Below are positions 1 to 64,000 of a stretch of 64,000 nucleotides of DNA, piece by piece; the stretch's first letter is position 1; the number at the start of each line of letters is the position of its first letter. The position numbers and the translations under genes are program-made. The notes beneath the pieces are model-generated. The model made no database searches. It was not told where the DNA came from and saw only the letters and a list, made by a program, of their open reading frames with translations. The DNA is from Mustelus asterias (taxonomy: Eukaryota): the NCBI RefSeq assembly GCF_964213995.1, contig NC_135804.1, forward strand, positions 26,350,001 through 26,414,000, given 5' to 3'.

Positions 1-277
1 CTGCTGTGGTCCTTCAATGTTTTAATTCCATTAACTGTTCTAATACACATAACACAATCCAAGAGACCAACAACCAATCTGTCATTGTCCCTTCCTTATC
101 CCTGCAAAATCAGATGCTTCACACAGAAGCATTCAAAGATTTTATCAATAATCAGCAATTTTTCTTAAAATACAGTATACATTACATCAATTTCAATTGA
201 AAACATGGAAATGAAAGAAACTAAAACTACCCACATGTCCAATTACTTCAAAAATTAGAAAATATTTAGTACTATAC

Positions 278-338
278 CATCTATATGGACTATCCCAGGA
301 GAAAAACGCAACTTCTTTGGAGCCTCTCTACACAAACC
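278..338 (-). CDS. CTU2: CTU2 coding exon 5 (61 nt; GLCREAPKKLRFSPGIVHID); gene continues off the left edge
   Basis: On the minus strand, ttttag|GGT...GATG|gtatag. The peptide matches my recollection of human CTU2 GLSQDSAKRLRFVAGVIFVD, and phase 0 continues from exon 4. Confidence 0.93.
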
Positions 339-504
339 CTAAAAGAGAAACAATTTATTATACTTTGCTAACACAAAACGATTTGCTTAACAATAAAAAA
401 TATATTTCTTCAAAGCAATTTCTGCTTCAGTTTAAAAATAATTGTATCAATTAATGGTAATTTCAGCTTTATTCAATCAAGATTTCAAAGTAATTAAAGA
501 ATTT

Positions 505-700
505 TTTATTCTTTTTTTATTTGTGGGACATGGGTGTTGCTGGCTGGCCAGCATTAATTGCCCATCCCTATTGCCCTTGGAGGGCAGTTGAGAATCAACC
601 ACATTGCTGTGGCTTAGAGTCACATGTAGGTCAGACCAGGTAAGGACGGCAGATTTCTTCCCTAAAGGACATTAGTGAACCGGATGGGTGTTTCCCACAA
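505..700 (-). mobile_element. tRNA-derived SINE, family B (3' part)
   Basis: Same sequence as the copies at about 6855-7260, 25634-26325, 33190-33550, 34503-34865 and 47440-47790. Confidence 0.75.
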
Positions 701-1025
701 GAATCGAATCATAAAGCGGCTACAGCACAGAACAAGGCACTTAGCCCATTGTGTCTGCACTGCCGAAAAACAAGCCACGCAGCCTAAATCCACTTTCCAG
801 CATTTGGTCTGTAGCCCTGCAGATTCTGGCACTTCAGGAGCATATCCAGTTACCTTTTAAATGAATTGAAGGTTTCTGCCTCTACTATTCTTTCAGAGTT
901 CAAGGCCTCCTACAACCAACCCTCATCTCCCTTCTACCAATCAGTTTAAATATATGGCCCCTAGTAACTGACCTCGCTGCTGGAGTACAGGCCCTCCCCA
1001 ACCACTCCATCCAAACCCCTCACAA

Positions 1026-2845
1026 CTGACGAAGAGTCATCCCTACTCAAAACATTAGCTCTGTTCTCTCCACGGATGTTGTCAGACCTGTTGAGATTTT
1101 CCAGCTTTTTCTGTTTTTGTTTGTTTCCAGCATCCACAGTAATTTGCTTTTATCTTCGTGTCAAATTCACTGCCACTTCTCTTCCAGGAATGCCTACCCT
1201 GAAGAAGTACTGCTCTTCGCTCTGACAGGATTCCTGTTTGTCTCGTTCACCCTATCCACCTTCATCACTTTCCATTTCCCACCTGGTGTTCAATAAGGTA
1301 AAGTGTATTTATTAGTCACAAGTAAGGCTTACATTAACACTGCAATGAAGTTACTGTGAAACTCCCCACAGTCCGGCACCCGTAGGGGTCAATGCATCTA
1401 ACCAGCACGTCTTTCAGAATGTGGGAGGAAACCGGAGCGCCCGGAGGAAACCCACGCAGACACGGGGAGAACGTGCAAACTCCACACAGACAGTGACCCA
1501 AGCCAGGAATCGAACCCAGGTCCCTGGCGCTGTGAAGCAGCAGTGCTAACCACTGTGCCACCGTGCATGTTTACCACAATTTGCTTTCACAGCCATATTT
1601 CCTTCCTCTGCGACTGCCTCCATCTTCAACTTATCCCATGTGGATTCCAACTGAAGTTCCATTCCTCAAATTTCAAACCTACTCAGGATTACAGGTATCT
1701 CCAGGACATACAATGCTCCTCAGATTGCTGTTCTCACCACATCCTAAGATCCACACTCAGTGCCACGTGTCGCCATATGCACACAATATCTCTCCAGCAA
1801 CACCAACTCACCCTATCTCAAAGTTGTCTTTATCTCCAGTTTCATTTCATTCTTCGTCTCACCCGATGCCTCAGCAATAAATTTCTCATCCTTTCAGGTA
1901 TTAAGGAACAGATGCTCAAACAACTCAATACCAACATCCATCCAGAACCCTCCTCCCCTTCCCATCTTTCAAACTTTATCCCTCCTAACTGCAGCCCTTA
2001 CCATACCCTCTGACCTTCCCCTGAGGCTGAACGTGCTGCACTCGGCAAAGAACGCTGCTTCATACCTTTATGCCTCCACCTCAATGCTGAACTCTTCTCT
2101 GCCTTCTTCATTTCCATGCTCAGTTCTTTGGGCAGGAATCCTCCTCTTATGCAATGGATCCTTTCACCCACCTCCACCATTCTCCCTCCACCTGGACCTC
2201 TCTCTTCAACCTCCTCCTAATCTTTTCATTGAGAACTGTCAACAAGACATCAGCTGTCTCAATTTCTCTGCTCCTCTCACCCATTCTAGCCTGTATCCTT
2301 CCGAACTGCTGCACTCTGCTTTCTCTGGTTCAACCCCGACTGTCATCAAACCTGCTGTTATCAGTCTGGCATACTGACCGTGACCTCAGAGGCGGAGCTC
2401 TCAGATGCTTCCTCCTACCTCCCCTTGGACCATGACCCCACCACCAAGCCATTGTTTTCAGGACTGTCACTGACCTCATCGCCTTTGGTGATCTTCCCTC
2501 CAAAGCTTCCAACCTCAGTCTCCCAACTCCGGACGGCCCGCTTCTACCTCCTTCCCAAAATCCACAAACAGGACTGTCCCAGTAGACCAATCGTGTCAGT
2601 CTGTTCCTGTCCCACTGAACTCATTTCTCCCTATCTTGACTCCACCCTCTCTCCTCTTGTCCAGTTCTTTCCCACCTACATCTGCGATTCCTCTGATGCC
2701 CAATGTTCTCTCTTTTGTATTTTAAAAGGAGCTCTGACAAAGGGTCATCCAAATTTGAAACGTTAGCTGTTTTCTCTCCACAGATACTGTCAAACCTGCT
2801 AAGATTTTCCAGCATCTTCTGTTTTGTTTCAGATTCCAGCATCCT
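1026..2845 (+). mobile_element. Degenerate Penelope-like element: terminal repeat, RT fragment, terminal repeat; interrupted by a SINE
   Basis: ORF 2380-2766 contains FYLLPKIHK...RPIVS...PTELIS, the PLE/telomerase-type RT N-terminal motifs. Related hammerhead-bearing terminal repeats lie at 1026-1153 and 2730-2845. Confidence 0.8.
1297..1566 (-). mobile_element. HE1/V-SINE-like SINE (tail type b)
   Basis: tRNA-like A/B boxes (TGGCACAGTGG, GGTTCGATTCC), the V-domain gtctgcgtgggtttcctccggg, and tail ...gtaagccttacttgtgactaataaa. Confidence 0.85.
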
Positions 2846-3400
2846 GCATTCTAAGGAGAACAAGTGCACCTATCCAATCTTTCCTCAAAGCTTCAATTTT
2901 CCAGCCCTGGCACCACCCTCATAAATCTCCTCTGTGCCCACTCTAATGCAATTAGATCCTTTCTGTAATGAGGTGATCATAACTGCACACAGTACTCAAT
3001 TTGTGGACTAACTAATGTTTTATATAATTCCAGCACAATGTCCCTGCTCTTATGTTCTATGTCTTGGCTAATAAATGAAAAAATTCCGTATGCCTTCTTA
3101 ACCAACTGATCACCCTGTCCTGCTACCTTCAGGGATCTGTGGACACTCACTCGGTCCCTCACTTCCTCTACACCACTCAGTAACCTCCCATTTATTATCT
3201 ATTCCCTTACCATGTTTGACCTCTCCAAATGCATCATCTGACATTTCTCTAGGTTGAATTCCATGTGCCACTTTTCTGCCCAGTCCACTGACATCTTCCT
3301 GCAGACTACAGAAATCCTCCTCACTATCAATCACATGGTCAACTTTTGTGTTGTCGGCAATCTTCTTGATGTACATTTACATTCAAATCGTTAATACATA
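2846..3400 (-). mobile_element. CR1 LINE ORF2 fragment
   Basis: Translations IADNTK and LELYKTLVSPQIEYCVQ match the CR1 RT C-terminal region. Confidence 0.8.
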
Positions 3401-3849
3401 CCACCAGGGGTAAAAGTAACTTCAATTTCTTACAGGTACAGTTGTGTGGGCCCCTTCTCATCTACACTCCTAAACACTTAATTTCATGGATACCATGAAA
3501 ATAAAACTTAATATTGGAATAAAAACCTGAACTAATCTTATAGAAACTCCCATGCAGCTAATTTCGCTGCACTCCCTATTCTCATCACACCATGCCTCAA
3601 GCCGAATTTGCTAATCGAGTCTCAGTTTGATTAACCAGCAATGCAGTTTCACTTGTCTCCTCTCTTTGTGGTGGTGACTCACGTGTAGGTGTAAAAGTGT
3701 CAGTGTTTTCTCCCTGTGGGTGACTCTCAGGTTCATTTATTGCTGTTCTAATTGACTGAGAATCCCCCATTTCCTCACTTATTAATTTAAATGTACCCAC
3801 CAGGGTCTGTTGAACATATAATCTTAGGCAGCATTTTCCCCTGAAAATC

Positions 3850-4147
3850 AGAATCCCTACAGTGCAGAAGGAGGCCATTCGGCCCATTGAGTCTGCACTG
3901 ACCACAATCCCACCCAGGTCCTATCCCCGTGCATTTACCAAACTAGACCCCTGACACTAAGGGGCAATTTAACATGGCCAATCCACCTAACCCACACATC
4001 TTTATAGTGTGGGGGGAAACTGGAGCACCCGGAGGAAACCCACGCACGCACAGGGAGAATATTCAAACTGCACAAAGTGACCCAAGCCGCGAATCAAACC
4101 CAGGTCCCTGGCACTGTGCCGCAGCAGTGCTAACCACTGTGCCACTG
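3850..4147 (-). mobile_element. HE1-like SINE (CR1-type tail a)
   Basis: tRNA head, V-domain and tail ggccgaatggcctccttctgcactgtagggattc. Confidence 0.85.
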
Positions 4148-4579
4148 TTAAAAATTAAAATACAATCTTTTTTTTAAAATCCTCACAATAAAAAATATTC
4201 CACATTATGAATTTTTACTTTGAAATATTTCAGCAAAATGTTCCTTTAACAATGTAATTAAATAAAGTAATTTTATTTCCTGCTCAAAAATACTCTGACA
4301 CTTTAAAGTGTTTCTCTGAATTATTTTAATTCTAGCGTAGCTCTGCTCACTTATTTATTTAGCTCCAATACCTCAGTAAGACCTCAAAGGTCTAAACAAA
4401 TTCAGAAATATTTTCTCCGTCATGCACTCTTAAATGTCTCAGTCCTCCTCTCTCTTCCTCCTGTAGCCTCTTACTTGCTGTCAATTATCAGACGATGCCA
4501 CCAGCTCTAATTTCTAAATTAACCAACTATAATCAAAATGCTGTCTTTCAATACACAAACCAATCATAAAAAGCACTAA

Positions 4580-5540
4580 CAGGAAACAGAGTGGTGGCAA
4601 ATGATTGTTTTTCAAACTGGAGGAACGTATAGAGTGGTGATCCCAAGGATCAGTAATAACACTGTTGTCTTTCTCAATAAAGCTGATGGTTTAAGATTAC
4701 AGTGTGCAGGGCACAATTTCAAAATTTGAAGATGGCAGAAAATGTGGGTATTATGGACTGTAGGGAGGGTAGTGATAGGCTTCAAGAGGATTGATAGGCT
4801 GATGGAAAAGGGGTGAAATGCAGCAGATGAAATTTAATGCAGACAAATATGAATGACAGTCATACAACATAAATCAATTCTAAAGGGAGTGCAAGATCAA
4901 AGCGATGGAGGGGCTACGTGTGTACAAATTTTTCCAAGGCAGTTGGGTAGGTTGAGAAAGTGGTTAAAAAAGCATACAGGATCCTGAATCCTAAAGCAAG
5001 GATGTTCTGGTGAACCGGTATAAAACACTGGCTAGGCGTCAACTGGATAACTGTGTCCCATTCTTAGCACCACACTAGGAAAGACGTGAAGGCTTCAGAG
5101 AAGCTGCAAAAAAGATTCATGAGAATGGTTGCAAGAATGAGGGACTTAGAAATGAGAGGTTTGACAGGAGATTTGATAGAGGTGTTCAAAAATCATGTCT
5201 ATAAATAGTGAATGGAGGAAATGGTTTCCATTGGAAGTTCAGTTGAGAACCAAAGCACATAATTTTAAGGTGATTGGCAAATAACACCAAACAGTAACAT
5301 GAGAAAAACTATTTTTACATAGTGAGTGGTTGTAATCTGAAGTGCACTGTCTGAGGGGGTGTTGGAGGTAGATTCAATCGTGGCTTTCAAAAGATAACTG
5401 GATAAGCAGCTGAAAGGAATAAAATTACAGGGTTATAGGGAAAAGGCAGGGGAGTGGGACTTGCTAAATTGCTCTTGCAGAGAGCAGGCATGGATTCAAC
5501 AAACCAAATAGCCATATTCTAGCTGTGACCAATGATATTG
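4580..5540 (+). mobile_element. Old CR1 LINE 3' fragment
   Basis: Degraded nucleotide similarity to the CR1 copy at 18200-19200. Confidence 0.7.
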
Positions 5541-5771
5541 TAAGAGTAACAAGTACTACTAAACTGGCAGAAAAATGTAAAATGTTTATTTTTGTTGGGA
5601 TTACAAATCAACTAATAACACTTACAAAATATTGCAATTCATATTCATGCATCTGACCAAAGGAATGCAGTACCCTAGACATTAAGAAATGATTGTTAAT
5701 AGTTTATTTTACCACATTTGGAGCACTGTTGAGAAAGGAAGCTAAGCTTGATATTAATTGTAATACAGTAC

Positions 5772-5831
5772 CTCTTGAACCTGGCAAAGCATTGCACTAG
5801 ATGTGGGACCACCTGATAATGCCAGCAAAAC
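5772..5831 (-). CDS. CTU2: CTU2 coding exon 4 (60 nt; VLLALSGGPTSSAMLCQVQE)
   Basis: tacag| acceptor and |gtactg donor. Carries the degenerate PP-loop SGGxSS motif typical of CTU2. Confidence 0.95.
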
Positions 5832-6133
5832 CTGTACAGAAAATAGCAAAAATATGAAGGGAAGAAACACAGACATTTCTAGTTATACTGACAAGTTCTG
5901 CCAATTAGCAGTTCAGCAAATGCAGAATAGCTAGAGGCAAATTAGCCTTAGCTTAACAATTTCAGGATCGGTCGATACTTATTCCTCAGAAATCCAGTTT
6001 TATCAATCTAAAAACAATTTCAGGTAAAACCACGGGCATTCATGACACAGAAAGGTACCCTTCAGCCCATTTCTTGTGTCCTTTTTTGCCAAAATAGATA
6101 AAAATGCATTGGTGATATCAAAGTTCACTAATG

Positions 6134-6550
6134 GAGCTCCCCTGGTGGCTTAGTTTGGAAATTCACTGCCTATTCAGCCTTTTGCAGACCAAGTGAGTCT
6201 CAGGTTCGATCCCCAGTTTAATCCAAGCTACTTGACTTTAGCAAAGGGTCACAGCAGGGATATTACAATTTTCCCTAGTACTCCTTTGGCTGGAGAAAAG
6301 AAAAAGAAAATCAGTTCTCAATTCCAATCCAGTAAGCTATTACTTTTCTAACTTGTCTCAGTTCTGATAAAAAAGGTCACAAACCTGAAATGTTAACTCT
6401 GTTTCTCTCTCCACAGATGCTGCCAAACCTGCTGAGTATTTCCAGCATTTTTTAAATTACAATCCAGCAACTTCAGCTGAAGAGCATCAGGTTCAACTGT
6501 AATAACTGTTCAATATGTAACAACTTATCAAGTCCTCAACCTAGACTGTA
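6134..6550 (+). mobile_element. Ancient tRNA-derived SINE (AmnSINE2-like by recall), split by a PLE stub
   Basis: A box tggtggcttagt and B box ggttcgatcccc; related fragments at about 43630-43760, 44400-44500 (-) and 55295-55560. Confidence 0.5.
6336..6455 (+). mobile_element. PLE terminal-repeat stub with degenerate hammerhead
   Basis: AGTT-CTGATAA...AGGT/ACCT-GAAA-TGTT-AACT. Flanked by attccaatccagtaa (6321-6335) and attacaatccagcaa (6456-6470), a probable TSD. Confidence 0.7.
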
Positions 6551-6637
6551 TAATAAAGTCAATTTTAAATCCAGAACTAGGATATCTTCTGATACAAAAA
6601 CACAATTTTCAAGCAAATATCTCTCTGCATTACTTGC

Positions 6638-6716
6638 CTGTTCGCCAGGAAAAATTAAGCGGGTCTTCCCCAGCATGGCACGGAATTTGTGTACAAAGTA
6701 TTCTTTGAAGCAGGAT
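6638..6716 (-). CDS. CTU2: CTU2 coding exon 3 (79 nt; SCFKEYFVHKFRAMLGKTRLIFPGEQ)
   Basis: ttcttcag| acceptor and the conserved HKFRAMLGKxRLIFPGE motif. Ends at a GC donor (CAG|GCAAGT), which keeps frame with exon 4. Confidence 0.95.
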
Positions 6717-6854
6717 CTGAAGAAGAAAATACATAAACATTACTGGTGGAAAGTTGAAGCATTTTGAATTTTCAGATACATTTGCGATGCCATTAATCAA
6801 CAATTACAATTAGTCTAATTGAACCAAGTAGTATAAAGATGTAAAATCCATATT

Positions 6855-7260
6855 TGTATCCATTCATACAATGGGGGTGTCATTGGTAAGGCCAGCATTT
6901 ATTACCCCATCCCTAATTGTTATTGAGGAGAGGTGGTGAGCTGCCTTCTTGAATACAATGGAGTACTGGTAACTGCTAAGGCAGCTAAAGCCATTTCAGA
7001 GGGCAGTTAAGAGTCAACCATATCACAGGAGTCATATATAGGCCAAATAAGGGTCCCAAATTTCCTACTCTAAAAGGACTTAGTGAACCAGATAGGTTTT
7101 TGTAATAATCTATTAGTTACATAGTGACCATTCCTGACAAGCATTTGATTCTAATTTTAAGTTCACCAGCTGCTATGGTGCGATTTATACTCAAGTCCCC
7201 AAATAATTAGTCCAGGCTCTGAATTGCTAGGTCATTAACATAACCAGTATGCTAACCTAC
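6855..7260 (-). mobile_element. tRNA-derived SINE, family B
   Basis: Similar to the other family-B copies over its full length. Confidence 0.7.
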
Positions 7261-8279
7261 TTAGTCACACCCACATTTTGTTAATCCCATTGTTTTTGAT
7301 TAGCAATGAAAACTTACACTAGGTATCCTCTTAAAACTATAAATCTGATAGTCCTAACTTTCAGTTTCAGGAAAAGTCACAAGTTTTCAAACCTTTCTTC
7401 AGAAATCTTGGTTTAATTCTTGTGAATTTTCACTACATCCTTTTTTTGGTTCCAGTGTCCTTCTTCTAATTCAGTATTATATCTAGAACAGTGCAATGAA
7501 CTCAAACTGTGATCTAACCATAATCCTATACAAACTCAACGTAATTTCCGAATTATTTTTTAATTCAATGCTTCCATGTCTAAAACCCATATTCATAAGA
7601 ATACGAGAAACAGGAATAAAAGCAATCGAGGGTTACGGGAAAAGGCAGGAAAGTGGACGCAAGGATTGTCAGATCGGCCATGATCCTACTGAATGAGGGA
7701 ACAGATTCAAAGGGCTGAATGGCCTACTTCTGTTCCTATTTCTTATGGTCTAAGAGTAGCTTCTATGATGTCCCCTCAACCCTGCTTTGCCAATTTTTTA
7801 TTCTTTCATGGGATCACTAGCATTTGTGCTCATCGCTAATCACCTATGAAAAGGTGAGGTGAACCATCTTCTTGAACTGCTGCAGCCCAATGATTGTAGG
7901 TACACTTGCAATTCTGTTCTGAAATTGGTAGATTTTTGGTGTTAAGGGAATGAAGGGACAGGACAGGAAAGTGGAGTGATGTGAAAGTTTAGCTACAATC
8001 ATATTAAACATTCACTCCCTCTACCACTGACCCCCAGTGGCAGCAATGACAAACATTATTCAAAATGCACTGCAGCAACTCACCAATGCGTCTTTGATAG
8101 CACCTTCCAAACCTGCCACCTCTACTACCCCGAGAAGGATATGGGCAGCAGAACCATGGGAACACCACCACCTACACGTTCCCCTTCAAGTCACACACCA
8201 ATCTGACTTGGAACTATATCACTGTTCCTTACCAGTCACTGGGTCAAAATCCTTGAACTCCCTTTTGCCAGGGCTCTGA

Positions 8280-9240
8280 TGTGTGGATTCCCTTAATCTC
8301 CTGAAAGTTTCATTCAAATCGCCACTTAACCACCAAACTTTCAGCTCATACGATTGTTTATCTCTCCTCATAAATTAATCCTTGGAATCCAAGGATTGTC
8401 CTAATAAGTCTACACTGTATTCTTTCCAAGGCCAAAATAACCATCCTACAGTGTGGTGCCCAGAACTGCTCACCATACTCCAGGCGTGCTCATTGCTGAA
8501 ACAACTCCTGTAATCTTGCACACTATTTTGCTAGACATCAAGGCCCGCGTTTTCTGCACCATTTTAATAATCTATGTACCTGGATGACCAAGTTTCTTTA
8601 AACCTCCTGTGTTTCTAGCTTTTCACCATTTGCAAAGTATCTAGTTCTATGCTTCTTGGGTCTGAAGTAGATGACCTCTCATTTGCCACAGTTTTGCCCA
8701 CTCACTTAATCTATCAATATCACTTTGTAACTTTATGCTTCCATCCACACTGTATGCAATGCTGCCTATCTTTGGGTCATTGGAGAAATTTGGAAATGCA
8801 GCTGTCTATCCCAATATTGTTAATGAAAACTGTAACTAGTTGAGGCCCCAACATGGATTTTTGTTGAAGCACCACCAGTCACATCACACCTATTATTCTC
8901 ATGTCTCCTTCCACCCAGTCAAAAATTTGCCTTCAATTCCATGAACTTTAAATTTTAGCTAACAGTTTCTTCTAAAGAACCTTATCAAATGCTTTCTGAA
9001 AGCCTTTATCAGTAACATACATGGGCATTCCCCCGTCTACTTCTTCCATCACCTCTTCACAAAATTCAATCAGCTTTCCCAAACATGACTACCCTTTCAA
9101 AATCCACACTGACTCTCTCTGATCAGCAGAAAATTTAAGGTCTTCAATCATCCTAAATTATAGACTCTAATAATTTCCCAACAATGGATGCAAGATTAAC
9201 TAGCTACAATTCCCTGATTTACCTCCCTCGTCTTCCTTAA
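8280..9240 (-). mobile_element. Old CR1 LINE fragment
   Basis: The reverse complement retains remnants of RT motifs (DFxKAFDKV, PQxSxLGP, QFWAPH). Confidence 0.65.
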
Positions 9241-9465
9241 CTTAAGCTATTTTCATTCCAACCTCTATTTATACTTTTGACAACACCCCTTTACCCTCAG
9301 TTGTAATGTATTTAATCTGGATTTAAGGCATATATTAGCCATGATATAATTAAATGTTGCAAAAGGCTAGATGGGATGAATGGCTTATTCACCAATGTAT
9401 AGGAAATTCCTTGTTTTGAAATTTTATATTTATAGAAATTTGTAATTGAATACTTTGGTACTTAC

Positions 9466-9540
9466 TTACAAAACGCATCTCCAACTCGAATGACCAACAC
9501 GGCAGAATTGTCCTTGCATTTCATACATTTCTGCGCAATA
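9466..9540 (-). CDS. CTU2: CTU2 coding exon 2 (75 nt; IAQKCMKCKDNSAVLVIRVGDAFC)
   Basis: ttttatag| acceptor and |gtaagt donor; CxKC...IRxGDAFC motif of CTU2. Confidence 0.95.
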   Translation of the reverse strand, partial: YCAEMYEMQGQFCRVGHSSWRCVL

Positions 9541-10944
9541 CTATAAAAAAGAATTCATATTGTAATTTTTAAAATATAAACTTAAGCATTTAGAGAGGTT
9601 CCTTGAGTTTTTTTTGAACCCATTCAAATCTGGGTGAATGGTCAATATTAACACTGCAAACAGCGCGACACAGGCAGAATGGTTGGTAACTGAAGAAATG
9701 GACTTCATACACTGAACACTTTACAACTGAAAAAAGTAACCACATATTTGATTTAAAAAGCCTTAATTAAAATTACATCTCCATGAACAAAATCAAATAA
9801 AATGTGTCTCTGGAATAATTACTAAACAGTGGGTTTTCCACAAAGGCTAGCAAAAATTTGGAACTTTAAAAAAAAAGTTTGTGGATGCTGGATCAATTGA
9901 AATCTTCAAGACCGGGATGGATTTTTTTTGTTAAAGTAAAAGTGGATAAATGGAATAGATACTGATCAGCCATGATTTTGTTGAATGCAGATCAGACCCC
10001 TCCTGTTCCTGTGTGCCTAGAAGGTTAAGAGTTTTGGCCCCTATGGATTAAGGTGCATTATCCAGGCTAACAATCTAAGGAAATGCGGCAATGTCAGAAT
10101 CTATATCCTTCAGGTAAAGCTGAAGTCCTGGCTGCATATTCATCAAAAAGATCAAAGTAATTTCTTCATCCAAACCTATTATGTAAACTATTGGAGATAC
10201 ATTTCTGTCAGGTTGGAAATAAAGTGTCCAGTTAGTGTCCTATTTTCCCATAAAGCTCTCATCCTTTCCTTTCCCATTTTAAGGTGTTTGACAATAACAC
10301 GCAACCCCACCCTTTGTCCTACATCACAAAGCTGCTTTTTCACCAAACAAAAACGAATAACGTGAAGAAATATCATGAACTAAAAGCGGTCACATTAGCA
10401 AGACAGTTCTGGTTACTACCCAAATATCGGTAGTAAATTTGAGTCTTTTGAGCTGGATAAATGGCATACTATACACTCACACAGGAATAGTAAGGGCTAC
10501 AAATCGAGCAGCAAGTTAGCTTTTGTTTACAATGACAAGAAAGCGACCCCTTCTTTCATGTGCGTTCCTCCTGTCGATCTATTCTCATTGCAGTCCCTTC
10601 TCTATTGCCTTGACAAAAAAAAAATCATTGCGCGTGCTTTAAGTCAATTCTTGCCGTGGGGAAAAAAAAACAACAAAAAGTTCAATCTTTCAATCCTATT
10701 TACATGAGGCACTCCCTTCAGAAAAGTGGGGGAGGGGGACTGCTGATTCGTTGTGTTTCCAAGACGCATTTGAGCAGTTGTCCGCAGCTAGGAATGTCAT
10801 GCTGCAGCAGTGGCCAGGTTCCCAACACCACACACATTCCTTCTCCCCGATGTACTCTATAAACGACAAGTTTTTGTTTGTATATAGCGCGCGAGAAACA
10901 ATACTTTCCACTGTACCCCAATACATGTAACAATAATAAATCAA

Positions 10945-11090
10945 ATATTATACACACACACACGTCCGTGTGTATAAATGACGTATGCATGTATAAAACA
11001 CAACATATAGCGTGTAACACATAAGCACAGAATATAGCGTGTATAACACACAGCTACAGCATATTACATATATACGGTGTGTATATGTAC
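10945..11090. repeat. Low-complexity CA/TA-rich repeat in CTU2 intron 1
   Basis: Alternating purine-pyrimidine tracts with recurrent atatagcgtgt. Confidence 0.7.
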
Positions 11091-11155
11091 ACAGTAAGAG
11101 TTTTAACACCACCAGGTTAAAATCCAACAGGTGTATTTGGTAGCAAACACCATTA
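11089..11155 (-). mobile_element. PLE terminal-repeat fragment (family A)
   Basis: Near-identical to 16424-16490. Confidence 0.8.
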
Positions 11156-11244
11156 CCATATATACCATCGTATATGTGTGTATACCAGGCACCTCTCCCG
11201 ACAACAAAGCGTTTCTATAAAAATGAATGGGTTTGCTGTCTAAC

Positions 11245-11306
11245 CTTGCGGCGGCCGCCGCCCTGTGCAGCGGCTGCTGGCTGTAATCCTCCTCGGCCTC
11301 GCACAT
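11245..11306 (-). CDS. CTU2: CTU2 coding exon 1 (62 nt; MCEAEEDYSQQPLHRAAAAA), cytoplasmic tRNA 2-thiolation protein 2
   Basis: ATG at 11306 inside the CpG island. The MCxxxEDY start resembles vertebrate CTU2, and the AAG|gttaga donor in phase 2 joins exon 2 in frame. Confidence 0.9.
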
Positions 11307-11794
11307 TGCCGCTCTCCGGGCTCCGCTCTCGATTCAATGGGGAGGGGGTGGGCGGACTGTGTGCGGACAGGCGGCGGCCAGCGTGTTGCCGGTGAGCCCG
11401 GCTCACACGCGCCACCTGCTCCCTGACTCGACCGACATCGGCCCGGAGAATCCGACCGAGTACAATTCCCTCTCTTGGTTTTTTTATCGACGATGCCGGT
11501 GCTGTTTCAGTCAGGTTTCCCTCCGCCTCCTCCTCCGCTGTGTGTTTTTATGTTTCGCTCCTCAGCACCATCCCCCCTCCAGGAAAGCGCGGCCTTTGTT
11601 CACTGGCGGCAGCCGCTCCGCAAGACAGAGGGGCAAATGGCGGCGTTTCCCTGGGAACCAGCTGCCCGTTGACGTCAGCCGGCTGTCGCGGGATGATGAC
11701 GCCAGCCGAACATCTCCTCGTCTCCCCCGACCCGCTGGCGGTCGCGGGGTGATGACGGCTGTTTAGGTTTTAGGGGGGGGGGGGGTTTAAGATC

Positions 11795-11940
11795 ATGGCG
11801 ATGTTTCGGAGTTTGGTCTCCGGCGCTCAGGCGAAACAAGCGCCCTCGGCGCCGGGGGAGAACCTGGCGGATTCGTACAGCTGCCCCATCTGCCTGGAGG
11901 TCTACCACAAGCCGGTGTCCATAACCAACTGCGGACACGC
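11795..11940 (+). CDS. RNF166: RNF166 coding exon 1 (146 nt; MAMFRSLVSG...CPICLEVYHKPVSITNCGH), RING-HC E3 ubiquitin ligase
   Basis: MAMFRSLV N-terminus and first half of the RING domain match RNF166; |gtgagt donor at 11941. Confidence 0.96.
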
Positions 11941-13365
11941 GTGAGTTGGGGTTGAGGGTTGATGAGGGGGGGAAGCTGAGTGATTTGATGGATGGATGGA
12001 TGGATGGAGTGTCTGCTGGCTCCGGGGATTATAGACAGTCCCACACAATGGCTGTGCGGCAGCCCCAGGAGCAAGTTGAGGGGAAGAAGCTGCGTTGGGG
12101 GGGGGGAGCTGATCAGGGGGACAGTGAGGGGGGAGGATCGGCCAGCCCTGGAGCAGGAACTTGAGGCTGTTTTGGATGGAGGAGGTTGGGGGGTTAAAGC
12201 GCGCTCTGCAGACACAGGCTGTTGTGAAGTTCTTCCAAAGCTCCTTCCATGGCGCCTTCTTCACGGCTGACTTTGTTGGGTCAACACCGAGATGCCACCA
12301 GTAGCTGTTAGGCCGGTCGTGTTTATGTTTTTATTTGGGGGGAAATAATGTTGACACGGAAGATTTGGAAGTTCCTTCCGTTTGGGTTCAAATGTCTCCC
12401 CGCTCCAAAACAAACAAACAATTGTAACTGTGACTGATCACCCCCCAAAAACCGACCAATGTGACCGAAAGATTTCCAAGTGCATGGTGTTTTTCATATG
12501 CACCTTTAAACGAGTATGCTTTTATTTTTAAACAACCCCTTTCCTCCGCCCTCGAATACATTCTGCCCAATCGACAAACTTTGACACAATTAAATACACC
12601 GAGGTAAACAATATCTCGCAATTCTAAAGCTGCAGTGTAAACTTAACCGACCCCGTAGTGGACAGAACGGTGATATAAATAGAATACACACGATGTCAAG
12701 TTACTGCAAAATCTATGCGGTTGATTCGGAACAGACAAATGATCGACACAATCGGATTTGTGAACTCCACATATTAATACAGCTCATTCTTGTCTTGTGT
12801 GCCGGCTTGTTTTCTGTTTTTATCTATGCTGCAAACTCAGCAGATTTAATTTGTATTAAAGTTTCTCAGTTTAACCAGACTTTTTTGTGCGTTCTCGGGT
12901 CTGTACCATCAGAAGGAACAACATATACATTTATGATATACTCCAGCTAACTGTCATCGGTTTCCCCGCTTCCATGGGCAATCGTATACAGATTGACCCG
13001 TTGGTGAACTCTAGGAGTCAGAGGGTTAAGTTCGCAAAATAAGTTACCATCAGTCCTTTAGGAATGTTGTGTACCAGTGAGATAAAGCAAATACTCGACC
13101 AGCACTGTGGCACTAGGGAGTATAATATTCTTAATTCCAAAATCATTATTAGTTGGTATTGTTTGATCAAACCAGAACAGAATCACTTTTTTTTTGTTGA
13201 ATCAAGTTTTGGTCATTTCTGCACTCCATTGGCTAGTTCATCATCAGGTGTTATGTCTCCTAACTCAATGAACGTTCTGTTGATTTTTGTTTTCAGTAAC
13301 ATGCTTAGTTCCTGTATATTTGGCCAAGCCTTTTGTCAAATCATCCTCTATTCTGTCAGTTCATA

Positions 13366-13970
13366 GTTTGAGGATAAGGGGGTAAACCTTTTAGAACTGA
13401 GGTGAGGAGCAATTTCTTTATTCAGAGGGTGATGAATGTGTGGAATTCACTACTGGAGAAAGTAGTTGAGGCCAAAACGTTTTGTGATTTCAAGAAGGTG
13501 TTAAATATTGCTGTAGGGACTAAAGAGATCAAGGGATATGGGGGGGTGGGGGAAGGCGGGATCAGGATATTGAATTTGATGATCAACCATGATCAAAATG
13601 AATGGCAGAGCAGGCTCGAAGGGCCTAGTCCTGCTTCTGTTTTCTATGTTTCTATGAGTAGTGTCCCAATCTGTTTAATCTTTCCTCATAAGACAATCCC
13701 TCCATATCGGGGGTCATCCTAGTGAACCTTCTCTGAACTGCTTCCAATTAAATAATAATATCTTTCCTGAAAAAGGGGGACCCAAACTGCCCACAGTACA
13801 CCAGATGTTGAGGCCAAAACGTCTGATTTCAAGAAGAAATTAGATGTACCTCTTGGGGCCAAAGGGATCAAGAGATATGGTGAGCAGGGGGAAATCAGGA
13901 TATTGAATGCAATGATCAAAATGAATGGTGGAGCAGGGCCGAATGCCCTACTCTTTCTTGTTTCTATTTC
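13366..13970 (+). mobile_element. Rearranged CR1 3' end (tail, inverted internal piece, second tail)
   Basis: CR1 tail at 13366-13655, reverse-strand QFGSP-type piece at about 13660-13805, and a second tail starting gttgaggccaaaacgt at 13807. Confidence 0.7.
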
Positions 13971-14539
13971 TGTGAATGGGGAAAGGGGAGGAACTTTTAT
14001 TTTTACTTTTATGTATCATAGTGAAGGAAAATGTTCATTGAAACCCACTTGAAATAATATATTGTATCCCCTTTGGCGCAAGACCATTGTAAAAAACAAT
14101 CCCCAAAGCTGAGAGCTTTCATACTGACATTGCCTTAAAGTTGTGTTTGTTTTTGTATCCTGGTGGTAAACTGAATTCACTAATCATTTCTGAAACAATT
14201 TGGTTGTGTTGTCAAGGATTGATTTTTTTTTTCAATGCACATGGGAAGAGAATGTGTACCCCACTGGGGAAGAATTTCTAGGTGTTTTGATTGTCAAGTT
14301 TGGTTATAGAGAAGATTCTGTAGATGTATTGAGTCCCAAAGCATGTATTTCCAAACAGAACTGTACCCCAAAACGCTGGCACAATGAATATTTTGGTATA
14401 CTAACTTACCCATAAGTTTACCCAATGTATTTAATCTCCCTAGCGGAGGTTCTGCAATGTTTAAAAAAAATTGCATGAAGTATTTCTTCATGGCCCCATC
14501 ATTGTTCTATGCAAGAGAATAACTTCAAATCAGATTATC

Positions 14540-15045
14540 AGGTGGCTCGGTGGCTCAGTGGTTAGCACTACTGCCACTCAGTGCCAGGGATCCAGGTTTA
14601 TTTCCAGCCTCAGGTGAATGTCTGTGTGGAGTTTGCACATTCTCCCCGTGTCTGCGTGGGTTTCCTCCAGGTACTCCGGTTTCCTCCCACAGTGACAAGA
14701 TATGCATGTTAAGTGGATTGGCCATACTAAATTAGTATTTAGTATAAATACTAATTTATACTAAAATTATTAGTATAATAATTTATACTAATTATAAATT
14801 AGTATAATTTACTAATTATACTAATTATAATTAGTATAATTATAATTATACTATAATATAATAGTATAATTATATAATTAGTGTCCCTTGGTGTCCAAAG
14901 ATGTGTAGGCCAGGGGGATTAGTGGGGTAAATACATGGGGTGGGTGGGGGGGGGGGGGGGAGGGGGGGGGCCTGGGTGCTCAACCGGAGATTCGTTGCAG
15001 ACTCGATGGGCCGAATGGCCTCCTTCTGCATTGTAGGGATTCATA
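14540..15045 (+). mobile_element. HE1-like SINE (tail a) with an internal AT-rich insertion
   Basis: Head, V-domain and tail are recognisable, with about 150 bp of AT-rich insert at 14731-14881. Confidence 0.85.
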
Positions 15046-15484
15046 CCTAAGTTTCCTTTGTTCTGTTTTTGCCAAGCTAATAAACATCCTTAAAATGCTG
15101 GTTTACTTCAGTGATTTTATACATGTAGTTACTAAATCGCTTCTCTTAAACATGTACACTTGTTAAGTTCCTCCAACTGAATCATTTATCACCTTTATTC
15201 AGTTCACAAAAATGCACTTGTTCTCGAATGGACACTAGAATACAATGAAGTAAAGGGGATGTTTCAAGTTTATTTTCTTTCATAAATCAGGGAATACAAT
15301 GACTGGGGGTATACCGAGAGGAGGATCTTAATCAGATAACAGGAGCAAAGTGAGTAATATTTAGGCAAGGGAAGATCACAGGGCAGGTCAAAGTGGAATA
15401 CTGCGGATGCAGGAAATCTGAAGTAAAAGCAGAAAATGTTGGAAATACCCAGCAAGTTATGGCAGCACCTGTGGAAAGAAACAA

Positions 15485-15521
15485 AGTTAATGTTTCAGGT
15501 CTGCAACCTTTCATCAGAACT
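15485..15521 (-). ncRNA. Minimal type I hammerhead ribozyme motif (core intact, stem III mutated)
   Basis: AGTT-CTGATGA-A-AGGT(TGCAG)ACCT-GAAA-CATT-AACT; CATT instead of CGTT is consistent with CpG decay. Confidence 0.6.
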
Positions 15522-16389
15522 GGGAACAGTTAGAGATGTAATAGGTTTTGAATGAGGATGGGTGGGATAAGAACTAAAGAAAGTTCCATGATAGAGTGAA
15601 AATCAGGAAAGTCTTCCAGGGTCAAAGAGAATGATGATAGGGCAAACAAAGAGACTAAGAAACAGAGGATGTGCCTAGGGTATGTGTGCAGCTGCCTAAA
15701 GGGGGAAAAAAACAAAACAAGCTAAGAAAAGGAAACAGCACGGAACATCAACTATGTTATGAAGTTGTTGAACTCAGTGCTGTGTTTGGAAAGCTGTAAA
15801 GTGCCTATTTGAAAGATGGGGTGCTATCCTCAAGCTTACGTTGAGCTTCACTAGAACAGTTCAGTAGGTTGAGGAAAGTGTGAGAGCAAGGTAGGGAATT
15901 AAAATGACAGGCCACCAGAAGCTAGGGGTCATCCTTGCAGACTGAACATAGGCGTTCTGCAAAACATCTGCATTTGGTCTCCCCAGTTCAGACCTGGTAT
16001 GTTAAGCCTGTTTCCCTCCATAATGCTGTAGTTTTGCTTTGCTCAAATGTTACCTGCTTTGTTCCCTGTTACATAATTAAGATCCCTCCACTCTAGAGAT
16101 ACTGTTTGTCATCTTATGCCCACATTTATGAAACAAGTAATAAAATTAAAACATCCCCCTTTGCTTCATTGCATTCTGATGCTCATTTGTGAACAAGTAC
16201 ATTTTTGTAAACTGAGTAAAAAAAGGTGAGAAATGATGGAAGTAGGAGGAAATTAACAAGTGCCGCAAATACATACACTAGATTGAAAGAAGTCCTTGTA
16301 AGTCACTACTTCACCTGGAAGAAGTGTTTGGAACCTTGCACACTAAGGAGAGAGGAGATAATATTGCATCTCCTGTTACATATTACATC

Positions 16390-16651
16390 ATGATGTGGAG
16401 ATGCCGGCGTTGGACTGGGGTGAACACAGTAACAGTTTTAACAACACCAGGTTAAAGTCCAACAGGTTTATTTGGTAGCAAATACCATTAGCTTTCAGAG
16501 CGCTGCTCCTTCGTCAGATGGAGTGGAAATCTGAGATTTCTGGAAATGAGATTTCCACTCCATCTGACGAAGGGGCAGCGCTCCAAAAGTTAATGGTATT
16601 TGCTACCAAATAAACCTGTTGGACTTTAACCTGGCGCTGTTAAAACTCTTA
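16390..16651. mobile_element. Palindromic PLE terminal-repeat insertion (family A) with 12-bp TSD
   Basis: Arms at about 16429-16532 and 16549-16651 are reverse complements; the TSD acatattacatc is at 16378-16389 and 16652-16663. Confidence 0.88.
16485..16521 (-). ncRNA. Minimal type I hammerhead ribozyme motif (intact)
   Basis: CCAT-CTGACGA-A-GGAGC(AGC)GCTCT-GAAA-G-CTA-ATGG: all core nucleotides present, with a CUA cleavage triplet. Confidence 0.75.
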
Positions 16652-16869
16652 ACATATTACATCTCCAGTGTTTGAATGGAAAGGTGATGTGGGAGGGGAC
16701 TGGTTGTTGTAGGTGATTGAGGAGTGGACCAGGGTATCAAGAAGTGAGCATTCCCTTTGGAATATTAAAAGGGGAAGGGAGGGGAAGATGTGTTTGCTAG
16801 TGGCATCATGCTGGAGATGGCACAAATAGCAGACAATGATCCATTGAGTATGGAGGTTGAGTATTCGAG

Positions 16870-19275
16870 GGTTGGATGGAGAGACATTTGTTGAGTGTAT
16901 TCAGGAGGAATTTGGATGGCCTGACTAGAGAGGGGACAAAACTTGACCTCCTCTTGGGAAATAAGGAAAAGCAGGTGACAGAAGTGTTCGTGAGGGATCA
17001 CTTTGGGACCAGTGACCATAATTCCATTAGTTTTAAGATAGCTATGGAGAATGATAGGTCTGGCCCAAAAGTTAAAATTCTAAATTAGGGCAAGGCCAAT
17101 TTTGATGGTATCAGGCAGGAACTCTCAAAAGTTAATTGGGGGAGTCTGTGGGAAGGCAAAGGGACCCCGGGGTAAGTGGCACGCTTTCAAAAGTGTGTTA
17201 ACCAGGGTTCAGGGTAAACCCATTCCTCTTAGAGTGAAGGGCTTGGCTGGCAGAACTAGGGAACCCTGAATGACTCGGATGACCCTGGTCAAGAAGGAGA
17301 AAGAGGCACATGACCTGCATAAGCAGCTGGGATCAAGTGAATACCTTGAAGAGTAGAGGGGGTGTAGGATAGAGTTAAGAGAGAAATCAGGAGGGCAAAA
17401 AGGGGACACGAGATTGTTTTGGCAGATAAGGCAAAGGAGAATCCAAAGAGCTTCTACATATACGTAAAGGGAAAAAGAGTAACAAGGGAGAGAGTAAGGC
17501 CTCTTAAGGATCAACAAGGTCATCTATGTGCAGATCCACAAGAGATGGGTAAGATCCTAAATGAATATTTCTCATCAGTATTTACTGTTGAGAAAAGCAT
17601 GGATGTTAGGGAACCTGGGGAAATAAATAGTGATGTCTTGAGGAGTGTACATATTACAGAGAAGGAGGTGCTGGAAGTCTTAAAGCGCACCAAGGTAGAT
17701 AAATCCCCGGGACCTGATGAAGTGTATCCCAGGACATTGTGGGAGGCTAGGGAGGAAATTGTGGGTCCCCTAGCCGAGATATTTGAATCATTGATAGTCA
17801 TGGGTGAGGTGCCTGAAGATTGGAGAGTGGCAAATGTTGTGCCTTTGTTCAAAAAGGGCTGCAGGGAAAAGCCTGGGAACTACAGGCCCGTGAGCCTCAC
17901 ATCTGTGGTGGGTAAGTTGTTGGAAGGTATTTTGAGAGACAGGACCTACAGGCATTTAGAGACTCAAGGACTGATTAGGGACAGTCAGCATGGCTTTGAG
18001 AGTGGAAAATTTGATTGAGTTTTTTGAAGGGGTAACCAAGAAGGTAGATGAGGGCAGTGTTGTTGATGTTGTCTACATGGACTTTAGGAAGGCCTTTGAC
18101 AAGGTACCGCATGTTAGGTTGTTGCATAAGGTTAAATCTCACGGGATCCAGGGTGAGGTATCTAAATGGATAAAAAGTGGGCTTCTTGACAGAAGTCAGA
18201 GGATGGTTGTAGAGAGTTGTTTTCAAACTGGAGGCCAGTGACCAGCGGTGTGCCTCAGGGATCAGTGCTGGGTCCACTGTTATTTGTCATTTATATTAAT
18301 GATTTGGATGAGAATATAGGAGGCATGGTTAGTAAGTTTGCAGATGACACTAAGATTGGTGGCATAGTGGACAGTAAAGAAAGTTATCTCCAATTGTAAC
18401 GGGATCTTGATTAATTGAGCCAGTGGGCTGACGAATGGCAGATGGAGTTTAATTTAGACAAATGCGACGTGATGCATTTTGGTAGATTGAACCAGGGCAG
18501 GACTTACTCAGTTAATGGTAGGGTGTTGGGGAGAGTTACAGAACAAAGAGATCTAGGGGTACATGTTCATAGCTCCTTGAAAGTAGAGTCACAGGTGGAC
18601 AGAATGGTGAAGAAGGCATTCGGCATGCTTGGTTTCATTGGTTAGAACATTGAATACAGGAGTTGGGACGTCTTGTTGAAGTTGTACAATACATTGGTAA
18701 GGCCACACTTGGAATACTGTGTGCAGTTCTGGTCACCCTATTATAGAAAGGATATTATTAAACTAGAAAGAGTGCAGAAAAGATTTACTAGGATGCTACC
18801 GGGACTTGGTGGTTTGAGTTATAAGGAGAGACTGGATAGACTGGGACTTTTTTCCCTGGAGCGTAGGAGGCTGAGGGGTGACCTTATAGAGGTCTATAAA
18901 ATAATGAGGGGCACAGATCAGCTAGATAGTCAATATCTTTTCCCAAAAGTAGGGGTGTCTAAAACTAGAGGGCATAGGTTTAAGGTGAGAGGGGAGAGAT
19001 GCAAAAGTGTCCAGAGGGGCAATTCTTTCACACACAGGGTGGTGAGTGTCTGGAACAAACTGCCAGAGTTAGTAGTAGAGGCAGGTACAATTTTGTCTTT
19101 TAAAAAGCATTTAGATAGTTACATGGGTACATGGGTATAGAAGGATATGGGCCAAATGCGGGCAATTGGGATTAGTTTAGGGTTTTTTTTTAAAAAGTGC
19201 GGCATGGACAAGTTGGGCCTTCGGCATTTGGCATTCGGCATTCGGCATTTGGCCCATATCCTTCTGTAAACCTCT
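16870..19275 (+). mobile_element. 5'-truncated CR1 (HER1-like) LINE, ORF2 with frameshifts and stops
   Basis: ORFs across 17419-19140 give [45 protein letters not shown] and PHLEYCVQFWSP. Confidence 0.95.
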
Positions 19276-21599
19276 CTCTCTATGGTAGGGCAAGGACAAG
19301 GAGAACCCTATCGTGATTCTGAGAAGAAGGGGAGGGGATTAGGATAGAAGTATGGGAAATGTGGTGGACATGTTCAACCACAGTCAAGATGGGAGAATCC
19401 TCAGTTGAGGGAAAAAAAAGACACCTCAGAAGCACTGTTGTGGATGGTTGAATTGCCAGAAGAGATGTGACGGAGTCAAAGGAACTGGGAGAATGGAATA
19501 GAATCCTTACAGGGTGTACGATGCAAGGAATGGTAGCAGTAGGGGTCGGTGGGCTTATAATGAATATTAGTTGATAGCTTATCACCAGAGGGAGGGAATG
19601 GAAGAGTCAGAGATGGACAAGTCCAAAGATGTGCGGGTTAGGTGGATTGGCCACGCTAAATTGGCCCTTAATGTCAGGGGGACTAGCTAGGGTAAATGCA
19701 TGTGGTTATGGGGATTGGGCCTGGGTGGGATTGTGGTTGGTACAGACTTGATGGGCCAAATGGCCTCCTTCTGCACTGTAGGATTCTATGATGTGAAGGT
19801 GAGAGAAGAGTGGAAATTGGAAGCAAAGTTGAAGTTTTCCAATTCAGGACATGGCATGAGGGAGCCTGAGTTGGACTGGGAAATGAAATGTTTGTCATAT
19901 CCTGTACAAAGGGCAGACAGGTCAAACTAGATTGTTCTTGCATATCACTAGTGGCATTTTGAATGCTAACTGAAAGTGGGCAGAAAAATTGGCCATAAAA
20001 GTATCAGCAATTCTTCATTACTTTGTGATGTTTTAGAACCTGAAGACCTAATGAACATTAATGACATGTTCTCAATTGAATTTTTTAACATTGTTTCACC
20101 CGCAAAGATGTAGTCAAAATCTTCAAAACAGTCATTTATCTTTCCTAGTCCAGACTTCACTTGGCTATTTTGTTTTCTAAGATGATGAAAAGCAGAAGAA
20201 CATGAGGCTGAATAGGGAAATGTACATTTCTGCATATGTGGAGCAAAGAGATAATTTGCACATTCCCTGTGCCTGTGACATATAAGCTGAGAGTACTGTA
20301 AATTAGAAAGTATGCAGTGTTTTCAAATTCACTTCATTAAAGATAGGAAGTGTAAAAACATAATTTCAATTCTTTCACACTCAAATTATAATTTAATATA
20401 TTAAAAATTTAATATATTAAAAATGTACCTTGAGGATATGGAGAAAAGTTTTTATATTAAAAAAATGAATTAAACTTGAAAACCATTGTGTGAAGCCATA
20501 ATTGTGTACTTTTGTACCTGAATGGAGACAAACAAGAAAATAATATGGAAATCTGTAGGTTGTAATTTTGCCCATTATTTTTTAAATATTTTAGAGAATC
20601 TTACCAGAAGAGACTTGATTAATTCTAGTTGTGGTTTAACTATGCTTTGCATTATTAAGCTAAAACTGATCAAGATTGAATTTCTGTTCCCAATTACATG
20701 AACTCCAGTTGTTTAGTGTTTTATGCAGAAATAGTCATTGGTTGCTACTTCGCCATGTATTGTGAGGCCATATTTTAATATACTCATATTTCACATGTCA
20801 ATAAAATAATATCAGGAAAAGGATCTTTTCCGTTATCTGATGATTTGGCTACCACCGGATTCTTCATGCAGAGAAGCCAAGCATGACATAAGATGTTGAG
20901 AATGGGAGCAAACATATCTCCATACTTGGAATAATTAAAAATAGGGTTGTTTCTCCATTGTCCTAGCTGCAGCTGGGATTGACCTTATACTTTCCAGTGA
21001 TGTTGTGTGCATTTCTGGATGGGAATGTGTATACATGTTCTGTGTTTTCTATATTTATTCTGTAAAATTATACATCTGACTGCAAAAAAAGCATTATATT
21101 TATGCATTTGTTTTATATTATGATGGCTTTGTGGATATCCATGGTGAAGTGATGACAGTATGGATTAGGACATTCCCAGCCTCTGCTGAGTTATTTGATT
21201 TCAGGCTGGGAAATGAAGTATTATAGTTGGCATCAATTATTGGGATTAGGTAAAATCTGATTTTATAATCTATGTTGGAAATTTGTTTCTGTATATTATC
21301 ATAGGAGGATAGTATCAGGGTGTCAGTAGCTTCCATGGTCAAACCATATCCACCTTTTCCTAACATTTTCTTCTTTGATCTGGACTCCATTTTGTCCAAT
21401 TAGACTACTATGATCTTTTTCTACATTAAAGGTACAATATAGATTAATATTGTATCATGCTATCTATGTTTACATATGGCTATTTCAGAGAGCTGTCTCA
21501 GTTGTTTTTACAAATACTTGCAGTATTATTTTATGTCCAACAATGCTATTTATTAAATAATGGGAGCTTGTCAGGAAGGCACAGTGATAGACTGAAAAA

Positions 21600-24060
21600 A
21601 ATCAGCTGGGTAAAGTTGGTCCAGATGAGGAATTTTCTTAGAATAGCATGTATTGGAGTCAATCAGAAAGCAGGCTATACTTGACCTGATATTGTGCAAC
21701 AAGTTAGGTTTAATTAATGACCTCATTACGAAGTCCCCCACAAAGGTAGCAGCGATTATAATGTGATTGAGTTTTACATTCAGTTTGAGGGAGAGAAGAG
21801 TAGATCTAAAACTAGTATTTTAAACTTAAGGGCAACAATGAGGGCATGAAAGCAGAGCTAACTAAAATGAGCTGGCAAATTACATCAGGGATACATCTGT
21901 AGAGATGCAGTGGCAGACATTTAAGGGGATGTTTCGGAATAGATACATTCCAATGAGAATGAGAAATTCCAAGGGGTGGACCCACCATCCGTGGTTAATA
22001 ACTAAAAAAGTTAAAGATAGTATCAAACTTAAAGAAAAAGCATAGAATTACACAAAGATGAATGGCAAGTCAGAGGATTGGACAGAATATTTTTTAAAAA
22101 GCAAAGAATGACTAAAAATTAGTTAGGAAGGAAATTGAATATGAGAGAAAGCTAGCTAGAGATATAAAGAAAAATATAAAATGAGTATTTCTGTAGATAA
22201 TTGAAAAAGAAAAGAGTTAACAAAGTGGGTGTTTGACCTACACAAAGTGAGTCTGGGGAATTAATAATAGAAAATAAGGAGATGGCAGATGAATTGAACG
22301 AGCATTTTGCGGCAGTCTTCACTATAGAGGACACAAGTAACATTTCAGAAAGCTTTAAATCAGGAAATAGAAGGGAAGCAGGAAGGAACTCAAGAAAGTT
22401 ACAATCCCCTGGATTTCATTCTGGGGTCTTAAAAGAAGTGGTTTTAATTTGACAAAATTCTCTAGATTCAGATTGGAAGATAGCAAATGTAACTCCTTTA
22501 TTCAAAAAGGGAGGGAGACAGAAAGCAGCAAACTAAAGGTCAGGAAATAGGGAAAATTTCAGAAGTTATTGTTAAAGACATTATGGCAGGGCACTTGGAA
22601 AGTCAGGCTTTGTTTTGTGAAAAGGAAATCATATTTAATCAAATTATTGGAGTTATTTGAAGAACAGATGGTGTGGATAACGGGGAACCGGTAGATGTAC
22701 CATACTTAGATTTCCAAAAGGTATTTGATAAGGTGCCACATCAAAGATTTTTGTGCAATATATCATAGGTATCATAGAACCCTACAGTGCAGAAAGAGGC
22801 CATTCGGCCCATCGAGTCTGCACCGACCACAATTCCACCCAGCCCTACCCCCATATCCCTACATATTTTACCCGCTAATCCCTCTAACCTACGCATCTCA
22901 GAACACTAAGGGGCAATTTTAGCATGGCCAATCAACCTAACCCGCACATCTTTGGACTGTGGGAGGAAACCGGAGGAAACCCACGCAGACACGAGGAGAA
23001 TGTGCAAACTCCACACAGACAGTGACCCGAGCCGGGAATCAAACCCAGGTCCCTGGAGCTGTGAAGCAGCAGTGCCAACCACTGTGCTACCGTACCGCCC
23101 ATAATGTAGAGGGTGATATATTGACATGGATAGAAGATTGGCTAGCTAACAGGAAACAGAGGAAAGCCATAAATGGATCTTTTTCTGGTTGGCAAGATGT
23201 AACGAATGGCATGCCACAGGGATCAGTGCTGGGACCTCAACCTTTTGTTATTTGTATAAAAGACTTGAATGAAGGGACTGAAGGTATGGTTGCTAAATTT
23301 GCTGATAACACAAAAGATAGATAGGGATGCAAGATGTGAGGTGGATGTAAAGAGGCTACAAAGAGATTTGGATATGTTAAGTGAGTGGGCAAAGATCTTG
23401 CTAATGGGGTGTAATGTGGGAAAATGTGAAATTATCCATTTTGGCAGGAATCATTTAAAAAATAAGCATATTATCCACATGGTGATAGCTTGCTGAGGTC
23501 TAAGATGCAGATGGATCTTGTGTATGAATCGCAAAAGGTTAGTATGCAGGTACAGCAAGTAATTAGGAAAGCTAAAAGAATGTTATCATTTATCGCGAGA
23601 GGAATGGAATACAAAAGTAGGGACGTTATGCTTCAGTTACGCAGAACATTGGCGAGACCACATCTGGAGTTCTGTGTATCGTATCTCCTTATTTAAGAAA
23701 GGATGTAAATGCATTGGAACCAGTTCAGATATGGTTTACCAGACTAATATCTGGAATGGGCAGGTTATCTTACAGGAAAGGTTAGGCTTGTATCCACTGG
23801 AGTTTAGAAGAGGAAGAGGTGACTTGATTGAAACATACAAGATCCTGAGGGGCCTTTGCAGGGTCGATGTGAAGAGCATGTTTCCTGTTGTGTGAGAATC
23901 AAGAACTAGAGGTTACTGTTTAAAAAAGGCTGCACAGTTATATAGGTTGGTGGGAACATGGAGTTAAGGTTACAATCCGATCAACCATGATCTTATTAAG
24001 TGGCAGAGCAGGCTCCAAGAGCCATGTTGCCTACTTCTGCTCCTAATTCGCATGTTTGTA
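21600..24060 (+). mobile_element. Degraded CR1 LINE containing an inverted HE1 SINE
   Basis: [15 protein letters not shown] and ARPHLEFCV remnants. Confidence 0.8.
22770..23100 (-). mobile_element. HE1-like SINE (tail a)
   Basis: Full head, V-domain and tail. Confidence 0.85.
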
Positions 24061-24299
24061 AATATTATAGAAACTATAACATTTTCACTGTCAACTGTAA
24101 CATGGGAGCAAAGTTTATCTATTAATAAGCTTTAGAAATCTCAGAATTGATTATATCATCATGTCTCGATCAATGCAGTGCAAAATATAACCTCACTGAT
24201 ACGACTCAAGAATATCAATTACTTATCGATCTTGTTTGCACTGATTAATTTGTTACCACTAAATTATTATTGATGTTGAATAAAAGAGTGCATAGATTG

Positions 24300-25530
24300 A
24301 ACATAAAAATATTAGAAATAGGAGCAGGAGTAGGCTATTCGGCCTCTTGGCCTGCTCTGGCACTCAATAAGATCATGGCTGATCTGACAGTAGCCGTAAC
24401 TCAATTTTCCTGCCAGCCTCCCTAACCTCTGATTCCCTTGTCAATCAAAAATATGCATAGCTCAGAGCTGAATATATTTAATGACCCTGCCTTCATTGCT
24501 TTCTGGATAAGAGAATGTCAAAGGCTAATGTGCCTTTGAGAGAAGAAATACCTCCTCATCTCCATCTTAGATGGAAGACCTTTTTTAAAAAAATTGTGCC
24601 TCTTGCTTCAAGAATCCCTCATGGGAGGAAGCATTCTCTCTGCATCCATCTTGTCAAGCTCCCTCAGAGTCTTGTCTATTTCAGTGAGACCACCTCTTAT
24701 TCATCTAAACTCCAATGAATATAGGCCTAACCTGCTCAACCTTTCCTCATAAGACAAACCCCTCACCCCAGGAATCAGCCTAGTGAACCTTCACTAACTG
24801 CTGCCAGTGCAAGTGTTGTATTCCTTAAGTCAGGCGACCAAAACTGTACACAATACTCTAGCTGTAGTCTTACCAATGCCCTGTGCAGTTGTAAAAAGAC
24901 TTCCCTACTTTTATACTGCACCCCCTGAAATAAAGGCCTGTAATCCATTTGCCTTCCTAATTACTTACTGGACTGTATGCTGACTTCTTTGTGATTTGTA
25001 TTTGCCCACCCAGACTCCTCCATACTTCCGCGTTATGTCGTCCATCTCCATTTAGATTATCTGCTTTTCAATTAATCCTACCAAAGTGGACAACCTCACA
25101 TTTTCCCACATCTGCCAAATTTTTGCCCACTCATTTTATCCATAATGCCTGTTATATTTTCAAAGAACTCTAATAAATTTGTCAAACACTACTTACCTTT
25201 CACAAAATTGTGTTTACTGACATTATTGTATTTTCTAAATGTCTTGTTATCTCTTTAATAATGGATTCTAGCATTTTCCCCAAAGACAGACATTAGGCTA
25301 ACTGGCCTATAGTTTACTGCTTTCTTTCTCCCTCCTTTCTTGAACAGAGGTTTTACATTTATAGTTTTAAAATCCGCTGGGACCCTTCTAGCATTTAGAA
25401 TTTTTGAAGTTTACAACCAATGCATCCATTATCTCTGCAGTCATTTTTTAAGACCATTGGATGCAGACCACCAGATTCGGGTGACTTGTCAATCTTAAGT
25501 TGTAGTAGTTTTCCCATTACTTTTTTTAAT
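24300..25530 (-). mobile_element. Degraded CR1 LINE (3' end at 24300)
   Basis: Tail ataggagcaggagtaggctattcggcc plus RT remnants on the minus strand. Confidence 0.7.
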
Positions 25531-25633
25531 GCTTGTGCAGTCGCAAGTCAAGTAGGTCCTTTTTTTCAAATAATTTTCCTTAACAAGTTTTTCAGTTGTC
25601 AAGCTAACCAGGAAAGCAGAAATGCAAGTATAT

Positions 25634-26325
25634 TTTATTCATTCGTGGGACATGGGCATCGCTGGCTGGCCAGCATTTATTGCCCATCCCTAGTTGCCCT
25701 TGGAAGGCAGGTGAGAGTCAACCACATTGCTGTGGCTCTGGAGTCACATATAGGCTAGACCAGATAAAGACCTGGATCTTGTTTGCACTGATTAATTTAT
25801 TACCACTAAATTATTATTGATATTGAATAATAAGAGTGCATAGATTGAACATAAAAACATTACAAATAGGAGCAGGAGTTGGCTATTCAGCCTCTTAGCC
25901 TGCTCTGGCATTCAATAAGATCCTGGCTGATCTGACAGTGGCTGTGACTCCGTTTTCCTGCCAGCCTCTCTAACCTCTGATTCCTTTGTCAATCAAAAAT
26001 ATGTCTAGCTCAGAGCTGATATATTTAATGACCGTGCCTTCACTACTTTCTGGAGAAGCGAATGTCAAAGACTAATGTGCCTTTGAGAGAAGAAATATCT
26101 CCTCATCTCTATCTTAGGCAGATTTCCTTCCCTAAAGGGACGTTAGTGAACCAAATGGGTTTTTCTGACAGTCGACAATGGTTTCATCAGTAGATTCTTA
26201 ATTCCAAATTGAATTCAAATTCCAGCATCCTCAGTGGCAGGATTCGAACCTGGGTCCCCAGAACATTAGTTGAGTTTCTGGATTAATAGTCTAGCGATAA
26301 CACCACTCAGCCATTCCCTCCCCTT
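25634..26325 (-). mobile_element. Family-B SINE interrupted by a 343-bp duplicated segment
   Basis: The consensus ...gacgg|cagatttcc is split at 25775-26117 by a copy of 24228-24570. Confidence 0.85.
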
Positions 26326-26789
26326 ATACATCAGGAAGCATGCTATTAGGGACATGTTATTGAAAAATGTAGGTAGAATCTGTTATTAGTCCATTTGAAA
26401 TATTGTCATTTCAAAGTTGTAGATCCAGAATCCTGTCAAATTTACAGATCTATTAATTGATGTGACTCATTTTTTAGCAACAGGAACTTGTGTAAACAGG
26501 ATTTGGAACAAAATGGTATCTTGCTGCAAACTATTGTAATCGAATTTGAATATCGTGTACATGATTGTCATTACCTAAACAACAGAGCATGTTCTTGAAG
26601 TAAATAGAGACTATGTTAACAGACTCCACTAAATATTTGTGCTCAAGGGCCAGAGTTTCTGAGGATTGGAATATGTTCCTAACTCAAGCTACAGGCCTGC
26701 TACAGTAAAGGCTTTCTTTGCTGTGTTCGAACAACATACGTTGGGGCCCATCTTGAAAAGCGTTCTGACATTGCAGAGTTTTACCTTAT

Positions 26790-27190
26790 ATTAGCAAATT
26801 TAGTGCATATGAAAAGAGTTGGTATTTAAACAGTGCTTTCCATGACACAGGACACCTAAACTTGTTAAGTAGTTGCAATGCAGGGAGATATTGAGCACAG
26901 TGTCCCTCAGAGCAGTGAGATGAATGGCCAATTAAACTTTCCTTGTAGGTTAGTTGAGGGATAAATATTGACCAGGACACTGGGAGAACTCCCTAGCTCT
27001 TCTTTGAATTGTGCCTTGGAATTTATGATGGCAGATTGGACAGTGGTTTAATGTCTCATTCAAAAAATGACACATCCAACAGTACAGCACTCTTTAAGTA
27101 CCGCATTGAATTGTCAGCCCAGATTATGTGTAAAATGTTTGAAGTGAAATATGAACCCATGATCCTCTGATTCAAAACCGAGGTTGACAC
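26790..27190 (-). mobile_element. Deu-domain SINE (SacSINE1/AmnSINE1-like), degraded
   Basis: The reverse complement resembles the copies at 43930-44345 and 46000-46550 (gtcctggtcaatatttatccctcaac). Confidence 0.6.
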
Positions 27191-27429
27191 TCTCTAATAC
27201 ATTTCAGAATCATGTTCAATAATTGCTTCAATGAAGTTGAGAAATCTGAGTGGCCTCATAGAATGGCCATCATAAATTAATGGTAAACGTTGACAATTTG
27301 GTGAGAGTTGAAATAGTGCTACATGTTAAATATTTAATTTAACTTAATAATATATATATATATATCTTAAACTAGACCAAGTAATTAGTTTTTAATTAGC
27401 TAAACTTTAATTAATTAGATGATTTTTAT

Positions 27430-27770
27430 TTCATTTATTGTTGTCATATGTATTAGCATACAGTGAAAAGTATTGTTTCTTGCGCGCTATACAGACAAAG
27501 CATACTGTTCATAGAGAAGGAAATGAGAGTGCAGAATGTAGTGTTGCAGTCATAGCTAGGATGCAGAGAAAGATCAACATAATGCGAGGTAGGTCCATTC
27601 AAAAGCCTTATGGCAGCGGCTAAGAAGCTGTCTTGAGTCGGTTGGTACGTGACCTCAGACTTTTGTATCTTTTTCCCGACGGAAGAAGGTGGAAGAGAGA
27701 ATGCCCGGGGTGCGTGGGGTCCTTAATTATGCTGGCTGCTTCACCGAGGCAGTGGGAGGTGTAGACAAGG
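27430..27770 (-). mobile_element. Rex1/Babar-like LINE 3' end
   Basis: The tail gcgcgcaagaaacaatacttttcactgta...tgacaacaataaa is shared with 10860-10945 (+). Clade assignment is from recall. Confidence 0.55.
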
Positions 27771-28335
27771 ATGTAAAGGGATTGCAGGGCAAGTGGTGCG
27801 CTGCAACTGCAATAAGTGAGTGTTTGTGGCGATTATAGCAATCCCAGACAACAAAACCTGCAGTCAGCATCTGCATTGTGAGAAATGTCAGCTTAGAGTT
27901 ATTGAGCTAGTGTCCGAGATGCAGACATTGTGAAATGTGGAGGTGGAGGAGTGTAGTTGATATGGAGGAAGTTTGATCCAGGAGGCAGTCAGACCCATTG
28001 GATTAGGGAAGTAGTATAGCTATGGTTAGCAGTCACGGACTGGAGGGTGTAACCACAAGTCAAGCAAGTAGAGTATGTGCATTTTAAGAGCAGCCTTGGC
28101 CTCTGCTTTTTCCAACACATACAAGATTCTTGTTGCTGTAGTACAGGAGGCCATTCAAGTAGGGGGAGTGGAAAGGAGTATGGAGTGGTAGGCGACAGTA
28201 CTGACAGAGGACTGCTTTTTTCAGCCATGACCAGGACCTCTGAAGACTCTGTTGCCCGTGCAGTACCAGGATTAAGGACATCTTGCGCTGGGAAAGAACT
28301 TGGGATGGGAAGGATTGGCTCCTATTGGTGTAGTC

Positions 28336-28785
28336 CAGTGGTTCCCAAACTTTTTTCACTGGGCCGCACTTTCGGAATAAAGATTTGCCCGTGCCACACC
28401 AAATTTTTCATTGATAAGAAATACATTCAAAAACAAAACAAAACAACTCCTGGCAGTGCTTGATTCATAACATAGATGGCAAGTGTGGCAGGAAGATTCA
28501 AGGACAATCAAAGAAACATTTAAACATGGATAGCTATTTTTCCAAAGTGAGAGCAAGAGCATCAAATGATGTTGAGGACGATGTCTCATGATCATATTAT
28601 ACAACTACTTTATAATATGATCATGGGACATCGTCCTCAACATCATTTGATGCTCTTGCTCTCACTTTGGAAAAATATCTATCCCTGTTTAGATGTTTCT
28701 TTGATTGTCCTTGAATCTTCCCGCCACACTTGCCATCCTCTCTCACCGCACCAGTGTGGCGCGCCGCACCCTTTGGGAACCACTG
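28336..28785. mobile_element. Non-autonomous hAT (Charlie-like) DNA transposon, 450 bp
   Basis: Terminal inverted repeats (TIRs) CAGTGGTTCCCAAA / TTTGGGAACCACTG and a perfect 8-bp TSD GTGTAGTC at 28328-28335 and 28786-28793. Confidence 0.93.
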
Positions 28786-29593
28786 GTGTAGTCCATTTAG
28801 GAACAAACTACATGGGTTGAATGAGGATTGTGCTTCTGCTGTAGAAGTTTTGAGGGGCTAGGCTCCAGATTAATAAACGGAACCTTACAGGTCTTAATCT
28901 CTGGATTTCTACTTGAGCCACATGCGAATTGGTATACGGTCAAACAGATCAGCAAGTTGAATATGTGGTTCAAAGAGTGGCATGGGAGACAGGGGTGTTT
29001 GATCCTTGGTTATTGATACCGCTTTGAGGGAGAGATGGAGCAGTTCTGTGGCTCCGCTTAAACTGGGCTGGGACCAGTGTCCTTGAATAGGACTGTTAAT
29101 GGGGCTTTAAACCAAAAAAAGGGCAAGAAGGTAGGCTAAGTTGAGAGAAAAAGTATAAATCTAAAGAGAAAAGCCAAGGCTGTAGAGCAGTGTAATAATT
29201 TGGGTAAAGATAAACACTGTGACATGAAGGGACAAAGAATTTAACAATAATAATATATCAGTGAATGAGGTCAAATCAGCAGGAAATAGTAAAAGTTTTT
29301 TACTGTGAAAATCAAAGTTAAAGACACTTTATCTGACTGCGTAAAACATTTACAAGACAGGTGAATTAATGACACAATTAGAGATAGTTGTGTTTGATCT
29401 AATCGCCTGTAGAGTCGCAGTTTCATGGTGACCAAGTTTAGGAAACAAATATTCCAGGTTTCTTGACATTTTGAAAAGACAGATAAAATGGAAAAGGAGA
29501 TGGGAGTGGTTTGGGGGAATCCTGAGAATAAAGGATGATACAAGGACAAAAGTGAGGAAAGATCTTGGCTCTGAAGAACAGGAAGTAGAATCA

Positions 29594-29730
29594 AAAACAG
29601 AGTTAACGTCTGCATGACTCTTGTTCAGAAGATTTCCTCTCTCTAAGATGCTGCCTGGCCTGCTGAGTTTTCCCAGCTTTCTCTGCTTTTGTTTCACATT
29701 CCAGCATCCGCAGTATTTTGCTATTTTACA
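29594..29730. mobile_element. Asymmetric inverted PLE stub (family B) with 11-bp TSD
   Basis: aagtagaatca at 29583-29593 and 29731-29741; a minus-strand hammerhead remnant joined to a plus-strand tail. Confidence 0.75.
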
Positions 29731-31977
29731 AAGTAGAATCAGTTTGGGTGGTGATAAGAAATAGCAAGGGTCAGAAAATACTGGTGAAAATGGTTTATAG
29801 GCCTCTTATTAGTAGTTACACTATTAGAATATTAATCAAGGACTAAGAGGAACTTGTAGCAAAAACAATGCAATAATCATGAGGACTTTAATCTTCATGT
29901 AGACTGGTCAAGTCAAATCAGCAAAAATAGTTTGGAGGATGAGTTTATAGAATGCATTTGAGACAGTGTCCTGGAACAAACTAAGGAAGATCTTCACTGT
30001 GTAATGACACAAGGTTAATTCGTAATCTCATAATAAGGGATCCTCTGAGGAAATGTGATCATAATATGATAGAATTTCACGCTGAGTTTGAGAATAGCGT
30101 ACATCAGTCTGAAACTAGAACATTAAATTTACATAAAGCCAATTACATAAGAGGCAAGTTGACAAAGGTCGATTGGGGAAAATTGATTAAAAGGTATGAT
30201 TGTAGATAAGCATTGGTGAATATTTAAAGAACTATTCATAATTGTCAATAAACATATATTCTCTTGAGAAATTAAAAACTCCGTGGGAAAAACGATCCTT
30301 CCCTAATTAACTAAAATGGTTAAGGATAATATTAGATTAAAATAAGTGGCTTATTGCCAAGAAGAGTAGTAAGCCTGAGGATTAGCAGTATTAGAAACCA
30401 GAAAAGAATGACACAAAATTTAATACAGAGAATAAATAAGCAAGAAATATAAAAACAGATTTTAAGAACTTGAACTAGTAAGTGTAACAAAAGAGTAATC
30501 AAAGTAAATATTGATCCCTTAAAGGCCCAAACAGAAGATATTATAGTTGGAAATAAGGAATTGACAGTGATGTTAAACAAATATTTTGTTTCTGTCTTCA
30601 CAATAGAATACATACAAAAAGCATGCCAGAAAAAATGAGGAACCAAGGATTTCATGAGTGAGGAACGTGAACTTTAAATAATATTAATAAAGGAAAAGGT
30701 ATTGGAGAAATTAGTAGGACTAAAAACTGACAAATCCCCTGGACCAGGTGGCCTACATTGTAGAGTTTTGAAAGAGGGAATTGCACATATAGCTGATAGA
30801 ATCTGCAGTGGTACTGATTTCCAAAATTCCCTAGATTCTGGAAGGTAGCAAATTTAACATTGCTATTCAAGAATGGAGGGAGAGAGAAAGCAGAACCACA
30901 GGCCAGTTAGCCTGTCATTGGTCATTGGAAAAGCGCTGGAGTCCATTATTAAAGGAGTGGTCAGGGGCATTTAGACAGTAGCAATACATTTGGGCAGAAT
31001 CAACATGGTTTTTTTTTGAAAGAGAAATCACATATGACAAATTGTTGAAAGTATCAGGTTTGATAAAGGGGAACTAATGGATGTTGAATATTTGGATTTT
31101 CAAAAGGTAAGATGCAGCACAGAAAATGGTTGCACAAGATAAGGGCTCATGAGGTAATATAACAGCATGGATAGAGGATCGGTGAAAGGACAAATCGGAG
31201 TTGATTGCTCTTTACTAGTGGGATGCGGCAAGGATCAGTGCTGGAGCCTCAGCATTTACAATCTGTCTTAAAATAGATGATGGAGTGTAATATATCTAAG
31301 TTTGCTGATGTTACGAGGCTAGGTGGGCTACTAAGCTGTGAGGAGGGCACAAAGAGACTACAAAGGATTAGGAATAAGAAATGGAATATAGCATAGGAAA
31401 AATATGAGGTTATTCACTTTGTTAGGAAAAATATGACTGAATATGTTCTGATGAAGTCATATTCGACTCATAACATTAACTTGGTTTCTATTCTCCGCAG
31501 ATGGTTGCAGACCTGCTGAGTATTTTGTGCACTTTATTTTTTATAACTTTATGAAGTTTTAGCATTCAGAAGGATTGGATATTGTAGTGTTTGAATCACA
31601 GAAAATTAACATTTTCGGAAGGCAAATGTATTTTGACCTTTATTGCAAGGAAGGTGGAGTACAAGAGCACGAAAGCCTTGCTGCAATTGTGCAGGGCTTT
31701 GACGAGGCTGCAAGTCGAGTGCTGTGTACAGTTTTGATTTCTATACCTAATGAAGGATATACTAGCCTTAGAGGCAGTGCAACAAAAGTTCATTCAATTG
31801 AATCCTGAAATGAAAGGACTTTCCTATGAGGAGAGATTGAGTATAGAATGGGTGTGTACCCTCTGGAGTTTAGAAGAACAAATGTTGATCTAATTGAAAT
31901 ATTTCTGAGAAGGCTTGACAGGGTAGACACGTGGAGGCAGTTTCCTCTACCCAGAGAATCCTGAGATCGAAAGCATT

Positions 31978-32787
31978 GGGCCTGATTTTACCATCGCGTT
32001 GCGCCCGTTTTCGGGCGTGAAAACTTGGTAAAGTCGGGCGTGAGGCGAATAGCGTGATCCGCGTCCGTCTCCGCGCCGGTTCCCCTTTGCCAAGGCCCGA
32101 AAATGGCCGCGATCTTGACCACGACCAAAACCGGCGCAACGGCCATTTAAATGCATTTGCATACATTTAAATTGACATAATGGACTGCAAGGCCAACTTT
32201 ACTGGCACTTAACCTCTTTACCACCGTGTTCGCCCATCCAGAATCAGCGCCAAGCGGACATGCTCCATAGAAATCCAATTAGTAGGGCCTAGCGTCCGAT
32301 GGCTCTCTGCTTGAGATCGTTGGGGGGGGTTGGGGGGAGGTGGGTCCGCTGCGACTCTGCCTGAGATCAGTGGAGGGAAAGGGGGGTCCGCTGCCACTCT
32401 GCCTGAAATCAGTGGGGGGGGGGGAAAGGCCCCGCAATCGGTCTGGGTGGGATAAGGGGTCAATAATGTTGTGGGGGTGGGGCAATGTCTATGGGGGCCA
32501 GGGGGAGGCATTATCCGGCCCGGGAGGGATGTGGCAGGGGAGCAACAACATTCTATCATTTTTTTTCTGCACATGCGCAATTGGAGGCATCGATCGGAGG
32601 TGCAGGGTTTCGGGTGTGTTAAGTGCGCCCCCCCCCCGGGCTTCTGCAGCGCGATTCGGAATCGCTGATATTTTTGCAGGCAGGGTGTGTATAGGGGTGC
32701 CTCAGAATGGGTCTAAAAGTCGGATCTGAAACACTCCCACTTTCAAGTCCGTCCAACATTTAGATTCAAAATGGTAAAATAGGGCCC
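31978..32787. mobile_element. GC-rich PIF/Harbinger-type MITE (copy 1)
   Basis: TIRs GGGCCTGATTTTACCAT / ATGGTAAAATAGGGCCC; colinear with 42251-43080. Confidence 0.8.
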
Positions 32788-34011
32788 AATAGTCTCGGAA
32801 ATGGATAACAGCCATTTTGGACAGAGATGAGACGTTTCTTCACTCAGAGTTGTGACTTTTTGAAAATTCTCAAGCCCAGGGGTACTATGGGCACTCAATC
32901 ATTGAGTATTTGAGTCTTTTCTCATCATAGGAGAAATTTTAGTGGTTAAGTTTAAAATCAGTCTGATATGAATGTTAGCATCGAGGACTTTAGAATTGTT
33001 TTACAATTTAATCGGAAATATATGATAGATATAACTGAGGTAACGTCGTCCACATTGAAGTAATATTTTCTTTGTGATGATTCCGTTACGCTCTAGTTTT
33101 TAGCAAAGATGGACATCAATATGTGACATTTAAAAGTGAACTTTACTGTAATTAAGGTAATTCATTCAAAGGCCTTTATGGAGATATTTTTTCTTTCATG
33201 GGATTTAGGAATCATTAGGCCAGCATTTGTTTCCCATCCCTAATTATCCTGGAACTGCATGGCTTGCTGGACTACTTCAGAGAGCATTTTAAGAGTCAGC
33301 CACCTTACTTTGGGTTCGGAGTCACATGTTGATCAAACAAGAATGGCAAATTTGCTTCCATAAAGTAAACAAAATGAGTTTTTACAACCAGCAATAATAG
33401 TTTCAAGCCATGAGACTAGCTTTCATTTCCAGATTTTTATTTTATTATTAATTGAATCCAAACTCTACCAGCTGCTGTGGTGGGATTTGAACCCATGTCC
33501 CCAGGGTATCGGCCTGGGCCAATGACACACCACTATCCACCATCTGCTTGGTGATGGGAATGATAGGAAAACAATGTGGTCAGAGTGCAGTCAATAACTG
33601 CAAAAAGGTACGCATGTGTCGTAAGCTACAAGACGAGCAATATGATAATGGCTCTTATGGTTGGTGTTCTTGCTGTTATCGGGATCAGTGAGAAGTGAAA
33701 GTAGATTCCTTTTTGAAGTAGCGTGTCTGGTCATCCAGTGCTTCCATTCAGATGATTACAATGGAATATGATTAAAGTTTAGTTCATTTCATCATTTTGC
33801 CTGGTTTCCTGAATGTCACAAACCTTTCTGTGATGCATATTACACAACATAGGATGTGTGTTACAATACAGATTTTGTAAATTTGTCATTGAACATTTTT
33901 TTTGCTATTTCCTGTTATTGTAAAGTTAATAAGAACAAAATAAAGCTCTTCCTGTTTGTTTTCATGAATTAAAATGTTGTTATTCCTTGTCACATTATTG
34001 TATACTTATAT

Positions 34012-34487
34012 TGTGCGGGTTAGGTGGATTGGCCATGCTAAAATTGCCCCTTACTGTCAGGGGGATTGGCAAGGCAAATATGTGAGGTGATAGGGAGAGG
34101 GCCTGGGTGTATCGTCGGTGCAGGCACGATGGGCCAAATAGCCTCCTTCACGGAGGTCCTTGGGGTGGCATGGTGGCACAGTGTTTAGCACTGCTGCTTC
34201 ACAGTGCCAGGGACCTGGGTTTAATTCCCGGCTTGGGTTACTGTCTACGCGGAGTCTGAACGTTCTCCCCCGTGTCTGCGTGAGTTTCCTCTGGGTGCTC
34301 CGGTTTCCGCCCACATTCCAAAAGATGTGCAGGTTAGGTGCGTTGGCCATGCTAAATTCTCCCTCAAGGCGCCAGAGTGTGGCAAGTAGGGGATTTTCAC
34401 AGTAATTTCATTGCAGTGTTAATGTAAGCTGACATGTGACACTAATAAATAAGCTTTAAACTTTCCTGCACTGTAGGGATTCTATGT
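34012..34487 (+). mobile_element. HE1 tail-a SINE fragment containing a nested tail-b SINE (about 34160-34464)
   Basis: The host tail gcctccttc|...|ctgcactgtagggattctatg is split by a complete tail-b copy. Confidence 0.8.
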
Positions 34488-34502
34488 ATTGTGAAAGTTA
34501 TG

Positions 34503-34865
34503 GGGAGGCAGTGGCACAGTGATACTATCACTGGACAAATAATCAGAGACCCAGAGTAATGCTGTGGGGAGCTGGGTTTGAATCTCACCATGGCAGATGA
34601 TGAAATTTGAATATGGAAAAATCTGGAATTAAAAGTCTAATGATAACCAAGAAACCATTATCGATTGTTGTAAAAAATCGGATCTGGTTCAATAATCCCC
34701 TCTAGGAAGGAAATCTCCTGTCCCTGCCCGCTCTGGCCTCCAGACCCAGAGCAATGTGGTTGACTCTGAAAATGCCATCTGGAATGGCCGAACAACCGAC
34801 TCAGTTCAAGGGGAATTAGGTAAGAAATGCAGGCCCAGCCCACATTCCATGAATGAATTTAAAAA
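34503..34865 (+). mobile_element. tRNA-derived SINE, family B (full length)
   Basis: gggaggcagtggcacagtg head, B-box remnant, and A-rich end. Confidence 0.75.
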
Positions 34866-34989
34866 ACTACTATTCAAGACTGAAATAGGTAAGGGAAATA
34901 AGGAAAATTAGAATGGGCAGGAAAGAGTGGTTATGGTCAAAAAGCAGTCATGATCTTATTGAATGGCAAAGAAGGTTTGAGAGATCTTG

Positions 34990-35112
34990 GATTGAATTTT
35001 CCCATCCCGCATGCCACGGGAATCGTAGCAGGCGGGAGCAAACCGTGTAAAGGTCCGTTGACCTCAGGCGAGATTTTCCAGTCTTGGGACGAGTGTGGCC
35101 GGAAAATCCCGC
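34990..35112. mobile_element. Small (~120 bp) MITE; related copy in opposite orientation at 36472-36590
   Basis: Imperfect TIRs (gaattttcc / ggaaaatcc); internal similarity to the reverse complement of 36472-36590. Confidence 0.55.
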
Positions 35113-36689
35113 TCCATATAAGTATGTGGCGTTATTTTACTTCTGTTGTAATGCTATTCAAAACTTAAGTCCTAATCTTTGAAGTTGCTATCCACATGAT
35201 TTTATAGTATTTGAGTCGCCTTCAGACACTTATTATGATAAGTGAAGTTTCAAAGTTAACTATGACATAAACCATGGAAACTTTTTAAGCAGAAAATTTT
35301 AACTGAGATCACTATCACTCCGTAACTTCCTCAGAGTGGCAATCAGTGGTGGATTGCCACTCCATAGAGACTGCGTTTGAAATGGAAAGCGCCTGTCTCA
35401 CTCAACTTTCCTGACTGAAGCCGAGTGAGACTCGAGGAGCGAAGCAGTCTCCAACTCCAGTGATGGAGTGTGAAAGGAGCAGAGTGAGGGAGGACATGCT
35501 CCCTTTTTATAGTATTGCTGTCAGAAAGCACATGAGCTTAAAGGTCTCATTGAAAGGGAGAAGGTAGGTTTCAATGGTAAGTGAATGGGATGTGGGGTCA
35601 GGGAGCAGTCATCGGTGGGGGGAATCGACATTGCAAGGGAGAGACGTCAAGGCATCGATGGGTGGAGATGTCTGGACATTGGCAAGATGGGGATTTGGAT
35701 ATTGGGGGTCAGGGAAGTGCCGGGGATGGGTCGTGGGATGATGTTGTTCAGGTCGGGGGGGGTCAAGCCAGTAGGCTGTCAGATGTGTCGGTAGTGGTCA
35801 GATCTTTGGGAGAGGGGGGACGTGAAATCCTGTGCAGGGAATACCATGGGGGAGGTCCCCTGGGGTATGGGGGTATCATGTGCAGGGCTCAGTCTGGCTG
35901 TTTTTTTCCTTATAACTCTTTCAGAGTAGCTATGGGTGTAAAACTGACAGAACCTTCTGAAGTTGGTAATTTAACTCACTTTGATGTATGGTTCCCAGCC
36001 CAGCACAGTTGTCCAGGTAAATTAGCCAAGAGGAATTTCCCAGTGCATCTTTGGGTACCCCCCAAATGCGACATTGGGGAGCCAAGAAGTTATGGCCCAT
36101 CACTTTAAAGAGTCCCGATACTTTGATATGAACATGTTCAACAGATTGACATAGAAAGCTTGGCTGTCCTGCCACTGCCAGCGAGAATGGAGAAATTGTC
36201 ACTCAGCCAAATCTCCATTCACTGCAGCGGGATCAGAGAATCTGGCCTCTTGTGTTTTAGTTTCAGTGCATAACATTAATTTATTTCATTTTCAGTGAAG
36301 CCTAATGATTAACTATGACAAACTGCAATCCATCTGTTGTCATGTGTACTCAACAGTCATTATACCTGTAATTGAGTTAAATGATAACTGTGCTGCAACC
36401 TCCATGGTTGAGTTTTGTTGAATGATTAAGAACATTGGTAATATATTAACGGTGAACTGGAGAGAACTACAGGTGGGATTTTACGGCCTTGCTTGCCCCG
36501 AAACTCCCACCCAAGGTCACCGGACCTTCCCATTGTTCGCCCCTCACACGCTCCGATTCCCGTGCCGAGCAGGGCGGTAAAATTCCAGTCGTGAGTTTGG
36601 AAACTGTAAAAATGAAGTTATTATCTGTGCCTTCATTATTTGCAAATTCATAAATCTCAAGTATTGAGCCATTGACCCCTCCATAAGCC

Positions 36690-38340
36690 CACAGTACTTT
36701 GTAGCCATTAATCTGCTTTATCACTCCTTCAAGTCCACCTTTAATGTTCTTATATCTGACAAATCTTTACTCACCCTTTCTGATTGATTCCCCACAGCAC
36801 AGTTCCCATCTTCACTCCCTCAAGCCAAAAAGTGCAGACGTGAGCATACCTGGTGTACATCTGTTTTCTCCATTCATCGGCAGATCTCAGTGGATTACAT
36901 CAACCGCTATTGAACTACTCTGTTCTCTGCCAAAACTACCAACTACTTCAGGGTCATCCTGGAGAACAAAGATGATCCTGCCTTTTTTCTCCACTATCTC
37001 CACTTAAACCCTTCTCCCACCTCTCAACTCACCTCCAAAATATTTTGAATAAGATATTGAATATTTTCAATAAGATTGAGACCATCTGTTTACCTGCCTC
37101 TGCTGCTTCCTCCATCCACCAAACCGAACCTACCTACCTCCAGCTTATCTCTTCCCTATTCCTGTGTCCATGTTGATCTTCAGTTTCTCCCTTTCTCCGC
37201 TCCACTCCCACCTCTTTCCCTCCCCCCAATCCCATCTTGTGTATGAGATCCATTTACTGATCGCTTCACCCCATTCCCATTAACCACTGACCATGCAGTT
37301 TCCATTCCTGACTCCTAAACTGGCTAATATTCTAAATAATTCCAAGTATGTTCAAGTATTATCTATCACTTGCATCACCTTTCATCACCTCCCTCCCCAG
37401 TGTTTGCGTCTCTCCAGGAGATTTCCATCCCTGCCACGCTATTAAAATGTCCCTAAACAAATCACATCCTCCCTGCCTGTAACCATGATACATTATCCTT
37501 CTTCAGCTTCTCTGCGGCCTTTTACATGTTCAACTGCACTCTTCTCTTGATGCGCCTTTGTCCCATTGACCAGCAAGGGAATTATTCCAGTTCAACATTA
37601 GTTTTTCATCCCGCCCTGGCACTGCCATCCCGCCCTCACACCATTATTTTCAGAGTTCCCCAAGGATTTGTTCTTGGTCCCTTCCTCTTCCCGTTTCCTC
37701 TTAGTGACATGACCAGCAGTCATAGGGTGGGCTTACACAATAACTTAGCTCTACCGCTCAATCTGTCCGTTGCCCCTGTTGTCAGCCTGTCCGTTGCCCC
37801 TGTTGTCAGCTTGTCTTGTATCCAATTTTTGATGAACTGTAAGTTCCTATAATTAAATAATTGGAATACTGAAACTGTCCACTTTAGCCTTTGTGACTGA
37901 TTTCACTATCCTACCCAATTGTTGTTTCATGCTGAACCGGATGGTTCGCAGTCAGAATGTTTGACACTGAAATGAGCTACAGACCCCATCTCTACCCGAA
38001 AGACCATCTGTTACATCGCTTGCTTCAACCCGTGTCAGTTAATCTGCCACTGAATTCCCCACCCATGTCTCTGTAGTCTTAACGCTCAACTATTTTGATG
38101 CTCATCTGGCTAGCTTCCCATTCTTCACCCACTGTAAAATGCAACTCGCACAGTAGTCTTCTGCTGTACCTTATCCTACATCACATGCCACTTACCAATT
38201 GTCCTGTTTTGGCTATACTACATTAGCACCCAGTACACAATGTCTCCAAGTCAAAATTCTTATCCTCATTTCCAAATGCCTCTGTGGCCTTGTCCTCCTT
38301 ATCCCTGTAACCCCTTCCACGAGTACAGCCCTCCTTCCTT
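36690..38340 (+). mobile_element. Highly degraded L2-clade LINE
   Basis: Pyrimidine-rich sense strand, with the RT motif remnant VPQGFVLGPFLF at about 37650. Confidence 0.6.
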
Positions 38341-40159
38341 CTAAATGGGGCAGTTTCCCAGTCTTGCATAATGATCTGGAGAGCATGACCATACTTGAAT
38401 CCACGGCATCTGTATTTGGGTGAAAATGGAATCAATTTTTAATTGCTTACTGTCATTTTATTGTCTAAATTTGTGGTGGATGTGGCCAGAATGGTCATTT
38501 TGTGTTGATGTATTCACTTCAGTTTACCAGCGAATGTGATTAGCTGTTCAGACACCCTGCTCACATTGGCTATGTTGCTTTAATGTTGGCGGTGCTTTAA
38601 CATTGCCCAAGCCAGAGATGACTGCCACAAACCCTAGCATAATGTTGAAACTCTTGCTGGCACTGGAGTACATTGGGCTTCTCAGGACACCAGTTATTTG
38701 CATTAATAGTAATGGCCACTTGCTGTACATTTTCAATTAAATTTCCTACTGGTTCATTCATAGATTCATGTCTGTTGTCAATCTTTCAGGAATTAATAAA
38801 TTTAGAAAGCTTTGGGCTTTTTTTTGGAAGAACCTATTCGTATAAAAATAAATCCAAATGTAAATAAAAGCCACATTTGCATAATTAGTTGGTCATTTTT
38901 TTCATTTGAGGTATAGTTCTGAGGCCCCAGGCATGGGGTGCTGAATAGCAATCATGAATCCTGAACAATTTTTAGTTCCTAATCCAGGGACACAGAGTTC
39001 AGTTGCAGCTTGACTGTTGTTTTGTGTGTACTTTTGCCCTGCCTGTCACCAAATATCTCTATATGATTCAGCTACCTAATACGTACTGGATAAATTCTTT
39101 AAGCAATTGGAGCAGATTAAATTATGGTAGAAATTAGTGAAAGTTGTTATTTTGAAATCTTTTTCATTTGAGGAAAATTATAATTTAATTAGAATACACA
39201 ACTTTTCTCACTTTTGTTTCTAATTTTATAAGATATTCCACAAGGGTTAAATTTTAATATCTATCACAAACTGTCATCCACCCACTTCCATGCAAATGGA
39301 ATTTGCTTCAATACATATCCAGTTGTATTCCACAACAGCCTGACCTGTTCAGAAGCCAGGCATGGATAGAAGCCCAACAGTGGAGTTCTTGAGTCAAAGG
39401 GACTACATACCAAGAAGATTTATGTGTGGGTTGCTCATGTTGTACACCAGCCCAAACGTTTTTACATTTTGGTAACATTTCATGTGGGAAAACAATTTCT
39501 TAGTTCATTGCTCTTACTTGAACCTTTGGGAAGACCAAAGCTATGAAATGCGGTGGTGCTGGTAGTTGATATTAGGCTGTTGTGAGCCCCATCAACTGAA
39601 CTCTCTGTAATCAGCTATTATCACTCAAAATGTGATTGTGATATGTCTGTGTTCAATGCACCTGAGTTCTGATTTTGCTTTCTTCTATTTCTAATAAAAT
39701 TTCATTTGTCAATACATGTGTCGTGACTGTAGAACAATTGGTTAATTTCCTTTTTCCTCTAAATGTGCTTGTCTCTGGTTTGCATTTTCTTTCAGATCGC
39801 CAAACAAAAAATAGCCAATCAGACAATCTCTTAACAATCTCATTGCTTCAGAGATAATTTAAAAATCTCTTTACTTACATTAAAACAGTTATAAAAAATC
39901 TCCATGATAAAGCCACCATGATCCTCCTCACCTAGGCACACATTCTGGATTATCATTTGTTCCTAGGGGGAAAGAAAATGGCATTTGGACTGATGCACAC
40001 ATTAACAGTCCATTTATGGCATCCTGGTTTGGTTATGCCTAGGCTTCGCAGCCTTGCACTTGACTGGAAGGTATCTAAACCTCCTGAGCTTAGTTTGCAA
40101 TCATGGCTGTTGCTGCTGCCTCCTTTGTACACCTGTTCTCCTCAATTTTTAGAAACATT

Positions 40160-40480
40160 CTCTCACAGGATGTGGGTGTCAGTGATAAGTCAGCAATTAT
40201 TGTCCATCCCTAATTGCATTCAAGAAGGTGGTCAGTCATGAGCCATCTCCTTGAACCCCTCCAGTCCATGTGGTGTAGGTACACCCACTGTGCTGTTAGG
40301 AAGGCAGTTCTAGGATTTTGATCCAGCGACAGTGAAGGAATGGTGATATATTTCCTACTCAGGATGGTGTATGGCTTGGAAGGGAACTTGTTGTCCGATG
40401 CATCTGCTGCCCCTGGCCTTCTAGATCTTGCAGATTTGGAAGGTGCTGCCAAAGGAGCCTTGATGAGTTGCTGCAGTGCC
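40160..40480 (-). mobile_element. LINE 3' end sharing its tail with SINE family B
   Basis: Reverse complement of 8010-8270; its terminal part matches the family-B SINE tail. Confidence 0.65.
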
Positions 40481-41058
40481 CCTACTCTCTCTCTCTCTCT
40501 TGCCAAATCCAGCTGTAAAGGCCCCAGGCAACATATCCTACTTCAAAGATGCCTTAACCCTGGTATTATTGAAGCTTTAGGTTTTTAAGCTGGAAGATTC
40601 AGCTAGGCTTGAAAGGTTTTCAATCCTTTTTAATAAATTCTTGCGAAGATTAAAATGTCACCTTTCATTTAAAGTTCAATTTTGGTTTGTGTCTGTAAGA
40701 ACCAAATAACAGCTATCAGGTAGCCTATCGGGGGTTTAGTTTTATCAGTGCTTAGAGAATGCAATCAGGTTTTGTCCTTGGAAGAATATATTAAAATGTT
40801 GACATGCCTTGCATGCCCAAGTCAGTGATGAGCAACTTACGGTAGATGGGTTTCATTTTTTCCATGTACTCAGTTAGCCAAGACCCAGATCGAAGCACTG
40901 CTGTTCAGTTTCCTCCACACTGAGTTTCTGATCCTATTTTCTCTCTCATCCAGATGTCTTGTAGTAGCTCAGGGACACTACATCAGTGCTGTTCAAGACT
41001 GCAATTCTTATTCTACCTATGCTATCCTCTTTTTACAACAAGAATGTATCTGTTCTAA

Positions 41059-41228
41059 GAAAAGCAATTTACTGTGGATGCTGGAATCTGAAACAAAACC
41101 AGAAGATGCTGGAAAAGCTCAGCAGGGCTGACAGCATCTGTGGAGAGAGAACAGAGTCAACTTTCCAATCTGTTCTCCCTCCACAGTTGTTGTCAGACCT
41201 GTTGAGATTTTCCAGCATCTTCTGTTTT
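41059..41228. mobile_element. Palindromic PLE stub (family B), hammerhead cores deleted, ~14-bp TSD
   Basis: Inverted arms; tgtatctgttctaa at 41045-41058 versus tgtatctattctaa at 41229-41242. Confidence 0.8.
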
Positions 41229-41863
41229 TGTATCTATTCTAATCTTTACCAAGTCTATGTAACCTGAATTTCCTCCGTCTCAATTTGCATGTGTATTTTA
41301 GTTGCTGTTCCAGACCCAACCCATTAATCCCATTTCCCTTTCTCTTGCCGTTCTCTTTAATTTTTTCGGGCTATCATATCCTGTCTCTTCCCCTTCCTGC
41401 TACACATTTATATATCTTTTCATTCCTTCCTTCTCCAGTATTTGGCCACTTTATTCTGTGCCTGACTTCCTCTTAAGTAAGCCAATAGTTTGCCTCTATC
41501 TCTTTTGTAATTCTCTGAAGAGGAACGGCCTCTTGACAGACAGCAGCCCACCTGTCCATCATCTCGCACCGACTTTTCTATCCAGCTTACTCACTGCAGG
41601 CTACTCTTGTCAACCTCCTTCTTGTCTTCCTCACCTCTCCCACCACAGACATGGAATTCTGCTAGAGGATCTACAATCTCCACCCTTCAATGCATCTCCT
41701 TCCAGAATTTCAATTCCGTTGCAAGCAAGACCCTAGTCATCCATATTGTGGACAGGCATTACGGCGTTCATGGAAACTTTTGATCACAGCAGTGACAGCT
41801 TGTTTCTTACTGAAACTTTCACTTCTGTCTATCAATTCATCATTAAACTGAATCATACTGCCA

Positions 41864-42155
41864 TGGGGTGGCACAGTGGTTCCCTGTTGCCTCACAGCGC
41901 CAAGGACCCGGGTTCGATTCCCGGTTTGCATCACTGCCTGTGCTGAGTCTGCACATTCTCCCCGTGTCTGCGTGGGTTTCCTCCGGGTGCTCCGGTTTCC
42001 TCCCACAGTCCGAAAGACCTGCTGGTTAGGTGCATCGACTATGCTAAGTTCTCCCTCAATGTACCCGAACAGGCGCTGGAGTGTGGCAACTAGGGTATTT
42101 TCACAGTAACTTCATTGCAGTTTTAATGTAAGCCGCCTTGCGACACTAATAATTA
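41864..42155 (+). mobile_element. HE1-like SINE (tail b)
   Basis: Full head, V-domain and tail b. Confidence 0.85.
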
Positions 42156-42250
42156 AAAGCATTTTTAAAAAATGATAGCGGTGAGGCTTATATCAGCAAA
42201 TCTTACCTTGGCCTCACCCCAAGTCCTCCGGCACCTCTTTTAAACGCCTT

Positions 42251-43080
42251 GGGCCCGATTTTACCATCGCTTGGGACCATTTTAGGGTGCGAAAACTTGG
42301 TAAAGTCGGGCGTGAGGCGAGTAGCACGATCCGCGCCCGCCTCTGCGCCGGTTCCCCCTTTACCAAGGCCTAAAAATAGCCACGTTCGGAACCGTGCCCG
42401 AAATGGGCACGACGTAATGGGCTGCACGCCCAACTTTACTGGCACTTCCCCCTTTACCACCACATTCGCCCATTCAGAATCGGCGCGAAACAGACATGCT
42501 CCGTAGAAGTCCGATTCGGGGCTCCAGTTAGTGAGGAGGTAGGTGCCTAGCATCCGACGGCTCTCTGCTTGAGATTGGTGGGGGGGGGGGGGAACGTGGG
42601 TCTGCTGCCACACTGCTTGAGATCGGTTGGCGGGGGGGGGGGGGTGTCCGCTGCCGCTCTTCCTGAAATCAGTGGAGGGGAAGGGGGGTCTGCTGCCACT
42701 GCCTGAGGTCGGTTGGGGGGGGGAGTTAGGGAAGGGCTTGCGTTTGGTCTGGGTGGGGGGATAAGAGGGTCACTAATGTTGTGGGGATGGGGCAATGTCT
42801 ATGGGGGTCAGGGGGAGTCATTATCCGGCCCGGGAGGGATGTGGCAGGGGAGCATTCTATCATTTTGTTTTCTCTGAGTATGTGTAGTTGGAGGCGCTGA
42901 TCGGAGCTGTAGGGTTTCAGGCACGTTAAGCCCCGCCCACAGACTTGTGCAGCATGATTCGGAATCGCTGATATTTTTTCAGGCAGAGTGCGCCTCAGAA
43001 CGGGTCTGAAAGTCGGATCTGAAACACTCCCTGTTTCAAGTCCACCCAGCACTTAGAATCAAAATGATAAAATAGGGCCC
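42251..43080. mobile_element. GC-rich PIF/Harbinger-type MITE (copy 2)
   Basis: TIRs GGGCCCGATTTTACCAT / ATGATAAAATAGGGCCC, with a 3-bp TSD CTT on both sides. Confidence 0.82.
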
Positions 43081-43929
43081 CTTGTCTTGTTCCACTACTA
43101 GCAGCAATCCTTGAAGGCACTTACAGTGGCTCTTTCAAACTCCCAGCTGTCTAACCTTTGGCCTCCTGTTCAGCTATGAATCTGTTCAATCACTTCTACA
43201 CCTCTACCTTTGATGCTCTTGACCCCCATAAAGCTCTTGCTCTCTTCCACCTGGTTACACCCCCTAGTGCAGCTCCTTGTCTAAGAGGCACAGCCTAAAG
43301 GTTTGTGTTGCACAGCTAGATTAATCATTTGTTGCCTGATCTCGCTGGACCACATCAATCACCATCAGACCCTGTTCCCATCTTCCAAAAGACTTCCTAT
43401 TCCAGGATCATTCTGCAATGCAAAATAATCCATGCTTTATTCCACTACCAACCATGTCCTTAAGCCGCTCCTTCAACCCCTTGCCCATTCCACCCTTGTC
43501 TCCAATAAGTGCAAGGAGCTCACAGACAGCTTTGTCACGGAGACCATTCACTTATCAGTGTCAAGCTTGTCTGATTCTGCTCCTGTGAAGCTCTATGGAT
43601 AATTTTCTTATGTTAAATGCACTATATGACTGTGGGTGCCAGATGAGAATAGGATTGCATTTTTTGTGATATTCCCTGTCGTTGAATAACCTACAGTCAA
43701 GACTGAAACATGAAGAATGGTTGTTTTAGCAAAGTACTGCAGGGCACCTGTCTACTCTGATAAGGAATCAGTGTCTCGAAGAGAGAACGGGAGCTGGTGG
43801 GGGGAAAGATAATAAGTGCAACAATATCTAACTTGGTGAAGTACTTACGGTTGATGCACATCTTCTAGAGGATCACAATAGAAGATGCTACCTGTACCAG
43901 TTTGATAATGTGCTGTAAGCAAAACATTT

Positions 43930-44345
43930 ATGTCAAATGTGACTCAGTTGATAGCACTCTTGCTTCTAAGTTAAAAAGCTGTGCTTTCAAGAGTTAAACA
44001 CAAAATCCAGGCTAATACTCTAGTGCAGTACTGTCCAACGGTGCCATCATTCAGTTAAGGCATTAAACCAAAACCATGTTTGTCCTCAGACATAAAAGAT
44101 CCATGGCACTGTTTAATGAAAAACAGAGGAATTCACATGGTGCCTTGGTCAATATTTATCGTTTAACCAGCATCATTAAAACAGGTTACCTACACATTAA
44201 TGCATTGTTGATTATGGGACCATGTTGTGTGCAAATTGTCTGCCATATTCCCTACATTACCGCGTGACTACACTTAAAAAGTACCCTGGCTGTATAATGC
44301 TTTGGGCATCATGCTGTGTGGGACACTAAGAATGTGTCTTTCAGC
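43930..44345 (+). mobile_element. Deu-domain SINE, degraded
   Basis: aaaagatccatggcact...ggtcaatatttatc...ttcctacattac, colinear with 46000-46550. Confidence 0.6.
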
Positions 44346-45023
44346 TTTACTAATATTTCTCTTTAACGTGAGCGTTCAAAGAATATTTGATTGTGGTTAA
44401 CCTCCAAACTAAGCTGTGTTCTATCCCGATCGGATGTCCATAAATGCTTTTTCAGCAGGGGTCACTGAATAGCTGTGAGGAACAGGAGGGTTGGCTGATT
44501 CATTAAAGATCTGGAATCAAACTTACCATCTTTGCCTTTTAGAAGTCTTTCCAAAACCCATATGTATCTGACTAAACTTTTGACCACCTCTTCCACAAAG
44601 GCTTGGTGTCTGCTCTTTTCCTCCTTTGTGTCATGTACCTTGAGATTTTTTTTCCTACATTAAAGCTATTGTATAAATGCAAATTATTGTTGACGTTCTG
44701 TTGAATTTATTATTGTTTTGTATTTTTAAGTAACAGTTTTCTGAAAGGGAACTGTGACTTTGCCCTGTTGTTTCAGAAGCATTGTTCTGGAAACTACTAC
44801 ACTGCAGTTATTGACTTCAATGACTAATCGTTTTTGCTTTTGTACAGCTGAGTCCTGTAAGTTTGGGATGCAATAAGCTTCTGTTGTATAAAGCCCAGAG
44901 AAAACTCACATCAGCAATATGTTTCTATCCTCATGCCAGTGAACACTAACCACAGGCTCAACTGGATGAATGGGATCAGACTTTGAGTTTATGTTTTTTT
45001 AAAGGCATGCCTTCGTATCAATA

Positions 45024-45255
45024 TGAAAACAGAAAATGCTGGAAATACTCAAAGTCTGGCAGCATCTGTGGAGAGAGAAACAGAGTTAATATTTCAGGTC
45101 GAGGGCCTTTCACCAGAAATTCCAATGAAAAGTCATTGACCTAAAACATTAACTCTGTTTCTCTCTCTGCAGATGCAGCATGACATGCTGAGTATTTCCA
45201 GCATTTGCCCTTTTCCTTCTCAGATTTCCAGCATTTGCAGTGTTTTGCTTTTGTA
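45024..45255. mobile_element. Palindromic PLE stub (family B) with two back-to-back degenerate hammerheads
   Basis: Inverted arms centred near 45120; imperfect 12-bp TSD ttcgtatcaata (45012-45023) / ttcatgtcaata (45256-45267). Confidence 0.8.
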
Positions 45256-46338
45256 TTCATGTCAATAGCTTTCGTGAATCTCTAGATGCAGAAATGGTTG
45301 CAAGGAGAGTAACCTTCTCTGCTATTATATAGGACCTTACTCATAGCTGGAAATTGGCATATGACAAACAGATGAATTCAAGTTTCAGGCTTCAGTTGAT
45401 CTTTGATGTCTTGTGCCAACTTTATATTGGTTAGTAATTGAAGATGTCCATGCAATGGATAGTACAGTTCATTTGACTCTTGATCGCCCCTGTGAACTCA
45501 GTCGTTGCCTGGTAGTTTAACAATACTTTGCGGTCTCTTAACAGCTAATGTTGATGAGGATACACTTGCTGTTGATTGTTCTGCAGTGTCTTCTGTCATG
45601 TAGTTCTGCTGGAAGCATTATATGCTATGACAGGCTTGTTCCTGAGGTCACATCCAACATTACATTTAACCAGGCATCCAGGCATCCAGCTTATCTTGGT
45701 GGTGGTATTTGCTGTGATGGTCTCCCTCAGGAATTGGAACTTCTGCATGCATTAATTATTTGGAAACTCATGGTCTTGGCCACCTGTCTGCAGATATGGA
45801 TGTGAGAATCCTAGTGACGGAGGTACAGACCACCTGCTGTGCAGCCTGTTTCCCTTGCCCCACTCCCTATCCCCTTAAAAACAAAATAACCTAAAATTAC
45901 AGCACAAGAGAACTAAAGGAAATGAAGTAACTACGCCGAAATACATTTACCTTAACATCAGAATCTTCTCCTGACTGAACCATGACCATATTCAATGTAC
46001 AGAAATGACCTTAGCTCTGTTGCCTTTGACTCAAAAAATTTTGGGTTTAAGATCGCTCAGATACTTGAGCACAAAAGTCTATGATGACACATCAGTGCGG
46101 TCCTGCAGGAACACTGCACTGTCAGCGGTGCCATCTTTCAGGTGAACTGTCTGACCCTGTCTGCTCTCAAGTGGGCATAAAAGATCCCATGACACTATTT
46201 CAAAGAAAAGCTGGGGAGTTTTCCCCGGTTCGATGTTTATCCCTGAACCGAGATCACTAAGCAGATGACCTGTCATTACCTCATTGCTGTTTGTGGGTGT
46301 TCTCTGTATGAAAATTGGTTGCTGCATTCCTACATTAC

Positions 46339-46444
46339 GATGCACTCACCTGAAGAAGGGGCTCAGAGCCTCGAAAGCTTGTGTGGCTTTTGCTACCAAA
46401 TAAACCTGTTGGACTTTAACCTGGTGTTGTTAAACTTCTTACTG
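46339..46444 (+). mobile_element. ~106-bp PLE stub (family A) with 12-bp TSD
   Basis: ttcctacattac at 46327-46338 and 46445-46456; nearly identical to 57053-57153. Confidence 0.88.
46347..46383 (+). ncRNA. Minimal type I hammerhead ribozyme motif (intact)
   Basis: CAC-CTGAAGA-A-GGGGC(TCAGA)GCCTC-GAAA-G-CTT-GTG, with palindromic AAGCTT in place of stem III. Confidence 0.75.
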
Positions 46445-46654
46445 TTCCTACATTACAACAGGGGCTACAATTCAAAAATACTTCATTAACTGTAAAGCAC
46501 ATTGGAAAGTTTTGTGATCATGGGAAGTGCTATATAGATGCAAGTTCTTTTAGTTATACAATTTTACATAATTAAGTAGATTATGTATATAACTATCTTA
46601 TTTTAAGTTGCTGGTATTTACTTGTAAACAAGGATGACCCATTGAGTTATATGA

Positions 46655-47225
46655 CATATTGGATGCAGCTGTATAGAACGCTGGTTAGGCCACATTTGGA
46701 GTACTGCGTCCAGTTCTGGTCGCCGCACTACCAGAAGGACGTGGAGGCGTTAGAGAGAGTGCAGAGAAGGTTTACCAGGATGTTGCCTGGTATGGAGGGT
46801 CTTAGCTATGAGGAGAGATTGGGTAAACTGGGGTTGTTCTCCCTGGAAAGACGGAGAATGAGGGGAGATCTAATAGAGGTGTACAAGATTATGAAGGGGA
46901 TAGATAGGGTGAACGGTGGGAAGCTTTTTCCCAGGTCAGAAGTGACATTCACGAGGGGTCACGGGCTCAAGGTGAGAGGGGCGAAGTATAACTCAGATAT
47001 TAGAGGGATGTTTTTTACACAGAGGGTGGTGGGGGCCTGGAATGCGCTGCCAAGTAGGGTGGTGGAGGCAGGCACGCTGACATCGTTTAAGACTTACCTG
47101 GAGAGTCACATGAGCAGCCTGGGAATGGAGGGATACAAACGATTGGTCTAGTTGGACCAAGGAGCGGCACAGGCTTGGAGGGCCGAAGGGCCTGTTTCCT
47201 GTGCTGTACTGTTCTTTGTTCTTTG
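46655..47225 (+). mobile_element. Young 5'-truncated CR1 LINE 3' end
   Basis: Open ORF2 C-terminus (LYRTLVRPHLEYCVQFWSPHY...WNALP), CpGs retained, ending in (TTTGTTC)n. Confidence 0.92.
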
Positions 47226-47829
47226 TTTTGGACACAAAAATCCAATAGGTCATACCACAGGAGATGACTTCACAATGTATGAAAATTTGTGTTTTATATT
47301 GAACTCTGTTTGGTTCTGATTTAAGAATGAATTGTTTTGGAATCTGAAAGTGTGCACATGTGTCAGTGCAGCACTTCCTCAGGACTGCACTGCTGTGTTA
47401 GCCTCGATTTTTATGTCTGTTCTGTATGTGGGGTGTTCAATACTGTGCTAATGATCTGGAAGCATTTGTTGAAATCCCACTATAGAAGATGGGAAATTTA
47501 AATTCAATGAATTAAATACATCTGAAATTTAAAAATAGTCTCCGTGATAGTGACCATGAAAATACCGAATTGTTGTAAAACCCGATCTGGTTCACTAATG
47601 TCCTTTAGGGAAGCAGATCTGCCCTGTTTACCCAAGCTGACCTATATATGATTCCAGACCCAGAGAAATGTGGTTGATTCTTAACTGTGCTCTGCCTAGC
47701 ATGCCCCTCGGTCATACTCGGTCCTTCTCGAGGGCAAATAGAGATGGGCAATCGATGCTGACTTTGCCAATGAAGCAAACGTGGTGAATGAGTAAGGATG
47801 GCATGCTTTGAAGGGCTTATTGAGAAGCT

Positions 47830-48150
47830 GGAAACTAGAGGGCATAGGTTTAATAAAACTAGAGGGCATAGGTTTATGGTGAGAGGGGAGAGATACAAGA
47901 GGGTCCAGAGGGGCAATTTTTTCACACACACGGTGGTGAGTGTCTGGAACAAGCTGCCTGAGATAGTAGTAGAGGTGGGTACAATTTTGTCTTTTAAACA
48001 GCATTTAAACAGTGACATGGGTAAGGTGGCTATAGAGAGATATGGGCCAAACACGGGCAATTGGGACTAGTTTAGTGGTTAAAAACAAAGGGGCGGCAAG
48101 GACAAGTTAGGCCGAAGGAGCTGTTTTCATGCTGTAAACCTCTATGACTC
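47830..48150 (+). mobile_element. CR1 3' fragment with a 21-bp tandem duplication at its 5' junction
   Basis: Similar to 18960-19270; aaactagagggcataggttta at 47832-47852 and 47856-47876. Confidence 0.85.
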
Positions 48151-48305
48151 TTAAGTTACAAGTTCATTCATTAATGATAATTTATTAGCTTGATAATTAA
48201 GTTCTTCATAGATTTTGGTAACATAATTCTTCATGAGTCAGGAATGTTTTTTTGAGAAAGATTACCCTGCAAACTGGTTGCTAACAATGATCCACTGTCT
48301 CTCAG

Positions 48306-48462
48306 GTTTTGCCAGGAATGTTTGCAACCCTGCCTCCAAGTTGTGTCACCTCTGTGTCCACTTTGTCGTATGCCATTTGACCCAAAAAAGGTGGAAAAGG
48401 CCTCTAATGTGGAGAAACAACTTTCTTCTTATAAGGCTCCCTGCCGAGGATGCAATAAAAAG
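48306..48462 (+). CDS. RNF166: RNF166 exon 2 (157 nt; FCQECLQPCLQVVSPLCPLCRMPFDPKKV...APCRGCNKK)
   Basis: ctcag| acceptor and |gtaagc donor; completes the RING and starts the C2HC finger; phase matches exon 1. Confidence 0.97.
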
Positions 48463-48694
48463 GTAAGCAAAAGCAAACCAATTAATTTAGTATATTTTGG
48501 AATTACATTTTTTTAAAAATTGATTTCTAAAATGATATCCATATTTATTCAATGAAGGTTGAAATTCTAAAACAGTTTGTTGTCCTGTGCTGCAGTAGAT
48601 GATCTACTTATGGGTTTGGAATCATCCACTATTTCCCATGTCTTTAGCAACATGTTGAAATGACAACAAAATTACTTATTTTGATATTTTCAGA

Positions 48695-49095
48695 CGAATG
48701 AGGGGGGAATCTCATAGAGACTTTTAAAATTCTAACAGGACTAAACAGGGTAGATGCATGGAGGATATTCCCGATGGTGGGAGAGTCCAGAACCAGGGGT
48801 CACACTCTGAGGATACAGGGTAGACCATTTAGGATGGAGGTGAGGAGACATTTCTTCACCCAAAGAGCGGTGAGCCTGTGGACTTCACTACCACAGGAAG
48901 TAGTTGATGCCAAAACGTTGAATGTATTCAAGAGCTGGCTGGATATAGCATTTGGGGCGAATGGGATCAAAGGTTATGGGGAAAAAGCAAAATTAGGCGA
49001 TTAAGTTGGAGAATCAGCCGTGATCATAATGAATGGCAGAGCAGGCTCGAAGGGCCAAATGGCCTCCTCCTGTTCCTATCTTCTATGTTTCTATA
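48695..49095 (+). mobile_element. CR1 3' fragment
   Basis: ESRTRGH...FFTQRAVSLW peptide followed by a CR1 tail. Confidence 0.8.
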
Positions 49096-49992
49096 GAAGA
49101 AATGATGGAGACAGGCAGAGAATGTGATTTTGTTGCTCTGTTTTGTACAATTAGTGGAATAAATGGTGTCTGCCCTAGTCTAATGTTGCATATTATTGCA
49201 TGACTTTGTGATACTATAAACCTTTCGCTACTCAAAGATTTTAATGTTGGGCATTTACCCTTCATTAAATTCTCCATTCAGTTTTTAATTGTGATTTCTA
49301 GCTACTTACAAACTCTTTGCTGCAGCTCCTGTAAATCCTGCAGTTCAGAAACATTAGGTTCAATCTTATTTTGCAGGCAGGGGCTGGGAAATTGAAGCCC
49401 TCACATTGCCAGGACAACAGTTTAATGACTTGGGTGTTGAGGAGTCATACTAACAGCTGTAAGGACATGGCTGATGGTAAATGCCAAGCTCTTCAATTCC
49501 CAGAAGAGGAACTTGGAACAACTGCCCTCAACTGTGTTCTTGCAATTTGGGGCGAAATTTTACACAGCCCTGTCGGGTGTGCACCTGACCCGGAAGCTCG
49601 TGATGACATCAGGTGCACGTCCCAACGCCATCATGTGCTCTTGATAATTTGGTTGGTGAGCACAGACACGGATCAGTAGCGCACCCGTCAACAATTAGGG
49701 AGCCACTTGAGAGGATTAATTCTGCAGTTAACAGGAATATTATGTTGCCTGCGTGATTTTTATGTCGGCACACGAGCAGGCAACCAATCCGCTTTTGCAG
49801 TTTTCACATCCAAGGACGGGGTAAAGGGAGGATTTTCACAGTGACCTCATTGCAATGTTAATGTAGGCCTACTTGTGACACTAATAAATAAATTTTTAAC
49901 TGAAAGTTAGGAGTTTTGGAGGGTTCAGTGAGTGTTTCGTTTGGAGCATTTTCTCTGCATTCTTTGGAGGTTCAGCATATGTGGGGGAGGGA

Positions 49993-50875
49993 GGGGCAAT
50001 TCTACCATCCCGCTGCGCTGCTTTTGTAGCACAAGGGGTCAGGAGACTCGAGCGGAGGCCGTTTCGCGGGCTCCCCGCTGGGCACCACGGCCTCCGCAAT
50101 TCTCTAGCGGCCGTCAGCTCTACATCAGAAATAAGCGCGGGGCTGCATAAATTATGATAATAGTAATTTACATCTCTTTTAAATGTCATTAGCTGGCCCG
50201 AGACTGAAGTCTCCCCCTCCCGCCCCCTGCCAGGAGTGTTTCACTCCAGCGGGGTTTAGTATGGCTCCCCTCGTGCGGGAAGCTGGCATAGGGCAGTGCC
50301 ATGGGGGGGGGGGGGGGCCTCTGGGAGATGATCGGTGGGGATGGGGAGTTCCGCCTCCGATCTGCACTCGAGCTGAGTGACACAGTGAGGGCGGCCAGTG
50401 ATCGGGACTGGCCATTGGGGTTGCGGGGGGCGAGCGGGCGGGGGTCAGGGCTGCTGGTTTGGGGGCGATGGATCAGGGTGGCTGGGGTTGGGGGGGGGGG
50501 GGGTGTCGAGGCTGGCCCAGACATGTTCGGCGGGCCAGTGATCGGAATGTGGGGGGAGTCCCCGCCTGCCAGCGATGCAGGGGTCATGGGGCTGGCCAGC
50601 GATCAGGATGCCGGCAGTGCAGGGCCACTGCGCATCCTCCAATCTCGGCGCTGACAGATTGGCGCAAGAGCAGTGGCCCGCTCAGCACTGTGCTTCCGGC
50701 CTCTCCAGCGGGAATAGGCTCCACCTGCTGATTTTCAGCGTGATTCACGCTGAGGCTCTCTGCAGTGCACAGTGTGTGGGAGATTCATTTTGAAACTTCT
50801 GCTGAAAAAAAAGCTTGATTTACTCCAGTTTTTATGCGAATTCGACACTCAGAATTTTTTTGGGAGAATCACCAC
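49993..50875. mobile_element. GC-rich MITE-like element (second Harbinger-type family)
   Basis: Imperfect TIRs GGGGCAATTCTACCA / TGGGAGAATCACCAC; G-run-rich interior like the 32k and 42k elements. Confidence 0.55.
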
Positions 50876-51928
50876 CATAGTCTGGAGCTTTCAGGACATT
50901 GCTGTTCTCTCACATTGGAGATTTGCATCCCTCTGGCACCCTTCGTGCACAGGTCAGCCCCATTTGCATTGCTGCAGATGAGTATAGCGTACTCAGCAGG
51001 GAGATCCTCATCTGAGGAGGAGAACGGGACAGAGAGAAAGAGAGAGAGAGAGGAGCCCAGGTAGTTGCAGGCATCACCTTAAAGCAGAGGCGCAGGCACA
51101 GGGTGTTCAAGGCCAACAGGTATTGTTGCTTGATTAGTAATCCAGAGACCCAGGTTAATGCTCTGGGGACCCAGGTTCAAATCCCACCATGGTAGAATTT
51201 TTTTAAAAATCAATAAAATATCTGGAATTAGCAGTCTAGCAATGACCATAAAACCATTGTCGATTGTCGTAAAACCGATCTGCCTGGACACCACCGCATA
51301 TGTTTGCTGTATCTTACTTCAAACTTCAAAACCCCATGCCATTAACCTTATGCGCAATGGAAGTGGATGTACAAATGGATAATGGTTAACTATAACACTT
51401 AGAAGAAACTATCTCAGGTAACAATTAATATTCATAACTTGCTTTATGAAGCCCACAATAATGCATTGGGATTCACTCATAAATTCATTTTTTAGATAAC
51501 CGAAAGGCGAGACAATTATTTGCGAAGCTTCTAAGTTCTTTTGTCTGCTGTTTCATGGTTTTTGTTAAATTTCCAAGGAGTTTGCAGGAATCTTGTACTT
51601 CTGCTCGCTCATGTTCTGAAACTGCTTTTGCTGCTTGCGCTCAGGTGGAGATGGACGCCACACCAAGGTTCCTGGCGTTCATCAGAAGGTTCAATTTCTA
51701 CGAAGCAGCAGATGTCATTAACTGGGACCCATTTTACCCATTGATAATACAGATTCTCCAGTGATTTGAATTAACCAATAGGTTTTATAATGGGGGGACA
51801 TACTCTGCCTGATTTTGATTTCAGTTAAGAGCCACTGTACATTTCATGTCACTTATGAATTTCTGAAGAGATACCGGATTATTCAAAATGTCTATCAGAT
51901 ATATAAAACCCAATGTTTGTTGCACTAG

Positions 51929-52041
51929 GTGACCCTGGTGAAGATGCGGACACATATTTCCTCCTGCAATAAAGTTCAGGAGCAGATGGACAACTGTCCA
52001 AAGTTTGTACCTGTTGTTCCTACCACGCAGCCCATTCCCAG
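51929..52041 (+). CDS. RNF166: RNF166 exon 3 (113 nt; VTLVKMRTHISSCNKVQEQMDNCPKFVPVVPTTQPIP)
   Basis: cactag| acceptor and |gtaagg donor; peptide close to human RNF166 as I recall it. Confidence 0.96.
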
Positions 52042-54237
52042 GTAAGGAACCGGCAATGTAAATTCTGCAAGAAAATCTTTGAAAATAAGCCACTCTTCAA
52101 GTTTGCAAACTGTCATGACACCCCAGATCAATTTAAAAGCACTGAATTGAACCATCAGTGATGACTGAAACTCATTTACACAGTACGTGCATTAATTTTC
52201 AATCACAACATTACTTTAGTGTTTTGCAGAAGAAGTCTACTAAACTATTCTCGTGTGCACAATTCACTTTTTGGAAAACATTTTTAAAAGCTATTGGATC
52301 TTCAGAGATGATGTAAAAATAACCTATGAGATGCTTGCATGCAGCACAATGTAAATATGAGTATTCTTAAGAAAATCCTCCGTCAGTAAAATAACTGTCT
52401 TATTTCATTATGAATCTTTGATAAAGCATATATTCCTGGACTTGCAAAAGCAATTTCAGATTATCTCTTGACAAGGCAAGAGTAATGGGGAAAAAAAGAT
52501 GTGATTTCAGATCAGTCGCTGTGAGATGGTTGCATGAATTCCTTCTTTCCAAAGAGCAAACCTGAGGTTTGATTTTAGCAGCTGTGATGGTTTCTGAGTG
52601 GAGTATTCGGAGATTTGCCTTTTCAGGCGGACTCAGCAGGTTTTTGGGAGAGAGAGCGTGTTAAATATTCCTCATTAATTCTGCAGTTGCAGCATTTGCA
52701 GATTGTCTGGACTCTTTCGGCAGAACAGCAGTTGATTTCTTCTTTGTCCTCCCTTGGCCAAGAACCCTCTCTGATGTTGTCTCTGAGTTTTTCTCGGGGT
52801 TCTGCATCCTGTTTCTCAAAATGGCTTCTTAGCCTCTTCTATACATGGCTGCTGTGCTAATTTTCAAAGAGTCATTGTCCAAAGAAGTTAATTATGTTGT
52901 TGTCCTCTGAAGTCGCTTCCAGTCTCCTGTTCCCTTAGTGGCAAAAGGACTTTTTACACCTTTTAGAAGATTCAATGGACATCCCTGGTGGGATCATTGC
53001 ATTTTAACGATTCTTCATAACTAGCTGTAGGGATACAAAGCTGACCAAGTTTTAACAACGCAGAAAGGTGCCACGTTGCCCGTCCATACTTCCATTCTGT
53101 ACAAGACTTTTAAGCTCAATGTAAAGGTTTATAAACAGAAATGTACCTTGAAAACCGTTGTTCTTAAAAAAATCTGTAATATCAATTACACATTTGTGAC
53201 ACATACACTATGACTTTTGATCGCTGATGTCAAACTTTTAACAGAAACAAAACAATCTTAAAATGCTATGTTGTTCTAACTGCAACATAAAACTGACCAC
53301 TGGATTCCAGATGCTTCCCAATCAAAAATGAAGTTCTGAATGACCTTTGAGTTCGTGCTTTAGGTCCACCTTCAAATAATATGTTGTGTGTTATGTGATA
53401 TAATGTTCCTGTTCTTCCAAAGTAGCATGTCGCTTTGAGAGATGTATTTAAGATTATGAAGGGGGTGGAGAATGCGGATTCAAGCCAGATTTTCTGTTGT
53501 GTATTCAAAAACAAGGTAAATAGTTCAAAATTAAGAAATTTGGGCATTTTTCAGTAAATGGATGATAAACGTATGTATCAGATAACTAGCAAGTGTGGTG
53601 GAAGAGAAAACTAAACTATACTTGATAAGTTAATCTCAACAAGTAGAATTCAAGATAATTGGGTTTAGAAACCTATCAAGGTAATAATGTTGTGAGAAAT
53701 TGAATGGGTAGAGTAGGTGGACTGATGGTTTAATCTTACCTGAAAATTGTTACTATCTATAAAAAGTGCATTTTTATAGCATCTTTAACATAGTAAAATG
53801 TCCCAAAGTACCTAGCAGACATGACAATCTATCTTTAAACAATGATGAGAAAACTTCTAGGAAAAATAATTGAAAATAAAGGTGGTGGTAAATTTTGAGA
53901 AACCTTTAATGGGTTGGGTGCGCAATATCAAATGAAAGAAATATAGGGGGAGCATGCCAGAGATCTGCTAGGAAACATAACAGTATTTTTAATACAGCAA
54001 TTCATTTGCAATGGGATAGATGTTGCCATGTGTTTCTATTGTGCTTGTTTTGGGATCAGTGAAATCAGATGTGCTTGAAACAGATAACGCAGCTAGCTAT
54101 TCTCCACTAGAGATCTTTTACTTTCCTCCTTTCCTGTCAAGTACAAGACAGAGCCAATCACTATTCTTGACCTAGCCAACTTGCTGGGTCACTTTGGTGA
54201 AGGTACGTTTACTAAAGCAAATTTTGTTCTCCTCCAG

Positions 54238-54352
54238 TAATATTCCAAACCGTTCCACGTTCGTCTGCCCATACTGTGGGGCACGAAACCTTGACCAACA
54301 GGAATTAGTCAAACATTGCATGGAAAATCATCGCAGTGATCCCAACAAAGTG
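54238..54352 (+). CDS. RNF166: RNF166 exon 4 (115 nt; NIPNRSTFVCPYCGARNLDQQELVKHCMENHRSDPNKV)
   Basis: ctccag| acceptor and |gtaagt donor; Di19-type C2H2 finger. Confidence 0.97.
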
Positions 54353-55097
54353 GTAAGTCCTTAGTTTCTCATTTCATACCCAAACCAGGATAATTAAGAG
54401 TTGAAGTTTTATGATGCATCTACAATTAAAAATCTTGGGCAGGGCAGGGCATGTACTTTTCAAGCCTTACATCTTGTGTTGCAATTTTAGTTATGCCAAC
54501 TTACTGTTACTAGCTACTAAGTCAATATTTCCATTTAATTTTGCTATCAATGATTTGGTTACAAGTACTGAACTCTAGATGGCTCTGTGGAATAGATTTT
54601 TATAGTTTCTTAACTCGGTTGCTGTCTTGTATATTAAAAAGATATATATTCATCAACTGACTTTAGATGATGCCACAGTATCTGGAAACTAATTCTACAA
54701 AGTTAGCTCCCACTGTAATGAATTTATATCAGAAAAATTGCCACACATTTTATAAAACATTATAAATGAAAAGTGAACCAAAAGCTAAACCATCTCATAC
54801 ACACCTTAGTTTATTTGGATAATATTTGCAGAAACTTCCCCTATTTGAAAAGGGAAGTTATGGAGAGGAGAGTGAGAGGGGATGATGTATCTGTTCATGG
54901 CCTGTTACTGAAAGCAGGGTAAGTTGGTTGAGGAGAATGCATCTTGCACTGCTAGTGCTTTGGGCGTGCCTCTGTCTAGTCAGCAAACCCAGCGTAAAAG
55001 AGTAACAAACTACTAGAAACAGCAAGAAGAATAGAATGGTACTTATTCTTTTATCATCCAACTCCTTGATTTTGTTTTTGATCACTTATGTGAGTAG

Positions 55098-55205
55098 GTA
55101 TGTCCAATTTGTGTGGCAATGCCATGGGGAGATCCGAGCTACAAGAGTGCCAACTTTCTTCAACACTTGCTTCACAGGCACAAGTTCTCCTATGATACAT
55201 TTGTG
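55098..55205 (+). CDS. RNF166: RNF166 exon 5 (108 nt; [36 protein letters not shown])
   Basis: gagtag| acceptor and |gtgagt donor; conserved CPICxAMPWGDP motif. Confidence 0.96.
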
Positions 55206-56469
55206 GTGAGTATGAGTTCTTTAACATGGAAAAATATCTTTTGGAACGCTGCAATGGCTCCGTTTGTAATGGCACCTTATATGTAAATTCATTGAACCAG
55301 AGAGATCAGAATGCAACATGTTTGATTTGCAGTCTCTGCCCAGTTAGTTGATTGATGCCAAGATTGAATTTATGATGTGGAGTTGCCGGCGTTGCACTGG
55401 AGTAGGCAATAGGAAAGAAAATAGAAGTTGCAATGGGAAAATTTAGCTACCCCACTCCTGATTAATTTCTGGAAAGTGCACAGGTGTGTAAATATCAGGT
55501 GAGGAAGACCGGATCGGATTCAGCTGTGACTTCCCATCTCGCACCTTCAGAATGCTCAGTGTTTCGGGTCATGTAGGTTATACATTTTCCGTCAGCTATT
55601 TTTAAAATGTAACATTTCATAGTGTGCCACTAATATGGGTTTGGCCGACTGGTTTTAAACTGCTTCCTTCGAATTGAATCAAGTAGCTGCTAAAGAAATG
55701 GCAAACTGGACCAAAACCAGGACAGCAGAATGGAAAATGTAGGATCGAGGCCATCTAGGGGATGGAGAAACGTCCAGAGACCTGGTTCAGTTGGCGGCTT
55801 AGCTATTAAACATAGCTGCAAAGTGGGATGCAAAAGAACATTTATTTGTTTGTTTACTTAATTAAATGATGACTAGCTTATTGCATTAGTTCCATGAGTA
55901 GCCTGTGAAATAAAGACCAAGCTGTGAACTTCTGTCTTATACATCCGTCATGCCATGTTAGATTATACATGAATAAGGCAAATTGTCTCAGCATTTCTTT
56001 GGTCGTGTAGTCATTTATTACGGATCAAAATGTTTCAACTGTGGTTATGTTTTGGTTATTTTTCGGCTGGTTTTAACCTTTAAAGATATTGTACAGTTTG
56101 AACCTATACGTGGCTGTTCTTTGTAAATTTCTGTGATTTCTGCTTTCAATCTTCTGTTCACTTCTTTTGAGAGATTTTGTGAATTATGCTCCTAATTTGA
56201 GAGGGGAGGCACAATTCCTCTGAATGCATTGCAACAAAAATAGTAAATGTGTTCTTTATGAAAAGATTTGTAACTTTGCTACACATGCTGCTCTGATGGT
56301 ACCTTCCTCGATATAACAGGGTGATTTTCTACTGCTCCCCCTCTCCTCACATGCACATTCACTTAAAATTTATATGTCTGATTAGTATAATAGGGTGATT
56401 CCTTTGCTTCTGTTGTGGGAGAGCAAATCATACTTGTATAATATTCATTTTCTACCTGTATGAACTAAA

Positions 56470-56632
56470 ATACTTCAAATGCTAGAAGTCTGAAGTAAAA
56501 ACTGAGTATGCTGGAAGTAGATCATCCAGCATTTTGTGGAGAGAGAAACAGAGTTAACATTTCAGGTTAGTGCCCTCAAACTTAAAACTTGATAAAAGGT
56601 CATTGACTTGAAATGTTTATTTGCTTCTCTCT
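56470..56632. mobile_element. Palindromic PLE stub (family B); right arm resumes near 57252 after a CR1-tail insertion
   Basis: gagagagaaacagagttaacatttcagg...aggtcattgacttgaaatgttta...ttctctct, followed by atgctgccagagctgctgagtatttccagc at about 57251. Confidence 0.65.
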
Positions 56633-56879
56633 GCATCAATGAATATAAGAAATGGCGGCTGCCCCTTCAAGCCTATTCTGCTGTTCAACAAGATCATGGC
56701 TGATCTACCTTAACTCCACCTTCCCACATTATAACCCTTAATTCCCTAAATATCCAAAAATCTGACCATTCCCGTTTTGCATCTACTCAACAATGGAATA
56801 GCCATAAATCTCTGAGGCAGACAATTGCAAAGATTCACAACGGATTGAGTGAAGAAACTTCTCTGTCCTAAATATCCAG

Positions 56880-57153
56880 ACAGACTGTCTTGTCTGGAGA
56901 CAATACACATCTTTTTAGCCTGCCTTGATGCTCTCTCCACTCACGTTGTTTGTATCTTAAAGACTTGATTAGCTGTAAGTATTCACATTCCAACCATTAT
57001 TCATGTAAATTGAGTCTGTGTCTTTATATGCCCTGTTTGTGAACAGAATTCCCACTCACCTGAAGAAGGGGCTTGGAGCTCCGAAAGCTTGTGTGGCTTT
57101 TGCTACCAAATAAACCTGTTGGACTTTAACTTGGTGTTGTTAAACTTCTTACT
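56880..57153 (+). mobile_element. PLE 3' terminal region (family A)
   Basis: Its 3' 100 bp match 46343-46443; the 5' boundary is approximate. Confidence 0.75.
57057..57093 (+). ncRNA. Minimal type I hammerhead ribozyme motif (intact)
   Basis: CAC-CTGAAGA-A-GGGGC(TTGGA)GCTCC-GAAA-G-CTT-GTG. Confidence 0.77.
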
Positions 57154-57849
57154 AGATTCTCCAGCCAGGGAAACATTTTCTCAACAGTCGCCTGTCAAGC
57201 CCCTAAAATTTTAGTTAGATCACCTCTCGTTCTTTTGAACTTCAGTAAATATGCTGCCAGAGCTGCTGAGTATTTCCAGCATGTTTGGTTTCTGTTACTC
57301 ATTTTCTACCACGAGGTTTCAGCAAGGGGAAAAGTATAGAGGTGGTCAGGGTCCACAGAATAAATGTCAGTTTGTACTGGTGGCATTGTTCTGACTGAGT
57401 TTACTTTGTTCTGAAGAAAAGTCTCACTTGTACTCTGCTTGGGTAATACAGTTAAACAAAAGAATAAGCTCAATAATATGCAACTACCAATGCAATACAC
57501 AGAATAAAACAGTGCAACATCTTGAATTATAATATAGTGCAAATGACCTATTATAAAACATGCTTTGGAAACATTGGTCATGATTTATGGTTTAATATAT
57601 TTGCATTTGTAAAATGGTCAAACACTGGCATCAGCTGTATTTAATAAAAATAGAGGAAAATTTCTGCTGTTTAGGGTCTACAATGTAGAAAAATTGTAAA
57701 TGTGCAAACAACAATTCTTTTTTCATTGCAATAAAAACAGCTGAAATCTTCAGGGTAAGTATTTGCAATTAATCTGAATTTGACTGCTCAATATTATTTG
57801 CAGTGAAATAAATCAGACTTTACAGAGTGGCACATGATGGAGATGATTT

Positions 57850-58150
57850 AAAGTTTTTTTTTTAGTTTATTTATTGGTGTCACATGTAGGCTTACATTTA
57901 CACTGCAATGAAGTTACTGTGAAAATCCCCTAGTCGCCACACTCCGGCACCTGTTCGGGTACACTGAGGGAGAATTTAGCATGGCTAATGCACCTAACCA
58001 GCCCGACTTTCGGACTGTGGGAGGAAACCGAAGCACCCGGAAGAAACCCATGCAGACACGGGGAGAATGTGCAAACTCCACACTCCACCCAAGCCGGGAA
58101 TTAAACCCAGATCCCTGGTGTTGTGAGGCAGCAGTGCTAACCACTGTGTG
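57850..58150 (-). mobile_element. HE1-like SINE (tail b)
   Basis: Reverse complement of the 41864-42155 type. Confidence 0.85.
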
Positions 58151-58401
58151 CTGCCCAAGTAATAGTAATGTCAGGAGGCGTAAACGGGGATGGACAGATT
58201 TTTGGGTACTCGGGGAATTATGAGTTATAATGTGGGAAGGTGGAGTTAAGGTAGATCAGCCATGATCTTGTTGAACAGCAGGATAGGCTTGAAGGGGCAG
58301 CTGTGATTTCGTATATTCATTGATGCAGAGAGAAGCAAATAAACATTTCAAGTCAATGACCTTAAATCAAGTTTTAAATTCAAAGGCATTAACCTGAATT
58401 A

Positions 58402-58672
58402 ACCAGTGGTTAGCACTGCTGCGTCTCAGCGCCAGGGACCAGGTTCGATTCCCAGCTTGGTCACTATCTGTGTGGAGTCTGCGTGGGTTTCTTCCGGGTG
58501 CTCCGGTTCCTTCCACATCCAAAGATGTGCGGGTTAGGTGGATCGCCCATGCTAAATTCTCCCTCAGTGTACCTGAACAGGTGCCAGAGTATGGCGGCTC
58601 GGGGATTTTCACAGTAACTTCATTGCCGTGTTAATGTAAGCCTACTTGTGACTAATAAATAAACTTTACTTT
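58402..58672 (+). mobile_element. HE1-like SINE (tail b)
   Basis: Head, partially deleted V-domain, and tail b. Confidence 0.85.
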
Positions 58673-59621
58673 AACTGAAATGTTAACTTCGTTTCTCTCT
58701 CCATAAAACGCTGAACGATCCCCTTAGTAGAGGGGTCAGTAGCCAGGGGCCATAGCTTCAAGGTAATAGGCAGGAGATTTAGAGGGGATTTGAGGAAACT
58801 TTTTTTCACCCAGAGGGTGGTGGAAATCTGGACCATCTGCCTAAAAGGGTGGTAGAGGCAGGAACCCTAATAACATTTATGAAGCTATAGCATACATGGC
58901 TACGGACCAAGTGCTGGAAAATGGCGTTAGAATAGAAAGTGCTTGATGTTTGGTGCAGACACAATGAGCCTCTTTCTGTGCTCTGACTCGACAACCCTTT
59001 ACCACCCAACTACCCATTCTAACATGACTATCTCCCCCACCAAACAACTAAACACCCCCTCTCCACACACTTCACCCGGCCAATGTTTCCAAAGCCTGTT
59101 TTATATTGCAGCATTTGCACTGTATTATCATTTAAAATGTACTGCTTTATACAGTATGCAGCACTGGTGGCTGCACATTACTGAGTTTATTTTTGGCTTA
59201 ACTAAATTACTAGCGCAAGCAGAGCACAAGTGTGACTTTTCTTCAGAACAAAGTAAACCCAAACATAACAATGCCACCAGTACAAAATGATTCTGTGGAC
59301 TTCCATGTTTTGAAAATGAAGCAATGGTCATTTACTGATCTTATTCTTGCGATATTTTATTTTGGTATAATTCAATTTTTCACTTAACGTGGATGAGATC
59401 AAACACTGGGAGTTGTGAACATGACACAGAGTTCTGATGTCTAAAGTCAATCTATGGGTACCTAGCTTTAACATGCAACAATTTCCAACATATAAAGGCA
59501 GCTAAGAGTTAATCTAAGCACGGAGGCATATGATTTGGAAATATTTTATTATTCAGCAAAGCTTGCACCTTACAGGGCTGGAATAATCTGCATTTTTAAA
59601 ATTTTCTATTTTTGATTTCAG

Positions 59622-59687
59622 GATTACAATATTGATGAAGATGCGGCGTTACATGCAGCAATAGCACTTTCACTCACAGAGAAATGA
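59622..59687 (+). CDS. RNF166: RNF166 last coding exon (66 nt; DYNIDEDAALHAAIALSLTEK*), ubiquitin-interacting motif
   Basis: tttcag| acceptor, UIM-like helix, TGA at 59685-59687. The six exons sum to 705 nt (234 aa plus stop). Confidence 0.96.
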   Translation, partial: DYNIDEDAALHAAIALSLTEK

Positions 59688-59719
59688 AGCAACTGCCTGC
59701 ACAGAGATCGAAGCAGATA

Positions 59720-60095
59720 TCCTTTGCACAGGTCACCTTCTCTCACCTGGGCAAAGAGAGTGCCAATTTCCCAGCATTCTGTAGGGTACTATCATTCTCT
59801 GCACAAGTCACCTTCTCTCATCTGGGCAAAATCAGTGTCTTTGTCCCAGCATTCAGTAAGGTGCTGTCATCTCTTGAACAGATCATTTTTCTCACCTGTG
59901 CAAAGAGAGTGCCAATTTCTTAGCATTCTGATAGATACTGTCATTTTTTGCACCGACCACCTTCTCCCACCTGGGGATAGATAGTGCTCACTTCTTAGTA
60001 TTCAATAGGGTGCTATCAACCTCTATATAAGTTAACTTCTCAAACTTGGGCACAGATCATACACACTTCCCAGCATTCTGTAGGGTTCTGGTAGC
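59720..60095 (+). repeat. Degenerate tandem array of five ~75-bp units at the start of the RNF166 3' UTR
   Basis: The unit anchor gcacaggtcaccttctctcacctgggca recurs, with divergence, at 59726, 59801, 59876, 59950 and 60025. Confidence 0.85.
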
Positions 60096-62379
60096 TCAGC
60101 CAGTCAAGTAACCGCTTTTGTAACAAGTTTGTTTTTAAATCACTAGTGCGTGCCTGTACCTGTTGTTTGGTTTTAAATTTGTTCCTGCATTTTTCTACAT
60201 TACAAATTGTTGTACTTTTCGTGGTGAAGCTTGTGTGAGAGGGATGTTTGGTTTAAAGTTTGTGTTTTGATGTTTAGGGTTTTTTGCCTTCTAAGAAATG
60301 AAAGCACACTTTTAAAAATGGTACAGGAAAGAATAGAAAACTTGAATTGAGTGAAGAAACCTTTCATCAGTGCTATGTATCATTTATCATGTTGCTAATC
60401 AGAGCTCGAATTTAACCGTTGGCAGATGGGAAATTTAGTGAAATACATTGTCAACAAAGAGGTGATGTGGTGGTTTGGATTTTGTGGTTGCAATGACAGC
60501 AAAGCTGTCAATATCCGCTGTCATAACTGTGAAACTGACAGCAAGTATTGGTACTACCACGTGTACAATAAAACACGAAAATCGAGGAGTTACTCTTAAT
60601 GATTCCCAGGTCCGCCACAAGGTACGTTTTAAAGTCACCACAGAGAGGAATCTTTAGGACTCACCCGAATTGATGTGATGCTATTGGTCTTGCTGTGAAA
60701 AGCCTTGGTAATGTTATACCTTGTTGAATGAGGTGTAGCTAGGTGTTTAATAGCATACTTAGTTATTGCTGAACAACCTCTCTGGCCTAAAAAAAATACT
60801 AAACTTGTATTTATGGATTGTCAAATTATTCCATTTTGAAAAATTTCAGATATTTAAAATAATAGTTACTTTTTAAAGTGTGTTTATATTTCAGCTTCCA
60901 TCTTAATCCCATGTGTAAATCCCAGTCTTTATTTAATTGTTGGTAAAATGATTGAAAAGCAAAGATCAATCAGTGGTTGCTACTTTCCGGTTTGCTGTCT
61001 ATGAGAATTCTTCAGTGTGATAGCTTGCTTGGTGGGATCACCGTTTCTGAAGGTCAGAGATATCTTTGAGCTGACAACAGAAGGTAAGTAATATCGGGAA
61101 AGGTGAGGTACACACCGTGTAGATTGATAGATCTTTGTGGGCAGCTTCCTTTGAAATCCACGGCAAGTGCTGTCATTTCCTTGCCAGCTGGGCCAGTGTG
61201 TGTATGCATGCATGTGCATCTGGCTATATTAGCTATCTGCAGCAGCTAACACATTTTCAGTTTTGCATTTAGCCTGCCAAATGTAATCCCATTGAAAATC
61301 CAGGTGAATAATTGGGGGGGGCAGACAGAAATTGATCGCTTAACTCTCATCTATATTGTCTTGCGTGTGATGTGCAAGGAACTAGACCTTGAGCTTTTCT
61401 GCTCGAACAAATTGTTCATTTCTTAAAAGGTTCATCTGATTCTTTGAGGTAACACATCATTACCATTAATTATCTTGCCCTGAAGAAATCTGCACATTCC
61501 AATACTTTAATTGCTCATTCCGACAGATAGAATGCAGGTCATGTATTCTAATAAAATTCCCTGTAAAATGGGACTGCCCAGGTACTGGCAGTCATTTTAA
61601 GTACTGGATACATTAGGGTTGGGTAATAACTGCTGGCCTTGCCAGCGACACCCACATCCCTTGAACAAATAAATTAAAAATGCACTTGATAAATAATATA
61701 TCTTTTCATTCGGTCGCCTTGGGATAGTGCAGGTCTACTGACTATCTGGAGTCCATTGTAGCCTTGCGGTGATATTTAAGGATAATTGCTACTGTTCAAA
61801 GACATATTACCAATTCTGAGAAAATTGTTGGTGTAAAACCCTTGGGCTCTTTGACATCACACACCAAAGATGCATATATGATTACATGAGCCGTTCTACT
61901 GGACACCACAGCGTGGCTGATTAGCAAATTTTAGAGCATGTCAACTGTGTTGTACACTTCAAAAAAAATGCTGCATGCACTGTACACATTGTTAAGACTT
62001 TCAACACGTCTGGAACCTCTCAATACCAAAGGATCTTAATTATGTAGACTGGCAATATCAATGAGAAGACATCAGGGCAATATTGGGCAGTGTCTAAAAA
62101 TGGACACGGGGATTCCAATGTCAGGTTACCTTGTGCCTGTTACTTCTGATGTAGGCCGCACTCAACTCCATGCTGCCTGCTAAGTTAAATAATTGCAGAG
62201 TGCAGCCAACGCTAGGCGCACTGTTGCGTAGCTACATGTCTAAGCAGAGGATGCAAGATCATGCACGAGTTAAAACTAACCTACTCTACTTAAAGGCAGC
62301 CTACACTTCTTCAAGGTGAGGTGCATTGTGGCTGGACCGGGTACTGGAAGTCATTTGAAAAGTGCCTTTTTACATGGGG

Positions 62380-62625
62380 AACACTCAATAATGGCACAAT
62401 ATTTGCAGAATGCAGATTCCAAGACACTCAGTTGCTGCACGGGTGACCATGATTGAGAAGAGGAGATGTGATCTTTCCTGGGGGGGGCGGGGGGGCTAGA
62501 AAACCCTACAGACAAACTTTGCAAAGGCAGTGGGACCAGATAGCTGTGGAGGTAAATGCCAGGGACCAAGGATCTGGCTGCAGTTGTGCGAAAAAAATGC
62601 AATTACTTTGCACTTTGGACATCTT
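62380..62625 (+). pseudogene. Decayed Myb/SANT-like DNA-binding protein gene of a Harbinger transposon
   Basis: RRGDVIFP...RKPYRQTLQRQWDQIAVEVNA...CAKK resembles Harbinger/NAIF1-type Myb-SANT domains; the upstream part is frameshifted. Confidence 0.55.
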
Positions 62626-64000
62626 CAAAAACTATCAGACTGAAGAATCCCACCAACTGCAGTACTTGCTTCACATACTGCTCAATCCATGGCACTACCA
62701 TCACACCTACCAATAATCTCTATCAATCAGGACTCTCGTAGCTTCCCCTCATCCCCCCACACTTAGCATTGTTGCAAGCTTCACATCCACATCTCTCAGC
62801 TTTCACACCTTCCAGCTATTCGACCATAACAACCACAATCCCTAAACCCATTGCACAACACTCACTGATGCGCTTCCTTCTCCCTTGCAGGACTAGGTGG
62901 CACATAATCAAAACCGTATCTAACCAACGGGCGAAAGGCAGATCAGGACCGTGCCCACTGACCCAAATATGATGGCGAGCACAGAGGTGTGGCCATTTAG
63001 GAGGCTACTCCAAGAAGAATGTGCTGTCGGTCCTTTTCCAGTATGTGCAGGCTTTAGCCCCCATTTGGTCTTAACATTAGGGTCCCAAAGCCCGTGGGAA
63101 AATCCCAATTCATTGTTTCAGCACAACAATGGTATGCTGTATGATATTTCATCCAGCAATGTGGCTTTAATTATATGCATGGGGCTCCTACGTGCTTGGG
63201 TTGTGCACTGAAGTCCTGAGCCATGTCGACAATGGATAACTCTTGTCTTTCCACCCTTTGGTTGTGATAGCTCACATACAAATGGGCAGAGTGGACTGCT
63301 GCAGAATGAAGACACCATGACTGCAACAGGATACCAGGGATTGACCCGGATGATTTGTTGCATATGGATGCAAACCAGCTGAGCATTGAAGGTGTGTACT
63401 TTCAGTTACAGTCCATCTCAGAATTGACATGTAAGTTTCTCAGCCGCCACATGTGTGCAGTGAATGGCACCCTACACCCTGGCAAAGCCTGCAATCCTCA
63501 CAAAGCTTACTCTGCCTGCTACTCTCTGGCAATAGAAGAATGAATGTAATCACCTGTCTTAATTCTGCTCACTTCTCCTATGCAACAACGAATGGCAAAC
63601 TGGGAGATGCTGCAAATATCCCCTCATTGGTATTCAATCGTTCCCTCTGAATTTTTACCATCCGTATGCAAAATGAAAACAATACCAAGTAATGTGCAGA
63701 AATGTCTCACTGGTAGAAACAAAAAAAAACATATTTAATCTATATTTTTAAAGAGTTACCATAGCTATGGAAGAAAGAATATTAAAAGAAGGAATAATGA
63801 ACAAGGTGCAGTGTTTAAGTTGTTTATTTAAAATCAACGAAAAATAAAATGTCACACAACAAAATTGTTCCTCTGAGACTTTCAACTAAAGTATTTTCTT
63901 GACATGGGAAACAATATGTTATGATTAGTATTGATGCATGAAATAAAATAAGTTCTACTTTATGATTCAAATTAAAGATTATATCTCTTGACAAGGGAAA

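Follow-up and report, generated by a model that had tools for sequence, protein, structure and literature searches.

Hammerhead-bearing insertions in and beside RNF166

The window, which is the whole 64-kb stretch of DNA that was analysed, contains the RNF166 gene of a cartilaginous fish, with 13 insertions placed within and beside it. The closest match of this gene is sawshark RNF166 at 88% identity, and one small RNF166 exon was not located by tblastn within the window. Two high-copy families, A and B, account for the hammerhead sites, and blastn finds no similarity between them outside the motif. The 11 sites named in a preliminary description of this DNA are all present. Pieces at 11086, 29594-29730, 41060-41230, 56467-56635, and 57250 were absent from its list.

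11795..59684, + strand: RNF166 host gene, coding exons at 11795, 48307, 51929, 54227, 55098, and 59598

Family A:
1026..2846, + strand: E1, internally deleted Penelope-like element inside a CR1-type LINE
1026..1056, + strand: A1, hammerhead remnant, G12>A, helix I 5' strand absent
2730..2768, + strand: A2, hammerhead remnant, G8>A, helix I AGCT/AGCT
6333..6454, + strand: A3, 122-bp stub, hammerhead G8>A, short 3' end
15390..19860, - strand: 5'-truncated element with RT thumb, linker, GIY-YIG remnant, 3' UTR, and terminal repeat
29594..29730, no single strand: A5, 137 bp, inverted and partly deleted hammerhead arm, then downstream part with tail
31445..31540, + strand: A6, stub with decayed hammerhead (2 core changes) within a CR1 LINE
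41059..41228, no single strand: A7, inverted pair, hammerhead nearly gone, one arm tailed
45024..45255, no single strand: A8, head-to-head inverted pair, two decayed hammerheads, junction at helix I, one arm tailed
56467..56635, no single strand: A9, decayed inverted pair
57250..57300, + strand: A10, 3' fragment without hammerhead

Family B:
11076..11156, - strand: B1, 81-bp fragment, hammerhead core absent, start 2-3 nt before the predicted cut
16390..16651, no single strand: B2, 262-bp head-to-head inverted pair, intact hammerhead 16517- and G12>A copy 16564+
46339..46444, + strand: B3, 106-bp stub, intact hammerhead (core 46350), in RNF166 intron 1, sense
56885..57153, + strand: B4, 5'-truncated copy, ~175 bp of element sequence upstream of an intact hammerhead (core 57060), short 3' end

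Element E1 comprises, in order, the 5' repeat from the hammerhead core, the leader, the N-terminal half of the ORF, and the 3' repeat, and is broken by a SINE at about 1300-1566. PLE profile matches lie at 1564-2070 (E 3e-14) and 2515-2700 (E 2e-26), and the likely start codon is ~135 nt past the cut site. The left and right flanks of E1 align about 33 nt apart within one LINE copy. The tail of family-A copies is sequence that in E1 runs on into the leader. The element at 15390-19860 has an estimated 1.3 kb of its own sequence, interrupted by a SINE, a CR1 LINE, stub B2, and an inverted duplication. Its terminal repeat holds hammerhead A4, with an intact core starting at 15517. The colinear profile positions are 599-665 (E 2e-14), 709-767 (E 1e-5), and, weakly, 772-808 (E 0.096). 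This last piece, the GIY-YIG remnant, reaches E 0.004 in a 301-bp local search, and the YIG-motif part is missing. The layout of A5 is twin-priming-like, and part of A9 recurs at 58182-58720 within a local inverted duplication.

In family B, the inverted pair B2 has a tail on a single arm and sits in the family-A coding remnant, between profile positions 767 and 772. B4 extends 205 nt upstream of the cut, and its summed contig depth, which is not copy number, is high over 56885-57153, the nearest flanks having about 100-400. B3 and B4 share 95% identity and B4 includes upstream element sequence, so that short and long copies come from one source subfamily. The joint 56841-57153 was considered as an empty site and dropped, both flanks being LINE sequence. 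A profile search found no coding remnant beside family-B copies anywhere in the window, and because of this absence the family-B parent is a presumed one.

Family A is Penelope-like, with Penelope-type RT coding sequence joined to its repeat in E1 and in the 15390-19860 copy. Family B is likely Penelope-like, judging by structure. Both families show a pLTR with an optional 30-40 bp tail, inverted copies, and short target duplications. Pfam gives no match on the PLE fragments of the window, and full-length homologues carry the Pfam GIY-YIG. The nearest full proteins have a CX2-5CxxC linker; in the window copy, two of its three cysteines remain. Such a linker between RT and EN is given as a Neptune/Nematis trait in the accessible text of PMC8557442, and the nearest full proteins look Neptune/Nematis-type, unlike the green anole element PAc, which belongs to Poseidon.

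Hammerhead cores and their decay

A strict descriptor for minimal type I hammerheads finds four sites (46350+, 57060+, 16517-, 15517-), compared with none in each of 12 dinucleotide shuffles used as control. When one core mismatch or fewer is allowed, six sites are found against 0-1 in the shuffles. The hammerhead layout reported earlier for the listed sites holds with all 11 core bases in 4 of 11, whereas the remaining seven have 1-3 core changes each, G>A predominating. The components of a minimal type I hammerhead (core CUGANGA...GAAA, NUH, helices I and II, and palindromic helix III) are present, and 3 of the 11 sites (46350, 57060, 16517-) are complete, with the full core and the self-complementary helix III pair. 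The motifs are genuine yet mostly decayed, and their earlier attribution to Penelope-like terminal repeats is supported.

The helix I pairs change on both strands among subfamilies (AGTT/AACT, AGCT/AGCT, CAC/GTG, and CCAT/ATGG), as previously claimed, although this comparison does not amount to a formal covariation test because there are just four subfamilies and A and B are unalike outside the motif. The pairs were read by coordinate, and a MAFFT alignment, in which A and B are one column out of register, was left unused. Family-A cores have changes at 9 of 77 positions versus 48 of 395 in the downstream DNA (Fisher p=1.0), and they decay neutrally, at the pace of the neighbouring DNA.

An Rfam scan of the window returns 22 matches, the hammerhead family being absent; its microRNA matches are below threshold, are due to inverted repeats, and were rejected. 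A descriptor demanding a looped helix III under-calls these hammerheads. For B3 and B4 alone, the predicted minimum-energy fold is not the hammerhead fold, which neither supports nor excludes predicted activity. Modelled dimers have lower energy at all five sites tested, but these energies are uninformative because they are gained through alternative pairings.

Closely similar motifs are the minimal type I hammerheads of metazoan PLE pLTRs (PMC4209133; Cervera & De la Pena 2014). According to the portion available, they share the loopless palindromic helix III, an extra base before helix II, a short helix I, and sequence families within one genome. They also occur, as here, mostly as single copies and as opposite-strand pairs 100-700 bp apart.

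Target duplications and 3' ends

Seventeen boundary pairs were compared with 400 random position pairs, and 6 of the 13 events have a significant duplication (p<0.05) of 9-14 bp. The six inserts are B1 (81 bp; 9 bp in TA-rich sequence, p about 0.035), B3 (106 bp; exact 12 bp, p about 0.01), A3 (122 bp; 13 bp with one mismatch, p about 0.017), A5 (137 bp; exact 11 bp, p about 0.01), A7 (170 bp; 14 bp with one mismatch, p about 0.01), and B2 (262 bp; exact 12 bp, p about 0.01). The candidate at A8 (12 bp, two mismatches, p about 0.49) is not significant, and in six events, among them E1, A6, and B4, a search found none. The proposal that many copies are short inserts carrying their own duplications is supported. 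Four sites described as 100-260 bp stubs (1026, 2730, 15485(-), and 57057) are actually termini of longer elements, and three of the four are linked to remnants of Penelope-like coding sequence.

Measured from the predicted cut, the 3' ends of the 18 mapped pieces form two groups, one at about +56 to +65 and the other at about +90 to +100. None of the 18 ends at the cut, and the only start within 2-3 nt of it is that of B1 (11156-), which lies in simple TA-rich sequence, so the copies are not ribozyme-bounded as had been supposed. All four sequencing runs show a genome-wide 3' junction at position 57153 (821, 518, 1530, and 66 contigs). The contigs leaving it have long, mutually unlike continuations, and some run on into the tail. 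A search of sequencing runs listed no RNA run carrying the sequence, and contigs matching from run X18 were left out as expression evidence, the RNA origin of that run being guessed.

5' ends and the origin of the short copies

The sites are probably the hammerhead-bearing terminal repeats of two abundant retrotransposons, with the short copies as likely dead by-products of target-primed reverse transcription (TPRT) by the parents and not a separate mobile system. Family-A repeats lie around and behind coding remnants, which are of Penelope-type RT in E1 and of RT and, weakly matched, GIY-YIG in the 15390-19860 element. By analogy with PAc (Frangieh 2024, PMC11167929), the two 3'-end groups would be the two internal priming sites of the RT, with the tail in between. 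The accessible part of that paper describes internal priming at two sites with both strands extended, two fixed 3' ends past the hammerhead, a hammerhead off the boundary as here, and a product length determined by the template's 5' end. Nicking of both strands and priming from both would account for the duplications of 9-14 bp as well as for the inverted pairs. In a fourth step, about which opinion is evenly balanced, the template RNA would start at helix I, and priming just behind the 5' repeat would lead to run-off after 95-130 nt, giving a discrete short class. Each copy would then stop at the priming site, lacking the downstream RNA required by the protein, and would for that reason not be remobilisable and decay. 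For PAc, the same text reports that the RNA must include ORF +172, with priming at +111-118. The hammerhead would be a passenger that sets neither copy end. Since PAc is Poseidon-clade and the nearest proteins here are Neptune/Nematis-like, this transfer of mechanism is one that we infer. A further difference is that the PAc ORF begins inside the hammerhead (PMC11167929, in part), while the likely start codon of E1 is about 135 nt past the cut.

The 5' ends lie mostly upstream of the predicted cut. Five of the eight short family-A events start 30-32 nt before it, at helix I, which suggests run-off from the transcript's own 5' end; E1, bearing leader and ORF, shares this start point. The scan p is 0.0001-0.002 with a 4-nt window and 0.003-0.04 with a 10-nt window, for a pile-up spotted after the fact in eight events of one stretch of DNA. 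With the degenerate A9 left out, the count is 4 of 7, with p 0.001-0.13 depending on null and window. This loss of significance speaks for a rival in which all copies stem from long transcripts primed at the 3' repeat and randomly truncated at the 5' end, the pile-up being noise from a small sample or a sign of pausing or folding back at the structured RNA. PLEs commonly show strong 5' truncation and inverted copies, as far as PMC8557442 and PMC3846280 were accessible, and other 5' ends lie at -61, -9, +5, +9, +20, and far upstream. However, hammerhead-reaching copies mostly stop no more than about 30 nt upstream of the core, just two going beyond (-205 and about -1300). Moreover, B4-diagnostic depth in run X1, which is not copy number, is level at 0.9-1.6 million over -142 to -44, reaches 2.5 million at -11, and is about 4 million inside the hammerhead, a roughly threefold rise. 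Among the loose ends listed, none marks the family-B hammerhead as a hot spot of 5' junctions. Random truncation is a possible but doubtful account, a judgement that covers only the fourth step, the other steps being common to the preferred explanation. That helix I is the transcript start and that the discrete short class comes from the RT by run-off is held at slightly under even confidence. The tabulated insert lengths bear out the expectation of a discrete-looking class in place of a smooth truncation curve.

A spliced exon behind the helix I boundary is hinted at by a CAG acceptor-like site in A3 and A4, but was set aside because no upstream exon is common to the copies. An initiator-like match there is weak, the consensus motif occurring once per 80 bases. 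In the accessible text of PMC4209133, the 5' end of helix I is given as the point where the D. virilis intron stops.

The discrete-looking length class could also reflect a SINE-like lineage, in which the parent protein would act in trans to mobilise short terminal-repeat RNAs from stub loci. B3 is young-looking, with 106 bp, an intact hammerhead, and an exact 12-bp duplication; trans mobilisation in rotifers needs only cis-acting pLTRs (PMC3846280), and Chlamydomonas has non-autonomous PLEs (PMC8557442), as the consulted portions state. Against this, no two stubs are alike at both ends, PAc requires RNA reaching past the priming site (PMC11167929, accessible part), and B3 is 95% identical to the longer B4. 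Such a lineage is very unlikely, and so, to the same degree, is the fuller reading that joins a helix I transcript start and programmed 95-135 nt "strong-stop-like" insertions to some SINE-like lineage now self-propagating on the parent protein.

The preliminary description had raised independent retrozyme-like elements, a proposal left unsupported by the lack of head-to-tail repeats, the neutral family-A cores, and the several "stubs" that are ends of broken longer elements. In retrozymes proper, the mobile unit would be ribozyme-cut monomers or circles. PLE-repeat-derived retrozymes, including solo monomers, are described in vertebrates, one of them chondrichthyan (bioRxiv 10.64898/2026.07.22.740005, in part), B1 starts near the cut site, and a core inside a copy does not alone exclude circles because a circle would rebuild the hammerhead. 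The animal non-LTR retrozymes (Cervera 2020, PMC7229834; Li 2026, bioRxiv 10.64898/2026.07.22.740005) resemble the present copies, in the text available, in having a type I hammerhead, non-coding units, duplications of >4 bp, and kinship to PLE terminal repeats. In contrast, they are tandem, with a hammerhead per unit, often canonical, and expressed as circles; neither tandem units nor canonical hammerheads are seen here, and the head-to-tail repeat is their defining layout in the same sources. Not one of the 13 events is a head-to-tail array, Tandem Repeats Finder gives no entry for the sites, and a tail-to-helix I junction is seen in no copy. The hammerheads here are minimal rather than canonical, with neutrally decaying cores, and PAc hammerhead mutants insert normally, with no RNA ends seen at the cut site (PMC11167929, accessible part). 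A retrozyme origin is highly improbable.

Published PLE insertion units are close to those seen here. EN-bearing PLEs (Arkhipova 2013, PMC3846280; Craig 2021, PMC8557442) have, in the portions consulted, head-to-head inverted repeats with a one-end tail, as here, an optional 30-40 bp tail, 8-10 bp duplications or microhomology joins, and solo pLTRs. Inverted pairs, one-sided tails, and 9-10 bp duplications are reported there for ordinary Penelope-like insertions, whereas the copies here are mostly the terminal repeat alone (81-262 bp) with duplications of 9-14 bp. The system itself is already known: scattered minimal hammerheads, single and opposite-strand, were reported in 2014 as widespread and attributed to truncated PLEs (PMC4209133, accessible part). 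PLE-derived retrozymes were reported in 2020 and 2026, and the loci described here are not retrozymes. The available text of PMC4209133 names no sharks and does not describe the helix I 5'-end pile-up. In the literature searchable without Repbase and subscription journals, neither shark PLE hammerheads nor such a pile-up turned up as the subject of a study, and two scans of metagenomes for the family motifs gave 0 loci.

The residual value is mechanistic. If the helix I pile-up is true genome-wide, internal priming on the 5' repeat followed by run-off would account for the mass of ~100-bp hammerhead copies in the genomes of fish and sharks. The transcript start would then be mappable from DNA alone, and the need for a retrozyme explanation of such solo copies would be decided.

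Hammerhead motifs and insertion events

All 11 hammerhead sites of the preliminary description are present in the window, and their recognition as hammerheads was correct. A minimal type I descriptor, for the motif defined by Cervera and De la Pena (PMC4209133), finds four perfect-core sites in the window vs none in 12 shuffles, and six vs 0-1 when one mismatch is allowed. Core and helices are complete at three sites (46350+, 57060+, and 16517-), helix III of 15517- carries a mismatch, and the remaining 7/11 have 1-3 core changes. The predicted cut is preceded by U in 9/11. Two high-copy hammerhead-bearing families, A and B, have no blastn similarity to one another in the window self-comparison. 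Stem I had been said to covary; helix I indeed differs on both strands between four subfamilies, which are too few for a covariation test, and these two-sided differences are compatible with a conserved fold in the parent elements. In family A, substitutions occur at 9/77 core positions and at 48/395 positions in the next 58 bases (p=1.0). This equal rate indicates that the ribozyme is unprotected after insertion.

Comparing the window with itself resolves 13 insertion events, and the earlier list lacked five of them. The copies named here are:

1026..2846 (+), E1, family-A Penelope-like element (PLE)
11076..11156 (-), B1, family-B copy
15390..19860 (-), A4, long family-A copy, core start 15517
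16390..16651, B2, family-B inverted pair
29594..29730, A5, family-A copy
31445..31540 (+), A6, family-A copy
41059..41228, A7, family-A copy
45024..45255, A8, family-A copy
46339..46444 (+), B3, family-B copy
56467..56635, A9, degenerate family-A copy
56885..57153 (+), B4, family-B copy

Sites 1026 and 2730 are opposite ends of one 1.8-kb element, E1, which carries a leader together with the initial half of a Penelope-type ORF and lies in a single LINE, whose two flanks align ~33 nt apart. The 3' repeat at site 15485(-) belongs to a copy with colinear coding remnants from 19586 to 16267, the last pieces being weak, and three later insertions interrupt these remnants. Upstream of site 57057 are ~175 bp of further high-copy element sequence. 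The picture of short stubs with their own TSDs holds in part: these four sites belong to longer elements, and duplications of 9-14 bp are found at p<0.05 in 6/13 events, where, with 17 boundary pairs tested, one of the two weaker hits could be chance. A further event offers a candidate short of significance, and the other six lack a duplication. Inverted pairs make up five events; in three of them (B2, A7, and A8) the tail, the stretch between two 3' end groups, is confined to one arm.

The family-A copy at 15390-19860 was later entered by a CR1 LINE (~2.4 kb), a SINE, and a family-B stub; the nested stub indicates that family B was active after that copy's insertion. Two local inverted duplications pair 15157-15381 with 16026-16262 (a deleted repeat copy lies at 15986-16028) and 56520-56777 with 58182-58720; they are 75% and 91% identical. 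Both contain a family-A terminal repeat and its flank, and one sits within the element's own coding remnant.

3' ends and the cut site

PLEs are already described as having inverted repeats, tails, and short duplications (PMC3846280, PMC8557442). Minimal hammerheads were found in their thousands in each genome, most of them solitary or in pairs on opposite strands, and were linked to truncated PLEs (PMC4209133). The standard description is repeated in PMC8969392. The window copies behave like such PLE ends. Their 3' ends, taken as local-alignment ends of which some overrun into flanks, form groups at ~+56 to +65 and +90 to +100 from the predicted cut, with A2, the family-A repeat at site 2730, at ~+80. 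With four sequencing runs mapped on B4, 57153 (+63) is a junction common to hundreds of contigs, which continue differently beyond it, in part into the tail; genome-wide statements rest on this one mapping of contigs. The same pattern in the green anole Poseidon element (PAc) was ascribed to two internal priming sites in a study that also shows nicking and extension on both strands (PMC11167929).

Mobilisation as retrozymes, the earlier proposal, is not borne out. Animal retrozymes are tandem repeats (PMC7229834), and a 2026 preprint that includes one chondrichthyan derives retrozymes from PLE repeats (bioRxiv 10.64898/2026.07.22.740005). In contrast, the window copies fail two tested features, head-to-tail repeats and a cut-site-delimited unit, and tandem arrays occur in 0/13 events. 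Linear ribozyme-cut RNA would give copies beginning at 0, and only B1 (-2) comes close, in ambiguous TA-rich sequence. The tandem units or tail-to-helix I junctions expected from a small circle are absent among the window copies. PAc hammerhead mutants insert normally (PMC11167929). B1 (11076-11156), whose start is 2-3 nt away from the predicted cut, is the sole candidate copy of ribozyme-cut RNA.

5' ends at helix I

Five of the eight short family-A events have their start or head-to-head junction in the first helix I strand, at -30 to -32. LINE flanks define this boundary in E1 and A6, and inversion junctions do so in A5, A8, and A9; subfamily divergence is not what sets it. The cluster was noticed post hoc in a short set that leaves out A4, and its scan probabilities are 0.0001-0.04, by null and window, or 0.001-0.13 without the degenerate A9. 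E1, which runs on into leader and ORF, shares its start point with the stubs. Plain truncation does not readily explain this testable pile-up, on which the value of the finding mainly rests. A literature search of partial coverage found no published 5' pile-up at helix I.

Penelope of D. virilis has an internal promoter in the corresponding region (PMC2377424) and an intron terminating at helix I (PMC4209133), and PAc product length tracks the template's 5' end (PMC11167929). It is about as likely as not that helix I is the transcript start and that copies primed behind the 5' repeat run off at this point. Short family-B copies start at -41 to -50. Depth at B4-subfamily-diagnostic positions in run X1, which is not copy number, stays level at 0.9-1.6 million between -142 and -44, ahead of the core, and reaches 2.5 million at -11 and ~4 million within the core. 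This rise is a weak hint, since the loose ends listed for contigs mapped on B4 contain no 5' junction hot spot.

In the likely mechanism, anchored in the observed family-A coding links, end positions, duplications, and neutral decay, parent elements, presumed for family B, make repeat-bearing RNA. The element protein would nick AT-rich DNA and prime at either of two internal sites, copying would stop at the RNA 5' end or sooner, and priming on both strands would yield inverted pairs. The products would end at the priming site, likely without downstream binding RNA and probably unable to remobilise; they decay, as the family-A substitutions show. PAc RNA must reach ORF +172, though priming is at +111-118 (PMC11167929).

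Host gene and other repeats

The DNA is that of a cartilaginous fish, as judged from retroelement-protein relatives and RNF166. Heterodontus, Mobula, Stegostoma, and Chiloscyllium supply the four best named relatives of the retroelement protein fragment. RNF166, the host gene, has coding exons from 11795 to 59684 (+), and exon 1 is 88% identical to the sawshark protein. The complete family-B hammerheads at 46339-46444 and 56885-57153, 95% identical and 10.7 kb apart, are both sense-oriented within introns of one RNF166 pre-mRNA. They are evidently tolerated, which is compatible with inactivity as monomers.

The last RNF166 intron has a 75-bp pair (57367-57441 and 59216-59290), 91% complementary and 1.8 kb apart. 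A 75/149-bp tandem repeat (59663-60093) runs from the stop codon region into the likely 3' UTR. An inverted repeat without a hammerhead lies at 28475-28737 (127-bp arm, 96% complementary, 9-nt loop), and 32287-32440 and 42545-42700 are two copies of a further repeat with G-rich units of 42-50 bp.
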